Of a stretch of 64,000 nt of DNA, positions 1-64,000 are shown piece by piece. The translations under genes and the position numbers were made by a program. This DNA comes from Granulicella sp. (GTDB lineage: Bacteria; Acidobacteriota; Terriglobia; Terriglobales; Acidobacteriaceae). Under the pieces are notes generated by a model that saw nothing but the letters and a program-made list of their open reading frames with translations, did no database searches and was not told where the DNA came from. Numbering within the stretch: the stretch's first letter is position 1; the number at the start of each line of letters is the position of its first letter. The stretch is from contig DAHWNL010000016.1 of the NCBI GenBank assembly GCA_027339965.1, positions 32,001 through 96,000 of the forward strand, given 5' to 3'.

Positions 1-2
1 GT

Positions 3-1022
3 GACGCTCTGAACAGGCCGGGCGCAAGCCGCGAGGGCGAAATCACGATCCCCTTCGGCCATGCTCGCTTCACGATCGTCTATGACGGGCTAAGCTTCGC
101 TGCGCCCTCGGAGGTCCGCTATCGCTTTCGTCTGCAGGGGTTCGACAAGCAGTGGACCGAGGCCGGGGATCGGCGCTTCGCCACCTACACCAACCTCCCT
201 CCAGGCGGCTATCTTTTCCGGGTTCAGGCCAGGAACAAGGATGGAGTATGGAACCGCGCCGGGGCGGAGTTGAGCTTCCGCATTATCCCTCCCCTCTATC
301 GCAGATGGTGGTTCCTTCTCTTGAGCCTGCTGGCGCTTCTGGCCGTGCTGGCGGGAGTCTACCTGTTGCGGCTGCGCCGGTTGCGCGGCGAATTCAGCGC
401 CGTGCTCGCGGAGCGGAATCGTATGGCGCGCGAGATCCACGATACCCTCACCCAGGACTTCGTGGGCGCCTCGCTGCAGCTTGATCTCATTGCCCAGCAA
501 CTCATCCGGGGCAGAGTGGACCTTGCGCTCGACCAGGTCAGACGCACCCGCCGGTTCGTCTCCGAGGGGCTGGAGGAGGCCCGGCGCAGCATCTGGGAGA
601 TCCGCGCCACCCCCTCCCAGGATGACCTGCCGATGCGCCTGACTCGAATTGTGCAACGGGACACCTTCAGCGGCCTCAAGCCCCGTCTCCGCATAGGAGG
701 CGCTTATCGGCCACTCGATCCGCGCGTGGAACGGGAGATTCTCCGCATCGCGCAGGAGGCTCTCACCAACGTTCTTCATCACTCGGCCTCCGAGGAGGTC
801 GCCGTAGACCTGCATTACTCCAGTGATATGCTGATGCTGACCGTGGAAGACAAGGGTGTGGGGTTCGATCTGAACGAAGCATCCGGCAAGTCAGTACACT
901 TTGGTCTGCTGGGGATGAAGGAGCGAGCCGCCACAATCGCCGGCCATATCGAGATCTCAAGTCAGCCTGGACAGGGAGCGAAAGTCTCATTGCGGGTGCC
1001 CATTGGGCAGGGCGCCAGATAA
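3..1022 (+). CDS. Two-component sensor histidine kinase with Y_Y_Y domain and HisKA_3-type kinase; 5' part lies outside the window
   Basis: Frame is open from position 3: YRFRLQGFDKQWTEAG...YTNLPPGGYLFRVQARNKDGVWN (Y_Y_Y), TM segment, ERNRMAREIHDTLTQ (H box), EALTNVLHHS, DKGVGF, FGLLGMKER. Confidence 0.9.
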   Translation, partial: DALNRPGASREGEITIPFGHARFTIVYDGLSFAAPSEVRYRFRLQGFDKQWTEAGDRRFATYTNLPPGGYLFRVQARNKDGVWNRAGAELSFRIIPPLYRRWWFLLLSLLALLAVLAGVYLLRLRRLRGEFSAVLAERNRMAREIHDTLTQDFVGASLQLDLIAQQLIRGRVDLALDQVRRTRRFVSEGLEEARRSIWEIRATPSQDDLPMRLTRIVQRDTFSGLKPRLRIGGAYRPLDPRVEREILRIAQEALTNVLHHSASEEVAVDLHYSSDMLMLTVEDKGVGFDLNEASGKSVHFGLLGMKERAATIAGHIEISSQPGQGAKVSLRVPIGQGAR

Positions 1023-1035
1023 GTGCGAGGTTCCG

Positions 1036-1662
1036 ATGGCGAAGAAGATCCGCATTATGCTCGTGGAAGATCACCAGGTCGTCAGACAAGGGCTGGAAGC
1101 TCTGCTGGGCACCACTGAGAACCTGGAGGTGGTTGGCTCCGTCGGCGACGGGCTGGAGGCCATGGATCTGTTTCGCTCCCTGATGCCGGACATTACGCTC
1201 ATCGACTTGCAACTGCCGAAGCAGGGAGGAGCGGAGACCATCCGGCGAATCCGGGCAGAGTTTCCCCAGGCGCGCTTCATCGTCCTCACAACCTTTGACG
1301 GCGATGAAGATATCTATCGCGCGCTTCAGGCGGGGGCTCGCTCCTACTTGCTGAAAGGCATGCCGCTGGAGGAACTGCTCACCACCATCCAGGCGGTGCA
1401 TAACGGCAAGTTGCATATTCCGGCGCCAGTGGCCGAAAAGCTGGCCGAGCGTCTCAGCGGCCAGGAGTTGACCGCCCGAGAGATGAATGTCCTGGAGAGA
1501 ATCGTTGCCGGACGGTCGAACAAAGAGATTTCCACGGATCTCTCCATCTCCGAGGCTACTGTCAAGACCCATATCAACAGTCTGCTGGGAAAGCTCGGCG
1601 TCGCGGACCGCACCCAGGCTGCAACCGTCGCCATCCAGCGTGGTCTGGTAAGCCATCGATGA
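1036..1662 (+). CDS. NarL/LuxR-family response regulator
   Basis: Receiver domain (VEDH...IDLQLP...K) plus C-terminal LTAREMNVL...SNKEI...TVKTHINSLLGKL HTH; ATG at 1036 after GAGG. Confidence 0.93.
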   Translation: MAKKIRIMLVEDHQVVRQGLEALLGTTENLEVVGSVGDGLEAMDLFRSLMPDITLIDLQLPKQGGAETIRRIRAEFPQARFIVLTTFDGDEDIYRALQAGARSYLLKGMPLEELLTTIQAVHNGKLHIPAPVAEKLAERLSGQELTAREMNVLERIVAGRSNKEISTDLSISEATVKTHINSLLGKLGVADRTQAATVAIQRGLVSHR

Positions 1663-2276
1663 TCCGTGAGCCAGGGTGCGGGTTGGTTCGTTCCACAAGC
1701 GGAAGACGGAGCCGCTGGACGCTGTTGCTGTCCGCTTGGCTGTGCGCCGGAGTTTGCTTGCTTCCTCCATCAGCTTTCGCCGCCCCGGGGGCTGACCAGG
1801 GGAGCGCGAACAACGATGCGCCCAGCAAGCTGCAATGGCGTTCAGCCACCGCGGCCGAGCTGGACGCCGCCCTGCCCGCGCGGGCCCAGATCGTCAAGGA
1901 GCACATCGAGACCGAGATGCACTCGGCCTCTGGGATCATTGACGCTCACGGAAGAGTGGTAGCGGCCGCGGTTCTGATCACTGCCGGCTATGCCGCCAGC
2001 GGAAAGTACTACTACTATCTGCTGGCCCAGGCTCCCATCCACCTGGGAGATTCCCTCGCCCTCCCTCCAGGTTCGTATGCGGTGGGCTGGAACCGGGCAT
2101 CCAATGGGCTTCTGGTTCATATCTACGATGCCGAGACCGGAGTGGCGCGAGGAGATGTCCTGGCCCGACCCTTGATCCCTCGGGCTCCCATCATCTCGGT
2201 AAAGATCTGGCCCCCCTCCGGGAGAAGCGTTCTTCAAATCGGACGCTTTGCTATACCTTATTCCGTAGGGAACTGA
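1659..2276 (+). CDS. Hypothetical secreted protein
   Basis: ATGA overlap with the regulator stop; signal-peptide-like N-terminus (..PSAFAA); coding-like composition. Confidence 0.7.
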   Translation: MIREPGCGLVRSTSGRRSRWTLLLSAWLCAGVCLLPPSAFAAPGADQGSANNDAPSKLQWRSATAAELDAALPARAQIVKEHIETEMHSASGIIDAHGRVVAAAVLITAGYAASGKYYYYLLAQAPIHLGDSLALPPGSYAVGWNRASNGLLVHIYDAETGVARGDVLARPLIPRAPIISVKIWPPSGRSVLQIGRFAIPYSVGN

Positions 2277-2569
2277 AGTACCTTCCCGAGGCCTCGTCCT
2301 TATGCAACTCCGCCCAGTTTGTTTCCATCCAATCTCAACCTGCTCCTTGAAGAACTTCATGGAGCATCATCGTTCCTTCCGTCCTCCCTGGCGCGCTTCC
2401 CGGCTGGGATGGAATGCCGGCGCGCCCGCAAACCCGCCGCGAAGAACCCATCGACACGCAAAGAACTCGCGAACTGCGTCCGTCGCTCGCCTTGGCAAGT
2501 TCAGCGTAACTTTATTGAATTCCAGTCCGCGCGAGCCTCTCCGGTTCCGCGATGCAAAGGGAGACTAAA

Positions 2570-4141
2570 GTGAGTGAGAAGAATCTTTTGCCTGCGCTTT
2601 CAACGCGCCGGAAGTTTTTGCGCAATGCAGCGGCTGCGGCCGGAGCGGCCGCAGCCGTCTCCACGAACTCGGCTTCAGCTTCCGCCGGCTCAAGTAATGC
2701 GCCGTCGAACGCGCCAAGGCCCAATGTGCTGATGATCTGCGCCGACCAGTTTCGCGCTGACTTTGTCGGCGCCAACCATGAAAACCCTTCCACCATCACT
2801 CCGCACATCGACGCGCTGGCGCAACGCGGCGTCAGCTTCCGGCATTGCATCTGCAATCAGCCGTTGTGCTCGCCCTCGCGAGCTTCCTTTCTCACCAGCC
2901 GCTATGCTACAGAAACTGGAGTGTGGCGGCTCGGTCCTGGGCTCAACCAGAGCCTGCCGACCGTGGCCACGGAGTTCGGGAAGAACGGCTACTCCACGCA
3001 CTTCCTGGGCAAATGGCATGTCTCGGAGACGAAGCTCCCGAATGGCGACAAGCAGTTGGGATGGGTTCCACCAGGCCCGTCGCGGGGAGGGTTCGACGAT
3101 CAGTGGGAGGGAGCCAACGTCCTCGAACTCGTCTCCCATCCTTATTCGGGCAACTATTGGGACTCGCAAGGGACAAACATCGGCTATAAGGGTCAGTATC
3201 GCGTGGACTTTATCACCCAGCGCGCGGTGCAGGTGATCGAAGAGAAACACGACAAGCCCTGGTTCATGTTCGTATCGCAGCTTGAGCCGCATCAACAGAA
3301 CGACGTGGATGCCTTTGTGCCTCCGCTTCGCTACGCCGACGATTTCACCTGGCGCGTCTACCGCTCTCAGCTCTCCGCCGAGCAGCAGAATGAGCTGAAC
3401 GGGCTTGCCCACCCGAACCGCCCGTCCTACTCCGATCCGTTCATTCCGCACGACCTGCGGAATCTTCCCGGGAATTGGCGCTCCCATATCGCCGGCTATT
3501 ACGGCTGCGTGCAGGCTATTGACGATTGCGTAGGCACGCTGGTGACCGCGCTGGAGCGGACCGGACAGCTGGACAACACGATCATCGTCCTCTTCTCGGA
3601 TCACGGCAATACCTTCCACACCCGGCTGGGAGAGTACAAACGCTCGCCCCATGACTCTTCTATTCGAGTTCCTTTTGTCATCGCTGGACCGGGCTTCAAC
3701 CAGTCCCGGATCATCGATGAGGTGGTCACGCTGCTGGATCTGGCGCCCACCTTGCTGGACGGCGCGGGCATTGCCCCGCCCGCAAGCATGCGTGGCCGGC
3801 CGCTGAAGCCGCTGGCGGAGGATCTGAACGTGCGCAAGAACTGGGATTCCACGGCTTACTTCCAGATCAGTCAGTCGATCTGCGGGCGCGGCATCCGAAC
3901 GCCGGACTGGGTGTTTTGCGTCTTTGACCCAACGGTCCGCAACGGCGAAGCCGAATATAGCCAGCACTACCAGGACTTCGCCATGTACTCGATCTCCGGC
4001 GATCCGGCACAGTTGGTCAATCTCGTGGGGCGCTCAGAGTACCGCAAGATTGCCAATGAACTGCGCGCCGAGTTGCTGCGGCGAATCACCGCGGCCGGCG
4101 AACCGCCGGCGACGATCACGCCCATTCACTACTACGCCTGA
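2570..4141 (+). CDS. Tat-exported sulfatase (Cys-type, S1 family)
   Basis: TRRKFL Tat motif, RPNVLMICADQ, CSPSRASFLT signature, GKWH, SDHG; GTG start after GGGAG. Confidence 0.92.
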   Translation: MSEKNLLPALSTRRKFLRNAAAAAGAAAAVSTNSASASAGSSNAPSNAPRPNVLMICADQFRADFVGANHENPSTITPHIDALAQRGVSFRHCICNQPLCSPSRASFLTSRYATETGVWRLGPGLNQSLPTVATEFGKNGYSTHFLGKWHVSETKLPNGDKQLGWVPPGPSRGGFDDQWEGANVLELVSHPYSGNYWDSQGTNIGYKGQYRVDFITQRAVQVIEEKHDKPWFMFVSQLEPHQQNDVDAFVPPLRYADDFTWRVYRSQLSAEQQNELNGLAHPNRPSYSDPFIPHDLRNLPGNWRSHIAGYYGCVQAIDDCVGTLVTALERTGQLDNTIIVLFSDHGNTFHTRLGEYKRSPHDSSIRVPFVIAGPGFNQSRIIDEVVTLLDLAPTLLDGAGIAPPASMRGRPLKPLAEDLNVRKNWDSTAYFQISQSICGRGIRTPDWVFCVFDPTVRNGEAEYSQHYQDFAMYSISGDPAQLVNLVGRSEYRKIANELRAELLRRITAAGEPPATITPIHYYA

Positions 4142-4243
4142 GAGGCGCGAGAATCGGACAATCTCTTGCTGCGGGAATCATGCAGATTCTCCTTCGCGCA
4201 TCTCGAATGAAATCGGAGTAACCATGCCGCTCGCTGGAGGGAC

Positions 4244-4320
4244 TGGTGGGCGAGGCAGGGATCGAACCTGCAACCCCGGACTTAGAAGGTCCGTGCTCTA
4301 TCCAATTGAGCTACTCGCCC
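4244..4320 (-). tRNA. tRNA-Arg (anticodon TCT)
   Basis: Reverse complement GGGCGAGTAGCTCAATTGGATAGAGCACGGAC-CTTCTAA-GTCCGGGGTTGCAGGTTCGATCCCTGCCTCGCCCACCA: cloverleaf, TTCGA T-loop, encoded CCA. Confidence 0.97.
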
Positions 4321-5060
4321 CGGATCCTGGGGCCTTGGCCGTCGACAGGGCTGCTCTCCTGTTGAGCCTCCCGCACGCGATTCGCATCCACTGCCTCGAT
4401 TGTAGCCGAGCCGCGTGTTGCTTGAAGCTCTCTGCCGCGCAGCAAACTCACCACGTCCTCCAAGGCCAACTCCCAGCGCCGGCGAGCGATCTCCGGCTCC
4501 GCACCAAGCGCTGTCACATAGATGGAAACGGCAAATCCCTCCAGCGGCCCGGCAAGATCCAGTAACGCCGGGCGAAGCACACACTCCAGCGTGGCTTCAT
4601 CATGCGTCAAACGCTGCGCCCGCCTCACGATCCTGTCCAGAAGATCCCGTTGGCGGTGAGCAGAGGCAAAGGTCGAGCGCTCCCGCCACAGCAGATCGAT
4701 GTATCCGGCAAAGCCATAGCGCGCCTCTTCCTCGCTCAGCATCAGCTCCAGCCGCAGCGCCTCCAGTCTCTCGCGGTGTTCCGCGCCGGAACCGGCGCTT
4801 CCATCGAAGGCCATCTGCCAGACATCACATTTGGCGGTGAAAAACGGCGATCGAGTGGCATTGAGCGAACGCAGCGCGCGGGCCAGAGACGGGTTCCGTT
4901 CCGTCTCTGGGATCTCCGCAATGGCATAGGGGTTGGCTCGGAGGTCAATAAACCTCATCCTGGCGCTTGCGTCCGGCGAGTCCGGCAATCCCTCCGTCGA
5001 CCATGGAACGACCAGCACCGGTGCATCCATCCCACACTCGGCTGTCCATTCACTCAGCAT
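4311..5060 (-). CDS. Hypothetical protein
   Basis: 249-aa ORF with GGAGG before ATG, protein-like composition (FFTAKCDVW, YIDLLW); stop codon falls inside the tRNA 5' end. Confidence 0.7.
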   Translation of the reverse strand: MLSEWTAECGMDAPVLVVPWSTEGLPDSPDASARMRFIDLRANPYAIAEIPETERNPSLARALRSLNATRSPFFTAKCDVWQMAFDGSAGSGAEHRERLEALRLELMLSEEEARYGFAGYIDLLWRERSTFASAHRQRDLLDRIVRRAQRLTHDEATLECVLRPALLDLAGPLEGFAVSIYVTALGAEPEIARRRWELALEDVVSLLRGRELQATRGSATIEAVDANRVREAQQESSPVDGQGPRIRGE

Positions 5061-5093
5061 CTGCCTCCAGAATACGGCAGCGCCGGCGTCGCT

Positions 5094-6188
5094 TCATGCA
5101 TGAGCGGAAACAAAGCGAAGCGTTGTCTGCTCGGCCCAGTATCCGTCGCTGCCTGTGGAGCGATCGGAGGGCTCCAGAAAAGCGCAGTGACCACCATGGC
5201 TGGTCAACAGAAACACGATCTTGGGATTGTCCGCTATGGCCCGGCGAGACTCCGGCAAAATACGGACAAAGGGATCATCCTGGGAGTGAATCAGCAGTGT
5301 CGGCACCGCGATGCGGTCCAGCACCCGCGCTGCTGCCGCCCGGTGGTAGTAGTCGTCAGCGGATTGGAATCCGCAGTACAGCGCAGTGATCCGCTCATCA
5401 AACTCCCGCAGCGAAGTCACATGGTCGGCGCGATGCGGGTCATAAGCTCGCGGAAACAGTTGCGCCTTGCGCCGAAAGCGACGCAGCAAATCGCGCACGA
5501 ACTTGCGCTCATAGATGCGGTTCCACGGCTCGTGCAGCGCATCGGCGGAGACCGCCAGATCCAGCGCGGGAGAGACCCCCACCACGGCGCGCAGTTGCGG
5601 AGGCGCGTTTCCGCCCAGATCTCCGGCCAGCTTGAGCACCAGGTTCCCCCCCATGGAGTAGCCGATCAGCGCCACCGACTGCAAGCCTTGGCGAGCCACA
5701 AAGTGCTGCATCACCCGCTCCACATCCTGGGACAAGCCGGAGTGATAAAGAGTCGGCGTCAGACGCAGCATCTGGTCACCCCGGCCCGGGCCGCAGTTGC
5801 GCATGTTCATGCGAATCACGTTCCAGCCGGCCCGCCACAGCTTGTTGGCATTGCCAATCACGTATTGCGAGCGCGACGAGCCTTCCAGGCCGTGCAGGAT
5901 GATGGCCGTTGGGCGGTCCGGCCGCTGCGGAAGCGCCTGCCAATGGCACTCGCAGAGCACCTGGCTGGCAATCTGCGAGCCATGCGCGGGAGAAACCTCC
6001 ACCATCTCCGCCACCGGCTCCGGAAGAACGTCGGTTCGAGGTAAAAAGTTGCCAAGGATGGTCTGCAGATGCCCGTTGCTCATCCAGCGCCGCGGCGAGA
6101 ATTGCGGAACCTCCGTGGGCCACTGGCCTTGAGCCGAAACCTCCTGATCCCGTTCCGCTCTTGTCTTGGCAACAGCGCCAGGACTCAT
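5094..6188 (-). CDS. YheT-family alpha/beta hydrolase
   Basis: NGHLQT, ILHGLEGSS, NMRNCG, GYSMGGN nucleophile elbow, DDPF, GGHCAF; ATG 6188 has GGAGG. Confidence 0.9.
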   Translation of the reverse strand: MSPGAVAKTRAERDQEVSAQGQWPTEVPQFSPRRWMSNGHLQTILGNFLPRTDVLPEPVAEMVEVSPAHGSQIASQVLCECHWQALPQRPDRPTAIILHGLEGSSRSQYVIGNANKLWRAGWNVIRMNMRNCGPGRGDQMLRLTPTLYHSGLSQDVERVMQHFVARQGLQSVALIGYSMGGNLVLKLAGDLGGNAPPQLRAVVGVSPALDLAVSADALHEPWNRIYERKFVRDLLRRFRRKAQLFPRAYDPHRADHVTSLREFDERITALYCGFQSADDYYHRAAAARVLDRIAVPTLLIHSQDDPFVRILPESRRAIADNPKIVFLLTSHGGHCAFLEPSDRSTGSDGYWAEQTTLRFVSAHA

Positions 6189-6290
6189 GCGCCCCCTCCA
6201 CGCCCGAAAGATCTCGCCCCGGCGGGATCGAGAGATGTGGTGCAACGGTAGAGCACAGTCTTCGCAAAGGCGCTCACGCTCTGCTGTCCG

Positions 6291-7952
6291 CTACCGCGCA
6301 TGCTCTTCTCCGCCCTTCACCGTCAGCCAGTGGTGGAAACCATCGACGATGGCCATCAATGCGGCCTGATTGAGATCGCTGCTGACGCCGGCCGTGACCC
6401 ACGGTTCATGGCCGTCGGCGTTGAAGCTGGCCGTGACGCGCACATGCGCCGCCGAGTCATGCGCCTTGATGTCCAGGGCCGCAACCGTAAAGGTTCCCAG
6501 CCGCACCTCGGACAGTTCCGGATACCATTTGTCCAGTTCGCTTCGCAGCGCCTTGGTGATTGCGTCCACCGGACCCGCCCCCTCGCCGCGGGTTGTGGCC
6601 AGGCTGGACTCTCCGTTGCGATGCCCGATGCTGAGACTCATGAAAGCCTGGATGAAGCGGCCGCCAACCTCGTCCGACTCGTCGAAGACCCGCCAGCTTC
6701 TTACCGTGAACCAGTTACGCCAGCTTCCCAGCATCCGCATGCAGGCCAGGCGGAAGGAGACCTCGCTGGAGGTGTACCCACCTCCCTCCACCATCGCCTG
6801 GTTGGCATCCATCAGGGTTTGCGCCTGAGCCGAGGTGAGGGAGACCCCCAGCGACTCCGCAAGGAGCATGATGTTGGCCCGGCCCGACTGCGCATTCACC
6901 CCGATCACCGGGCTGGCGCCCACCTGCGCCGGATCACACCATAGGTAGGCGCCGGGATCTTTGCGTTCGCTGGATCCGTGCATGCCGGCCCAGGTGCCAA
7001 ACGCCCCCAGACCGACGATGGGAGATCCATGCGGCGTCTCCAGCCCAAAGGCGGCATAGGCGGCATGGGCCAAGCCGGTCAGCTCCGTCAACGCCTCGGA
7101 GGAGACAAATTCGGCCTCGCCGCGCAGTTGCATCGCCCCAACAACAGTGGTCAGGTTCACATTGCCACAGCGTTCCCCGGTGCCGACCAGCGTCCCTTGC
7201 ACATGCATGGCCCCGGCCTGAATCGCGGCCCGCGTGTTCGCTACTCCCAAGCCGCGGTCCGTGTGGCCGTGGAATCCAAACTTTGCCTGCGGAAACGCTC
7301 TGGTCAAATCGGTGAAGGCCTCCCAGACCTCCTCCGGGCTGGCCCCTCCGTTGGTATCGCAAACCACAATGCGGCTGACCTTTTGAGTGACACACTGCTG
7401 GGTCAAACGGTCAAAGTAATCGCGGCTCTTTTGCCGGAAGCCGGAGTCGCAGACACGCCCAAACTCTCGCCGCCCGCAGCGGGCGTCCATGGCGTGCTCC
7501 AGATCCACCAGCACCTCCAGCCCATGCGACTGCAAACAATCAATCGTCTCAAAGGCCATGCGCAGATTCTCCTCGGGCGTGGCCTCCAGCGATCGCTCCA
7601 CATCCAGCAGCCGGCTCTTCACAACAATCACTGCGGTTGGAATCAGATGCCGATGGCGCAGGATAAACTGAACGTCCGGCCAGTCTTCCACCCGGACACC
7701 GCGGCCGCGCGAACGACCGAAGAGCGCCAGCTTCATGGCCCCGGTCGTAGCGCCGGCCAGCGCGTCGGCCAACTCGGAGACAAACTGGTTGGCGCCGGCA
7801 AAACCGATCTCCGCATAATGCACGCCAAACCTGCCCATCCGCTCCAGCAGCCGCACCGCGTTGGGTGCGGAGATTTCCAGGTTCGGCTGTTGCAGACCAT
7901 CCCGCAGGCTGGTGTCAAACAACTCAACTTTTCGAAGACTGGCGTCCTGCAT
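6291..7952 (-). CDS. cimA: Citramalate synthase / 2-isopropylmalate synthase family protein with LeuA-type regulatory domain
   Basis: DTSLRDGLQ (DRE-TIM), CDTNGG, HGHTDRGLGVAN, GTGERCGN, C-terminal GAGPVDA regulatory domain; exact substrate not determinable. Confidence 0.75.
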   Translation of the reverse strand: MQDASLRKVELFDTSLRDGLQQPNLEISAPNAVRLLERMGRFGVHYAEIGFAGANQFVSELADALAGATTGAMKLALFGRSRGRGVRVEDWPDVQFILRHRHLIPTAVIVVKSRLLDVERSLEATPEENLRMAFETIDCLQSHGLEVLVDLEHAMDARCGRREFGRVCDSGFRQKSRDYFDRLTQQCVTQKVSRIVVCDTNGGASPEEVWEAFTDLTRAFPQAKFGFHGHTDRGLGVANTRAAIQAGAMHVQGTLVGTGERCGNVNLTTVVGAMQLRGEAEFVSSEALTELTGLAHAAYAAFGLETPHGSPIVGLGAFGTWAGMHGSSERKDPGAYLWCDPAQVGASPVIGVNAQSGRANIMLLAESLGVSLTSAQAQTLMDANQAMVEGGGYTSSEVSFRLACMRMLGSWRNWFTVRSWRVFDESDEVGGRFIQAFMSLSIGHRNGESSLATTRGEGAGPVDAITKALRSELDKWYPELSEVRLGTFTVAALDIKAHDSAAHVRVTASFNADGHEPWVTAGVSSDLNQAALMAIVDGFHHWLTVKGGEEHAR

Positions 7953-8188
7953 CTCTTTACTCTGGCTCCGCGATCTTGCCGGGGAGCCGGCATGGGGCGT
8001 GCCTCTATTTAATCATGCGTCGGATGGATCCCCACGACCCGTCCAGCGTCCAGCGGCTACTCAGCCAGCCGGGCAGAACGAACCGGCCAGAGACTCTACT
8101 TGCCCCGGTGGACGTGAAAGCAGAACCAAACCATAACGGATGAGGAGAAAGCCGTCTCCCTTTGGAGGCGCTGTTCCTATGAAAGTTG

Positions 8189-8236
8189 CCGGCCCCAGAA
8201 CCGGCCCCAGAACCTGTCCCAGAACCTGTCCCAGAT
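8189..8236. repeat. Four tandem 12-bp units (CC[G/T]G[C/T]CCCAGA[A/T])
   Basis: ccggccccagaa x2, cctgtcccagaa, cctgtcccagat read directly. Confidence 0.85.
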
Positions 8237-8334
8237 TGGCATCTACGGCACGGCGGCCACGGCGGAGCCCGCCCTACCGGCTCCTCACCGCTCGCCGGTG
8301 GCTCCCTGCTTCGGCCCGTCTATGGAACAAGCTC

Positions 8335-9810
8335 TCAGCCGGGTTCTCCGCTCCGCAGCCTGGTGACGATCTTCGTGGTGGAAGATCCCTCGACCAAAGG
8401 CACAATCTCCACCCGCCCCCCGGCTGCGATCACCTCCTCGCGCCCCACCACGGTCGCTGGGGAATAATCGCCGCCCTTTACCAGAACATCCGGCTTCAGC
8501 GCGCGGATGAGTTCCAGCGGGGTATCCTCCTCAAAGATCACCACCGCATCCACGGCGGCCAGCGCCGCCATCACCCGCGCTCGCTCCCGCTCGCCGACCA
8601 CCGGCCGCGAGGTTCCCTTGAGCCGGCGCACGCTGGCATCGGAGTTCAGCCCCAGCACCAGCTTGCTCCCAAAGTGGTGACACTGCTCCAGCAGGGTGAC
8701 GTGGCCCACATGCAGCAGGTCAAAGCATCCGTTGGTAAACACGATCGTCTCACCGGCCGCCCGCCATTCGGCCACACGCCGGGCCAGACGTTCCTGAGAC
8801 AGGACCTTCTCGCCACTGCCGACACCGCTGGACGGAGTCAGCTCGGCGATCAGCTCGTGCTGTGCAATGGGTACCGTTCCCCTCTTGCCGACCACGATCC
8901 CCGCGGCCAGATTCGCCAGCTCCACCGCGGTCTCAATCTGCAAGCCGCCCCCCAGCCCGGCGGCGAGGGTAGCAATCACCGTGTCGCCTGCGCCGGAGAC
9001 GTCATACACCTCCCGGGCGCGCGCCGGCGAGTGGAATCCGCCACCCTTCCAGAGGACCCGGATTCCATCCTCGCTCATGGTCACAGCCAGATACTTCAAA
9101 GCATGCTTCTCGCGCTGCGCCTCTCCTGCCTCCAGCAACGCCGCGGGCAGATCGGCCGCCACGCCCGTTGCGGCTGAAAGTTCTTGCAAATTCGGGCAGA
9201 TCATCGTCGCTGAGGCGTACTTGCCAAAGTCTCTGGTCTTGGGATCGGCCAGCACGGGAACCCCGGCGGCGTTGGCGGCGGCGATCAGGCGCGCACAGAG
9301 TTCCGCTGCCAGCGCTCCCTTGGCGTAGTCGGAGAGCACTACAGCCTGCACCCGGCTGACCATGGGCTCTGCGCGCTCCAGCAGGCGCTGTTGCTCCTGG
9401 GCTGAGGGACCCTGCCGGCTCTCTACATCCAAACGCAACAACTGCTGCTGGCGTCCCACAATCCTGGTCTTGGAGGTGGTTGGCTGGCCGGTGACCACCA
9501 CGGCGGAGGTGTCAATCCGCGCCGCGGAGAGCAGCGCCGCAAGCTCGGCCTTGTCCTTGTCCTCGCCCCAATAGCCCGCCAGCAAAGCCTTGCATCCCAG
9601 CCCTGCCAGGTTCATGGCTACATTGGCCGCGCCGCCCGCCCGCTCATAGTGCTGGGCATGGCGCAGCACCGGCACCGGCGCCTCGGGCGAAACTCTGTCC
9701 ACCTCACCCAGAATGTAGCGGTCGAGCATCAGATCGCCAACCACCAGCACCGACAGCCGCCCAAAACCACCCTCGAGCAACTCTAGAACAGCATCCGTCT
9801 CCCGCAGCAT
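8335..9810 (-). CDS. hldE: Bifunctional heptose-7-phosphate kinase / heptose-1-phosphate adenylyltransferase
   Basis: VGDLMLDRY...RVSPEAPVPV, DVSGAGDTV (PfkB), FTNGCFDLLHVGH, VKGGDY; ATG 9810 has GGAG. Confidence 0.95.
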   Translation of the reverse strand: MLRETDAVLELLEGGFGRLSVLVVGDLMLDRYILGEVDRVSPEAPVPVLRHAQHYERAGGAANVAMNLAGLGCKALLAGYWGEDKDKAELAALLSAARIDTSAVVVTGQPTTSKTRIVGRQQQLLRLDVESRQGPSAQEQQRLLERAEPMVSRVQAVVLSDYAKGALAAELCARLIAAANAAGVPVLADPKTRDFGKYASATMICPNLQELSAATGVAADLPAALLEAGEAQREKHALKYLAVTMSEDGIRVLWKGGGFHSPARAREVYDVSGAGDTVIATLAAGLGGGLQIETAVELANLAAGIVVGKRGTVPIAQHELIAELTPSSGVGSGEKVLSQERLARRVAEWRAAGETIVFTNGCFDLLHVGHVTLLEQCHHFGSKLVLGLNSDASVRRLKGTSRPVVGERERARVMAALAAVDAVVIFEEDTPLELIRALKPDVLVKGGDYSPATVVGREEVIAAGGRVEIVPLVEGSSTTKIVTRLRSGEPG

Positions 9811-9846
9811 CTTGATCTCCACCCTGGAGGTTTGTCCCTGGCTCCA

Positions 9847-10980
9847 TCATCGCACTGGCGGCTGAAGCAGAGCGGCCCGCACCTCAGCCATCACCTCTTC
9901 GACGGTGATCGACATCAGGCATTTTTTCTCCTTTTCAATGCAGGTCTCCAGACCGCACCCCCAGCACTCCACCCGGTGGTAGATCACGCGATGCTGAGAA
10001 CCGTAAGGAAACCACTGCCGGGGGATATTGCGCGCCGAGAAGAGCGCCACCACCGGGGTGCCCACAGCGGCCGCCAGGTGCATAGGACCGCTGTCGTGCC
10101 CCACAAACAGCCTGGCCTGAGCGATGGCCGCCGCGCTCTGGCGCGGCGTCAGGCGGCCACAGAGGTCCAGCACCGGCCCTCCACCATTTTCACTCCACGC
10201 CTGGGCGGCCGAGCGGCTGGCCTCACTCTCCTCCGCGGCCCCGATCAACAACAGGCCGCGCTGCGGAAACTCCGCCGCCAGGCTCCCCAACAGCGCCTTC
10301 CAGTTGTCTCGGCCCCAATCTTTGGCCTGCACCTTGGTGCCGACGCTCACAGCGATCCTCTCGCCCTGCCACCCCTCCGCTTCCAGTATCTCGTCCACAA
10401 CCTGCTGCTCGGCTGCGCTGAGATGGAGATTCCAACTCCTGGGATCGCGCAACCGTCCCGGGTCTGCGATATCGGCGACTGCGGCCAGTTCGCCGATGCA
10501 GCGCGCCAGCCTGGCAGCCTCCGGCTCTAGATTGCCGCTGCCCATGGCGCGATCCCTACCGCCGGTTGCGGCACCGTAGAAGTTTCGCTGCATCCCCTCC
10601 GTCAGCGGGACGCCAACGAGCCGGCGCACGCCACAAAGGCGAAAGAAGAGTTCATCGCGCCGAGCCACCTTCACGCCGCGAGCAGCGGCCAGATAGACCA
10701 ACGCCTGCGGCCTCCAACGCGCGATGCTCCACCACAGGCGGAGCAGCTCGGGCAGGCTTCGAGTTCCTACCGCGTACCAAATATAGCTTTGCACCAGCCC
10801 GGAACCCCGCAGCACCTCCGCTGCTGCCGGCGCCTTGGAGTTTATGGGCAGGTTGGTCAGCATCCGGCGCTCCGCTTCAGGAAAGGCCCGCGCGACCAGA
10901 TGGAGCGCGGGCAACGCCACCACCATATCGCCCAGGCTGCCCAGCCGATAGATCAACACCCTTCGCGCCGTCTTCGCCAT
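9847..10980 (-). CDS. Glycosyltransferase family 9 (LPS heptosyltransferase-like)
   Basis: RLGSLGDMVVALPA, FVGHDSGPMHLAAAVGTPVVALF, C-terminal CxxC..C..C; upstream of hldE. Confidence 0.9.
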   Translation of the reverse strand: MAKTARRVLIYRLGSLGDMVVALPALHLVARAFPEAERRMLTNLPINSKAPAAAEVLRGSGLVQSYIWYAVGTRSLPELLRLWWSIARWRPQALVYLAAARGVKVARRDELFFRLCGVRRLVGVPLTEGMQRNFYGAATGGRDRAMGSGNLEPEAARLARCIGELAAVADIADPGRLRDPRSWNLHLSAAEQQVVDEILEAEGWQGERIAVSVGTKVQAKDWGRDNWKALLGSLAAEFPQRGLLLIGAAEESEASRSAAQAWSENGGGPVLDLCGRLTPRQSAAAIAQARLFVGHDSGPMHLAAAVGTPVVALFSARNIPRQWFPYGSQHRVIYHRVECWGCGLETCIEKEKKCLMSITVEEVMAEVRAALLQPPVR

Positions 10981-11309
10981 TCTCTTCAGTGTCGCATCGG
11001 CGTCTGAATCTCACCAAGCCCCTGCGAGCCGCCATGCCCTGCTTAGCCACTCGAAGCGCCATCAGCACCGGTATATTTCCACCGGCCGGACTCGCATCCA
11101 CGGATTCGCATCCACGGATCCAGGCCCCACGGGACCGCATCTCCCAGCCGAGTCCCCCGGCCACGCGAGAACTGGCGCAGCGTGGCTCCCTTCCCTGCCT
11201 GGCTTCCAAGCTCTCCCAGTCTCCCTGGCCGGGGCAGCTCCGCCCCTTGGCCTCGAAGCAGGACCTATCGCTTGTGGCGCGCCTCCATTATCCTTGCAAT
11301 CACCAAGCC

Positions 11310-11891
11310 ATGCTGGACGCCGCGCACATCACCGCCCTGCAAGACCGGTTCACGGCCCACGGACACGATCCCTCGCTGCCCGCCGCTCCGGCCCGCAGCA
11401 GCTTTGACCAACTTGTTCTAGACCAGCACCAGGCGAACTTTGACCTCTGGCACTGTGAAGATCAGGCCCGCGATCCCCTCGCCTCCGATCACAGCATCGT
11501 TCTGGTCAAACAGCAGATTGATCGCCTCAACCAGACGCGGAACGACCTGGCCGAGCAGCTCGATCTGGCTCTGCTGGCCCTGGCGGACCAGAACCAGGCA
11601 TCTCCTCTGCACTCCGAGTCCCCCGGATTGATCATCGACCGGCTCTCCATCCTGGCGCTCAAGATCTACCACACTCGTGAGCAGTTGGACCGCTCCACCC
11701 CAGAGCACCGGATGCGCAACCAGGCCCGCCTTATGGTGCTGCATGAACAGCGAACCGACCTTGCAGGCTGCCTGGACGATCTATGGGCGGATGTCCTCGC
11801 CGGCCGCCGCCGATTCAAGCTCTACCGTCAGCTCAAGATGTACAACGACCCAACGCTCAATCCAGTGCTCTATACCCGCTCTCCAAAGTGA
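11310..11891 (+). CDS. DUF4254-like protein
   Basis: NFDLWHCEDQAR...KQQIDRLNQTRNDL...SESPGLIIDRLSILALKIYH...KLYRQLKMYNDPTLNP resembles DUF4254; the upstream extension of the long ORF looks non-coding. Confidence 0.8.
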   Translation: MLDAAHITALQDRFTAHGHDPSLPAAPARSSFDQLVLDQHQANFDLWHCEDQARDPLASDHSIVLVKQQIDRLNQTRNDLAEQLDLALLALADQNQASPLHSESPGLIIDRLSILALKIYHTREQLDRSTPEHRMRNQARLMVLHEQRTDLAGCLDDLWADVLAGRRRFKLYRQLKMYNDPTLNPVLYTRSPK

Positions 11892-12015
11892 GCGGTTCCC
11901 GTCCAAATCCCTTATCCGTTACACTCTCATTTGACCGGCGTCATCCAACCCTCGTATAAAGCCATTGCATACTGAACTCATCCAACCCTCAGCTCACCGT
12001 TTTCCCGAGAACACC

Positions 12016-12603
12016 ATGGCAACCAAGCAGGCTTCTTCAACCCAAGACAACAGCGCCGCGAAAGCACCCAGGGCTTCGCGGGGCTCGCGAACCCTGGCCG
12101 GCCATCCGCAGCACGCCGTTGATCCCAACCGAAAGTCCACACTCGCTCTTTACGAGAGCGCGCTCAAGCTCATGCAGACCGGAAAGTATGAGAAGGCTCA
12201 CGATGCCTTCACCCGGATGCTGGAGTCCGCTCCACAGGATCTGGCCGACCGCATTCGCATGTACATCTCCGCCTGCGTAACCCAGATCGAAAAGAGCTCC
12301 ACCAACTTCCAGAATCACGGAGAGCGTTACGACTACGCCGTCTCCCTGCTGAACCAGGGCAACTATGAGGATGCCCGGGAGCACCTCCAGCAGATTCTCC
12401 TCGAGGAGCAGTCGGCCGACTATGCATTCTATGGCCTGGCGCTTCTGGCCAGCCTCACCGGCGATGCCGACTCCTGCGTTGAGCACCTGGCCGAGGCGAT
12501 TCGGCTGAATGGACAGAACCGTCTCCAAGCGCGCCTGGACTCGGACTTCGACGGCGTAGCCGACGACCCTCGATTTACCGAACTGCTCTATCCAGAGGTC
12601 TGA
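12016..12603 (+). CDS. Tetratricopeptide-repeat protein
   Basis: Helical repeats (YESALKLMQTGKYEKA; YAVSLLNQGNYEDAREHL; AFYGLALL...L.EAIRLN...ARLDSDF). Confidence 0.8.
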   Translation: MATKQASSTQDNSAAKAPRASRGSRTLAGHPQHAVDPNRKSTLALYESALKLMQTGKYEKAHDAFTRMLESAPQDLADRIRMYISACVTQIEKSSTNFQNHGERYDYAVSLLNQGNYEDAREHLQQILLEEQSADYAFYGLALLASLTGDADSCVEHLAEAIRLNGQNRLQARLDSDFDGVADDPRFTELLYPEV

Positions 12604-12833
12604 GGCCGCTTCCGCGCCAACCGCTCCAACCGTCCCCACAGCCCCGAGGAAAAGCCTCCGGGTCCCCGTTGGAGCGGAAACCAGCAATCGAACCACCGGG
12701 GCGGTCCCGCCCCCCATCTCACCACCCGTGTGGGATCTCCCCGTTTTGATTCAACTTCTTCCCTCCGGCTGTTATGCACAAAAATGCGGGAAACATCTTT
12801 CCTGTCTTCTGCGTCCGAATACACTGTTAGCGA

Positions 12834-13862
12834 ATGCGCAACTCTCGCCAGCTTCGAGTCGTGGCCATCGGCGGCGGAACAGGCTTGTCTACACTGCTGC
12901 GTGGACTCAAGTTTTACGTGGCGCCGGCTCCCGGCACGCCGCAACTTGCCTCTTCCGGGCCAGAAGCCAAGCCGCCCCTCATCGATGAGCTGGCCGCCAT
13001 CGTCACGGTCACCGACGATGGCGGCTCCTCCGGGCGTCTGCGCGAGGAGCTCAACATGCTTCCTCCCGGAGACATTCGCAACTGCCTAGTCGCTCTCTCC
13101 CCGGATGAAGCCTTGATTTCCCGGCTCTTCCAGTATCGATTTGCCAATGGCGACCTGCAGGGACACAGCTTCGGCAACCTCTTCCTCGCCGCCTTGACCG
13201 GCATCACCGGGGACTTTGGCCAGGCCGTTCAGACCAGTTCGCAGATTCTGGCCAGCCGGGGCCGCATCTACCCCTGCACCATGGCCAACGCGACCATCTC
13301 CGCGCGCATGGATGACGGCTCCACCGTCCATGGCGAGACGAATATTACTGCCTCCCAACGCTCCATTACGGAGCTCATGCTCTCTCCCACAGATGCTCAA
13401 GCTCTCCCGGAGGCGCTGGATGCCATCGCCTCCGCCGACCTGATCACCATCGGCCCCGGTTCGCTCTACACCTCCCTGATCACCAACCTTCTGGTCCGCG
13501 ACGTGCCTCAAGCCATTGCCCGTAGCCGCGCTACGCGAGTCTTCATCTGCAACCTGATGACCCAGGCTAATGAGAGCCTTGGACTCACCGCCTCCCAGCA
13601 CATCGAGAAGATCCTGGACCACGCAGGCAGCCAGATCTTCGACTATGCTCTGATCAACACCGGTCAGGTGGACGCCAAAACGCTGGACCACTACGCTCGC
13701 TCCGGCCAGTCTCCCATTGAAGCCGACCTGAACAGAGTTCGTGCTCTCGGTGTTACACCGATCACCGGAAACTTCCTTCATCCGGGTGAGGTTCTGCGCC
13801 ATTGTCATGAAGTTGTTGCGGAAACCGTCTTGCAACTGGCCCTGGAGACCTCCACCGTATAA
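12834..13862 (+). CDS. YvcK/UPF0052 (gluconeogenesis factor, CofD-related) protein
   Basis: VVAIGGGTGLSTLLRGLK, VTDDGGSSGRLR, PPGDIRNC, GHSFGNL, GPGSLYTS. Confidence 0.93.
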   Translation: MRNSRQLRVVAIGGGTGLSTLLRGLKFYVAPAPGTPQLASSGPEAKPPLIDELAAIVTVTDDGGSSGRLREELNMLPPGDIRNCLVALSPDEALISRLFQYRFANGDLQGHSFGNLFLAALTGITGDFGQAVQTSSQILASRGRIYPCTMANATISARMDDGSTVHGETNITASQRSITELMLSPTDAQALPEALDAIASADLITIGPGSLYTSLITNLLVRDVPQAIARSRATRVFICNLMTQANESLGLTASQHIEKILDHAGSQIFDYALINTGQVDAKTLDHYARSGQSPIEADLNRVRALGVTPITGNFLHPGEVLRHCHEVVAETVLQLALETSTV

Positions 13863-13918
13863 GATCCCTGCAGTTGTTCTGAACACGACCCTCCTCTGTT
13901 CATTTCCAGAGAAGCACC

Positions 13919-14731
13919 ATGCCCAGCCCCGTCTCTTCTCCGCTCGCTACGTTCGGCCGCGTCCTCTATGCCCTGTCCCTACTGGGCTTCGGCCTGCAAT
14001 ACGCCATCTACGGCCAGCTCCGGGGCAGTCTTCCGCTGTGCCCGGCGGGGCTGCCGCACCATCACGTCCTAGCCTACGCCCTGGCTGCCGTGCTCATCAG
14101 CTCCAGCCTTTTGCTGCTCTTCTCCTGGCGCACCCTCACCGTCAGCCTGCTTCTTGCTCTTCTGCTGCTGGCTTGCTCGGCGCTCCGTCTGTGGCCGCTA
14201 CACGGCAACCTTAACGACGCCCTGCTCTCTACCTTCAAGGACGCCAACGCCCGCACGCTCTTCCTGCAGTGCCTCTGCTTTGCCGCTGCGGCTATCATCC
14301 TGCATGGCCTTGCCGCAGGGGCCAAAGGCAACTACACCCTGATGCCCGGTCGCATCCTCTTCGCCTTCGCCATGGTCCTCTTCGGATTGCAACACTTTCT
14401 GGACGTGCGCTACCTGGCCACACTGGTTCCACACTGGATTCACGGCCACCATCTCTGGGTGATCGTTACCGGCTTCGCGCTGATCGCCTGCGGGCTCGCC
14501 ATCGCCACCACGATTGAAGACACGTACGCCTCCTACGCTCTCTTCCTGCTCTTTGCAGGATGGCTCGTCCTGCTCCACGCGCCACGCATCCTGCAACATC
14601 CGCGCAGCGGATGGGAGTGGTCCAGCGGCCTGGTGACCCTCGGCCTCAGCGGCGCCTCTTTGCTGCTGGCTGCCGCCTCCGGCGGTGGCGGCAAGCCGGC
14701 CAGGCGGAAAGAACGCCCATGGCGGCCGTAA
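13919..14731 (+). CDS. Integral membrane protein (DoxX-like duplicated domain)
   Basis: About 8 hydrophobic segments; two similar halves (GRVLYALSLLGFGLQY / GRILFAFAMVLFGLQHF). Confidence 0.7.
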   Translation: MPSPVSSPLATFGRVLYALSLLGFGLQYAIYGQLRGSLPLCPAGLPHHHVLAYALAAVLISSSLLLLFSWRTLTVSLLLALLLLACSALRLWPLHGNLNDALLSTFKDANARTLFLQCLCFAAAAIILHGLAAGAKGNYTLMPGRILFAFAMVLFGLQHFLDVRYLATLVPHWIHGHHLWVIVTGFALIACGLAIATTIEDTYASYALFLLFAGWLVLLHAPRILQHPRSGWEWSSGLVTLGLSGASLLLAAASGGGGKPARRKERPWRP

Positions 14732-14844
14732 AACGTTTTCAGTGCAGGTGTAACGCGACGCCTCGATCTCCATGGGCGTTTTCCCCAATGAAAACGCCAC
14801 TGCACGCCCTCTCCGGTGTACCCATCAACACTGAAAATGCTATA
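14729..14844 (+). repeat. Copy 1 of a ~116-bp nested-palindromic MITE-like element
   Basis: TAAAACGTTTTCAGTG...CACTGAAAATGCTATA termini; internal GGCGTTTTC-CCCAAT-GAAAACGCC hairpin; aligns to 33833 and 45782. Confidence 0.93.
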
Positions 14845-14950
14845 GCACTCTGCCCGCGGCGGCGCACAGGAGGCCTTGGCCCGCGCACAGGCTGCGCCCA
14901 TGCAGGACGCCCCTCGAAGACCGGCTCAGGAACATCGATTCAAGGAACTC

Positions 14951-16177
14951 CTAGCCGCCGATCGCCACCAGCCCGGACTCCTCGGCCACGGTCCTCTTCA
15001 ACTGCCCACAGGCCGCGTAAATATCCCGGCCTCGCGGCCGCCGGATGTACGTCGCCACTCCCCCGTCGATCAACGTCTTCTGGAAGACCCCCACGTCCTC
15101 CGGCTCGGGCTGACGGTACCCCATCCCCGGTCCCGGATTCCACACAATCAGGTTCACCTTGGCTCGCATCCCCTTCAGCAGGCGCAGCACCTCCTGCGCA
15201 TGCTGCGGCTGGTCGTTGATTCCACCCAGCAGAACGTACTCGAACGTCACCCACTCCCTGGTTCGCAGCGGAATCTTTCTCACCGCCTCCAGCAGTTGCG
15301 CAATCTTCCACTTGTTGGTGATGGGCATAATCTCCGAGCGCACCTGGTCATTGCTCGCATTCAGGCTGAGAGCCAGCTTGGGCCGCAGCGTTTCGCGAGC
15401 GAAGGCCTCGATCCCCGGCAAAACTCCGCTGGTGGAGACCGTCATCCGCGATTCGGGAACTCCAACTCCCTCCACCAGCAAGCGGACTGCCTTCATAAAT
15501 TCGCTATAGTTCAAAAACGGCTCACCCATGCCCATAAAGACCAGGTTGATGCGGTCCTTGCCCACCTGAATTCGCTGCCGGTTGAGCACCGCCGCAACCT
15601 GCCCGGCGATCTCCCCGGCGGTCAGGTTGCGCCGAATCCCCAGCCTGGCGGTGAGGCAGAACTGACAGTGCACCGCGCATCCCACCTGGCTGGAGATGCA
15701 AATGGTCGCCCGGCGGAAGCCATTCTCCGCCAGCGTTCCGAAGTTTGACCGGTCGCGCCCGTTCGCCCTCCGCTCCCAGAAGGAACGCTTCAGGCCCGAA
15801 ACAGCTTCCACAGCCGTCTCCACGTCGCCTGCCTCCTCTTCGGCCGCCTCGCTTCCGTCGCCGCGCTCCCCGCCGTCCCCATCCGGCATCCACACGGTCT
15901 CAACCGTCTCACCGTCCGCCATCCGCACCAGATACCGCTCCGTGCCATCCACGCTCACCGCGGTCTGCGCCATCATCGGCAGCCCCACATCCCACCCGGC
16001 CGTACTCAACTGCTGGCGCAAAGACTCCGGCAGTGTGGTCACCGCATCTAGCGAGGTCAGACGCTGCCGGTAAATCGCCTCAAAGAGCTGCCGCGCTCGA
16101 TACGGCTTCTGCCCCAGCGCTCCCATGAGCCCGGTCAACTCGGTCAGGTCCATGCCAAAGAGGGCGCGCGTCTCCAT
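14951..16177 (-). CDS. rlmN: 23S rRNA m2A2503 methyltransferase (radical SAM)
   Basis: CISSQVGCAVHCQFC, VFMGMGEP, SLNAS, FEYVLLGGIND, GRDIYAACGQL. Confidence 0.96.
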   Translation of the reverse strand: METRALFGMDLTELTGLMGALGQKPYRARQLFEAIYRQRLTSLDAVTTLPESLRQQLSTAGWDVGLPMMAQTAVSVDGTERYLVRMADGETVETVWMPDGDGGERGDGSEAAEEEAGDVETAVEAVSGLKRSFWERRANGRDRSNFGTLAENGFRRATICISSQVGCAVHCQFCLTARLGIRRNLTAGEIAGQVAAVLNRQRIQVGKDRINLVFMGMGEPFLNYSEFMKAVRLLVEGVGVPESRMTVSTSGVLPGIEAFARETLRPKLALSLNASNDQVRSEIMPITNKWKIAQLLEAVRKIPLRTREWVTFEYVLLGGINDQPQHAQEVLRLLKGMRAKVNLIVWNPGPGMGYRQPEPEDVGVFQKTLIDGGVATYIRRPRGRDIYAACGQLKRTVAEESGLVAIGG

Positions 16178-16183
16178 CCCTTC

Positions 16184-16202
16184 AGTTTACTTCCCCTACA
16201 AT
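16184..16202. promoter_or_regulatory. Back-to-back -10 hexamers (TAAACT on -, TACAAT on +), each 6 nt from a start codon
   Basis: AGTTTA at 16184-16189 and TACAAT at 16197-16202 in a 31-bp gap between divergent ATGs. Confidence 0.55.
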
Positions 16203-16208
16203 CGCTCC

Positions 16209-16619
16209 ATGCCCCAGCCCGGCACCTCTACCCGAACCAGCGCAGAACTTCAAACTGTTCTCGAGGAACTCATCGGCCGCGAGCCTATCTTCCATCGCCC
16301 GGACCGCCCCACCACCATGGCGCCAAGCTACTGGGAGGTGGGCGCCTCCGGCCGCCGCTACAGCCGCGAGTTCATTCTTCAGCACCTGGCAGCGTCTCCT
16401 CCCGCAGACGCCGTTCAGGCCGGCTGGCAGACCTCAGGCCACGCTGTCCTTCGCCTGAGCGCCGACACGTACCTCTTCACCTACACCCTTCGTCAATCCG
16501 AGCGCCTGACCCGCCGCGCAACGATCTGGCGACAAACCTTATCTGGATGGCAAGTTCTGTTTCACCAGGGCACGATCGTCAGCGCCGACGAGGATGATGT
16601 GGCGCCTGCGCAATCATGA
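16209..16619 (+). CDS. DUF4440 / NTF2-like protein
   Basis: REPIFHRP, YWEVGASGRRYSR, TRRATIWR...WQVLFHQGT. Confidence 0.8.
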   Translation: MPQPGTSTRTSAELQTVLEELIGREPIFHRPDRPTTMAPSYWEVGASGRRYSREFILQHLAASPPADAVQAGWQTSGHAVLRLSADTYLFTYTLRQSERLTRRATIWRQTLSGWQVLFHQGTIVSADEDDVAPAQS

Positions 16620-16632
16620 AACAATAGGCGGG

Positions 16633-17961
16633 ATGCCCATCTCCGTTCCCGTCGCCGAGAATGCGACCGTCTCCGCCTCCGCTCCCCACCTGCGTGACAT
16701 CCGCACCACAACCCTTCCCAACGGCCTTCTGGTCATCACGGAGCGCATGCCCCACCTCCGCTCCATCGCTATGGGTGCCTGGATCGACTCCGGCTCTCGC
16801 GACGAGTCTCTGGAGGTGAACGGAATCTCTCACTTCATCGAGCACATGGTCTTCAAAGGAACCACCACGCGCTCCGCCCAGCAGTTTGCCCGCGAGGTGG
16901 ACTCCATCGGCGGCAATCTGGACGCCTTCACCGGCAAGGAGACGATCTGCTTCAGTATCAAGGTCCTGGACCAGAACGTGGCGGCTGCGCTGGATCTGAT
17001 TGCAGACCTGGTCCTCCACCCCACCTTTACCCCGGAAGACATCGCCCGCGAGCAGGGAGTCATTCTGGAAGAGATCAGGATGGATGAGGACAATCCTGAT
17101 TACCTGGTCCACGAACTCTTTACTCGCAACTTCTGGCCCAAAGACGCTCTGGGCCGGCCCATCCTGGGAACGGCTTCCTCCGTCTCCAGCTTCACGCAGC
17201 CGATCGTGCGCTGCGAGTACTCGCGTCGCTTCACCCCGGCAAACATGATCTTCTCGGCCGCCGGAAATCTGCAGCACGAAGCGTTCGTGGCCCAGGTCGC
17301 AGCATCTTTCGCCTCCCTCGCCCCAGGGGGTGCCGAGAAGATGGCCCGCTCCCACAGCCCAAGCCCCTCGCCGCACATCACGCTGCGGAGAAAGAGATCC
17401 CTGGAGCAGGTTCAGCTCTGCCTGGCGGTTGCCGCGCCCCCGGTGGCCTCGCCGCTGCGCTACACGGCTTATCTGCTGAACTCGATTCTGGGTGGCGGTA
17501 TGAGCTCGCGGCTCTTCCAGTCCATTCGCGAAGAACGCGGCCTGGCTTATAGCATCTTCTCCGAACTCAATCCCTTCCGCGATACGGGCTCGCTGGCCGT
17601 CTATGCCGGCTGTTCGCCGGCAAATACGCGCCAGGTACTGGACCTCACGCTCGCCGATCTGACCCGCATCAAGAAACACGCCGTAGCCGGCGAAGAGTTG
17701 CAGCGCGCCAAGTCGCAGTTCAAAGGCAACATGGTCCTCGGCCTGGAGACCTCCGGCTCGCGCATGTCTTCCCTGGCGCGCCAGCAGATGTACTGGGGCC
17801 GGTTCTTTTCCCTCGATGAGATCACCGCCGCCATCGACGCGGTAACCGCGGAGGATATTCAGGCCCTGGCCAATCAGCTCTTTCAGCCCCAGCATCTGGC
17901 CCTGACTCTGCTTGGGAATCTCGGCTCACTCAAGCTGAACCGGACCGACCTTGGCTGCTAG
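16633..17961 (+). CDS. M16 family zinc metallopeptidase
   Basis: GISHFIEHMVFKGT inverted HxxEH motif, ILGGGMSSRLFQSIREERGLAYS. Confidence 0.95.
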   Translation: MPISVPVAENATVSASAPHLRDIRTTTLPNGLLVITERMPHLRSIAMGAWIDSGSRDESLEVNGISHFIEHMVFKGTTTRSAQQFAREVDSIGGNLDAFTGKETICFSIKVLDQNVAAALDLIADLVLHPTFTPEDIAREQGVILEEIRMDEDNPDYLVHELFTRNFWPKDALGRPILGTASSVSSFTQPIVRCEYSRRFTPANMIFSAAGNLQHEAFVAQVAASFASLAPGGAEKMARSHSPSPSPHITLRRKRSLEQVQLCLAVAAPPVASPLRYTAYLLNSILGGGMSSRLFQSIREERGLAYSIFSELNPFRDTGSLAVYAGCSPANTRQVLDLTLADLTRIKKHAVAGEELQRAKSQFKGNMVLGLETSGSRMSSLARQQMYWGRFFSLDEITAAIDAVTAEDIQALANQLFQPQHLALTLLGNLGSLKLNRTDLGC

Positions 17962-18190
17962 CGAACAGTGTTCGGCCTTCCAACTCTATCTCCCCGCGCC
18001 CACCAGGAAGAGCTCTGCATGGCTCCGGCGGCCCAGAAGGCAGCGGCAAGCGCGGGGACGAGGCGAGCCGGACCTTTTACTCCATCCAGCCGAATCGGCC
18101 CCGACGGGAGATGCTGCCATCCCAACGCCGGAAGCGTCTATACTCTGAAACTGGAAGATCTGAGCGCACCTGCGGCTCTTCGAGGCATTC

Positions 18191-18694
18191 ATGAACACTT
18201 CTACCCATCGTCACGAGTCCGGCTTCACGCTGGTTGAGCTGCTGATCGTCATGTCGGTGATTCTGATCCTGCTGACACTGGCCATCCCCGCCATGCAGTC
18301 GGTCATTCGCCGCGGCAATGAGACCTCGGCGATCACCAGTCTGCGCATGCTCAATGAGATGGAAGGCCAATACAACTCCACCTATCCGCAGCACGGCTTT
18401 GCCTGTTCACTGACCGCTCTGGGAGGCAAAATCGGCTCCGGGCCACCCACCGCCGAGTCCGCGCAACTGATCCCTGACGACCTTGCCAGCGGGCATAAGG
18501 CAGGCTATACCTTCACCATTAGCAACTGCGCCAAGACCACCATCAACAATGTGGATCAGTACAACAGCTACCAGATCACGGCCGTGCCCAACTCAGTAGG
18601 CCATAGCGGCAACCGCGGCTTCTGCACCGACGAGAACGGCGAGATTCGCTACGATCCCAAGGGTGGAACCAACTGCACAGAGCTGCTGCAATAA
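18191..18694 (+). CDS. Type IV pilin / pseudopilin-like prepilin
   Basis: G|FTLVELLIVMSVILIL prepilin-peptidase motif with E+5; four Cys in the globular head. Confidence 0.9.
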   Translation: MNTSTHRHESGFTLVELLIVMSVILILLTLAIPAMQSVIRRGNETSAITSLRMLNEMEGQYNSTYPQHGFACSLTALGGKIGSGPPTAESAQLIPDDLASGHKAGYTFTISNCAKTTINNVDQYNSYQITAVPNSVGHSGNRGFCTDENGEIRYDPKGGTNCTELLQ

Positions 18695-18714
18695 AACCGC
18701 TGCCGATACCCCGC

Positions 18715-18748
18715 ACCTGAGGCCGTCGAATGGCGGCCTCAGGTCTTT
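18715..18748 (+). terminator. Stem-loop, probable terminator after the pilin gene
   Basis: ACCTGAGGCCGTC-GAAT-GGCGGCCTCAGGT followed by CTTT (short U tract). Confidence 0.6.
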
Positions 18749-19099
18749 GCTCTGACAACTCGGCCTGCGCCGTCCGCTCACCGACGAGGCTTGAGCGGGT
18801 TTGGCAGCCTTAGCCGAAAAGGGCTCGGAGAGGTGTCGACGACGGAGATCCCCAGAGATCGGCAGCGGAGACAGCGGCAGCTCAAAATCGCTGCCAAAGG
18901 AATCGACAACTCAGAAGTCGGTAACCCAAGGCGATCTCGCTGCGTCCCACCATCGTGCCGCTCTTCGTCCTCCGTCTACCCCTTCCTTTGACCTGTTGAC
19001 CGCTTCCAGATGATCTAATAAGGAGATTGAACCTCCGGTCTGCCCCTTGGAGGGCAGCGGCATATCCGGCGCACGCTCAACCCTCAGGAGAGGAAGTAC

Positions 19100-20731
19100 A
19101 TGACTGACCGCATCGCTCCGCTGGCCTCCCGCCCAGCATGGAAGGCACTTCAGCAGCACGCCGACACCCTCCGTCCCCAGCATCTGCGCGACATCTTCCA
19201 GGCTGACCCCTCGCGCGGCAGCCGCTTCACGGCCCAGGCCTGCGGCCTCTTTCTGGACTACTCCAAGAACCGCATCACCGACGAAACCTTGAAGCTGCTG
19301 ATCGAACTGGCCCATCAGTCCGGCCTGCGCGAGCGCGCCGAGGCCATGTTTACGGGAAAAAAGATCAACACCACGGAGAATCGCGCCGTGCTCCATGTGG
19401 CCCTGCGCGCGCCACGATCGGAGTCCATCCTGGTGGACGGCGAGGATGTTGTTCCTGGCGTTCACCAGGTTCTGGACAAGATGGCCGCCTTCGCGGAGCA
19501 GATTCGCTCCGGCGCGTGGCTTGGATACACCGGGAAGCCGATCCGGAATATCGTCAACATCGGCATCGGCGGCTCTGACCTGGGCCCGGTGATGGCCTAC
19601 GAGGCTCTGCGTCATTACTCCCGGCGCGATCTCAACTTCCGCTTCGTCTCCAACGTCGATGGCACGGACTTTGCCGAGGCCGTGCGCGACTTCCATCCGG
19701 AAGAGACCCTCTTCCTGGTGGCCTCCAAGACCTTCACCACGCTTGAAACCATGACCAACGCCCACTCTGCCCGGGCCTGGACACTGGGCCGGCTCAAACA
19801 GACCGAGGCAATCGCCCGCCACTTCGCGGCCATCTCCACCAACGCCGAAGCCGTGACTAAGTTCGGGATCGACACCGCCAACATGTTTGGCTTCTGGGAC
19901 TGGGTCGGCGGACGCTACTCCATGGATTCAGCCATCGGCCTTTCGACCATGATCGCCATTGGGCCGGAGAACTTCCGCTCCTTGCTGGAGGGCTTCCACG
20001 CCATGGATGTTCACTTCCGGACCGCGCCCCTGGAGAAGAACCTCCCTGCGCTGCTCGGGCTGCTCACCGTCTGGTACACGAACTTCTTCCATGCCCAGAC
20101 CGTGGCCATCCTGCCCTATGAGCAGTATCTCAAGCGCTTCCCCGCCTACCTGCAGCAACTGACCATGGAGTCCAACGGCAAGCACGTCACCCTGGATGGT
20201 ACTGAGGTACAGGCCGATACCGGTCCCATCTACTGGGGCGAACCCGGCACCAACGGCCAGCACTCCTTCTACCAGCTCATTCATCAGGGTACCCGGCTGA
20301 TTCCTTGCGACTTCATCGGCTTTTACAAGAGCATCAACCCACTGGGCCGGCATCACGACATGCTGATGGCCAACGTCTTCGCCCAGGCCGAGGCGCTGGC
20401 CTTCGGCAAGACGGCCGCGGAGGTTCGCGCCGAAGGCGTCCCCGAGCCGCTGGTTCCCCATAAGGTCTTCGCCGGAAACCGCCCCTCGAACATCCTTCTG
20501 GCGGAACGCCTCACCCCCTACACGCTGGGTACGCTGGTGGCTCTTTACGAACACTCCGTCTTCACCCAGGGAGCGATCTGGTCGATCGACTCCTTTGACC
20601 AGTGGGGCGTCGAACTCGGCAAGGTCCTGGCCCAACGAATTCTGGGTGAGATCGAATCTCCCTCCGAGCCGTCTTTGGCGCACGATACCTCCACTTCCAA
20701 TCTGGTCCGGCTTTATCGAAGCCAAAGGTAG
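19100..20731 (+). CDS. pgi: Glucose-6-phosphate isomerase
   Basis: [63 protein letters not shown]. Confidence 0.98.
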
Positions 20732-20839
20732 GTGGACGTTCCTCGACGGCAACCGGTTTGAGACGATTACCAGCATCTTTTGCGGCTGGACTCTCGAATA
20801 TCGACCAATCATGTCCGGCAAATAATTGCATCGAAATGG

Positions 20840-20858
20840 TTGTGCGTTTATCGTAGAA
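20840..20858. promoter_or_regulatory. PcaR/PobR-type operator-like palindrome
   Basis: TTGTGCGTTTATCGTAGAA; the reverse strand matches the PcaR-box consensus GTTCGATAATCGCAC (from memory) at 12/15, directly upstream of a PcaR-like gene. Confidence 0.55.
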
Positions 20859-20920
20859 ATGGAGCGGCCATCGCTTGGAATCCTTGAATGCCAGGCGATG
20901 GCCCTGCCTGGAGCCTTTCG

Positions 20921-21772
20921 ATGACGCCTCGATTGTCAATCGCCGCAGCGACCTCTTCGCCGACGGCTCCCGCCAAAGCCAAGATCCTCCCCGGCGTCGC
21001 CCTGGATTCCTACACTGGAGACCCGAACTTCATGGCCTCGCTGGCCCGAGGCCTTGTGGTGATTGAAGCCTTCACGCCCCAGTCGCCGCAGATGACCATC
21101 TCGCAGCTCTCCCAGCGCACAGGCCTCTCCCGAGCGGCTGTGCGCCGCTGCCTTTATACCCTGGTCAAGCTGGGCTTTGCCGGGGCCGATGAGTCCCAGC
21201 GTTACTCTTTGCGCCCCAAGATGCTCTCCCTGGCCAACACCTACACCGCGTCCAGCACCTTGGCCAACGCCGCCCAACCGATCCTGGAACGGATGTCCAA
21301 CACCTACCATGAGAGCTTCTCGGTCGCCACGCTGGACGGCGACCAGATTGTTTACATCGCGCGCAGCAGCGTCACGCGCGTGATGTCCGTGGATCTGCAC
21401 ATCGGTTCTCGCCTGCCTGCCTTCTGCACCAGCATGGGGCGCGTCCTGCTCGCCTACCTCCCCCAGGATCAGCTCGAGGCCACACTCTCGCATCTGGTGC
21501 TCACCCAGTACACGCCACGCACCATCAGCTCCATCGACAAACTGCGTCTGGCGCTGCGCAACGTCCGGCGCAACGGCTATGCCCTGGTGGACCAGGAGTA
21601 TGAGATCGGCCTCCGCTCCATCGCTGTACCCATCTACGCGGGCAACGGCCGTGTGGTCGCCGTGGTGAACCTGAGTGGCCATGCCCCGCGCATCCCCATG
21701 TTGGAGATGCAGACCCGCTTCCTGCCTCCGCTGCGTGCGGCTGCCGCCGAACTCAGCGTCTTCCTGCGCTGA
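20921..21772 (+). CDS. IclR-family regulator, PcaR/PobR subfamily
   Basis: FMASLARGLVVIEAF, TGLSRAAVRRCLYTL, GSRLPAFCTSMGRVLLA, GYALVDQEYEIGLRSIAVP. Confidence 0.9.
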   Translation: MTPRLSIAAATSSPTAPAKAKILPGVALDSYTGDPNFMASLARGLVVIEAFTPQSPQMTISQLSQRTGLSRAAVRRCLYTLVKLGFAGADESQRYSLRPKMLSLANTYTASSTLANAAQPILERMSNTYHESFSVATLDGDQIVYIARSSVTRVMSVDLHIGSRLPAFCTSMGRVLLAYLPQDQLEATLSHLVLTQYTPRTISSIDKLRLALRNVRRNGYALVDQEYEIGLRSIAVPIYAGNGRVVAVVNLSGHAPRIPMLEMQTRFLPPLRAAAAELSVFLR

Positions 21773-21966
21773 AGATCTTCCCTGCCGGCCTGGCCCAGCG
21801 CCCGACCCGGGATGGGCGTAGCGCCGCTCGCCAGCGGCGAAGTCTTGCCAAGAGCTCCTCTTGCTCAACCCTCATCACCATTACAAATCTCTTACACGCG
21901 CCGGCCCGGCACCCGAGTATCGTCTTCAATAAGGACTCGGAGAGTCCAGACTTCCTGCCAAGGACA

Positions 21967-22956
21967 ATGATGCCAGCGATGAATTCAACCCTACTCGACG
22001 TTGAAACCGGAGCGGCTACCCCTGCCGGCGCTCTGCTTGCCGTTCAAGAGATCCAGATCAAAATCAAGCAGGATCTCCGCATGGGCCGCCAGTATCAGCA
22101 GGGCCGGATCAACTGGATCACGGCCGTTGCCATGGGCCTTTTCCACCTCGGCGCGCTGGCCGCCCTGTTCTTCTTCTCCTGGAAGAATCTGGCTGCCTTT
22201 TGCATCATGTACTTCTTTGCCATCAATGTGGGAATCGGCATGGCCTACCACCGTCTGCTGACGCACCGCGGCTACAAGACGCCGGCATGGCTGGAGTACC
22301 TGATCACCGCCTGCGGCTGTCTTGCCCTGGAAGGCGGTCCCATCTTCTGGGTGGCCACTCATCGAGTCCATCATCAGAACTCTGACCAGGAGGGCGACCC
22401 TCACACCCCCCATGAGGGCACCTGGTGGGCACACGCCGGCTGGATCCTCTCCGGCCGGGCGCTGCACTCGGAGACGGCTCTGCTGGGCCGCTACGCTCCA
22501 GACCTGACCCGCGACCGCGTCCACGTTTGGCTCTCCAAGTATCACTACGTCCCCTTGATCGTCACCGGGCTGGCCCAACTCGCCCTTGGCGCAGCGCTCG
22601 CCCCCGGCCATCGCATCGCCGGCGCCATCGGCATGGTGCTGTGGGGAACCTTCCTTCGCGTTACGATTGGCCTCCACGCCACATGGCTGGTCAACTCCGC
22701 AACGCACATGTGGGGCAAACGCCGCTTTGAAACCAAGGACGACTCACGCAACAACTGGTGGGTGGCCCTGCTCACCGGCGGCGAAGGTTGGCATAACAAC
22801 CACCACGCCCACCCCGTGAGCGCCCGTCACGGCCTCACCTGGTACGAGTTCGATATCAACTACTATGGCATCTGGCTGCTCTCCAAAGTCGGCCTCGCCC
22901 GGAAGGTCCAGATCGCCAAGTTCGACCCCGCTGATCCCAGGCCCGCCGGGGTGTAG
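21967..22956 (+). CDS. Membrane fatty-acid (acyl-CoA, delta-9-type) desaturase
   Basis: His boxes HRLLTH, HRVHH, HNNHH; NSATH; GEGWHNNHH. Confidence 0.93.
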   Translation: MMPAMNSTLLDVETGAATPAGALLAVQEIQIKIKQDLRMGRQYQQGRINWITAVAMGLFHLGALAALFFFSWKNLAAFCIMYFFAINVGIGMAYHRLLTHRGYKTPAWLEYLITACGCLALEGGPIFWVATHRVHHQNSDQEGDPHTPHEGTWWAHAGWILSGRALHSETALLGRYAPDLTRDRVHVWLSKYHYVPLIVTGLAQLALGAALAPGHRIAGAIGMVLWGTFLRVTIGLHATWLVNSATHMWGKRRFETKDDSRNNWWVALLTGGEGWHNNHHAHPVSARHGLTWYEFDINYYGIWLLSKVGLARKVQIAKFDPADPRPAGV

Positions 22957-23050
22957 AACACCCCCATCATCCGGAACAGCATCATCAGAGATTGCAACCA
23001 GGCCACCCGGCAGCGCCGGGCGGGCCGGGTTGCTCTATGCTCGTTAATGC

Positions 23051-23977
23051 ATGAACCTTAACCGACGCCGCGGAGCCAAAGCGTTTTTCATCGCGCTGGG
23101 TGTGTGCCTCACCGCCGTGGCCATCATCCTCAACATCACCTGGATTCATCACAACAGCCGCCGCATCGCCATCGACTTTCTGGGCGTCGTTCTTTTCCTC
23201 ATCCTGATCGCCGGCCTGGTGCTGAACACCGTCTTTCTGGTCCGCGAGGTGCGCCGCAACGAGCGTCAGGACTCTTTTCTCAAGGCCGTCACCCACGAGC
23301 TCAAAACTCCTCTCGCCAGCATCCGTCTCTACCTGGACACCCTGGAGCGTCATCCCGGCGACGAACAGCAACGGCGGCGGTTTTACGCCATCATGCGGGA
23401 GGATAGCGACCGTCTGCTCGCCACCGTGGAGAGCGTCCTGAAGGCCGGAGAACTAGGTCAGCGCCATCGTATCCAGCAGCGCACCCGGGTTGAACTCTAT
23501 CCTCTGGTTGCCGAATGCATCTCCACCGTCCTGATTCGCCACCACCTGCCGCCGGACAACATCATCCTCCAGGAGATTCCGGGAAGTGTCCGGCTCTTCG
23601 TCCTGGCCAACATCGATGATCTTCGCACGGCCATCCTCAACCTGCTGGACAATGCCGTGAAATACTCTCCTCAGGGCGTCTGCGTCCACTGCAAACTGGC
23701 CATCGAACGTTATACCTGGGTGGTTCTCTCCATCTCCGACAACGGCCTTGGGCTTCTTCCCCGCGAGATAACGCGCATCTTCAAACGTTTCTACCGCGCC
23801 CCTTCCAACGATCAGGTTAAGATCAAAGGAACCGGTCTTGGTCTCTTCCTGGTCCGCACCATCGCCCGACAGCACGGTGGCAGCGTCCGCGCCATCAGCC
23901 AGGGACAGGGCAAGGGAAGCACGTTCCAGCTCAAACTTCCGCTCTCCATCGGCAACCCGCACTCCGACACACCATGA
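23051..23977 (+). CDS. Sensor histidine kinase with two TM helices and a very short loop
   Basis: VTHELKTPLASI, NLLDNAVKYS, DNGLG, IFKRFYR, GTGLGL. Confidence 0.93.
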   Translation: MNLNRRRGAKAFFIALGVCLTAVAIILNITWIHHNSRRIAIDFLGVVLFLILIAGLVLNTVFLVREVRRNERQDSFLKAVTHELKTPLASIRLYLDTLERHPGDEQQRRRFYAIMREDSDRLLATVESVLKAGELGQRHRIQQRTRVELYPLVAECISTVLIRHHLPPDNIILQEIPGSVRLFVLANIDDLRTAILNLLDNAVKYSPQGVCVHCKLAIERYTWVVLSISDNGLGLLPREITRIFKRFYRAPSNDQVKIKGTGLGLFLVRTIARQHGGSVRAISQGQGKGSTFQLKLPLSIGNPHSDTP

Positions 23978-24672
23978 ACCTTACAAATATTCTTCTGCTA
24001 TGGAAGTTCTTTGCTCTCGCCTTCAGCGCGCTTCTTCCGCTGGTCAATCCCCTGGGCTCGGCGCTGCTCATCGTCGGCTTTGTGGGCTCCGTGCCCATCC
24101 ACCTTTATCAATCCCTGGCTCGGCGTATCGCCATCTATGTTCTCTTCTTCTTCGGCATCATTGAGGTCATCGGCTCGGCCATCCTCAACTTCTTCGGCGT
24201 CTCTCTGCCCATCATGCAGGTCTCCGGCGGACTGGTCATCGCGGCCATGGGCTGGGGGTTGCTCAATCAGAAGAGCACCACCTCCAGCACCGACGACAAA
24301 AAGTCTCAGGTTGAACCGGAAGACACCAACGCCATCTCCTCCTCTCTTTCTGAAAGGTCCTTCTACCCTTTTACCTTTCCGCTGACCGTCGGTCCGGGTT
24401 GCCTGGTCGTCACCCTCACGCTGAGCGCCAAGGCCACTCAAGGCAACCTCCCCAACACAATGTTCGCGCATGGCGGCATCTTCCTGGCCAGCATCGCCAT
24501 GAGCGCCATCATTTACATCACTTACGCCAACGCTCCTCGCATCACCAAGGCCATCTCGCCTTCCACGGCGCATGGCGTCCTGCGGGTCATTGCCTTCTTC
24601 CTGTTCTGCATCGGCGTACAGATCACCTGGACCGGCCTGAGCGAGTTGCTGACACACTTTCTTCACCACTAG
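23974..24672 (+). CDS. MarC-family membrane protein
   Basis: LVNPLG, ILNFFGVSLP..QVSGGL, FYPFTFPLTVGPG, RVIAFFLFCIGVQI; ATGA overlap with the kinase. Confidence 0.9.
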   Translation: MNLTNILLLWKFFALAFSALLPLVNPLGSALLIVGFVGSVPIHLYQSLARRIAIYVLFFFGIIEVIGSAILNFFGVSLPIMQVSGGLVIAAMGWGLLNQKSTTSSTDDKKSQVEPEDTNAISSSLSERSFYPFTFPLTVGPGCLVVTLTLSAKATQGNLPNTMFAHGGIFLASIAMSAIIYITYANAPRITKAISPSTAHGVLRVIAFFLFCIGVQITWTGLSELLTHFLHH

Positions 24673-24822
24673 GAATTCTCGTGAAAAGCAACAGTCTGGG
24701 TGGAAAGCCATCCGATCCACCGCCTGCCTCTGCCGCCGCTCCACCATGTGCCGCGTCTCGTCCACTGCTTCGGCGCTCCTTTCAACCAACCCGTCGTTCG
24801 GACCAATAACCTTCCTGCTCGC

Positions 24823-25587
24823 ATGACCCATCCCGGCCTCCTGATCGCTGTCATTGAAGACGAAGAGCACCTCGCCCAGGGCCTGCTCTTCAACCTGCAA
24901 GCTGAAGGTTACCGCACCCACCATGAGGCCGACGGCGGGGCTGCGCTGCGCTGGCTGCTGCAGGCCACCAGCGCCGCATCCGGAGATCAGCCTGCCGCCA
25001 TTCTGCTGGACGTCATGCTGCCCGGGCGCGACGGCTTCTCCATCGTGAGTGCGCTTCGCCAGTCTGGCTGCTACACCCCGGTTCTGATTCTGACGGCGCG
25101 AGGCCGCAGCGAAGATATCGTCGCCGGCTTCGCCGCCGGCGCCGACGACTACCTCCCCAAGCCCTTCGACCTGGACGTCCTGATGGCTCGCCTTTCCGCC
25201 CTGCTGCGGCGCATGCACTGGCACAAGGCCATTCCTGCAAACGCGCCGGCACCCACGACCGGAACCGAAATCACCCTGGCCGGCCACATCATCAACCTGG
25301 ACACGCTGGAGATTCGCCCCCTTCATCCCCAGAGCCCTGACGCCAAAACCATCCATCTCACCCTGATGGAGGCCGAACTTCTACGTTATCTGTTGGACCA
25401 TCCAGGCAAGGTGATCTCCCGCTCCGAACTGCTGGAAAATGTCTGGCACGTCCGCGAAGATACGGACACGCGGGCCATCGACAACTTCATCGTCCGCCTG
25501 CGCCGCTACCTGGAACCAAACCCCGCCAAGCCGGTTCACCTGCTCACCATCCGCGCCGTCGGTTATCGCTTTCTTCCAGAGCCTTAA
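24823..25587 (+). CDS. OmpR-family response regulator
   Basis: IEDEEHLA, LLDVMLPGRDG, GADDYLPKPF, winged helix TRAIDNFIVRLRRYLE...TIRAVGYRF. Confidence 0.93.
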   Translation: MTHPGLLIAVIEDEEHLAQGLLFNLQAEGYRTHHEADGGAALRWLLQATSAASGDQPAAILLDVMLPGRDGFSIVSALRQSGCYTPVLILTARGRSEDIVAGFAAGADDYLPKPFDLDVLMARLSALLRRMHWHKAIPANAPAPTTGTEITLAGHIINLDTLEIRPLHPQSPDAKTIHLTLMEAELLRYLLDHPGKVISRSELLENVWHVREDTDTRAIDNFIVRLRRYLEPNPAKPVHLLTIRAVGYRFLPEP

Positions 25588-26017
25588 AGGGAACCTCCGC
25601 GTGCTTGTCCGGCCCGGCGAAGGCCCGGAGAAGGCCGGGACAAGCCCTTCAAACCTGCGCCGCGCACAGCGGGTCGCGTCTCAGAGTCTCCTCACGCCGC
25701 CACCCTGCCCGGCGAGCTTTTGCGCCTCTTTCCTCAGCTCCGCAAAGATTCCCAGCCGCGCCTTTTGCAGAGCTCCGCTCGATCGTTCCGGCTTTTTTGG
25801 CCAACCCCGCGGTCAGCCCTGCGCTCTCCAGCTCATCTTGCCCCTCTCCTCTCCATCCGACCCGCCATCGCCTTGAACCCATCGTTCCCCGGCCAAACCG
25901 GTGTCGACCGCGCGGAATGATCCAGACGTCCTTCGAAAGCCTGAACAGAACATCAACCGATCGAAGCATATAGAATCTGCCCGCGTCCGCATCCTCGCAG
26001 GCGCATCATATTTAATT

Positions 26018-26227
26018 ATGGCGACACTTTCCTTGCACATCGAGAACATGCACTGCGGGTCCTGCATCCGCCACGTCACTCAGGCCCTCAACACCCTTCC
26101 CGGCACCCACGCCGAAGAGGTCCGCATCGGCAGCGCACGCATTACCACTAGCGCCGAGCCGGAACAGATTCAACAAGCCTTGAAAGCGGCCGGCTATCCG
26201 GCCTTCGTCGATCCGGCCAGTGTATGA
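26018..26227 (+). CDS. HMA-domain copper chaperone (CopZ-like)
   Basis: [16 protein letters not shown]...AGY; overlaps the copA start. Confidence 0.88.
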
Positions 26228-28614
26228 GCGAACAATTCCTCAGCATCCAGGGCATGACCTGCGCCTCGTGCCAGATCCATGTACAGAAGGCGCTGCGGGC
26301 GGTTCCGGGGGTCCAATCTGCCAGCGTCAACCTGATGGCGCACACGGCCCAGATCTCCGCTGAGACGCCCATCGCAGTCGAGACGCTCATTACTGCCGTG
26401 CGAAACTCCGGCTATGACGCCTCTTTGCCTCCGGCCTCCGGCTCGCTCCAGGCTGACTTGTCGCGTGGCTCGGCAACCACAAGCTCCTCCGCCATTGACG
26501 AGCAAGCAGACGCCGGAATGCACTCTCTTGGTCTGCGCGCCGGCCTCGCTCTGGCCGCCGGCGTCATCGCCATGGCTCTGTCGATGCTGCTCTCGAACTC
26601 CGGTACTCTTCCCCCATGGGCGCGCCTGCCTGCGCCGCCCATCCGCTGGCTCCTCTGCATGCTGTCTCTGGCGACCATGCTCTTTGCCGCCCCGGAAATT
26701 TATAGCGCCGCGTGGCGAGCCGCGCGGCATGGCGCCACCAACATGAACACGCTGGTCGCCCTGGGCACGCTGGCCGGCTTCACAGCCTCCTTTGCCGCCA
26801 CCATCGCTCCCGCCTACTGCCTCCGCCACGGGCTCTCTTCCGCGATCTACTACGAAGCGGTGATCTTCATCCTCGCCTTTTTACTCGCCGGCCGCTGGCT
26901 GGAGGCCCGGGCCCGAGCCCGAGCCTCCGGCGCCTTGCGCAGCTTTGCCCGGCTGGAGTCCTCCGACGCCCGCCTACTTGACCCCGCCGCCGGAAATATT
27001 GCCGGCGAAGACTCAGCCCCGGTCGATTACAGCCGTCTTCCCGAAACCATCCTGCCACTCTCCGCCATCGTTCCCAACGATCTGATCCGGGTTCTGCCCG
27101 GCGACCGGATTCCGCTCGACGGTCTCATCGTGGATGGCCGCAGTTCGGTCGACGAGTCCATGCTCACCGGAGAGCCTCTGCCGGTCACCCGCTCCGCCGG
27201 TGATCCCGTCTCCGGTGGCACCCTCAACCTGGATGGACCGCTGGTGATTCAGGCGACAGCCGTTGGACAAGACTCAACGCTGGCGCAGATGCGGCGGCTG
27301 CTGGAGCAGGCGCAGTCCAGCCGCGCTCCCCTGCAACGCCTGGCAGACAGAGCCAGCGCCATCTTCGTCCCCACGGTCCTTACCCTCTCCGCACTCACTT
27401 TTCTGTTCTGGTCGGTTGTCCTGAACACCGGAGGTCACCACGAAGGTTATGGCCGTGCCCTCTCCATGGCGATCTCGGTTCTTATCATCGCTTGCCCTTG
27501 CGCGATGGGGCTGGCCGTCCCGGCCGCGATCACCGTTTCCCTGGGCCGGGCCGCCCAGTCCGGCCTGCTCATCAAAGGGGGCGAAGCCCTGGAACGGCTC
27601 GCTGAAGTGGATACCATCGCTCTGGACAAAACCGGAACCCTCACCGAGGGACGCCCCCGCATCGCAGCCTTCGTTTTGTCCCCAGCCGCCATCCTCGACG
27701 CGCCCACGCTGCTGGCCTGCGCACAGGCCACCGAGCGCCTCTCCACCCATCCGCTGGCGCAAGCCGTGGTCGAGTACGTTCCCTCCGCCGAGCAAACCCT
27801 GGCACTCCCCAGCCCTCCATCCCCACCCACCATCACCGACCACCGCACGCTTCCGGGCATCGGAATCACCGCCACAATCTCCCTGGCCGACGGCAAGACC
27901 CTTCGCCTGGCTCTGGGGAATGCCTCCTTGCTCCCTTCCTCCGGGCTGCATGGTCAAATGGCCGCTGAGCTTCAGCCACCCGGCGACCTGCCCAATGCCA
28001 CACCTCTCTACCTGCTGCTCGACGACATCCCGCAAGCGGTCTTCTTCGCCACCGACGAACTCCGGCCCAGCGCAGGCACGGCCGTAGCCCAACTGGAACG
28101 ACTGCGGGTTCATCCTGTGCTGCTCACCGGCGATGTGGCCTCCTCCGCCAACGCGCTCGCGCGGCAGGCTGGAATCGGCGATGTACACTCCCACCTGCTC
28201 CCAGCGGAGAAACTTGCCGTCATCGGCGCTCTGCAATCCGCAGGCCACAGGGTCGCCATGGCCGGCGACGGCATCAATGACGCGGCGGCGCTCGCCCAGG
28301 CTGACGCCGGCCTGGCCATGGCGTCCGGCTCCGATCTGGCTCGCGAAGCCGGCGACATCCTTCTGCTGCACCCTGATCTCTGCCTGCTCCCGCTCGCCGT
28401 TCGCATCAGCCGGCGCACGGTGAGGATCATGCGCCAGAACCTGGGTTGGGCCATGGTCTACAACCTGATCGGAATTCCTTTGGCCGCCGGCCTCCTCTAC
28501 CCGTACTTTCACATCCTGCTCAGCCCGATCCTCGCCAGCGCCGCCATGGCTCTCAGCTCGGTGAGCGTGCTCACCAACTCACTGCGCCTGCGGTCTTTAC
28601 CCAACGCCCGGTAA
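26224..28614 (+). CDS. copA: Cu(I)-translocating P1B-type ATPase
   Basis: GMTCASC, TGE, CPC, DKTGT, HP, GDGINDA, YN, MALSS. Confidence 0.93.
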
Positions 28615-28691
28615 CCTTCCAACCTTCTCCTGTGTTCTGCGCGCCCGTCTCCACGCGATACACTTAAACCACCGCCGTGGGCGGGTTCAAC

Positions 28692-31076
28692 GTGCGCATC
28701 TTCACCCGCTATATCCTCCGCGAGATCACCGGCTACGCCTTGCTGGGCGGCGTTCTGTTCACCTTCATTCTCTTCATGCGCTACCTGCTTCCGCTCATGG
28801 AGCTCACGGTGCGCGGTATCGCCTCCCCCATGGATATCCTCCGCCTGGTCGGATATCTGCTGCCGGGCTTCTTCTCCTTCACCATCCCCATGGCGGTACT
28901 GGTGGGCATCCTTCTGGGTTTGAGCCGCCTGGCCGCGGACAGTGAAGTCACCGCCATGCGCGCCTCGGGCGTGGGGGTACTCTCCTTCGTCCGCATCGTC
29001 AGCCTCTTCGCCATCGTCTTCTGGATCATCGGCATGGCCAACTCGCTGTATGTGGCGCCCCGCGCCGCAACCGCACTGCTGGCCTACGAGAGCGCCAGCA
29101 AGACCAGCCAGGCCACGGTGGAGGTGCAGCCGCGGGTGTTTTACGAAGACTTCAAGAACTACGTTCTATACGCCCAGGACGTTATCCCGGGAGCCAACGG
29201 CACGGCCATTTGGCGTCATGTCTTCCTGGCCGATCTGAGCAAGCCGGCCAACCCGCACATCATCACCGCCAACAACGCCACCGTTCTCAGCGGAGGCCCA
29301 CAGACCCTTCGCCTGGAACTCTCCAACGGCAGCCGCCATGATATCTCGCTCTCCAATCCCGGGCAGTACGATATCTCCACCTTCCTCAGCACGGAACTGC
29401 CCATGCAAACCGTGCCTCAGGAGGAGGGGTCTCATCTGAGCCGCCGCGACACTCCCATGCACGCCCTCAATACGCGTGACCTGTGGGCTCTGGCCGAAGC
29501 CCCCGGCGCCGCTTCCCGACCCTACCGCATTGAGCTTAACTACCGCTTCGCCTTCCCCACCGCCTGCCTGGTCCTGATGCTGGTCGGTGTTCCACTCGGA
29601 CTCTCCTCCAAACGCGGAGGCAAGGGCGCCGGCTTTGTTGTCACGCTGGGGCTGGTGTTTCTCTACTACTTCCTCTCCTCAATGGGCATTGCCCTGGCCC
29701 GTCAGGACAGGCTTTCCCCGGCTCTGGGGGTGTGGAGCGCCAATCTGCTGTTTGCCATGGCCGGAGTGGTGCTGCTGCAGCAGATCTCCCGTGGCGGGGC
29801 CATGCTGGAGACATTCGCCGGCATCGGCAGAAACCTCACCCGGCTCCTGGATCGTCTCCGCAACCGATCTCAGCCTCATGCTGCCGGTAGCGGTCCCCAT
29901 GTCAATGAAGAGGGCGCGCTCATGCAGCGCCTTCGCCTCGTCTTCGGCATTCACTTCCCCCTCATCCTGGATGAGTACGTGATGGGAAGCTTCCTGCGCA
30001 ACTTCCTGCTGGTTCTGTTCACCCTGATCCTTCTCTTCATCATCTTCACCTTCTTCGAGCTGATCGGCGACATCCTCCGCTACCGCACTCCGCTCTCCGT
30101 GGTGGGCGACTATCTGATCAACCTGATTCCCTTCATCATCAACTCCGTGCTCCCGCTCTGTTCTCTGGTCGCGGTGCTCATCACCTTTGGCGCGCTCAAC
30201 CGCAACAGCGAACTGACGGCGATGAAGTCGGCCGGCGTCAGTCTCTACCGCATCGTTGCTCCCATGCTGGTGGTCGCCACGCTGCTCTCGGCGCTTCTGT
30301 TTGTCTTTGATGAGACCTATCTGCCGGGAGCCAACCGCCGGCAGGAGGCTTTGCTGTCCCAGATCAAGGGGAAGCCGGCGCAGACATTTCTTCGTCCGGA
30401 TCGCAAATGGATGTCCGGCGACACCACGGACGCCAAGGGCGGGCAGATGCAGCCAACCCGCATCTTTTATTACCAGTTCTTCGATCCTGACCGCAACATC
30501 TTCGACAACCTCACTGTCTTTGAGTTTCAGCCCGGCACCTTCAATCTCACCCGCCGCATCTTTGCGCGCAGCGTTCGCTGGGACGACAAGCTCAACCAGT
30601 GGGTCTTTGAAGATGGCTGGCAACGCACCTTCGCGGGTGAATCGATTACCAGCTACCAGCCCTTCACGCTGGCCACCTTTCCGGAGATCCACGAGCAACC
30701 CAGTTACTTCAAGAAGGAAGAACTCCAAAGCCAGGAGATGTCCTTCACCGAGCTCTCCCGTTACATACGCGACCTTGAACAGAGCGGCTTTGACACCATG
30801 CGTCTGCGCGTTCAACTCAACCGCAAGCTGGCCTATCCGCTCATGACGCTGGTGCTGGCCATTCTGGCCATTCCGTTCTCGCTGTTCGCCGGCAAGCGGG
30901 GCGGCATCGCGGGCATCGGCACGGCGATCGGAGTCGCCATCTGCTACTGGGTCATCGCCGGCATCTTCGAGAATCTGGGCGACGTCAACTCGCTTCCGGC
31001 GATCCTGGCCGCGTGGTCCCCGGATATGCTCTTCGCCATGGCCGGAGCTTATCTTCTGCTCCGCACCCCCACCTGA
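28692..31076 (+). CDS. Fused LptF-LptG LPS export ABC permease
   Basis: Two YjgP/YjgQ units in one frame: RYILREI...RLAADSEVTAMRASG and ILDEYVMGSF...LNRNSELTAMKSAG...AAWSPD. Confidence 0.9.
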   Translation: MRIFTRYILREITGYALLGGVLFTFILFMRYLLPLMELTVRGIASPMDILRLVGYLLPGFFSFTIPMAVLVGILLGLSRLAADSEVTAMRASGVGVLSFVRIVSLFAIVFWIIGMANSLYVAPRAATALLAYESASKTSQATVEVQPRVFYEDFKNYVLYAQDVIPGANGTAIWRHVFLADLSKPANPHIITANNATVLSGGPQTLRLELSNGSRHDISLSNPGQYDISTFLSTELPMQTVPQEEGSHLSRRDTPMHALNTRDLWALAEAPGAASRPYRIELNYRFAFPTACLVLMLVGVPLGLSSKRGGKGAGFVVTLGLVFLYYFLSSMGIALARQDRLSPALGVWSANLLFAMAGVVLLQQISRGGAMLETFAGIGRNLTRLLDRLRNRSQPHAAGSGPHVNEEGALMQRLRLVFGIHFPLILDEYVMGSFLRNFLLVLFTLILLFIIFTFFELIGDILRYRTPLSVVGDYLINLIPFIINSVLPLCSLVAVLITFGALNRNSELTAMKSAGVSLYRIVAPMLVVATLLSALLFVFDETYLPGANRRQEALLSQIKGKPAQTFLRPDRKWMSGDTTDAKGGQMQPTRIFYYQFFDPDRNIFDNLTVFEFQPGTFNLTRRIFARSVRWDDKLNQWVFEDGWQRTFAGESITSYQPFTLATFPEIHEQPSYFKKEELQSQEMSFTELSRYIRDLEQSGFDTMRLRVQLNRKLAYPLMTLVLAILAIPFSLFAGKRGGIAGIGTAIGVAICYWVIAGIFENLGDVNSLPAILAAWSPDMLFAMAGAYLLLRTPT

Positions 31077-31145
31077 TGCCCGGTCCGGGCCAACTCTTCG
31101 GCCAACTCCCCGGCCAAGACTCGATCGGCTACACTAAAAATCGAC

Positions 31146-31883
31146 ATGAAAACTTCAAGCCTCCCTTGTTGCACGCTCGTCATGGCATTGGCTGCGCTCC
31201 CCATCGGAGCGCAAACCTCCACCACCCACCCCATTCACCATACAGCCGCGCACAGCGCCCATACCCCGGGCTGCGTCGCCCCGCCGCGGGTCTCCCCCAA
31301 GATTCCAGCGCTTCCATCCAACGCACCCTGCCCACGCATCCTCTATACCCTCACCCACATTCCGGACACCCATCTGGACTACGCCTCGCCTCTGCTCAGC
31401 AAAGATCTGCGTGAGGAGCTCTCCGGACAGAAGTCCACGTACTCGCTCATCTATGTTGACACCCAAGTTGGAACCGGCCCGGTGGCCCAGAGCGGCAAGT
31501 TCCTCACCGTGCACTATACCGGGTACCTGACCGACGGCAAAAAGTTCGACTCTTCCGTGGACCGCGGCCAACCCATTACCTTTCCCTACGGCCGGCACCG
31601 CGTGATTCCGGGCTGGGACACTGGCTTTGAGGGCATGCGCATCGGCGGAAAGCGCCGTCTCTACATCCCCTACCAGCTTGCCTATGGTGAAGCCGGCCGC
31701 CCACCCATCATTCCAGCCAGAGCAGAGCTGGTCTTCGATGTACAACTCATCGGTCAGAGTGACGAGATGCCCAAGCCCACGGTGCCCTTCCGCCGCTCCG
31801 CGCCGGCCCAGCCCGCGTCCAAACCGGCCACCCCAGCAAAACCCGCCACCTCCCAGCCCGCCAACCCGCAGGCCCCCAAATAG
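31146..31883 (+). CDS. FKBP-type peptidyl-prolyl isomerase, secreted
   Basis: Signal peptide; VHYTGYLTDGKKFDSSVDRG, VIPGWD, IPYQLAYG; Pro/Ala-rich tail. Confidence 0.93.
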   Translation: MKTSSLPCCTLVMALAALPIGAQTSTTHPIHHTAAHSAHTPGCVAPPRVSPKIPALPSNAPCPRILYTLTHIPDTHLDYASPLLSKDLREELSGQKSTYSLIYVDTQVGTGPVAQSGKFLTVHYTGYLTDGKKFDSSVDRGQPITFPYGRHRVIPGWDTGFEGMRIGGKRRLYIPYQLAYGEAGRPPIIPARAELVFDVQLIGQSDEMPKPTVPFRRSAPAQPASKPATPAKPATSQPANPQAPK

Positions 31884-32005
31884 TCGAAGCGCAGGGATTC
31901 AAGCGTAGAGTGTCGAGAAGACGGCGATACTCGAATTGCAGTTTTGCCGGAAGCCTTATCCTTCTTCCTGGCGCTCTACGCTCCACCCTTTTTCTTCTTT
32001 CCTTT

Positions 32006-33835
32006 ATGTTCTCCCGCTTGAGGCCGCTGTTTCCGTATCTTCGCCGTTACTGGCGGAACCTGCTCGCAGGCGGCCTGGCTCTGATCGTCTACAACACCTC
32101 CAAGGCCATGATTCCGCTGCTCATCGGCGGAGCCATGAATGACATCCAACGCAACCTCTCGGCGTCCAGAGTGGAACACGCCGCCCTTCGCCTTGTCTCG
32201 ATTGCCGGGCTGGCCGCGATCGCCCTCTATCTCACCCGCCGAATCATCATCGGCGCCTCTCGTGAGATCGAGTTCGATCTCCGCAATGACATCTTCTCCC
32301 ACCTCTGCCGGCAACCCGCCGAGTTCTTCCAGCGCCACCGCACCGGCGACATTATGGCGCGCACCACCAATGACCTGAGCGCGGTTCGGCAGTTGCTGGG
32401 ACCGGCCATCATGTACTCGGCAAATACCCTGGTCTTTACCGCCCTGGCGCTGCCCTTCATGCTCCGGATTTCGCCGCGGCTCACGCTGTTCGCCTTTCTT
32501 CCGCTTCCCTTCGCTTCCGTGCTGGTGCAATACTTCGGAGCTCGCATCCACACCCGCTTCGAACGCATCCAGGCCATGTTCTCCGACATCACTGCACAAG
32601 CTGAGGAGAGCTTCTCCGCGGCGCGCCTGATCCGCGCCTTTGCTCAGGAGGATGCGCAGATTGACACCTTCGAGACCTCCAATCAGGAGTACATTCGCCG
32701 CAGCCTGCTGCTGGCCCGGCTGATGGCGATGCTCTGGCCAACGCTCGAACTGGTGCTCGGCCTCTCGCTGGTGGTCAGCCTTCTGGTCGGCGGCCATGAA
32801 GTTGTCCTGCATCACATCAATGTGGGTCAATTCACAACCTACATGGTCTTCATGGTTCAACTCACCTGGCCTATGATCGCCATTGGCTGGGTGGTCAACC
32901 TGGTGCAGCGCGGCACCGCCTCCGTCATCCGCATCCATGAGTTGATGACGGAGCAGCCCAGCATCGATGACCGTTACGCTGATCCCGCCCTGGCGCAGAG
33001 CAGCGCCGGCATGGCCACGCGGGACGGAGACTGCGTTGCAGAGAACCGCCTGCCACCCATCGCGGGCCACATCGCCTACCGTCACCTTCACTTCGCCTAC
33101 CCAACCGGCCCAGAGGTTCTGCATGACATCACCCTCGAGATACCAGCCGGCTCCTCACTGGCCATCGTCGGCCCCACAGGCAGCGGAAAGTCAACGCTCG
33201 TCTCTCTGATCCCACGCCTCTACGATCCGTCGCCATCCTTCCGCAACGCCATTACGCTGGACGGACGCCCCCTGCACCAATACCCCCTCCACATGCTCCG
33301 CGCAGCCATCGGCTTCGTTCCTCAGGAGACATTCCTCTTCTCCACCAGCATTGCCAAGAACATCGCCTTCGGAGTTCCGGCGCCGCCCGGCCAGGAGGCG
33401 GCCCTAGAGCAACAGGTGGAGGCTGCGGCCCGCATCGCCCAGATCGCCGACGAGATTCTGGAGTCTCCAAGCGGCTTCCGCACCATCGTTGGCGAGCGCG
33501 GCATCACGCTCTCAGGCGGCCAGAAACAGCGCACAGCCATCGCCCGCGCCATCCTCGCCAATCCGCCCATCCTGATCCTGGACGATGCTCTCTCCAGTGT
33601 GGACACTTACACCGAAGAACGAATCCTTGCCGGCCTGCAAACGCTGATGCGTGGCCGTACCACCCTTTTGATCGCCCACCGCGTTTCGACCGCCCGCAAT
33701 GCGGACCGCATCGCGGTGCTCATCAAGGGCCGCATCGCCGAGTTAGGCACCCATGAAGAACTCCTCGCCCGCGGCGGCTATTACACCGACCTCTTTGAAA
33801 AGCAGTCTCTTGAAGAGGAGATACTGACGACGTAG
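32006..33835 (+). CDS. ABC exporter, fused permease/ATP-binding (MdlA-like)
   Basis: TM domain, GPTGSGKST, LSGGQKQR, ILDDALSSVD, IAHR. Confidence 0.93.
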   Translation: MFSRLRPLFPYLRRYWRNLLAGGLALIVYNTSKAMIPLLIGGAMNDIQRNLSASRVEHAALRLVSIAGLAAIALYLTRRIIIGASREIEFDLRNDIFSHLCRQPAEFFQRHRTGDIMARTTNDLSAVRQLLGPAIMYSANTLVFTALALPFMLRISPRLTLFAFLPLPFASVLVQYFGARIHTRFERIQAMFSDITAQAEESFSAARLIRAFAQEDAQIDTFETSNQEYIRRSLLLARLMAMLWPTLELVLGLSLVVSLLVGGHEVVLHHINVGQFTTYMVFMVQLTWPMIAIGWVVNLVQRGTASVIRIHELMTEQPSIDDRYADPALAQSSAGMATRDGDCVAENRLPPIAGHIAYRHLHFAYPTGPEVLHDITLEIPAGSSLAIVGPTGSGKSTLVSLIPRLYDPSPSFRNAITLDGRPLHQYPLHMLRAAIGFVPQETFLFSTSIAKNIAFGVPAPPGQEAALEQQVEAAARIAQIADEILESPSGFRTIVGERGITLSGGQKQRTAIARAILANPPILILDDALSSVDTYTEERILAGLQTLMRGRTTLLIAHRVSTARNADRIAVLIKGRIAELGTHEELLARGGYYTDLFEKQSLEEEILTT

Positions 33836-33950
33836 AGCGTTGTTAGTGTAGGTGTAACGCGACGCCTCAACCTCCATGGGCGTTTTCCCCAATGAAAACG
33901 CCACTGCACACGCCCTCTCCGGTATACCCAGCAACACTGAAAACGCTGTA
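33833..33950 (+). repeat. Copy 2 of the nested-palindromic MITE-like element
   Basis: TAGAGCGTTGTTAGTG...CACTGAAAACGCTGTA; same 33-nt core. Confidence 0.93.
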
Positions 33951-34400
33951 GAGCGGAGCCGGGATGGCTGCACCAGACAGAATTGCTACAGGAAATCCCG
34001 TTGCTTTCCGTGCAGGGAACGAGAAGACGGCCCTGGGGCGTGCCTGTTCGGTCGATCTGCAGGTAAGGATTTGCAAGGCAGACCGGCCCAGCAAGGGAGA
34101 CTCTCGCCAGCCGGCCATGCGCTTTGGCGCCAGCTGAGAGTATGCGCCCAAGCTGCGCCGGCAGAAGGGAGCCGCGGGGTAGAAGGCGCCTGTCCTGCCG
34201 TCGCGGTATGGAGTCCGCAGCAAGGTAGCCGAAGCGATCAAGATGCACATGCTCGGCTTGATCAAGTTCCGGCTCAACTTGGCTCCGCCCCCAAGCCATC
34301 GCGGAAGCACTCCAGAAGATCTTGGCGGGCGATCCGCATGCCGGGTTCAGGCTCACCCTCCAATGACTACTGCGAGGATGAAACGGCTCGAACGGCTTCT

Positions 34401-35585
34401 CTACCCGCGGTCTTCCACGCGCCCCCCGTGCTTCAAAGCATAGACCTTCCCGCGATAGTAAAAGTTCTCCCCGGCGTAGCTCCGCAACCAGAGGATGCTT
34501 CCCAGCAGATCCCGCAGCGGATAAATGAGCGTGTTGTAAAACCGATCCGGATCTCCTAGCGCCGCCAGAATGGCCATCGCCTGCAGCCATCGGTTGAGCA
34601 CCATCGCCGCCAGCCACAGAACCCCCAGCCAAACATGCCCGCTAAGCAAACCCCAAGCCATGCCCAGCAAGCCGAAGGGCGTGGCAAAGGTTAGCCCGCT
34701 GCCCAGATGTCCCCAGGGCCGGGAACGCCGCGTGCTTTGCATCCAGCGAAGCTGATTGCGGAAGCTCAAAGAAGAGGGCGAGTTCTGCACCATCAGCCGG
34801 ATGACATACGTGGCTATTCGCACCCCAGTCCCCCGCGCGGCCAGCCGGTTTCCAATCACGAAATCATCGGCGTAAAACTGGCCCAATTCCTCGAACCCCC
34901 CCACATCCTGAAAGCTCTTTCTACGCACGGCCATGGTGGCGCCCAACGCAAACTTGGTACCCTCCAGAAGGTCCGCCACCAGCACGCCGGAGCTCATCTC
35001 AACGCTCTTGCCCACCGCATCCAGTTGGGAGGCGAACCCCGCCCCCGGGTGCGCTGTCCCGATATAGACGCAACTCGCCAAACCCATCCGCGGATCCTTC
35101 AGCGTCTGCACCATGCGCAGCAGGTAGTCCGGGCCCACCCGCACATCTGCATCGCTGGTGACATACAAATCGTACTTCGCCACGGCATCCATCGTGGCTA
35201 GCGAGTACACCTTGGCATTGTGAAACTGGGGTGGCGGCTCTCCGCAGGTAACATATCGCGCCGCCACCTGCGGATATCGCTTGCCCACCTCCAGCGCCAA
35301 CTGCAATCCTTCATCGCTCTGCTGCCGCGCGCAAAAAATCAGCTCCCACTCGCCCGGATACTCCTGTTCAAAAAAGGATGCGATGTTCTGCTCGATACCC
35401 TCTTCGGTTCCGTGCAAAGGCTTGAGCATGCTCACCGCGGGCAAAAAGTCAGCCGGGACGCTCTGCTCTCGGCGCTTGCGCAGCCCAAACCGCGCCGCCG
35501 CCACCATCACCATCAGGCAGTAGAGGGAAGAGGTGACTGACCCCACAGCCGCCACCCAGAACAATATCTGAAGGAAAAGCCTCAT
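34401..35585 (-). CDS. HpnI / ceramide-glucosyltransferase-like glycosyltransferase
   Basis: N-terminal TM, VSMLKPLHG, NAKVYSL, SDAD, FALGATM, ADDF, QLRW; lipid acceptor uncertain. Confidence 0.85.
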   Translation of the reverse strand: MRLFLQILFWVAAVGSVTSSLYCLMVMVAAARFGLRKRREQSVPADFLPAVSMLKPLHGTEEGIEQNIASFFEQEYPGEWELIFCARQQSDEGLQLALEVGKRYPQVAARYVTCGEPPPQFHNAKVYSLATMDAVAKYDLYVTSDADVRVGPDYLLRMVQTLKDPRMGLASCVYIGTAHPGAGFASQLDAVGKSVEMSSGVLVADLLEGTKFALGATMAVRRKSFQDVGGFEELGQFYADDFVIGNRLAARGTGVRIATYVIRLMVQNSPSSLSFRNQLRWMQSTRRSRPWGHLGSGLTFATPFGLLGMAWGLLSGHVWLGVLWLAAMVLNRWLQAMAILAALGDPDRFYNTLIYPLRDLLGSILWLRSYAGENFYYRGKVYALKHGGRVEDRG

Positions 35586-35651
35586 CGCACCATACCAGAC
35601 AAAAACCGCTGCTGACTCGCCGGCCGCCCCCCTCGCAACCGGCACCAGAGA

Positions 35652-36059
35652 TTAGTCTACGCGCCGGCCCAGCCGGGTCTCCTGCAACCTGCTGTTGGGC
35701 CGCTTGCGCAACGGTACAAGCCCCGGCTGCTGAGTCTCTTGCTGCATCCGCGTCAGCATCTCGGTTCGCACATACTCCACAAACCCCTGCATCTGCCGGG
35801 TCATCTCCTCCATTCGCTCGCGCATCTGCAGAACAATGGCTATGCCTGCCATATTCACACCCATATCGCGGGCCAGATTCAGAATGAACTCCAGCCGCTC
35901 CAGGTCCTCATCCGTGTACAGCCGGGTGTTCCCATCCGAACGCGAGGGCCGCAACAGGCCCTCGCGTTCATAGAGACGCAGCGTCTGCGGATGAATCCCA
36001 TACATCTCCGCTACCGCCGAGATCATGTAAGCGCCCTTCGCCTTCCGTTTTGTAGCCAT
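35652..36059 (-). CDS. MerR-family regulator, HspR-like
   Basis: YMISAVAEMYGIHPQTLRLYEREGLLRPSRSDGNTRLY...GVNMAGI closely resembles the HspR HTH; near dnaK/dnaJ. Confidence 0.85.
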   Translation of the reverse strand: MATKRKAKGAYMISAVAEMYGIHPQTLRLYEREGLLRPSRSDGNTRLYTDEDLERLEFILNLARDMGVNMAGIAIVLQMRERMEEMTRQMQGFVEYVRTEMLTRMQQETQQPGLVPLRKRPNSRLQETRLGRRVD

Positions 36060-36140
36060 CGCCTGAAGAATATCTCCTTTCCCCCATCCTTGGACAACCG
36101 CTGGACATCAATCCTTCGCCCGGCATCAAATAGGGGAGAT

Positions 36141-37178
36141 ATGAGCCGCCCGAGCTTGACCGCCCTTGCCACTGCCGCCACCATCACCATGACCGGAGCT
36201 GCCGTTGCCGCCATCGCGACGGCTGCCGCCGCCAGCGGAGCCGCCATGCTGGTATTTCGCTCCCTGCGCAACCGCCGGATCTGGTCTCAGAGGGCCCACC
36301 AAAGCAGCCTCCGCCCCGTCGTCGTCATCACCGGAGGTTCCCGCGGCCTGGGGCTGGCCATCGCCACCCGCTTCGCAGAGGATCCGGTTCGCTTGGTTCT
36401 GGCCGCGCGCCACTTGGAAGAACTCCAGCAGGCCCAGGTTCAACTGCTCACTCAGTTTGCCCATCTCAGCACCGCGGACTTTCACCTGGTCGCCGCGGAC
36501 CTGGCCAAACCGGAAGAGTGTGAGCGCCTGGTCGCCGAAACCATCGCTCGCTTTGGCCGCATCGACGTGCTGGTCAACAACGCCGCCATCATCCATATTG
36601 GTCCGGTCGAGTCTCAGACACTGGAGATCTTTGAACGCACCATGCGGGTGAACTTCTTCGCCGCACTCTACGTCACCTGGGCAGCTCTGCCCCATATGCG
36701 CCGTCAACCAGCCTTGGCGGGCCATCCGTTCGGTAGCCGTCGCGCCTCCATCGTCAATATCGCCAGCGTGGGCGGCAAGATCCCCGTCCCGCACATGCTT
36801 CCCTACTCGGCCGCCAAGTTCGCTCTGGTGGGCTTCTCTGAAGGACTGCACGCCGAACTCCGTCACAAGGGAATCCGCGTCACGACCGTATGCCCGGGTC
36901 TGATGCGCACCGGCGGAGAAGCCCACGCCAACTTCCTGGGCAACCAGAATGCCGAACAGCGCTGGTTCAACTTCGCCGCTCGAACTCCGGGCGTAGCCGT
37001 AACCATGCGCCACGCCGCCAATCGCATCTATCGCGCCGCAGTCGCCGGCCGCGCGGAGATCACCATCAGTCCCCAGGCCTGGCTGGCCGCGCGCTTCGGC
37101 GCACTCTGTCCCGAGTTCCTCCAGTACGCCAACGCCCTGACGAACCACCATGTGCTGCCCAAAGACCCGCACCAGTAG
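36141..37178 (+). CDS. SDR-family oxidoreductase with Ala-rich hydrophobic N-terminus
   Basis: ITGGSRGLG, VLVNNA, YSAAK, CPG; GGGGAG RBS before ATG 36141. Confidence 0.92.
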   Translation: MSRPSLTALATAATITMTGAAVAAIATAAAASGAAMLVFRSLRNRRIWSQRAHQSSLRPVVVITGGSRGLGLAIATRFAEDPVRLVLAARHLEELQQAQVQLLTQFAHLSTADFHLVAADLAKPEECERLVAETIARFGRIDVLVNNAAIIHIGPVESQTLEIFERTMRVNFFAALYVTWAALPHMRRQPALAGHPFGSRRASIVNIASVGGKIPVPHMLPYSAAKFALVGFSEGLHAELRHKGIRVTTVCPGLMRTGGEAHANFLGNQNAEQRWFNFAARTPGVAVTMRHAANRIYRAAVAGRAEITISPQAWLAARFGALCPEFLQYANALTNHHVLPKDPHQ

Positions 37179-37364
37179 CTTCATCGTTCCGATGAGGCCC
37201 GTCCGCGCCATCCACCTGGAGTTGACGCGCGTCCGAGCCATCGGCCTGGAAGAGGTCAATGGATCCGCGCAGCGAGCCTGACCAAAGTGCCTTTCGGCCC
37301 CCCAGACAAGGATTCCAGAATTCTAAAGACGCGGAGCACGGCCATCGCGCTGGGCGTCAATGGC

Positions 37365-38597
37365 TCAAAAATCGGCCAACATCTCCGCCCGCGGATTCTG
37401 TGGATTCAACCGCTGCAACTCACGCAGAATCTCCTTGGAACGCTCATCCTGCACCTGCGGCACAACGATCTTCACCTCCACAATCTGATCTCCGCGCAGC
37501 CCTTCGTGAGTCGCGCTCGCCACGCCCTTCTCGCGCATCCGGAGCTTCTGCCCGGTCTGCGTTCCGGGCGGAATCCTCAACGTGGCCCGTCCTGTCTCGG
37601 TTCCCACACCATCCACTGTGGGAACTTCGATCTTGGATCCCAGCGCGGCCTCCATCGCCGTCACCGGAACCGTGATATGGATGTCATCCCCAACCCGCCG
37701 AAAGAGTTTGTGGGCTCCCACCTTGATGATCAGATACAGGTCTCCATTGGGAGCTCCCTCGGTGCCGACGTTGCCCTTGCCGGCCAGCCGGATTCTCTGC
37801 CCATCCCGCGTTCCCGGCTTGATGTTGAACTGCAGCGGCTCTTTGCGCGTTACTACGCCGGCTCCCGCGCAGGCGGGGCAGGCGTTCTGCACGCTGCCGC
37901 TACCGCCGCACCGCGGGCATTGGATGTTGAACTTCATCCTTCCGCCCATCTGCGTCACTTGCCCGGCTCCATGACACTCCGGACACTGCATGCTCCCACC
38001 CGTCACCGCTTTTCCCTTGCAGGCCGGACACGGCTCCTGGCGATGAATCTCCAGGCGAGTCACGCCGCCACGAATCGCCGTCCAGAAGTCGATCTCCACC
38101 TGATACTCAAGATCCGTCCCCGGCTGGGGTCCTCGCGCCTGCCTTCCGCGCCCTCCGAACATCCCCGAAAATACATCCCGGAAGCTGGAGCCGAAGCCCT
38201 CCGAAGACGCGGACGTCTTCCCTCCACCCTGAAACCCGGAAAAATCAAATCCCTCGAAGTCGAAGGGGGTACCCTGTGCACGCCCGGCGGCGCCGCCAAA
38301 ACCCTGAAATCCGCCCGCGCCCGCACCACTCCGCGCATAAGCTTCGGCTGCGGAAGCGTCAATGTTGTCCGAGTAAAAGCCCACCTGATCATAGATCTTC
38401 CGCTTCTTCTCGTCGCTGAGCACATCGTTGGCCTCAGAGATTTCCTTGAACCGCTCTTCGGCTTTCTTGTCCCCGGGATTCACATCGGGGTGATACTTCC
38501 GGGCCAGCTTTCGGAACGCTTTGCGGATCTCATCGGCAGACGCCGTCTTTTTCACTCCCAGCGTGCTGTAGTAATCCTTGGTTTTGCTCCCTGCCAT
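37365..38597 (-). CDS. dnaJ: DnaJ chaperone (J domain, G/F region, Zn finger, C-terminal domain)
   Basis: KDYY..LGV, HPD, G/F-rich linker, four CxxCxG motifs. Confidence 0.92.
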
Positions 38598-38770
38598 CTT
38601 GCGCGTCCCTTCTATCGCTGCCCCAGCCTCCAACCCAGATCCTGCAAGCCGGTGTTGAGCTCGAGCATCACCGGTTCGCCGCAATCCATAGGCGCTTCCA
38701 TCCCATCCGCCGGCACGCCGAGCAAATGTTCAACCGACCTGCGCGCCGGCTTCGGGTTGCCTGTCTTCGA

Positions 38771-39028
38771 TCAGTTCCAGACCGCGCTGGCTTTAATGGC
38801 TTCGACATTGAACGTCTGATCCGGCTCGATCCGCTGGATCCTCTCCACAAAAGCCTCCGCCTCCTCGCGGGACGCAAACACGCTGCGCTGATACAACCGC
38901 CCGGCGCGCATCGCATCGCAGCGCCACAGCGTCTCCTGCGCGCGTACCCTGGGATCGCCCAGGTCCCAACGTACCTCCACCGGCCATGGCTGACCCTCTC
39001 CCCAACCCTGTTGCCGATCCTCCGTCAT
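38771..39028 (-). CDS. Small hypothetical protein (85 aa)
   Basis: Strong RBS (GGAGGTG) before ATG, coding-like composition, co-oriented between dnaK and dnaJ. Confidence 0.7.
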   Translation of the reverse strand: MTEDRQQGWGEGQPWPVEVRWDLGDPRVRAQETLWRCDAMRAGRLYQRSVFASREEAEAFVERIQRIEPDQTFNVEAIKASAVWN

Positions 39029-39152
39029 CCCTTCACCTCCATCCTGATGAACACTCCGCTATACCCCTTGGCGCTTCCGGGTTCCGAGCCTCTAGTCCCG
39101 CGGGCCTGCAGGTTTCAGCGCCAACCGATGGCTCCATGAGCCGGCCTGAAGA

Positions 39153-39183
39153 ATGAGGAGGAGCCAGAAGAAACCCTCCTCAT
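39153..39183 (-). terminator. Stem-loop downstream of dnaK
   Basis: ATGAGGAGG-N13-CCTCCTCAT; weak U tract. Confidence 0.4.
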
Positions 39184-39214
39184 CCTTTGCATCAGGCATT
39201 GACACCGTGGCTGC

Positions 39215-41122
39215 TTACTTCTCCGCATCGACATACTCCGCGTCGATCACGCCTTCGTCCTTCTTGGCCTCTTGCGCGGCCCCCGCCGGGGCTGCTCCCC
39301 CATCACCCGGCGCGGCGGCATTGGCCTTGTAGACCGCCTCGGCCAGCTTGTGGCTCGCCGCGGTCAACTTCTCCTTTGCGGCATTCAACTCGGCAGCGCC
39401 GGCGTCTCCGCCAAGTACGCCCTTGGCCTCCGCCAGGGCCGACTCCACCTCTCCCTTGTCCGCGGCCGCAACCTTCTCTCCGCTTTCCTTCAGCATCTTT
39501 TCGATGTTGTAGACCAGGGAGTCAAGCTGATTCCGCGCCTCAATCTTCTCCTTGACCTCCCGATCCTCGGCCGCATGCGCCTCGGCTTCCTTCGCCATCC
39601 GCTCCACCTCTTCCTTGCTCAGACCAGAAGAGCTGGTTATGGTGATCTTGGCGTCCTTACCCGTGGCGTTGTCCTTGGCATGCACGTTCAAAATGCCGTT
39701 GGCGTCGATGTCAAAGGTCACCTCAATCTGCGGCACGCCGCGCGGAGCCGGCATGATGCCGCCCAGCTTGAACTTGCCCAGCGTCCGGTTCTGCGCCGCC
39801 ATCGGCCGCTCGCCCTGCATCACGTGCACTTCAACCTCGGTCTGGTTATCGGCTGCGGTGGAGAAGACCTCGGTCTTCTTGGTCGGAATCGTCGTATTGC
39901 GCGCAATCATGCTGGTCGCCACCCCGCCCAGGGTCTCAATCGACAGGGTCAGCGGCGTCACATCCAGCAGCAGCAGATCTTTCACGTCGCCGGCCAGCAC
40001 ACCCGCCTGCACCGCGGCGCCAACCGCCACCACTTCGTCCGGATTCACTCCCTTGTGCGGCTCCTTGCCAAACAGCTTCTTTACCAGCTCCTGGATCGCC
40101 GGCATGCGCGTCTGGCCGCCCACCAACACCACCTCCTGGATCTTGCCCGCGTCCACGCCGGCATCCTTCATCGCCTGCTTGCACGGACCCACCGACTTCT
40201 CCAGAAGATCGGCCACAAGTTGCTCCAACTTGGCGCGGCTCAGGGTGCGCACCAGGTGCTTGGGTCCGCTGGCGTCCGCCGTCACAAACGGCAGATTGAT
40301 CTCCGTCTCCTGCGCCGTGGACAGCTCAATCTTGGCTCTCTCCGCGGCATCCTTCAGGCGCTGTAGCGCCATCTCGTTGCCCTTGGCCGTCAGATCCAGG
40401 CCAGTCTCGGTCTTGAACTCCGCAATCAGCCAGTCCACAATCCGCTGATCCAGATTGTCGCCGCCAAGATGGGTGTCGCCGTTGGTCGACTTCACCTCGA
40501 TCACCCCGTCGCCCACCTCCAAAATCGAGATGTCAAAGGTGCCCCCGCCAAAGTCGTAGACAGCGATGGTCTCGTCCTTCTTCTTGTCCAACCCGTAGGC
40601 CAGCGCCGCCGCCGTGGGTTCATTCACGATGCGCTTCACATCCAGACCGGCGATCTTGCCCGCATCCTTGGTTGCCTGCCGCTGCGCATCGTTGAAGTAC
40701 GCCGGAACCGTGATCACCGCTTCCGTCACCGGCTGTCCCAGGTAGTCCTCGGCCGCCTTCTTCAGCTTTTGCAGGATCATCGCCGAGACCTCAGGAGCCG
40801 TGTACTCCTTGCCCTGCGCCACCACCGCCACGTTGTCGCCCTTGGGCACCACCCTGTAGGGCACCATCTTCATCTCATCGCTCACCTCGCCCAGCCGGCG
40901 GCCCATGAAGCGCTTGATCGAATAGATGGTGTTCTCCGGATTGGTGATCGCCTGGCGCTTGGCGACCATACCCACCAGCCGCTCTCCATTCTTAGTAAAC
41001 GCAACAATGGACGGCGTCGTCCGCCCACCCTCTTCGTTGGGAATCACCTTGGGCTCTCCACCCTCCATCACCGCCACGCAGCTGTTCGTGGTTCCCAGAT
41101 CAATTCCAATAATCTTTCCCAT
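39215..41122 (-). CDS. dnaK: Chaperone DnaK
   Basis: [37 protein letters not shown]-terminal VIDAEY. Confidence 0.99.
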
Positions 41123-41167
41123 ATCCCTGTCCATCCTTGAAGGCGGTCCGCCCAAATCTCGACTAAC

Positions 41168-41204
41168 TCACTCTAGCTTCCCATCTGAGTGACTTATTGT
41201 CAAA
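41168..41204 (-). promoter_or_regulatory. dnaK promoter (TTGACA) overlapped by HAIR-like/inverted-repeat operator
   Basis: Minus strand TTTGACA-N7-ACTCAGA (HAIR consensus CTTGAGT-N7-ACTCAAG); also TCACTC-N13-GAGTGA. Confidence 0.45.
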
Positions 41205-41342
41205 TTTTATGATGAGAAATCTCCCTCCGAAGTTGCAAAAACTCCGGCCAGAGCCCCCACCACTTCCAAATCCTTCCCCGCGCGCTGCAACTCTGTACCC
41301 ATCCGGACGGAAGCAGGCATGGACCGTCCCGAACCGTGGTAC

Positions 41343-42623
41343 TCAATCTCCTGGCTTGCGCCCCAACGTCAAAAAGTATCCCAGCAGCAGCAGCGACGCC
41401 AGAGCACCCATCACCGCCTCGGTTCCGGGCAATCCCCTGACGCCAAATCGGCTCCCGCCCCACCCGTCCAGCGCGAGCATGTACACCACCGGCACGTTTC
41501 CCATCGAGTTGATAATGGCATAACGGCTGCTCCCACTCTTGCCGGAGCTGCCGAGAAACTCCAGCACCACGGCAGTAAACATCGCATAGCCCATGCCGAC
41601 CGTCAGCAGATAAAGCGCAACCCCAACATAATAAGTATCTTGCCGCAATGGACCCAGAGAAAGCACCGCCAGCGTCGCGGCGTTTGCCAGGGCTACTGTC
41701 AGATAGGCCACTGAGGCTCGAATCCGCGCCGGGATCAACGTTGCCGCCAGCGACCCGGCAGCCATCAACAACGCTCCGCCCAGCCCATTCATCCACGCCA
41801 CCTGTTGTCCGCCCACGCCATACCTCCGTGCGACACCCGTCAGCAGCCCAACCGCCGCCCCGGTGGCCAGCGGAGAGAGCATCAACACGGTGTACGGCAG
41901 GGCGCGCCAGTTGAAAAAGGTTCCGTGAAACTCCTCCCAGATCCGGCGCAGCGTGCGCCCGATGCCGTGCTCAACTAACAGTTCCTGCCGAGGCGCCGCC
42001 AGGGCAAAGAACGCCGGCGCCACAATCAGGAGCCCGGCGACCCAAGGGATCCTTGCCTCTTCTCCACGCTCCCGGAGCATCAGCAGCACCAGCACCGATG
42101 CCGCGCCAAACCCCAGTCCTCCGCCCTGGTAAAACCCTCCAGCCACGCGTTTGGCACGCTCGTTCCGCAACGCTCCCAACATTCCGCCACAACTGGAGAC
42201 CACCAACTGCGCCGCACAGGCGCTGAAGAACATCAACGCCACTGAGATGCGGCCATCCAGCCGCCGCTGTTGCAACGCCAGCACCATCCCCAATGCGGCC
42301 GCAACGGAACTGATCAGAAGCCAGGTTCTGCGCCGCACCAGAAAATCGGTGATCGGGCTCCACAAAAAATAGATCGTCGTCGGCAGGGCGAGCAAAGAGA
42401 TGATCTGCGACGCGCGCAGCTCCGGAACTCCCTGGCGGCTCAACAGAAACGCCAGAGCTCCGCCTTGGAGTACCCCGTTGGCAACCACCGCGACCGGGGC
42501 CACCAGCAGCCCGAACAACCACGGTCGCTCCCGCGGCCAAACCGCATCTGCCGCCGCCGTTCCGGACTGCTCCAGCGCGCGCGCCGCAACCCCATCTTCT
42601 GCCGGATCTTCCATCTCCCGCAT
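41343..42623 (-). CDS. MFS transporter (AmpG-like)
   Basis: About 12 TM segments; LPTTIYFLWSPITD..RRR.W motif. Confidence 0.8.
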   Translation of the reverse strand: MREMEDPAEDGVAARALEQSGTAAADAVWPRERPWLFGLLVAPVAVVANGVLQGGALAFLLSRQGVPELRASQIISLLALPTTIYFLWSPITDFLVRRRTWLLISSVAAALGMVLALQQRRLDGRISVALMFFSACAAQLVVSSCGGMLGALRNERAKRVAGGFYQGGGLGFGAASVLVLLMLRERGEEARIPWVAGLLIVAPAFFALAAPRQELLVEHGIGRTLRRIWEEFHGTFFNWRALPYTVLMLSPLATGAAVGLLTGVARRYGVGGQQVAWMNGLGGALLMAAGSLAATLIPARIRASVAYLTVALANAATLAVLSLGPLRQDTYYVGVALYLLTVGMGYAMFTAVVLEFLGSSGKSGSSRYAIINSMGNVPVVYMLALDGWGGSRFGVRGLPGTEAVMGALASLLLLGYFLTLGRKPGD

Positions 42624-42679
42624 CGCTGAGATGCTACCATCTCCTCCCGGTCTTCTCTTTCCATCTTCTCTTCTCGTCA

Positions 42680-42708
42680 TTGACGCACGCCTCGGAAGTT
42701 ACTAGGCT
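42680..42708 (+). promoter_or_regulatory. Sigma70-type promoter, probably leaderless
   Basis: TTGACG-17 nt-TAGGCT, ATG 7 nt downstream (42716), no Shine-Dalgarno. Confidence 0.6.
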
Positions 42709-42715
42709 GTGCCCA

Positions 42716-44038
42716 ATGGCTTCGGACAAGATGATCCCCGCATCGGCCCCGGGTGACGCTCCGGGAGGTTCCAGCACCGCATCTCGCCAGGTCTCCTCAA
42801 CCCACCCCCAGCCCCCCGGCTCCGGCCCATCGGCTCCCAGGGCACGGCGCGACGCCGCTCTGGATGGACTTCGCGGGCTGGCCGTATTGATGGTCTTCCT
42901 CTTCCACTACGGAGGCGGCTTGCAATCCTCCCGGCCCGCAGTCCATCTCTTCGGACTGTTCACCCAGGCAGGCTGGCTGGGGGTGGTTCTCTTCTTCGCG
43001 CTCTCCGGCTTTCTCATCACCGGCAGCCTGTGGGATACCGTCGCCCAGGGGCACCACCTGCGCAACTTTTACGCTCGCCGCGCCCTGCGCATTCTGCCCA
43101 TCTACAGCCTTGCCCTGCTGGCCGCCGCCGGCGCCGCTCTGCTCCGTGGCGCCACCCTGGCTCAACTCAAGCCGTTTGCCATCTTTGCCTTCTTTCTTCA
43201 GAATCTTCCTCATCTGGCCGCCGCCGCCATACAAAACCCCTCCCCTCTGCCCCTCTATCACTTTTGGACCCTGGCCGTGGAGGAGCAGTTCTATCTCCTC
43301 TGGCCACTTATCCTGCTCTTCGCCCACAGCCGCCGCCATGCTCTTCGCCTCAGCCTCTGGTTCTTCGCCATCACCCTGTTCTTTCTGCTCTCCATCTACG
43401 CCATGCCGGCCTTTGCCGGAGTCCGCGCCCATCACCTCTTCGACTACTTCCTGCTCACCCAGAGCGGCGCCATCGCCCTGGGCTGCGCGGCCTCTCTGGC
43501 CATGGGTAGCCGCTACAGTCCCAGCGGTCGCAAGCCCGGAACTCACCGGCTGATCCGGAAGTACGCCCTGCCCGGGTTCTTCACTGGATCCGCCATCTAT
43601 CTCTACACCAGCTACCTCTCCGGAAGTCTCTACCTCACCGATCCACTCCAGTTCTGGCTCGGACTACCCGCCATAAGCGTTGCGGCCGCAGCCTCCATCC
43701 CTCTGGTCCTTCGCCCCGGGCTTCTGCGCCGGATCTTTTCCAATCCGCTGCTTGGATGGATGGGCCGCATCAGTTACGGCTTCTACGTCTACCACATCCT
43801 GCTTCAGCCGCTGTTTGACAATCTGGGCGCCCATTACAGCCACCAGACCACCGGGAACGACTATCACATCGTCCGCGCCCTGTTCGCCCTTTTGATCACC
43901 TGCATCGTCTCCTGGCTCTCTTTCACCTTCTTTGAGCAACCCATCCTCTCCCTCAAGAGATACTTCCCCCTGTCTCCCGCTTTGCCTTGGGGAGAGCCCC
44001 TTCCGGAGACCCACCGCTCGCACCGTCATCCAATCTGA
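42716..44038 (+). CDS. Acyltransferase family 3 (OafA-like O-acyltransferase)
   Basis: LDGLRGLAVLMVFLFH, GVVLFFALSGFLIT, FYARRALRILP, HFWTLAVEEQFYLLWP, GRISYGFYVYH, FEQP. Confidence 0.93.
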   Translation: MASDKMIPASAPGDAPGGSSTASRQVSSTHPQPPGSGPSAPRARRDAALDGLRGLAVLMVFLFHYGGGLQSSRPAVHLFGLFTQAGWLGVVLFFALSGFLITGSLWDTVAQGHHLRNFYARRALRILPIYSLALLAAAGAALLRGATLAQLKPFAIFAFFLQNLPHLAAAAIQNPSPLPLYHFWTLAVEEQFYLLWPLILLFAHSRRHALRLSLWFFAITLFFLLSIYAMPAFAGVRAHHLFDYFLLTQSGAIALGCAASLAMGSRYSPSGRKPGTHRLIRKYALPGFFTGSAIYLYTSYLSGSLYLTDPLQFWLGLPAISVAAAASIPLVLRPGLLRRIFSNPLLGWMGRISYGFYVYHILLQPLFDNLGAHYSHQTTGNDYHIVRALFALLITCIVSWLSFTFFEQPILSLKRYFPLSPALPWGEPLPETHRSHRHPI

Positions 44039-44197
44039 ATACGGTACGAAGATTAAACTGGTGCCTTCGCCTTCCCTGAAACATCCAATCGTTGAATAGC
44101 AAAGCTGGGTGAGAGCCGATCCGTCCTGCGTGAACCTGTCTTCACCTGCCAGACATGACCCGGAACCTTCTGCCAGAGAGTTGAGAATTCGTCCAAC

Positions 44198-45784
44198 ATG
44201 GCCACCGCTACCGCCCCCGGCCCCGACATCCAAAGTGAGGTTACGCATGGCTTCAATCCCTGGTGGATCGCGGCCGCCGTCATGCTGGCCACCTTCATGG
44301 AGGTACTGGACACATCGATCGCCTCGGTTGCTCTTCCCTATATCGCGGGCTCTCTTTCGGCCTCCACAGACGAGGCTACCTGGGTTCTTACCAGCTATCT
44401 GGTCTCCAATGCTATCTTCCTGCCAGCTTCCAACTGGCTCTCGCTCAAGTTCGGACGCAAGAACTTCCTGATGACCTGTGTGGCCATCTTCACTTTGTCC
44501 AGCTTCGCCTGCGGAGCAGCCCCCTCGCTGGCCCTTCTGCTGCTCTTCCGGGTCATCCAAGGTGCCGGCGGCGGGGCTTTACAGCCCATCTCTCAAGCTG
44601 TGCTGCTGGAGAGCTTCCCTCCCATCAAACGTGGGGCAGCCATGGCCGTCTTTGCCCTGGGCGTGGTGGTAGCTCCCGTTCTCGGCCCCACCCTCGGCGG
44701 CTGGCTCACCGACACCTACTCCTGGCGCTACGCCTTCTACATCAATATCCCCGTCGGCATCTTGGCCCTGTACATGATCAACCGGTACATCCATGATCCG
44801 TCCTACATCCGCAACGCCAAGGTCTCTCGCTTCGACAGCCTCGGCTTCGGATCCCTGGTGATCTGGGTCGGCTGTCTGCAGGTGATTCTGGATAAAGGCC
44901 AGGAGTCAGACTGGTTCGGCGCCATATGGATCCGCTGGGCCTTCGCCGTCATGGTCATCGCCCTGGTCATCTTCATCTATCAGTCGTTTTGGGGCAAGCA
45001 GCCCCTGGTGAATCTGCGCGTTCTCAAGGACCGCAACTTCCTGGTGGGCTTCAGCCTCATCTTCCTCTTTGGCATCGCCATCTACTCCACCATCGTCATC
45101 CTTCCCCTCTTCTATCAGGAATTGATCGGCTACACCGCCTACACCGCCGGCCTGGTGGTGGCTCCGCGCGGCCTGGGAGCCATCCTGGCCATGCCCGTGA
45201 TCGGCTATCTCTCCAACAAGGTGGACGCTCGCCGCCTGCTCACCTTCGGCTTTGTCACCTTTGGCCTCACCAGCTTGTACTTTGGCTCCATCACCCTGGG
45301 AATCTCACCCTGGACGCTTTTTCTCCCCATCCTGATCACCGGCTTCGGTCTCAGCTTCGTCTTCGTGCCCATCAACACCGCCGCCTATGGCAAACTCGCC
45401 AACGAGCAGATCGGCAATGCCAGCGGGCTCTTCAACCTGATGCGAAACGTCGGCGGCTCCATCGGCATCTCCATCGCCACCACGCTGCTGACTCGCCGGA
45501 CCGACGCCCACCAGAATGAGCTCACTAACTACATCCCGCAGTCGGGCGCAGCCTTCCAGCACTCCCTGCACGTCACCAAAGACTTCCTCAAAGCCTACTT
45601 CGGCTCCGCCAATGCAGAACACGCCGCACGCTTCACGCTCTATCAGCAACTCAACCAGCAGGCCTCCTACTGGGCCTTTATCGATGTCTTCCGCTGGACC
45701 TCCCTGCTCAGCTTCGCCTGCGTCATCGTGGTCTGGTTCTTCCAGCGCGTCAAACCAGGCCGAGGGCCATCCGGAGCCCACTAA
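44198..45784 (+). CDS. DHA2/EmrB-family MFS efflux permease
   Basis: FMEVLDTSIASVALP, WVLTSYL, FRVIQGAGGG, APVLGPTLGGWLTD..SWR..FYINIPVG. Confidence 0.95.
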   Translation: MATATAPGPDIQSEVTHGFNPWWIAAAVMLATFMEVLDTSIASVALPYIAGSLSASTDEATWVLTSYLVSNAIFLPASNWLSLKFGRKNFLMTCVAIFTLSSFACGAAPSLALLLLFRVIQGAGGGALQPISQAVLLESFPPIKRGAAMAVFALGVVVAPVLGPTLGGWLTDTYSWRYAFYINIPVGILALYMINRYIHDPSYIRNAKVSRFDSLGFGSLVIWVGCLQVILDKGQESDWFGAIWIRWAFAVMVIALVIFIYQSFWGKQPLVNLRVLKDRNFLVGFSLIFLFGIAIYSTIVILPLFYQELIGYTAYTAGLVVAPRGLGAILAMPVIGYLSNKVDARRLLTFGFVTFGLTSLYFGSITLGISPWTLFLPILITGFGLSFVFVPINTAAYGKLANEQIGNASGLFNLMRNVGGSIGISIATTLLTRRTDAHQNELTNYIPQSGAAFQHSLHVTKDFLKAYFGSANAEHAARFTLYQQLNQQASYWAFIDVFRWTSLLSFACVIVVWFFQRVKPGRGPSGAH

Positions 45785-45896
45785 AGCAGTTTCAGTGCAG
45801 GTGTATCCAACGCCTGGACGTCTATGGGCGTTTTCCCCAATGAAAACGCCACTGCAAGCCCTCTTTGGGACACCCATCAACACTGAAAATGCTATA
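45782..45896 (+). repeat. Copy 3 of the nested-palindromic MITE-like element
   Basis: TAAAGCAGTTTCAGTG...CACTGAAAATGCTATA; same 33-nt core. Confidence 0.93.
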
Positions 45897-46010
45897 GAGG
45901 CTTGCCGAAAGGGGCGTAGGCACAGCTACAAACGGGGCGGAAAATCCGGCACGCAGGAACCCACGCGGCGTCTTTGCGGAAGCTCTGTCCCTAACCCATT
46001 CCGAGACCCA

Positions 46011-47294
46011 TCAGTTGGTCAATCGTCCCTTATAGGCCCACAGCCCCAATGCCGGATTCGAGATGTAAAAGATCTCCTCGCCATCCAACACGTTCCAGCC
46101 GTCGGCCAGCTTGCCCGGATCGTACTTCGCCGTGTACTCCGCCAGATCTCCATAGGCAAAGTGCACCCCTTCGACCTCGGACCGGGTGAGGTGTCCCGGG
46201 CAGTAGCGAACCTTGAACCGGCCCTCGCTGGAGCCGTGGATCAGATGCGCCGCGGCGCTCAGGTTGGCCGCCAGCTCCGGATCACTCTTCACCGCCTCCA
46301 GCGTCGCCGGCGTCCCGCAGTACCCGTAGCGTCGAATCAGCCCATCGATGGTCTTGTCCTCACCGAACCGATCCAGGCCAGGGGCCAGCACGATCAACTC
46401 CGCATCATCTGCCAAGGCCATCCGCGTCCGGTACACGCTCTTGTTGCCCAGCCAAGTGGTATGAAACTCATGCGGATCCAGAAACACCACAGCCTTGTTG
46501 ATCTCTCGATCCATCATCAGGAAGTTGCACTGCAGACTCAAGGCTGCCGCCCGCTCAAAGCACTCCGCATCGTCCCCGATGAATAGACCTCGGATGACCA
46601 AATCGCCGGCATCGTTCTTGTTCACCACCGTCTGCACATAGACGATCTGCGGCATCTTCTCCCCAAAATGCTCACCGGCATAGTTCAGCACCCTCCGCAC
46701 CGGAGTGTCCGCCCTCCCCATCATGCGCTCCATGCCATACACCGCGCCTAGAAAGTGCGAGCGATGAATCCCCATGACCCCGCCCGTGCCGACAAAGATA
46801 TTCTTGTTTCCGTTGGCCATCCCCACCACCTCATGCGGCACCACCTGTCCAATCGACAGAATCAGATCGTGGCCGCCAGGCTTCTTCACCAGCAGCTTGT
46901 TCACCTGCGCCGGCCAGGAGTAGCTTAGCTTTCCTTCGCTCACCAGATGCACAAACTCCCCAGGCACCTCCCCCAGGGTCACGATGTCATTGCGCCAGTC
47001 ATGCACCCGAAACAGGCTGCGCGGGATCCTGCCAAACATCTTGCTGATCTGGGCATCGGTCATCGCCACATGGGTGCCCAGCGCCGGCAGCACATCCGTC
47101 ATGGCATCGCCGTAAAACTCCCAGGCCATCTCGGTCAGATCGCCGGCCTTGGAGTGAAAGCGGGTAAAATCCGGCGGCACCGCCAGCACCTTCTTCCGTT
47201 TGCCCAGCTTGCCCAATCCTTCCAACAGGCCGGCCCGAGCCTCCGCTGCGCTCATCTCCGTCTCTGCCGAACCTGCTGCAAAAAATAGACTCAT
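46011..47294 (-). CDS. LarA-superfamily (lactate racemase domain, DUF2088) protein
   Basis: PPDFTR, ALGTH, GQVVPHEVVG...K motifs typical of the LarA N-terminal domain. Confidence 0.8.
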   Translation of the reverse strand: MSLFFAAGSAETEMSAAEARAGLLEGLGKLGKRKKVLAVPPDFTRFHSKAGDLTEMAWEFYGDAMTDVLPALGTHVAMTDAQISKMFGRIPRSLFRVHDWRNDIVTLGEVPGEFVHLVSEGKLSYSWPAQVNKLLVKKPGGHDLILSIGQVVPHEVVGMANGNKNIFVGTGGVMGIHRSHFLGAVYGMERMMGRADTPVRRVLNYAGEHFGEKMPQIVYVQTVVNKNDAGDLVIRGLFIGDDAECFERAAALSLQCNFLMMDREINKAVVFLDPHEFHTTWLGNKSVYRTRMALADDAELIVLAPGLDRFGEDKTIDGLIRRYGYCGTPATLEAVKSDPELAANLSAAAHLIHGSSEGRFKVRYCPGHLTRSEVEGVHFAYGDLAEYTAKYDPGKLADGWNVLDGEEIFYISNPALGLWAYKGRLTN

Positions 47295-47491
47295 GCTTGC
47301 TCACCTTCGCCGCCAAGCATTGGGTGGCTTGTGGTCTGACCTTTCAGGCTTCCATTCTGTAAGCATACCCCTGCGGGCAACAACTGATAAAGTGAGAGCA
47401 GGTCAGCCGTCTCTTCCTGGAATAGCATCGCATTGACCGGCTGATCTTTGCACTTTGCCGCCCTGCAGGAGAACCTGAACGGAGCCGTTCT

Positions 47492-48268
47492 TTGTCTGAC
47501 CGCATTACGCCTCGCCGCCTCACCACCCCAGAGTTTCACGCTCGGGTCCACGCCTTGAATCCGGCGATCGCTGTCTTTGATTGCGATGGCACACTCTGGT
47601 CTCCAGACGCCGGTTCGGCCTTCATGCACTGGACGATTGACACCAAACTCATCTCCACCGAGCAGATCGCCTCCATCCAGGATTGCTATGAGCGTTACCG
47701 GCGCGGCGAGGTATCCGAATATGAAATCTGCGGCCAGATGGTCCAGGTCTATCGCGGCCTCCCGGAGAAGGCTCTACGCGAGGCGGCCGCGCACTTCTTC
47801 CGCGATTACATCGAGCCCTATATCTTCCCCGAACTCTCCACCCTCGTCGCCGAGCTGCAGCGCCGCCATTGTGACATCTGGGCCGTAAGCTCCACCAATC
47901 AGTGGGTCATCGAAGAGGGAGTTCGCCGCTTCGACATTCCCGCCTCCAACGTCCTGGCGGCTCGCGTGGAAGTCGAGCACGGCATCATCACGGACCGGCT
48001 GATCCATGTCCCCACCGACGAAGACAAGGTGGAGGCTCTGCGCCGCGTGGGCATCGTCGATGAGGGAAACCCTCCCAACGTCGCCTTCGGCAACTCCATC
48101 CACGACGCCGCCATGCTGTCCATTGCGTGCAGCGTGGCTGCCAACGGGGCAGACGGCGAGCCGGCAGGCCGCTGCGGGGCTTTTCCGGTGAATCCCTCAG
48201 TTGCGCTGCTGGAGCGCGCCACGGACGAAGGCTGGCCTGTTTACTATCCTGCACTGGTCAGACCCTGA
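47492..48268 (+). CDS. HAD-superfamily (IB-like) hydrolase
   Basis: FDCDGTLW motif I, WAVSST, K, FGNSIHDAAML; start codon uncertain. Confidence 0.85.
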   Translation: MSDRITPRRLTTPEFHARVHALNPAIAVFDCDGTLWSPDAGSAFMHWTIDTKLISTEQIASIQDCYERYRRGEVSEYEICGQMVQVYRGLPEKALREAAAHFFRDYIEPYIFPELSTLVAELQRRHCDIWAVSSTNQWVIEEGVRRFDIPASNVLAARVEVEHGIITDRLIHVPTDEDKVEALRRVGIVDEGNPPNVAFGNSIHDAAMLSIACSVAANGADGEPAGRCGAFPVNPSVALLERATDEGWPVYYPALVRP

Positions 48269-48324
48269 ACTTTTCGGCAGAGAAGATCGACGTCGGCCTC
48301 GCAGCCACTCCACTGGACGGACAC

Positions 48325-48801
48325 GTGAAGGAACCAACTCCCAGGCTGACCGAAGATCAACTCCGCCGGACGGGCAAGCCCGCTGATGCCAGGCCTTTGC
48401 GCCGCGTGGTCGCAGCCCTCATCCTGCGCGGAGAAGGTTCGGCGCGCGAGATCTTGATCTGCCAGCGCCGCGCCGGCCAGCCGATGGGCCTGAAATGGGA
48501 GTTTCCCGGGGGCAAGATTGAGCCCGGCGAAACCTCACGGCAGGCCCTCATCCGCGAACTTCATGAAGAACTCGGCATCGCCGCCACCCTTGGCGACTAC
48601 GTCTCCACGGTTCATCACAGCTATCGCAACGGCGGCGCCATCGAGATCGAGTTCTTCCTCGTCCAGACCTTCGCAGGCGAGCTCGTCAATCACATCTTTC
48701 AGCAGGTGCGCTGGGTTCCCCTCGCGACCCTTCCCGACTTCGACTTTCTTGCCGCAGACTTGACCCTGATCCGCGATATCGCCTGCGGAAAGCTCCTTTG
48801 A
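48325..48801 (+). CDS. MutT-like NUDIX hydrolase
   Basis: [28 protein letters not shown]udix box; start uncertain. Confidence 0.9.
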
Positions 48802-48881
48802 GCAAAGCCCCTCTTCCCATTCCCTCCAGCTATCTTCGAAGAGCCCGGACGGCAAGCTCCGAACTGATAAAATCAGGGTGT

Positions 48882-50102
48882 ATGCCAGCTATTCGCCGCA
48901 GAAGATCGGTTCCGGTCACTATCGGCAACGTTCGCGTCGGAAGTGACGCGCCTGTCGTCGTCCAGTCGATGACCAACACGGACACCGCCGATGTCGAGTC
49001 CACCGTCCAACAGATCGCTGCTCTGGCCCGCGCCGGCTCGGAGATGGTGCGCATCACCGTCAACACCGACGATGCCGCCAAGGCCGTTCCCTATATCATC
49101 GAGGGCATCCGCGCCAAAGGATGGACCACTCCCATCATCGGCGACTTCCATTACAACGGCCACCTGCTCCTTTCCAGATATCCGGCTACGGCGGAGGCTC
49201 TCGACAAGTACCGCATCAATCCCGGCAACTGCTCCATTGGACGCAAAGACGATGAGAACTTCCGCACCATGGTTGAGGTTGCCGTCAAGCACCAGAAGCC
49301 GGTTCGGATTGGCGTCAACTGGGGCTCGCTCGACCAGGCGTTGCTGACCAGAATGATGGATGAGAACTCAAGGCTCGCCGAGCCGCTCGACGCGCGCGAC
49401 GTCATGATGGAAGCCATGGTCGTCTCCGCGCTGGACAACGCCGCCGCCGCCGAACGCTACGGCCTGCGCCGCGATCAGATCATCCTCTCCGCAAAGGTCT
49501 CCGGCGTACGCGATCTGATCGACGTCTATACCGAGTTGGCCGGCCGCTGCGACTATGCACTCCACCTCGGCTTAACTGAAGCCGGCATGGGCATGAAAGG
49601 CATCGTTGCGTCCACTGCCGGTCTCTCGCCGCTTCTCCTGGCCGGGATCGGCGACACCGTCCGCGTCTCCCTTACTCCCACCCCGGGCGGTGACCGCTCG
49701 GAGGAGGTCCGCTGCGCCCAGCAGATCCTGCAATCCCTCTCTATCCGCAGCTTTATGCCGCAAGTCACCAGTTGTCCCGGCTGCGGCCGCACCACCAGCA
49801 CTTATTTCCAGGAGCTTGCCGAACGCATCCAGCACTACCTGGTGGAGTCCATGCCGCAATGGAAGAAGATCTACCCCGGCGTCGAAGAATTGAAACTGGC
49901 CGTGATGGGATGTATCGTCAATGGACCCGGCGAGAGCAAGCATGCCAACATCGGGATCTCCCTGCCCGGAACCTTTGAAGAACCCAAGGCCCCCGTCTAC
50001 ATCGACGGTCACCTCTTCACCACGCTCAAGGGCGACCATATCGTGGAAGAGTTTCAAGTGATCCTCAACGATTACGTCGAAAGGCGTTACGCCAGGCAAT
50101 AG
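48882..50102 (+). CDS. ispG: (E)-4-hydroxy-3-methylbut-2-enyl-diphosphate synthase
   Basis: [57 protein letters not shown]. Confidence 0.97.
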
Positions 50103-50155
50103 ACTGGCACTTGCCGGTTCGCTGCTTCTGGCCCGGCGCGTTGAACCACGGACTT

Positions 50156-51646
50156 TCAGCTTTGTCGCCACGGAGGGATGTATATCCGATCTGGAGCAAC
50201 AATATCGGGGGGCCTCGCTCCAGCGGCGGCTGGCGTGTAAGGGCTTCCTGGATTCGCCTTCAACTGCGCATAGGCCCTCTGAACATTCTCCGGGAACGAA
50301 GGAATCAGAGCCTCGATATCTGCTTGCAGCTCTTTGACCTTCTCCGGATAGTCAACCGCGGCATCGTAACTCTCGGCAGGATCCCGCTCCAGGTCGTAAA
50401 GCTCCGGATGCGGCAAAAGAAAATGCCGCGTAGGTCCGCACGAGCCATTGAGCCAGTCGTTGATATAAATCTCGCCCGTCCGCTGCGAGATTCGCAGCTT
50501 CCAGTTCCCCTTTCGTGCGCACTCCAGGATCTGCTGATCCGGCGAAACCGCAAAATAGAGCAGGGTTCCTCGGTCCAGATGATCTGTCTTTCCTGTCAGC
50601 AGCTCGGAGATGTCCATCCCATCCAGCGGGTTGGGCGAGGGCTTCGCTCCACAGAAAGAGGTCACCGTGGGCACAACATCAAGGTTTGATCCCCACTCAC
50701 CCACCACCCTGCCCGCCGGAATAACCCCCGGCCAGCGCGCAAGGAACGGAATGCGTACTCCCCCTTCGAATCCAGTCGATTTGCGGCCCCGGCGCGGCCC
50801 GGGGCATCCCTGGAACCACGGGCCGTGATCGCTGGTGAAGAAGACCAGCGTATCCCGTTCCAATCCCTTACCACGAACCGCGTCGAGAATCTCCCCCACG
50901 CTCCAATCGATCTCCTCAATGGCATCGCCCTGGCGTCCAAGTCCAGAGTGACCCTGAAAACGCGGCGAACCTGTAGGTGGATCATGTGGGTAAGAGTACG
51001 CAACGTAGAGAAAGAACGGAGAAGACGCCGACTCATTAATGAACTTCACTGCCTCTTCCGTATAAAGTGGCGTCAGCATCTCACGGTCGGCGTTCGCTTC
51101 CATCACCGTCGTGTCCCGCAGTAGCGGAAGCGGAGCCATATCCACGCTCCACGGAACGCCGTAGTACGCATCAAAACCCCGGTTGGTGGGCAGGTACGGC
51201 GGCGGATACCCCAGGTGCCATTTTCCAATCGCCATCGACTTGTATCCAGCCGGCTTGAGAATATCCGCCAGCGTCTTCTCATCCAGGTCCGTTCCATCCT
51301 TGGAGCTGGGTCCATACGCTCCCTGCGTATGCGTACGGCTGGAGTATCTACCCGTCAGCAGAGCAGCCCGGGATGCCGAGCAGATCGGATGCGCTGTGTT
51401 GAAGCGCGTCAACCGCGCGCCTTCCCTGGCCATCTGATCAAGGTTGGGAGTCTTGAGCGACGAGCCGTAACAGTGCAGATCGCCGGAACCCAGATCATCG
51501 CAGATCATCAGGATGACGTTGGGAGAGCGGCCCTTCGCAGACGGCTCGCCAGCCTGCCCCGAAGCCGATAGCGACAGAACTGCAGATGCTGCCGCAGCTT
51601 TGACAAATGCTCTACGATCAATTCCGCCCGTGACTTTTGAACTCAT
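50156..51646 (-). CDS. Tat-exported arylsulfatase-like sulfatase
   Basis: DRRAFVK Tat motif, PNVILMICDDLG, CSASRAALLTGR, GKWHLG, SDHGP, FEGGVRIP. Confidence 0.93.
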   Translation of the reverse strand: MSSKVTGGIDRRAFVKAAAASAVLSLSASGQAGEPSAKGRSPNVILMICDDLGSGDLHCYGSSLKTPNLDQMAREGARLTRFNTAHPICSASRAALLTGRYSSRTHTQGAYGPSSKDGTDLDEKTLADILKPAGYKSMAIGKWHLGYPPPYLPTNRGFDAYYGVPWSVDMAPLPLLRDTTVMEANADREMLTPLYTEEAVKFINESASSPFFLYVAYSYPHDPPTGSPRFQGHSGLGRQGDAIEEIDWSVGEILDAVRGKGLERDTLVFFTSDHGPWFQGCPGPRRGRKSTGFEGGVRIPFLARWPGVIPAGRVVGEWGSNLDVVPTVTSFCGAKPSPNPLDGMDISELLTGKTDHLDRGTLLYFAVSPDQQILECARKGNWKLRISQRTGEIYINDWLNGSCGPTRHFLLPHPELYDLERDPAESYDAAVDYPEKVKELQADIEALIPSFPENVQRAYAQLKANPGSPYTPAAAGARPPDIVAPDRIYIPPWRQS

Positions 51647-51706
51647 GCTTCATCCCCGCGTGTAAACCATCCTTGTGTGTGTGTGTCATGGTAAGCGCCC
51701 TGCCGG

Positions 51707-52696
51707 TCAGTCCGAAAGCGCGCACCGAAAGCTGGTGTTGGAGGTGGAACTGTCTGGAGTGTTCGAACTGCGCGCCGCAACGCGATAGCGGTTGCAGTAC
51801 GACTTATGGCAGAGAAACGATCCTCCCCTGGTGACACGGGAAGATCCTTGGGATGGACCTGTCGGGTTATCCAGGCTCGCCGCTCTGTGAAAGTCCGGGC
51901 TAAACCAGTCAGCGCACCACTCCCAGGTGTTGCCAGTCATCGAGTAAAGACCGTAGCCATTGGGGGGAAAGGCCTGCACCGGACAGGTGCCGGCATAGCC
52001 GTCATCGCCGGTGTCATGGTTGGGAAAATCGCCCTGCCATATATTGCACATATGCTTTCCCTGGGGCCTCAGCTTGTCACCCCACGGATATGTCTTTTGC
52101 TCCAACCCGCCGCGCGCCGCATACTCCCACTCGGCTTCCGTAGGCAGCCGCTGTCCTGTCCACTGTGCATACGCTACGGCGTCGTTCCAGGAAACATGCA
52201 CCACCGGATGATCCTCACGAAGCAGCAGGGTCGATCCTGGACCTTCAGGCGCATTCCATTGGGCGCCGCGCACTTTGCACCACCAGGGCGCAGCCCGCAC
52301 GGTGTCTTCCACCAACTCCTTGAACCTTGCTTTGGGCAGATGCAGCCAGAAGACAAACGACCAGCCAAAACGCTCCGCCTCAGTGCGATAGCCGGTAGCT
52401 TCGACAAACTGCTGAAACAGACGATTGGTGACGGTAGTGGAATCGATCCAGAACGGTCGCAGCGTCACCTCCCGCACCGGACCTTCTCCATCTTGCGGAA
52501 ACCCCTCAGCGGTGTCGGTTCCCATCAGAAATCTTCCGCCCTGAAGCCGGACCATCCGTGCGCGCGTCTCGGCAGAGACCCCTTTGCTTAGAGGAAGGTC
52601 TTTCGGCGAATCCCAATCGCACGCCGCGTGACCGGCAGAGGGTGTGCAGCAGCCATGCGGCCTTTGCTGATGGTCTTCTGTCTTGGCTATGTCCAC
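51707..52696 (-). CDS. Formylglycine-generating enzyme (SUMF1/FGE)
   Basis: HPVVHVSWNDA, RLPTEAEWEYAARGG, GNTWEW, RGGSFLCHKSYCNRYRVAAR with both catalytic Cys. Confidence 0.95.
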   Translation of the reverse strand: MDIAKTEDHQQRPHGCCTPSAGHAACDWDSPKDLPLSKGVSAETRARMVRLQGGRFLMGTDTAEGFPQDGEGPVREVTLRPFWIDSTTVTNRLFQQFVEATGYRTEAERFGWSFVFWLHLPKARFKELVEDTVRAAPWWCKVRGAQWNAPEGPGSTLLLREDHPVVHVSWNDAVAYAQWTGQRLPTEAEWEYAARGGLEQKTYPWGDKLRPQGKHMCNIWQGDFPNHDTGDDGYAGTCPVQAFPPNGYGLYSMTGNTWEWCADWFSPDFHRAASLDNPTGPSQGSSRVTRGGSFLCHKSYCNRYRVAARSSNTPDSSTSNTSFRCALSD

Positions 52697-53189
52697 GGCT
52701 CCGTCTCCGAAGAAGATTCCATCGCCACATCTTTCGCAGCCGACGGGTGTTCCAAGTCTAGCTTATCGCCAAGCTGCGCTGGAGCTCCCTTAGCCGCCGC
52801 ATAAGCCCGTCTCTGAGCCCAGTCGCCGCAGGGTCCGCGGATCCAATAATATTCGAAATGCTAGTAAGACGGAGGGAAGAGTTGCAGCCCGACATACAGA
52901 GCTCCATACCAGGACGTGATCACTGAATTTGGCGAGATGGAAGGTTGCGCCCGACCGGATCATCATGCGCTCATGGTGCACCGGATCACTACCACCTAAG
53001 GCAAAGTATGGCGTTGACAGCTACGAACTCCTGGACCACGAAGAGATCATCGCGGGCTACGAGCGCTTCCTTATACGAGTGCTTCCTTAACCGCTGGAAC
53101 TTCCGCAATGCCTTCCCAACCAGCGGAAGCTTTTCCGAGCCTGCGGTCGCACCTGCTACGAATCGTGGAAGAATTACATGGAGAACGCT

Positions 53190-53373
53190 TCCAAGTGGAC
53201 CGGAGATCGAAGTCCTGATCGCCTGCTCGCAAGACCACAACCGCCACGTCGGCGCTGGGACGTTCACCACCCGGCTTGGTAAAGGCACAGTTCTGTTTCA
53301 CCGCGTGCCGGATATGCATCCGGTGATGCAGCAGTGCTTCCTCGCCAATGCCCTGCTGTGGCTGACAAGCTGA
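53190..53373 (+). pseudogene. Possible remnant of the 3' end of a degraded gene
   Basis: GPEIEVLIACSQDHNRHVGAGTFTTRLGKGTVLFHRVPDMHPVMQQCFLANALLWLTS reads like a real C-terminus, while the upstream part of the frame does not. Confidence 0.3.
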
Positions 53374-53450
53374 ACCAGCGCAGTGTGGAGCCTGCTGCGG
53401 CAATACGGCAGCGCGGCCATGCAGGCCCTTCCGCAGACTCGACGGCTGCA

Positions 53451-55196
53451 CTACTCCGCAGGCTGACCAGCCCCGGCCAGATATTGCTTCGCCTGCGCAA
53501 ACTCCGGCCGCGTGGAATCCGCTCCTCCATCGGTCGACCGCAGCATCGCCCTGTAAAAATGGACGGCTTGCGCCTTCTCTCCGCAGGCGGCGGCGGCGCG
53601 AGCCGCGCCATCGAAACCGTTCAGCCGATTCGGGCTCAGCCGCAACGCAGCCTCGTATTCCTGCAGAGCCTCTTTCGGCTGGCCCATCTGCAGCAGCATG
53701 TCGGCCAGCATCTCACGCGCAGGAATATCCACCTCTCCCTGGCCTACCTTGTCCTGCAAATCCGCCGCAGCGCGCATGGACGCGAGCGCGGGAGCCTGAT
53801 GCCCCTCCGCATCGTCCGCCCAGGCCGCCGCCTCCTCGCTCATGATCTTCGTGGCTGTGGAATCGGCGACATAGGAATCGTTGCTCTTCCTCACCTTGGC
53901 TAGGCTACTTCGATAGCCGGCCAGGTCAGCCGCCGCCTTCGCCTCATTCTTCAAGTGCCCATCGGCAATGATCCGCATCCAGGCAACCAGCATCTCGTCG
54001 TCGGCCGGCGACCCTGCGACCGGCGTCATCGCCGCGGCCATCTTCCAGTCATGCATCTCCAGAGCATAGAAACCGGTAAGTTCCACCCGGTAGAAAGGGA
54101 CCATTCCGGCCATATAAGCCTTGCCCTCGCCCGGCATCGCGGCTAACCGATCCAGAACCGCGTTAGCTGCAACCAGGTCCCTCTTCGCCTGCGCATCCCG
54201 TCCGCTCTGCAGCTCCGCATAGACCAGGAAGTCATAGGAGTGCGGTTCATCCATGATTCCGCTCTCTCCCTTCGCCTCAGCCTGCTCGGAGGCCTTGATC
54301 GATGCCCTCTGCGCGGCGATATCCTGTGGCCACATCCCTAGACGCGCATAGATGTGCCCCGGCATGTGGGCTGCGTGCGGCCCGGAGGGGGCGATCTCTC
54401 CATAGTGGTTGGCCGCCGCCAGCCCTTCCCTGGCCATAGCCGGATTGTCGCAGGCGTGGATCGTGTAGTGATCCACCCCAGGATTGTCGGGGTCTTTGGC
54501 GAACAGCGGCCGCAAGATCACCATCGCCTTGTGCTCCTGCGCCTCGGAGGTGTCTCCCGGGCTCTCTTCGGCCAGCAGGGAAAGAGCATAGAATGACCCA
54601 GCGTTTACATCCTTCGGATCGCTCGCATACAACCGCCCCATCGCCGCCGAGTAGGCATGCACGCGCGCCGGAAACTGCTCCGGCCCCGGCTTGTAGAACG
54701 CCGCCATCGCAGCGATATACGCTCTTTCGCGGGCGGTCTTCGCCGGCAGAGCCTGAGCGGCCTGCATCTGCTTCCAGCCAAAGCGCATCGCGGCGGCATC
54801 CGGGCGCCCCCAGATCTCATGGAAGGCGCTCATCGCCTCACCCCAATGGCCCATCGCGCAGGTTGGATCGTCCTTGGCGATCCGTTCGAACTGCCGCCGC
54901 GCCTCCTCGTACCAGAAGTCATGCAAGAGCGCCACGCCGCGATTGAAGTAAGGCTGCACCGCGGCCCCGCAGGAGACTGGGAAGGAGACCGTCCCCAGCT
55001 TCTCTCGCATCTGTGCCGGCGTAGCCATCGGCGCAGGCTGCCTGGAGGGAGACTTTGCCATGGCAGCCATCTGGTCGATCATCTGGGCGATCATCTGGCC
55101 GCTGAGGGACGCTAACAGCAGGCAAAGCGATAAGGAGAGCAAGGGGATGGTACAAGCTACCGGGAGACGGGAGAAGACTGCGCGCCGGGTTTTCAT
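53451..55196 (-). CDS. Secreted TPR-containing protein of unknown function
   Basis: Signal peptide; LGTVSFPVSC...FNRGVALLHDFWY, HYTIHACD, HAAHMPGHIY, TPR-like C-terminus. Confidence 0.8.
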   Translation of the reverse strand: MKTRRAVFSRLPVACTIPLLSLSLCLLLASLSGQMIAQMIDQMAAMAKSPSRQPAPMATPAQMREKLGTVSFPVSCGAAVQPYFNRGVALLHDFWYEEARRQFERIAKDDPTCAMGHWGEAMSAFHEIWGRPDAAAMRFGWKQMQAAQALPAKTARERAYIAAMAAFYKPGPEQFPARVHAYSAAMGRLYASDPKDVNAGSFYALSLLAEESPGDTSEAQEHKAMVILRPLFAKDPDNPGVDHYTIHACDNPAMAREGLAAANHYGEIAPSGPHAAHMPGHIYARLGMWPQDIAAQRASIKASEQAEAKGESGIMDEPHSYDFLVYAELQSGRDAQAKRDLVAANAVLDRLAAMPGEGKAYMAGMVPFYRVELTGFYALEMHDWKMAAAMTPVAGSPADDEMLVAWMRIIADGHLKNEAKAAADLAGYRSSLAKVRKSNDSYVADSTATKIMSEEAAAWADDAEGHQAPALASMRAAADLQDKVGQGEVDIPAREMLADMLLQMGQPKEALQEYEAALRLSPNRLNGFDGAARAAAACGEKAQAVHFYRAMLRSTDGGADSTRPEFAQAKQYLAGAGQPAE

Positions 55197-55334
55197 GGCC
55201 CGTAATTATACCCGCTGCCACAACTCGCTGGAGCATCGCGAATCGGTACAGAGCTGCGGTTGCAAGGCCGGCCATGGAACCAATCCGGCATCGAGCGCTC
55301 TTTTTTTCTTCTTAGGGCTACGCCTCTGATCGGT

Positions 55335-57122
55335 TCACTGGGGAGCTGCGGCGCCGGAAGACTCTCCCTCTGCTATGGGAATCTGGCCTGCTTTGGGAAT
55401 CTGACTTTCCGTGCCTGACTCCTCTTCTCTGGGCACGCAGGAGGCCCACACCTGGAAGCTGATCTTCGGAGAATGCGATCCACCATCCGGATCCTTGTGC
55501 AGCGCATAGACCTGCTCTCGAATCTCAAAGTCGGCCTGGGTCATCCGCTCCCGCGAACGCAGGAAGTCCATCCAGCTCTCCATGATGAACGTCTCGTTCA
55601 GATGTTCGGAATTGTTTGCATCACGGTAGATGCCCCAGCGCACCGCTCCACCGCGCAGACGAACCGCCTTCAACTTCTGCACCAACCGGGTGAATCGCGC
55701 GTAGCTCTCGGCAGGCACGTGGTAGTCCACTGAGATCCGCACCGGCCCCGCATCGGGATCAGCCATCTGCGCAAAACTCGACAGAGGGCGCTTCCACCGG
55801 TACGGCGTAAGGTCCGGCAACAGCCCCTTGAGGACATGGATGCGCCGCATCCCGGGCATGCTGGCCGACAGCCCCACCGCCGCGCAGATCAGCGAGATCC
55901 TGGTGGAGTAGCGTTGCGCGATGGCTCCCCAAAGCACGCTGCCCAGCGCCAGTCCCCCTTGCAGCGCCATCAGATAGACGCCCAGCGCCCGCGCGTAGAC
56001 CCATGCCGGAACACTGAGTTGAACGCTCACATTCAGTGTGGACATGGTGGTGGTCCAGGCAAATCCCGCGCCCAGCAGGGTCACAATCGCCACCCAGGGT
56101 ATTGGCGCCAGCGCCAGCACCAGCAACGTCACCACATAGTAGGCTCCGGTTGCCGTCAACATCGTATCCGCATCCAGCCTCTGCCGCAGAGGCGCCAGCA
56201 GCGCGGCTCCCGCAACGGCCCCCAACCCCAGGCATCCGTTCAGAATGCCGTACCCCATAGCTCCCTGACGAAGGTCTTGTTTGGCCACCAGCGCCAGCAG
56301 GCTCCACACGGCGCTCACAAAGAAGGTGAAGGTGAACACTCGAATCAGCGGCCCCTGCAGGTCGGGCGCATGGCGCAAATAACGCAGCCCCGATCGCACC
56401 GAACCCGCGATCCGCTCGGCCGGCAGCGCACTTTGGAAAAGCGGTTGCCGCCGCCAGCGCCACAGGATCCAGATCACGCCGGCAAACGAGGCCGAATTGA
56501 CAGCAAAGACCCAGGCAGCGCCTCGACTGGGAAGCAGAAACGCAGCTACCAGCAGCCCTCCCAGGGCCGGCCCCGCCGCCCGCGCCAGGTTGTTGCTGGC
56601 GGCGTTCAGCGCCACCGCATTCGGAATCTGCTCATGCGGCACCAGCTCCGGCACAATCGCCTGCCATGCGGGGTTGTTCATCGCCGAACCGATATTCAGA
56701 AGGAAGGTAAACAACAACAGCGTTAGGGGCGAAATCACGTTCAGAAAGGTCAGCGTGGCCAGCACGGCAACGCTGCCCAGCATCCAGCACTGCCAGAAGA
56801 TCAGCAGACGGCGGCGCTCATAGATGTCCGCGGTCGCCCCCGCCAGCAGTCCAAGAAACAGCACCGGCAGGCTCGCCGCAGTCTGCATCAGCGCAATCAG
56901 CAGCGGAGAGGTGGTCAGCACCGTCATCAACCAGGTGCCCGCCGTGTCCTGCATCCAGGTACCAATGCTGGACACGGTCGAGGCCACCCAACGGTCGCGG
57001 AAGACGGCTATGCGCAGCGGCTCCAACGCATTCGATCCAGCCGCATTCGGCTGGCTGGCTGTGCCCAGATCGGTTGAGTCGATGCGTCCGGTCTCGCCCA
57101 CAGATCTATCATGCCATTGCAA
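55335..57122 (-). CDS. MFS transporter (MFS_3/DUF894-like) with C-terminal soluble domain
   Basis: VSSIGTWMQDT, AGATADIYERRR, PAWQAIVPELVP, NLARAAGPALGG; C-terminal GPVRISVDY...RLRGGA..WGIYRD. Confidence 0.9.
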   Translation of the reverse strand: MQWHDRSVGETGRIDSTDLGTASQPNAAGSNALEPLRIAVFRDRWVASTVSSIGTWMQDTAGTWLMTVLTTSPLLIALMQTAASLPVLFLGLLAGATADIYERRRLLIFWQCWMLGSVAVLATLTFLNVISPLTLLLFTFLLNIGSAMNNPAWQAIVPELVPHEQIPNAVALNAASNNLARAAGPALGGLLVAAFLLPSRGAAWVFAVNSASFAGVIWILWRWRRQPLFQSALPAERIAGSVRSGLRYLRHAPDLQGPLIRVFTFTFFVSAVWSLLALVAKQDLRQGAMGYGILNGCLGLGAVAGAALLAPLRQRLDADTMLTATGAYYVVTLLVLALAPIPWVAIVTLLGAGFAWTTTMSTLNVSVQLSVPAWVYARALGVYLMALQGGLALGSVLWGAIAQRYSTRISLICAAVGLSASMPGMRRIHVLKGLLPDLTPYRWKRPLSSFAQMADPDAGPVRISVDYHVPAESYARFTRLVQKLKAVRLRGGAVRWGIYRDANNSEHLNETFIMESWMDFLRSRERMTQADFEIREQVYALHKDPDGGSHSPKISFQVWASCVPREEESGTESQIPKAGQIPIAEGESSGAAAPQ

Positions 57123-57245
57123 CCGAGAACTGTGTTTTTCTTCATCTTTCTCTGCGATCTCGGCCTCTCGCCAGGCTGCCGTCTGCCTCCTGGCGTTGAC
57201 CCGCCGTTCCCATGCCTATCATGCGCTGCCGTTTATAGTGCAATC

Positions 57246-58238
57246 ATGGTCTGCCGTGGCCCGATCCTCATCCTTCGATACCTGGCCAGCATCCTCCTTT
57301 TCTGCATCGCATCCGTACAGCCGGGCCAGGCCTTCCCGGCCCGGCAAACGGCAGTTCAAGTGGCGAAAGTGGCTCCCGCGCTTGCCGATCAACCCATTCC
57401 GCCTATTCCGCAGCTTCTCCACGACGTCGAGCAGCACCAGAAGGAAGCCGAAGACGCGCAGCGCGATTACACCTATCACGTCCACTTCGAGTTCCAGCAG
57501 TTGGATCGCAGCGGCCACGCCAAAAAGATCTCCACCCTCGACTCCGAGAGCATCGTCATTGACGGCGTCCGCATCGATAAGGTGGTAGCCCGCAACGGGA
57601 AGCCCCTCACCCCCAGACAGGCCCAGAAGGAAAGCGACCAGATCGACAAAGAGGTGGCCCGCGCCAAGGCTAGAAGGGAACATCTCGCCGCTCGCGGAGA
57701 GGCCTCCGATCCAGAGGGCAACCCTCTTATCCCCGTCTCCCGCATCCTCGAGTTAGGCTCCTTCTCCAACCCGCGCCGGATCATGCTGGACCAGCGCCCT
57801 ACCATCGAGCTGGACTACGCGGGCGATCCCCACGCTAAAATCCGCAACCAATCCGAAGGGATCATTCGCAATCTGGTCGGCACCGTATGGATCGATGAGC
57901 AAAACCGCATCCTGGTGCGCGGTCAAGGGCACTTCGTCCATGACTTCAAGATCGGGGCTGGGTTGATTCTGAATATCCACAAGGGGCTCAGCTTCGACTT
58001 TCGCGCCACGCACATCACGGGGGATGTATGGCTCCCGGCGACGGTGGAAGGAAAAGGCGAAGCGCGCATCCTCCTCTTCGAGCACATCGACGGAAACTTC
58101 CGTCTGGTCACCTCCAACTATCAGCGATTCACCACCAGCACCACCATCATCGACTCGGACCGCCTCGTCAACGCAGACCATCAGACCCAGCCCAATCCAC
58201 CTGCTCCCGTCCAGCCTTCCCCGCCGAAACCCAACTAG
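57246..58238 (+). CDS. Hypothetical secreted protein
   Basis: Signal peptide, RDYTYH, GTVWIDEQ, VWLP beta-rich pattern; TATAGT 6 nt before ATG. Confidence 0.7.
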   Translation: MVCRGPILILRYLASILLFCIASVQPGQAFPARQTAVQVAKVAPALADQPIPPIPQLLHDVEQHQKEAEDAQRDYTYHVHFEFQQLDRSGHAKKISTLDSESIVIDGVRIDKVVARNGKPLTPRQAQKESDQIDKEVARAKARREHLAARGEASDPEGNPLIPVSRILELGSFSNPRRIMLDQRPTIELDYAGDPHAKIRNQSEGIIRNLVGTVWIDEQNRILVRGQGHFVHDFKIGAGLILNIHKGLSFDFRATHITGDVWLPATVEGKGEARILLFEHIDGNFRLVTSNYQRFTTSTTIIDSDRLVNADHQTQPNPPAPVQPSPPKPN

Positions 58239-58623
58239 GCTACTCCCTGCAGCGCGGACTCTACCCTGTCCGTCGCTCTTTCCACGCCGAGAGCGCCTTT
58301 CCCCGACGCGCCGCCGATCCAAGCAGACCGAAGATCCTTCGACCTGCCGGCTGACCTGCTCAGAAGGTTCTCTTGCAAGGAGAATGGAAGGAAGTGGCCT
58401 TTTCTCAACTGCGATCGGCCTGAGGATCCAACCTGCGGGGGCCGTGCCTGCGGGGGCCGCGCACCCGTACAGTAAGATGTTGAGGGGTACATGGCTCCAG
58501 CGAGGAATCCGGCCCGTAGAAAGCTCATTGACTCTCCTGGTGAGTGATCGGCAGGGATCTTATCGGAAACGGATTCCACGGGTCCACCTGGGCCGGACTC
58601 TGCGCGGGCGGAGACTTTTTGAA

Positions 58624-59730
58624 ATGGCCGAAGATGAACTGATTCTGATGACTGGCGCCACCGGATTTCTAGGCATGCAACTGGTGCGCGACCTGCTCGA
58701 CCAGCGTCCCCAGGTGCGGCTGGCGCTGCTGGTCCGTGACCGTGCCGGACTTAGCGGCGAGCAGCGCGTTCACGCGTTCCTTCCCGAGGCGCATCGCGCG
58801 CGTGTGCAGACGGTATCCGGCGATGTAAGCCATCCCGGCTGCGGGCTGGATGAGGCGACACAGCAGCGTCTGCGGGCGGAGGTCACGCGCGTGATTCACT
58901 CCGCGGCCACGGTGCGCTTCGATCACTCGCTCGAAGAGGCGCGCCGCATCAACGTCGAAGGAACGCGGCATCTCTTGGACTTTGCGGGCAGCGTACGGCC
59001 GTTGCGCAGCTTCGCCTATGTGGGCACAGCCTACGTGGCCGGCGAGCGCACCGACCTGGTGCGCGAGGACGAACTGGCCATCGGACAGAGCTACCGGAAC
59101 ACCTACGAGCAGACGAAAGCCGAAGCTGAGGCGCTGGTGCGTTCGCGTCTGGCCTCCATGCCCGGCGTCATTCTACGCCCCAGCATTATCGTGGGAGACT
59201 CCCGCACCGGCGTCACCTCCAGCTTCAAGATGATGTACTGGCCGCTGAAGATCTACGCGCGCGGGCTTTGGCGGACCGTGCCCGGCTATCCTGACGCCGT
59301 GCTGGACATTGTGCCGGTCGACTTTGTCGCGCGCGCCGTGGCGCAGCTTCTGTTTGACCCGGCCGCGCTGGGCTCGACGGTGCATCTTTGCGCCGGGCCG
59401 CAGGGCAGCGCCACCATCGACCAGATTGCGCTCCGAGCCCGCGAGTACTTCCACGGTCCCGCGCCGCGCTACGTGGATCCGCGCTTTTTCTTCGCCGTTC
59501 TGCGGCCTCTGCTCTTCATGGCACTGTGGGGACGCAAGCGCAACGTGCTGCGCGACGGGCGCGCCTACCGCGACTACTTCACCATGCGCATGCAGTTTGA
59601 CATCAGCAACGCACAGCGGTTTCTGCAGTCCACCGGCCTCACTCCTCCGCCGGTCCTGGATTATCTTGAACGTCTCTTCAACTACTGCGTGGCCAGCGAG
59701 TGGGGCCGCAAGCCGGTCTCCGCCGCATGA
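58624..59730 (+). CDS. Extended SDR, fatty-acyl/thioester reductase-like (NAD_binding_4)
   Basis: LMTGATGFLG, GDVS.PGCGL, IHSAATVRFD, NVEGT, GTAYVAG, YEQTK, RPSIIVG, VPVDFV. Confidence 0.85.
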   Translation: MAEDELILMTGATGFLGMQLVRDLLDQRPQVRLALLVRDRAGLSGEQRVHAFLPEAHRARVQTVSGDVSHPGCGLDEATQQRLRAEVTRVIHSAATVRFDHSLEEARRINVEGTRHLLDFAGSVRPLRSFAYVGTAYVAGERTDLVREDELAIGQSYRNTYEQTKAEAEALVRSRLASMPGVILRPSIIVGDSRTGVTSSFKMMYWPLKIYARGLWRTVPGYPDAVLDIVPVDFVARAVAQLLFDPAALGSTVHLCAGPQGSATIDQIALRAREYFHGPAPRYVDPRFFFAVLRPLLFMALWGRKRNVLRDGRAYRDYFTMRMQFDISNAQRFLQSTGLTPPPVLDYLERLFNYCVASEWGRKPVSAA

Positions 59731-61334
59731 GCCTCCTGCCGCGATACCGGCTCTCGCGCGACACCAGCGTCACTGTGGCCAACCTCATCGATGAACTAGT
59801 CCGGCGCAAGGGAGACTGCGAGGTTTCGGTGGATGATGAGGGCTCCTTTCGTCTCTCCGATCTCCACGCCGAGGTCTGCGCCCTCGACGCGTTCCTCCGC
59901 CGGACCGTCGCCCTACAACCAGGGGAGCAGGTTGCCATCTATCGCAGCAACGACCGGCGCTGCTTCCACTGGTTTCTGGCCATCGTCCGCGCTGGCGGCA
60001 TCGCGGTCCCGCTCAATCCGCAACTCTCGCTGGCCGAGGTCCGCCGCATCCTGGCCGATAGTGGCACGCGCATCCTGGTCACCGACAAGGCGGTCTTTGA
60101 ACGCACCATCGGTAGCCGTCAGGCCCTGGACGTGCGCACCTGGATCCAGGCAGACGATGAGCCGGAGACCCTCGACGGATTTGTCCGCGCGCCGGCCTCC
60201 ACTGCCACCGCCTTGCCTCCGCCGAACATCGATCCTGCGGCGACCATCGCCATCTTTCACACCTCGGGAACCAGCGGATTTCCCAAGGGCGCAGCCCTGT
60301 CCAGCAACGCGTTGCTGGGCGCGCGCGCTTCCACCGTGCTCTCCGGCGTCTTCCTGGGGCCTCGTGACCTGGCGCTGGTCGCCCTGCCGTGGTCGCACAT
60401 CATGGCGGTCAGCATCGCGCTCTACGGGCTGATGGCCGGCATTCGCGGCTGCTTTCTCAACCGCTTTGATACGGAAGCCGCTCTGAGCCTTGTCGAGCGG
60501 TTTCGCGTGACGGCGGTGATTGGCGTTCCGGCTATGTTGGCCCGCCTGGTCAACGCTCATCCAGACCCGGCTCGTCTGGCCAGCGTGCGCCTCTGGCTTT
60601 CAGCCAGCGATCATCTGCCCCGGGAGGTGCGGCTGCAACTGCGCCGCTACGGAGCGTTGCTGCGCCTGCCCGGCGGTCTTCGCATTCCTCCCGTGCTTCT
60701 GAATGGTTACGGCATGGTTGAACTGGGTGGTCTGGCCATGATGGGCGTTGAACTTTCGTTTGCTCCCGGCAGCGGCGACCTTTGCATCCCCGTACCCCCG
60801 TTCCGCATCCGCATCGTCGATGAAGACGGCCGCGTGTTGCCGCCAGGCGCCGCCGGCGAGTGTCAGATTCGCCGCCACGGCATCACGCCACACTACTGGA
60901 AGGACACGGGCGAGACGCAGGAAGGCATTTTGACCAGCGACGGCTGGCTGCGCACCGGCGACCTGGCTGTGCGCAATCGCCTGGGGCTCATCCGTGTGGT
61001 GGGACGCGCCAAGGACGTCATCAAGGCCGGCGGCTACTCGGTGTACGTCAAGGAACTCGAAGAAACCATCCTGGCCCATCCGGATGTCGCGCGCGCCGTC
61101 GCCTTTGGCCTTCCGCACCGCGACAAAGGCGAGATGCCCGTGGCCGCTGTTGAGCTGCATCCTGGCGCCACGGTCAGTGAAACGGCTCTGCTGGAGTGGT
61201 GCCGCGGCCGTCTGGCAGCCTACAAATCGCCACGCCGGATCTGGATTCTCGCTCCCGGCGAACTGCCGCAGAACCACACCGGCAAATTCTTAAGGCGTGA
61301 ACTCCAGGCGCGGTTCGCCGCAACCCCGGACTGA
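59727..61334 (+). CDS. ANL-family acyl-CoA synthetase / adenylate-forming enzyme
   Basis: HTSGTSGFPKG, GYGMVE, GWLRTGD, GRAKDVIKAGG, TGK; ATGA overlap with the reductase. Confidence 0.92.
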   Translation: MSLLPRYRLSRDTSVTVANLIDELVRRKGDCEVSVDDEGSFRLSDLHAEVCALDAFLRRTVALQPGEQVAIYRSNDRRCFHWFLAIVRAGGIAVPLNPQLSLAEVRRILADSGTRILVTDKAVFERTIGSRQALDVRTWIQADDEPETLDGFVRAPASTATALPPPNIDPAATIAIFHTSGTSGFPKGAALSSNALLGARASTVLSGVFLGPRDLALVALPWSHIMAVSIALYGLMAGIRGCFLNRFDTEAALSLVERFRVTAVIGVPAMLARLVNAHPDPARLASVRLWLSASDHLPREVRLQLRRYGALLRLPGGLRIPPVLLNGYGMVELGGLAMMGVELSFAPGSGDLCIPVPPFRIRIVDEDGRVLPPGAAGECQIRRHGITPHYWKDTGETQEGILTSDGWLRTGDLAVRNRLGLIRVVGRAKDVIKAGGYSVYVKELEETILAHPDVARAVAFGLPHRDKGEMPVAAVELHPGATVSETALLEWCRGRLAAYKSPRRIWILAPGELPQNHTGKFLRRELQARFAATPD

Positions 61335-61367
61335 TCTCGCTGTTGCGATCAAACCACTCCGAATCGA

Positions 61368-62396
61368 TCAGGCCGAAGCGGAGAGGGCCGAGCGCGAGAC
61401 CTCGCTCACCATCGTGCGGATGGAATCGATCACCAGATCCGGTTCGTCCAGATGAATCCAGTGCGCGCTCTCTTCCGCGATCACTTGCCGCACGTTATTG
61501 CCTATCCTGGCCAGACATTGCTCGGACAGAGGAGTCGAGCTGCCCGGAGTTAGCACCAGAACCGGGATGTCGCGAATCGGATTCGCGCTGTGCATCTCCG
61601 CAACCGTGTCCGGAACCGCCGAGACATATTGCTGCATCCCGACGTAATAGTCGGGCCGGGACCAGTGCGCGGCAATGATAGGCCAGATCTCCCTGGGCAT
61701 CTTTCCCACCTCATCGGTCAACCGCTTCAACACATGCCTTCCGCCTAGGCCACCCTCCTTGGCGATGCGGCCGGGTAGACCGTTCGACCGGCCCATCAGC
61801 GAGGTGATCACCAGACGCAACAGGCCGAGGCGCGCCACCGGAACCGCGTAGGCGGAGAGTTTCCTGCCCCGGTCGATCATCGATTGCTTGCTGGGATTCA
61901 GCGGAGGCCACTCCTCGCATCGCATCGGATCCACCAGCACCAGGCCGGCCACCTCTCCCGGATACTCCATCGCATAACGCTGCACACACAGGCCGCCGAA
62001 GGAGTGGCCCACCAGAATGTACGGCGGCCCAATGCCGGCCGATGCCAACATGGTGTGCAACTCGGCGCAGATGTTTCCCGGGGTGCGCTGGCTGCAGCAG
62101 GGGCTGCTCCAGCCCAGACCGCTGCGATCGTAGGCCGCCGTCGCCGTAAATCCGGCAACCTTGTCTTGAATGTGCCGCCAGTTCAGGTTCGTCGCCGTGA
62201 TGCCGGCCTCGAACAGTACCGCCGGTCCACCCGTTCCCTTCTCCACCACAAAGAGCTTTTGTCCGGGTCCAATCTCTACCCAGCGACCCACTCCGGTGAA
62301 CCGCTTTCGATCGCTCCGCTCGCCCAGCCATTGATAGAGAAATCCCGCAGCGGGGATGGCGGCAACAGACAGCAAAATCGCAGCACTCACACTCAT
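61368..62396 (-). CDS. Alpha/beta hydrolase with N-terminal membrane anchor
   Basis: VLFEAG, YDRSGLGWS, VGHSFGG, SAHWIHLDEP. Confidence 0.9.
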   Translation of the reverse strand: MSVSAAILLSVAAIPAAGFLYQWLGERSDRKRFTGVGRWVEIGPGQKLFVVEKGTGGPAVLFEAGITATNLNWRHIQDKVAGFTATAAYDRSGLGWSSPCCSQRTPGNICAELHTMLASAGIGPPYILVGHSFGGLCVQRYAMEYPGEVAGLVLVDPMRCEEWPPLNPSKQSMIDRGRKLSAYAVPVARLGLLRLVITSLMGRSNGLPGRIAKEGGLGGRHVLKRLTDEVGKMPREIWPIIAAHWSRPDYYVGMQQYVSAVPDTVAEMHSANPIRDIPVLVLTPGSSTPLSEQCLARIGNNVRQVIAEESAHWIHLDEPDLVIDSIRTMVSEVSRSALSASA

Positions 62397-63184
62397 GGAA
62401 GATCCTCGGAGCGGCTGATCACGCCAGGTTGAAAGTCGTTGGCATTCAGATGGGCCTTGGCTGTTCCTCGTTTAATGATCCAGACCGTCGAGCCAGCCTG
62501 ACCGCGCATCTTCGCCTCGATCTGCGTGGCCGACCAGACCCCATTCGATTGACGCAAGCCAAAATACGTAATCTCCTTCACAGCTCCGCCCTGTCGCAGC
62601 TTCTTCTCGGCATGCACCGGGTAGGCGATGTTGTGATCCAGCCAGGTGCGCACCTGAGTGTAGCTCGTCCGATCGGAAGCTCCGGGAACGCTCTTCAACA
62701 GATCGCAGCGACGTCCGCCGAATGAGGCTTCTCCCAGCACCATCTGCTCTGGCCAGAAGTACTGCGCATCCAGCAGATCTTCATAGCTGAAGGTCGTGCC
62801 CAGAAAACCATCGCCCCATCTCTCCGGCGGCAGCAGCGTGGGCGCAGCCCCGCGCCGACGGAACACTCGAATGCTGTCCCGTCCGTCGGGACGAGTCTCC
62901 AGCAGGATGCGGAGCCGTTCGTCTTTTCCACCTGCCTTCGCTCCCCGGGAAGGCACGGCCTCGATCAGCGTGTGCATGGCTCCGTGAAACCAAAGTCCCT
63001 CCGCGGAGATGGCGAAGCGAGTGCGATCTCCGCCCGCATCCACCCTGACGATCTGGCCGCTGGCGCGATAGTCCGAAGACTCGATGCGGTTGCGCACCGT
63101 AACCAGATCCGCCGGCGTCTCAGCTACGCAGGCCGCGCCTGCCAGCAGCAACACCACGGCCGTCATCAGAGCGGCCCGCCTCAC
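62393..63184 (-). CDS. Outer-membrane lipoprotein-sorting (LolA-like) protein
   Basis: Signal peptide; FLGTTFSYEDL, SY...TWLD...P, G..VK, W....IE pattern of LolA-like proteins. Confidence 0.7.
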   Translation of the reverse strand: MRRAALMTAVVLLLAGAACVAETPADLVTVRNRIESSDYRASGQIVRVDAGGDRTRFAISAEGLWFHGAMHTLIEAVPSRGAKAGGKDERLRILLETRPDGRDSIRVFRRRGAAPTLLPPERWGDGFLGTTFSYEDLLDAQYFWPEQMVLGEASFGGRRCDLLKSVPGASDRTSYTQVRTWLDHNIAYPVHAEKKLRQGGAVKEITYFGLRQSNGVWSATQIEAKMRGQAGSTVWIIKRGTAKAHLNANDFQPGVISRSEDLP

Positions 63185-63846
63185 GATGCGACCCTCCCGT
63201 CGTGGACTCGGATGTGACGCGGCGCCGCCTGGGCAATCTCGTCCTCATGCGTCACCACAATCAGCGTCATGCCTCGCGATCTCTGAATTCCCGTGAGAAT
63301 CTCCATAATATGCGCGGAGTTCTTGCTATCCAGATTGCCCGTGGGCTCGTCGGCCAGCAGTATTTCGGGCTCATTGGCCAGCGCGCGGGCGATCGCCACG
63401 CGCTGCCGTTCGCCTGCGGAGAGCTTGCTCGGATGCTGATCCATGCGGTGTCCCATGCCCATCTCCCGAAGCAGACTCTCGGCGCGATTGCGGCGATCTC
63501 CGCTGCCGCTCCGCGAGGCCAGCATGGGAGCCTGCACGTTCTCGACAGCCCGCAGGGTGGGCAGCAGGTAAAACGCCTGGAACACGAAGCCTACATGATC
63601 GCAACGATAGGTATCAAGATCGAACGAAGAACCCAGCGGAACGCCACGGAAGAGAATGTTGCCGCTGCTTGGGCTATCCAGCCCTCCCAGAAGATGCAGC
63701 AGCGTAGACTTCCCACTGCCGCTGTGGCCGCTGATGGCCACGAACTCACCCGCCTCAATCGAGAGGTCGACGCCTCGCAGGGCTTCGATGCGTCCCTCTT
63801 CGTAGCTCTTGCACAACTCGCGCACTTCTAGAATGGGACTGCTCAT
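63181..63846 (-). CDS. ABC ATP-binding protein, LolD/MacB-type
   Basis: GHSGSGKST, GFVFQAFYLLP, LSAGERQRVAIARAL, LADEPTGNLD, VVTH. Confidence 0.93.
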   Translation of the reverse strand: MSSPILEVRELCKSYEEGRIEALRGVDLSIEAGEFVAISGHSGSGKSTLLHLLGGLDSPSSGNILFRGVPLGSSFDLDTYRCDHVGFVFQAFYLLPTLRAVENVQAPMLASRSGSGDRRNRAESLLREMGMGHRMDQHPSKLSAGERQRVAIARALANEPEILLADEPTGNLDSKNSAHIMEILTGIQRSRGMTLIVVTHEDEIAQAAPRHIRVHDGRVAS

Positions 63847-64000
63847 GCGTCTGAGCCTCCGTCCGGAACGCGCGAGAGAGTCCCGCACGCAAAAAATTGC
63901 CTAACACCCGAGTCGATCACACCCAACCTCCCAAGAGACGGCCGCCGATGGCAAAAGTCAACCTCCCCATCGGCCAAAGTAGCTGCATGAACAAATGTTA

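What the first reader, a model, noticed from the sequence alone, without database searches (positions are those of the whole stretch)
14729..45896. A ~116-bp repeat family that starts exactly on stop codons (copies at 14729, 33833, 45782)
Seen: three homologous 115-118 bp elements with imperfect 16-bp terminal inverted repeats (consensus about TANAGCRTTTTCAGTG...CACTGAAAAYGCTRTA), each bounded by TA. In all three the first TA is the TA of the upstream gene's stop codon (TAA 14729, TAG 33833, TAA 45782). All have the same orientation relative to that gene and lie between convergent genes. Known: TA-flanked non-autonomous elements are typical of IS630/Tc1-mariner-mobilised MITEs, and TA is rare in GC-rich DNA, so stop codons are natural targets. 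Inference: an abundant, possibly uncatalogued lineage-specific element that grafts a structured 3' UTR onto genes. No transposase is present in the window.
Basis: partly seen in the sequence, partly recalled or inferred. Interest (0 to 1): 0.85.

Follow-up and report, generated by a model that had tools for sequence, protein, structure and literature searches.

The report
Jumping repeat filtered by stop codons
These three repeats are copies of a short mobile DNA element present about 85 times in this genome and in related bacteria, likely moved by an IS630-type transposase; about a third sit on stop codons, and there they survive only in an orientation that still reads as a stop, which likely reflects weeding-out of harmful insertions rather than a designed gene tail.

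Summary
Confirmed: three 115-118 bp copies start on the TA of TAA/TAG stops between convergent genes. The genome holds 85 near-intact copies; only 27 start on a stop, 17 of those convergent. Empty sites in relatives show a single dinucleotide, so the element is mobile with a 2-bp, mostly TA, duplication. Its ends match multi-copy IS630 elements of this genome and genus. The family spans Acidobacteriaceae. The orientation rule is a filter: genes run into element ends that read as a stop in 92 of 304 cases, into ends that do not in 0 of 216; a sister subfamily with TAG at both ends sits on stops both ways round. Most of the stop enrichment disappears once the C-TA-R target motif is controlled. 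No strand-specific RNA structure was found, so a selected 3' UTR role is unsupported. One anomaly remains: mismatched terminal dinucleotides fall at one end (18 against 1), which simple target duplication does not predict. Verdict: new member of the IS630-type MITE kind.

The parts
14729..14844 (+). MITE copy 1, subfamily A (114 bp plus duplicated TA); first three bases TAA are the stop of ORF 13919-14731, replacing an ancestral TAG
   Evidence: empty site with a single TAG in G059 and G005
14729..14744 (+). left terminal inverted repeat of copy 1 with left TA; resembles the right end of the IS630 elements
14775..14798 (+). central 9-bp inverted repeat with 6-nt loop, the most conserved part of the family; arms repeat the terminal motif
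14829..14844 (+). right terminal inverted repeat of copy 1; read inward it begins TAT, not a stop
33833..33950 (+). MITE copy 2, subfamily A, 118 bp; starts on the TAG of the ABC transporter gene ending 33835
   Evidence: G059 has a subfamily D copy at the same TA, reversed, with the adjoining spacer missing
33879..33902 (+). central inverted repeat of copy 2
45782..45896 (+). MITE copy 3, subfamily B, 115 bp; starts on the TAA of the EmrB-type gene ending 45784
   Evidence: no element after the stop in G005, G019, G007; reversed subfamily D copy at this site in G059
45827..45850 (+). central inverted repeat of copy 3
14951..14953 (-). TAG stop of rlmN: empty here, occupied by a subfamily D copy in G059 with TA on both sides

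Best explanation
The element is a non-coding mobile repeat that inserts at a dinucleotide, usually TA, and duplicates it; it is likely moved in trans by a two-ORF IS630-family transposase, and its one-way seat on stop codons likely comes from purifying selection, not from a function. Shown: mobility, 2-bp duplication, end similarity to IS630, and that genes run only into ends that read TAA/TAG/TGA. Inferred: the transposase prefers (G)C-TA-R; CTAG is depleted 2.5-fold in this genome, so TAA/TAG stops are a large share of the tolerated targets. In subfamilies A and B the left end reads TAA/TAG and the right end TAT, so a reversed insertion would add a 24- or 38-residue tail to the protein and is purged; subfamilies with TAG at both ends are kept both ways round.
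For: Empty sites: copy 1; 29 of 60 G059 subfamily D copies map to a 2-base gap in G000, 18 could not be measured, 13 gave other gaps; of 36 clean D sites 24 are TA/TA on TA and 3 duplicate TG or CA. IS630: DDE_3 hits at 6 places in G000; one element has orfA (HTH, under cut-off), an A8 run, orfB (DDE_3, 111.6 bits), 9 left and 7 right ends at contig breaks; IS630 ends in G020 and G000 share TAGA(G/C)CAT and in G020 also TTT-N7-GGTGTA with the MITE left end. Filter: G000 27 left-end stops against 3 right-end stops, all 3 with right ends changed to TAA/TAG; pooled 92 of 304 against 0 of 216; G019 12 of 31 against 0 of 32; D 15 of 58 against 18 of 57; G007 3 of 22 against 4 of 22. Read-through lengths 24 or 38 codons in 40 of 52 TAT-ended copies. 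Per-site occupancy of stops against TA sites within 100 bp downstream of genes: 4.2-fold for bare TA, 1.3-1.5-fold and not significant with motif control.
Against: Transposition by this enzyme was not shown. The G000 IS630 shares only 8-9 terminal bases with the A/B copies, and is not assembled whole. Its DNA matched only 4 of 61 genus genomes: G020 has the best-matching ends but no MITE hit, and MITE-rich G003, G005, G007, G019 gave no DNA match (no protein-level search there). The motif control counts all copies against motif sites and A/B are kept in one orientation only, so a 2-3-fold real preference for stops is not excluded. Flanks are asymmetric (C before 71 of 85, G after 48 of 85) and terminal dinucleotides vary mainly at one end, neither expected from the ISY100 mechanism. 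Gene calls are from my own dicodon model. Genomes are kin, so pooled P values overstate.
Confidence: 0.8

Rival explanations
1. The element is kept, or targeted, at stop codons because its folded RNA acts as a 3' UTR module (stability, cleavage or termination), as proposed for ERIC and Correia repeats.
For: Copies fold far better than shuffles (z -4.1 to -5.3 on the + strand); terminal stem positions 13/104 and 14/103 covary (52 pairs against 24.6 expected, 47 against 26.4); a residual stop enrichment is not excluded; ERIC precedent (PMC2229807, passages).
Against: Both strands fold alike across 30 diverse copies (mean z -5.4 and -4.9; top better in 18 of 30); G-U does not exceed A-C (42 against 66 terminal, 10 against 16 central); no U-tract after stop copies; TAG/TAG subfamilies sit both ways; sites are not conserved: of 30 G000 sites mapped in G059 only 2 share the old copy. 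Covariation follows subfamilies, so few events, and suits a DNA inverted repeat.
Confidence: 0.1
2. Same family and same selective filter, but the transposition step differs from ISY100: the end equivalent to the IS right end brings two donor bases into the target, giving a mismatch that repair settles either way (mostly away from TA).
For: In TAG/TAG-type copies mixed ends are NN/TA 18, TA/NN 1, matched NN/NN 7, TA/TA 69, other 1, although both ends have the same sequence context. D copies differ by only 0.7% per site. In 6 of 7 clean NN/TA sites the empty allele is TA, 3 of them stops. At non-stop G000 sites 9 of 10 empty alleles are not TA, two giving TA left and the empty allele right. The G000 IS630 itself has TA at 9 of 9 left ends and 5 of 7 right ends.
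Against: TA is unstable here: 26% of 700 aligned intergenic TA differ between G000 and G059, 32% of 87 in C-TA-R context, 57% of 165 coding YTAR; P for 8 of 9 runs from 7e-4 to 0.05. No TA/NN class in D, which unbiased repair would give. G059 is a 67% complete assembly. No circle junction seen in 8 runs of contigs. Linkage of end variants to internal variants is weak (2 of 4 copies with one variant; about P 0.06 by hand).
Confidence: 0.2
3. The element is moved by a non-IS630 enzyme (HUH/Y1 or IS110-type) that inserts next to an oriented target without true duplication.
For: Oriented flank preference CGC|TA-R; strong hairpins; one-sided end variation.
Against: True duplication of non-TA targets (TG/TG twice, CA/CA once with matching empty allele); terminal, not subterminal, inverted repeats; bipartite match to IS630 ends. 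I did not search the genome for Y1 or IS110 enzymes.
Confidence: 0.05

Closest known systems
ERIC / MITEEc1 / MITEPlu5 (enterobacterial IS630-type MITEs)
   Same: About 120 bp, TA at both termini, TA duplication, strong fold, ends similar to a subset of IS630 elements (PMC6267812 and PMC2229807, passages)
   Different: Unrelated sequence, GC-rich, Acidobacteriaceae host; no strand-specific RNA evidence here. That ERICs often abut stop codons is my recall of De Gregorio 2005, not read.
RUP of Streptococcus pneumoniae
   Same: 107 bp, TA target, TIR like IS630-Spn1, enriched between convergent genes, read as parasitic; associated with IS elements (PMC2229807, PMC3049150, passages)
   Different: RUP is AT-rich with stops in all frames; this element has an open antisense frame of 38 codons and an invariant central inverted repeat.
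BOX elements of S. pneumoniae
   Same: Supply the stop codon of 36 genes (PMC3049150, passage)
   Different: Modular, linked to ISSpn2; no stop-reading versus non-stop-reading end contrast was described in the passages seen.
ISY100 (IS630/Tc1/mariner) mechanism
   Same: Cut-and-paste into TA with duplication; rare non-TA targets are duplicated (34 of 39 TA, 2 AA/TT; PMC2170065, abstract and passages)
   Different: ISY100 has one ORF and flanking TAs are not carried; here the likely enzyme has two ORFs with a slippery A run, and mixed ends occur at one side.
Two-ORF IS630 elements of rhizobia (ISRm2011-2-like; name recalled)
   Same: orfB is 48-49% identical to proteins annotated 'IS630 family transposase' on Sinorhizobium and other plasmids
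   Different: Their ends were not compared; subgroup assignment untested.

Membership tests
Bacterial MITE | short, no transposase, terminal inverted repeats | tested here: met
   115-118 bp, about 16-bp TIR
Bacterial MITE | multi-copy and dispersed | tested here: met
   85 strong, 52 weaker copies; at least 66 near-identical D copies in G059
Bacterial MITE | target site duplication shown by empty sites | tested here: met
IS630-mobilised MITE | TA duplication, CTAG-like target | tested here: met
   24 of 36 clean D sites TA/TA on TA, 3 duplicate TG or CA, 9 discordant; C before and purine after
IS630-mobilised MITE | TIR similar to an IS630 element of the host lineage | tested here: met
   match is 8-9 bp for the G000 element, bipartite for G020 elements
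IS630-mobilised MITE | cognate transposase co-occurs with the MITE | tested here: inconclusive
   present in G000 and, weakly, G059; DNA search negative in other MITE-rich genomes, positive in G020 which gave no MITE hit
IS630-mobilised MITE | mobilisation by the transposase in trans | not testable with these tools
   needs an assay
ISY100-type cut-and-paste | both flanks always equal the target dinucleotide | tested here: inconclusive
   18 NN/TA against 1 TA/NN, but TA is unstable in this lineage
ERIC, Correia, RUP, BOX, REP (named families) | sequence homology to the described repeat | not tested
   no Rfam match; ISfinder and the MITE catalogue of PMC11602168 (supplementary files) were not searched
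Cis-acting 3' UTR RNA element or intrinsic terminator | strand-specific conserved structure, U-tract, conserved position | tested here: not met
   the first internal hairpin was not properly tested (register mismatch); no expression data

The most novel reading that the evidence does not exclude
This IS630 subgroup does not simply duplicate its target: one transposon end carries two donor bases into the new site, so insertion can rewrite the junction dinucleotide, an asymmetric, piggyBac-like step not described for bacterial IS630; the MITE bursts (about 50 copies per Mb in G059) give a natural read-out of it and of selection against C-terminal protein tails.
Probability: 0.2. Interest if true: 0.7.

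Novelty: new member of a known kind. Interest (0 to 1): 0.4.

Why it matters
It adds an apparently undescribed, recently active MITE family of Acidobacteriaceae with a candidate transposase, and it gives an unusually clean natural experiment: one base at the element's end (TAG or TAT) decides whether insertions at stop codons survive in one or both orientations. That warns against reading orientation bias of repeats at gene ends as regulatory function. If the one-sided end variation is mechanistic, it would revise the view that all IS630 elements transpose like Tc1/mariner.

Tried and rejected
Rfam: no family. RNA-level function: RNAalifold on 58 representatives kept only part of the central stem; no strand preference. 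Terminator: no U-tract; outward extended -10 box in only 2 of 85. Flank CGC as part of the element: rejected, it is present in empty alleles. 3- or 4-bp duplication: rejected, third base and first flank base are unlinked. Read-through insertions missed by the gene caller: looked for directly, none. Sequencing runs: no RNA holder listed; contigs of 8 runs showed no empty allele or circle junction, which shows nothing about rare forms. Earlier findings: three look-ups returned nothing. Literature: nine searches listed no paper describing this family or one-sided end carry-over in IS630; most subscription papers are outside the library. Five named record sets were left out as likely duplicates of genomes already counted; copies with poor end matches or low scores were also dropped there.
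Full report
Observation. The first TA of each is the TA of a stop: ORFs end at 14731, 33835 and 45784. Two are an MsbA-like ABC transporter and an EmrB-type transporter; the first has no family but is conserved with its stop in relatives. The downstream genes face them. None of the window ORFs scanned is a transposase and Rfam finds only a tRNA.

Genome-wide picture. A profile finds 139 places at E<=1e-3 in the 3.8-Mb assembly, one at E 0.68 in the reversed control (output partly cut). Of 137 with complete ends, 85 are strong. Using my own dicodon gene model, 27 of 85 start on a same-strand stop, 17 of these between convergent genes and 10 between tandem genes; 58 do not start on a stop. Three more have an opposite-strand gene ending on the right-hand TA, and all three have right ends changed so that they read TAA or TAG; one further gene ends on a TAG two bases inside. 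Away from stops there is no orientation bias (15 against 15 in tandem contexts). Two subfamilies, A (116 bp) and B (115 bp), are each about 4.5% diverged. Flanks read (C)GC before and a purine after.

Mobility. In G059 (about 97% identical in genes) and G005 the site of copy 1 holds a single TAG, so insertion duplicated TA and turned TAG into TAA. G059 carries a sister subfamily D with perfect ends reading TAG both ways, at least 66 copies differing by 0.7% per site, about 53 per Mb in untargeted loci (8 in 150 kb). Of 60 D copies examined, 29 map to a 2-base gap in G000, 18 could not be measured and 13 gave other gaps. The family was found in 7 of 24 genomes of the genus and 0 of 16 of another family of the order, and an exact 24-base core occurs in 51 stretches of records titled Granulicella, Terriglobus, Bryocella or unnamed Acidobacteria, one titled Pseudomonadota. 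The host is therefore inferred to be an Acidobacteriaceae member.

Mobiliser. DDE_3 hits six places in G000. One IS630 element is multi-copy and split at contig ends: 9 left ends and 7 right ends, an HTH-bearing orfA below Pfam cut-off, an A8 run, and a DDE_3 orfB 48-49% identical to annotated IS630 transposases. Its ends begin TAGA(G/C)CA and it also inserts at Y-TA-R. Related IS630 elements in G020 carry TAGA(G/C)CATTTT and, seven bases on, a GGTGTA-like box, as the MITE left end does. Against a tidy pairing, the DNA search found this element in only 4 of 61 genomes; G020 gave no MITE hit. Mobilisation by IS630 is thus inferred from ends and target, not shown.

Why stops, and why one way. 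CTAG occurs 1755 times against 4362 expected. Per site, stops are occupied 4.2 times more than TA sites within 100 bp downstream of genes, but only 1.3-1.5 times (P 0.26-0.40) when C-TA-R, GC-TA-R or CTAG sites are compared; because A/B survive in one orientation only, a 2-3-fold true preference is not excluded. For orientation I asked, for every element end in all genomes, whether an open best-coding frame runs into it: 92 of 304 ends that read as a stop, 0 of 216 that do not. G019, with TAA/TAT ends like G000, gives 12 of 31 against 0 of 32; D gives 15 of 58 against 18 of 57; G007 3 of 22 against 4 of 22. Mapping D copies on G000 gene calls agrees: 11 same, 13 opposite, 4 both, 24 neither, 8 unmapped. 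A reversed A or B copy would extend the protein by 38 or 24 residues. The simplest reading, inferred, is that such insertions happen and are purged. The genomes are kin, so the counts are not independent.

RNA function. The copies fold well, as MITEs do (PMC2229807, passages), but both strands fold alike, G-U pairs do not outnumber A-C, there is no U-tract, and sites are rarely shared between close relatives. Covariation is limited to terminal repeat positions 13-14 and follows subfamilies. The central inverted repeat is nearly invariant across genera without covariation and repeats the terminal motif, which suggests a DNA-binding site (inference). No RNA run was available. Incidental effects on single transcripts, as reported for ERIC (PMC2229807, PMC3049150, passages), stay possible.

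An anomaly. Under the ISY100 mechanism both flanks equal the target (PMC2170065, abstract and passages). Among 96 TAG/TAG-type copies 69 are TA/TA, 7 matched non-TA, 18 non-TA left with TA right, 1 the reverse, 1 other. Of 36 clean D sites, 3 duplicate TG or CA, 6 are non-TA/TA on a TA allele (3 of them stops), 1 is TG/TA on TG, 2 are TA/TA on CA. For G000 copies, 8 of 9 stop sites have TA in the empty allele (one ambiguous) but 9 of 10 non-stop sites do not, two showing TA left and the empty allele right. TA is unstable here (26% of intergenic TA differ between G000 and G059, 32% in C-TA-R; 57% of coding YTAR), so P for 8 of 9 (one ambiguous site left out) lies between 7e-4 and 0.05. The left-right asymmetry is not explained by drift. 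My best guess is carry-over of two donor bases at one end with biased repair, like non-canonical piggyBac insertions (recalled; only a search listing seen); I give it 0.2.

Comparison and verdict. It works like ERIC/MITEPlu5 and RUP (PMC6267812, PMC2229807, PMC3049150, passages) and meets the testable criteria of an IS630-type MITE; it is not shown to be any named family. Nine literature searches listed no description, but ISfinder and the supplementary catalogue of 1.4 million MITEs of PMC11602168 (passages seen, supplements not) were not searched and may hold it. PMC1590033 (passages) added nothing specific. New member of a known kind; interest 0.4.

Noticed in passing
G000 contig ends C24, C51, C43, C50; also G059 locus L148: Another multi-copy IS (IS5-like by its ends and target; label recalled, untested) sits directly against MITE ends in four places; a third IS abuts a degenerate copy at C86.
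   Followed up: no
G059 orthologues of G000 C41:37932, C25:30640, C76:16547, C34:5695, C34:47546, C45:11425, C81:65833, C81:77782: At least 8 of 30 mapped G000 sites hold a subfamily D copy at the same TA in G059, some reversed: target reuse or replacement. Ascertainment is partly biased towards element-bearing loci.
   Followed up: partly
G059 loci L053, L054, L055, L069, L073, L144, L145; window 33951-34400: D copies often coincide with loss of 46-1869 bp of adjoining DNA relative to G000, as if the element causes adjacent deletions.
   Followed up: partly
G000 C38:11645, C2:12745, C45:61144, C49:1031, C88:163: Longer, older variants carry an extra REP-like hairpin of about 30-40 bp in the central loop.
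   Followed up: no
window about 25929-33828 (C81:57929-65828) against C44; also C25/C44, C88/C81, C8/C86, C77/C44: Blocks of 4-12 kb occur twice in the assembly at 82-89% identity, suggesting contigs of a related organism in the bin or old duplications; one block ends just before copy 2.
   Followed up: no
G000 C73 end, C78 start: A second two-ORF IS630-like element with TAGACCAT ends, the end type of subfamily D.
   Followed up: partly
window 13919-14731: 270-aa ORF without Pfam or NCBIfam match, conserved next to rlmN in several genus members.
   Followed up: no
L127; G000 C17:60200-60428; G059 L056, L071: Copies inserted at the terminal TA of older copies, giving tandem arrays.
   Followed up: no
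window 4247-4320 (-): tRNA gene.
   Followed up: no
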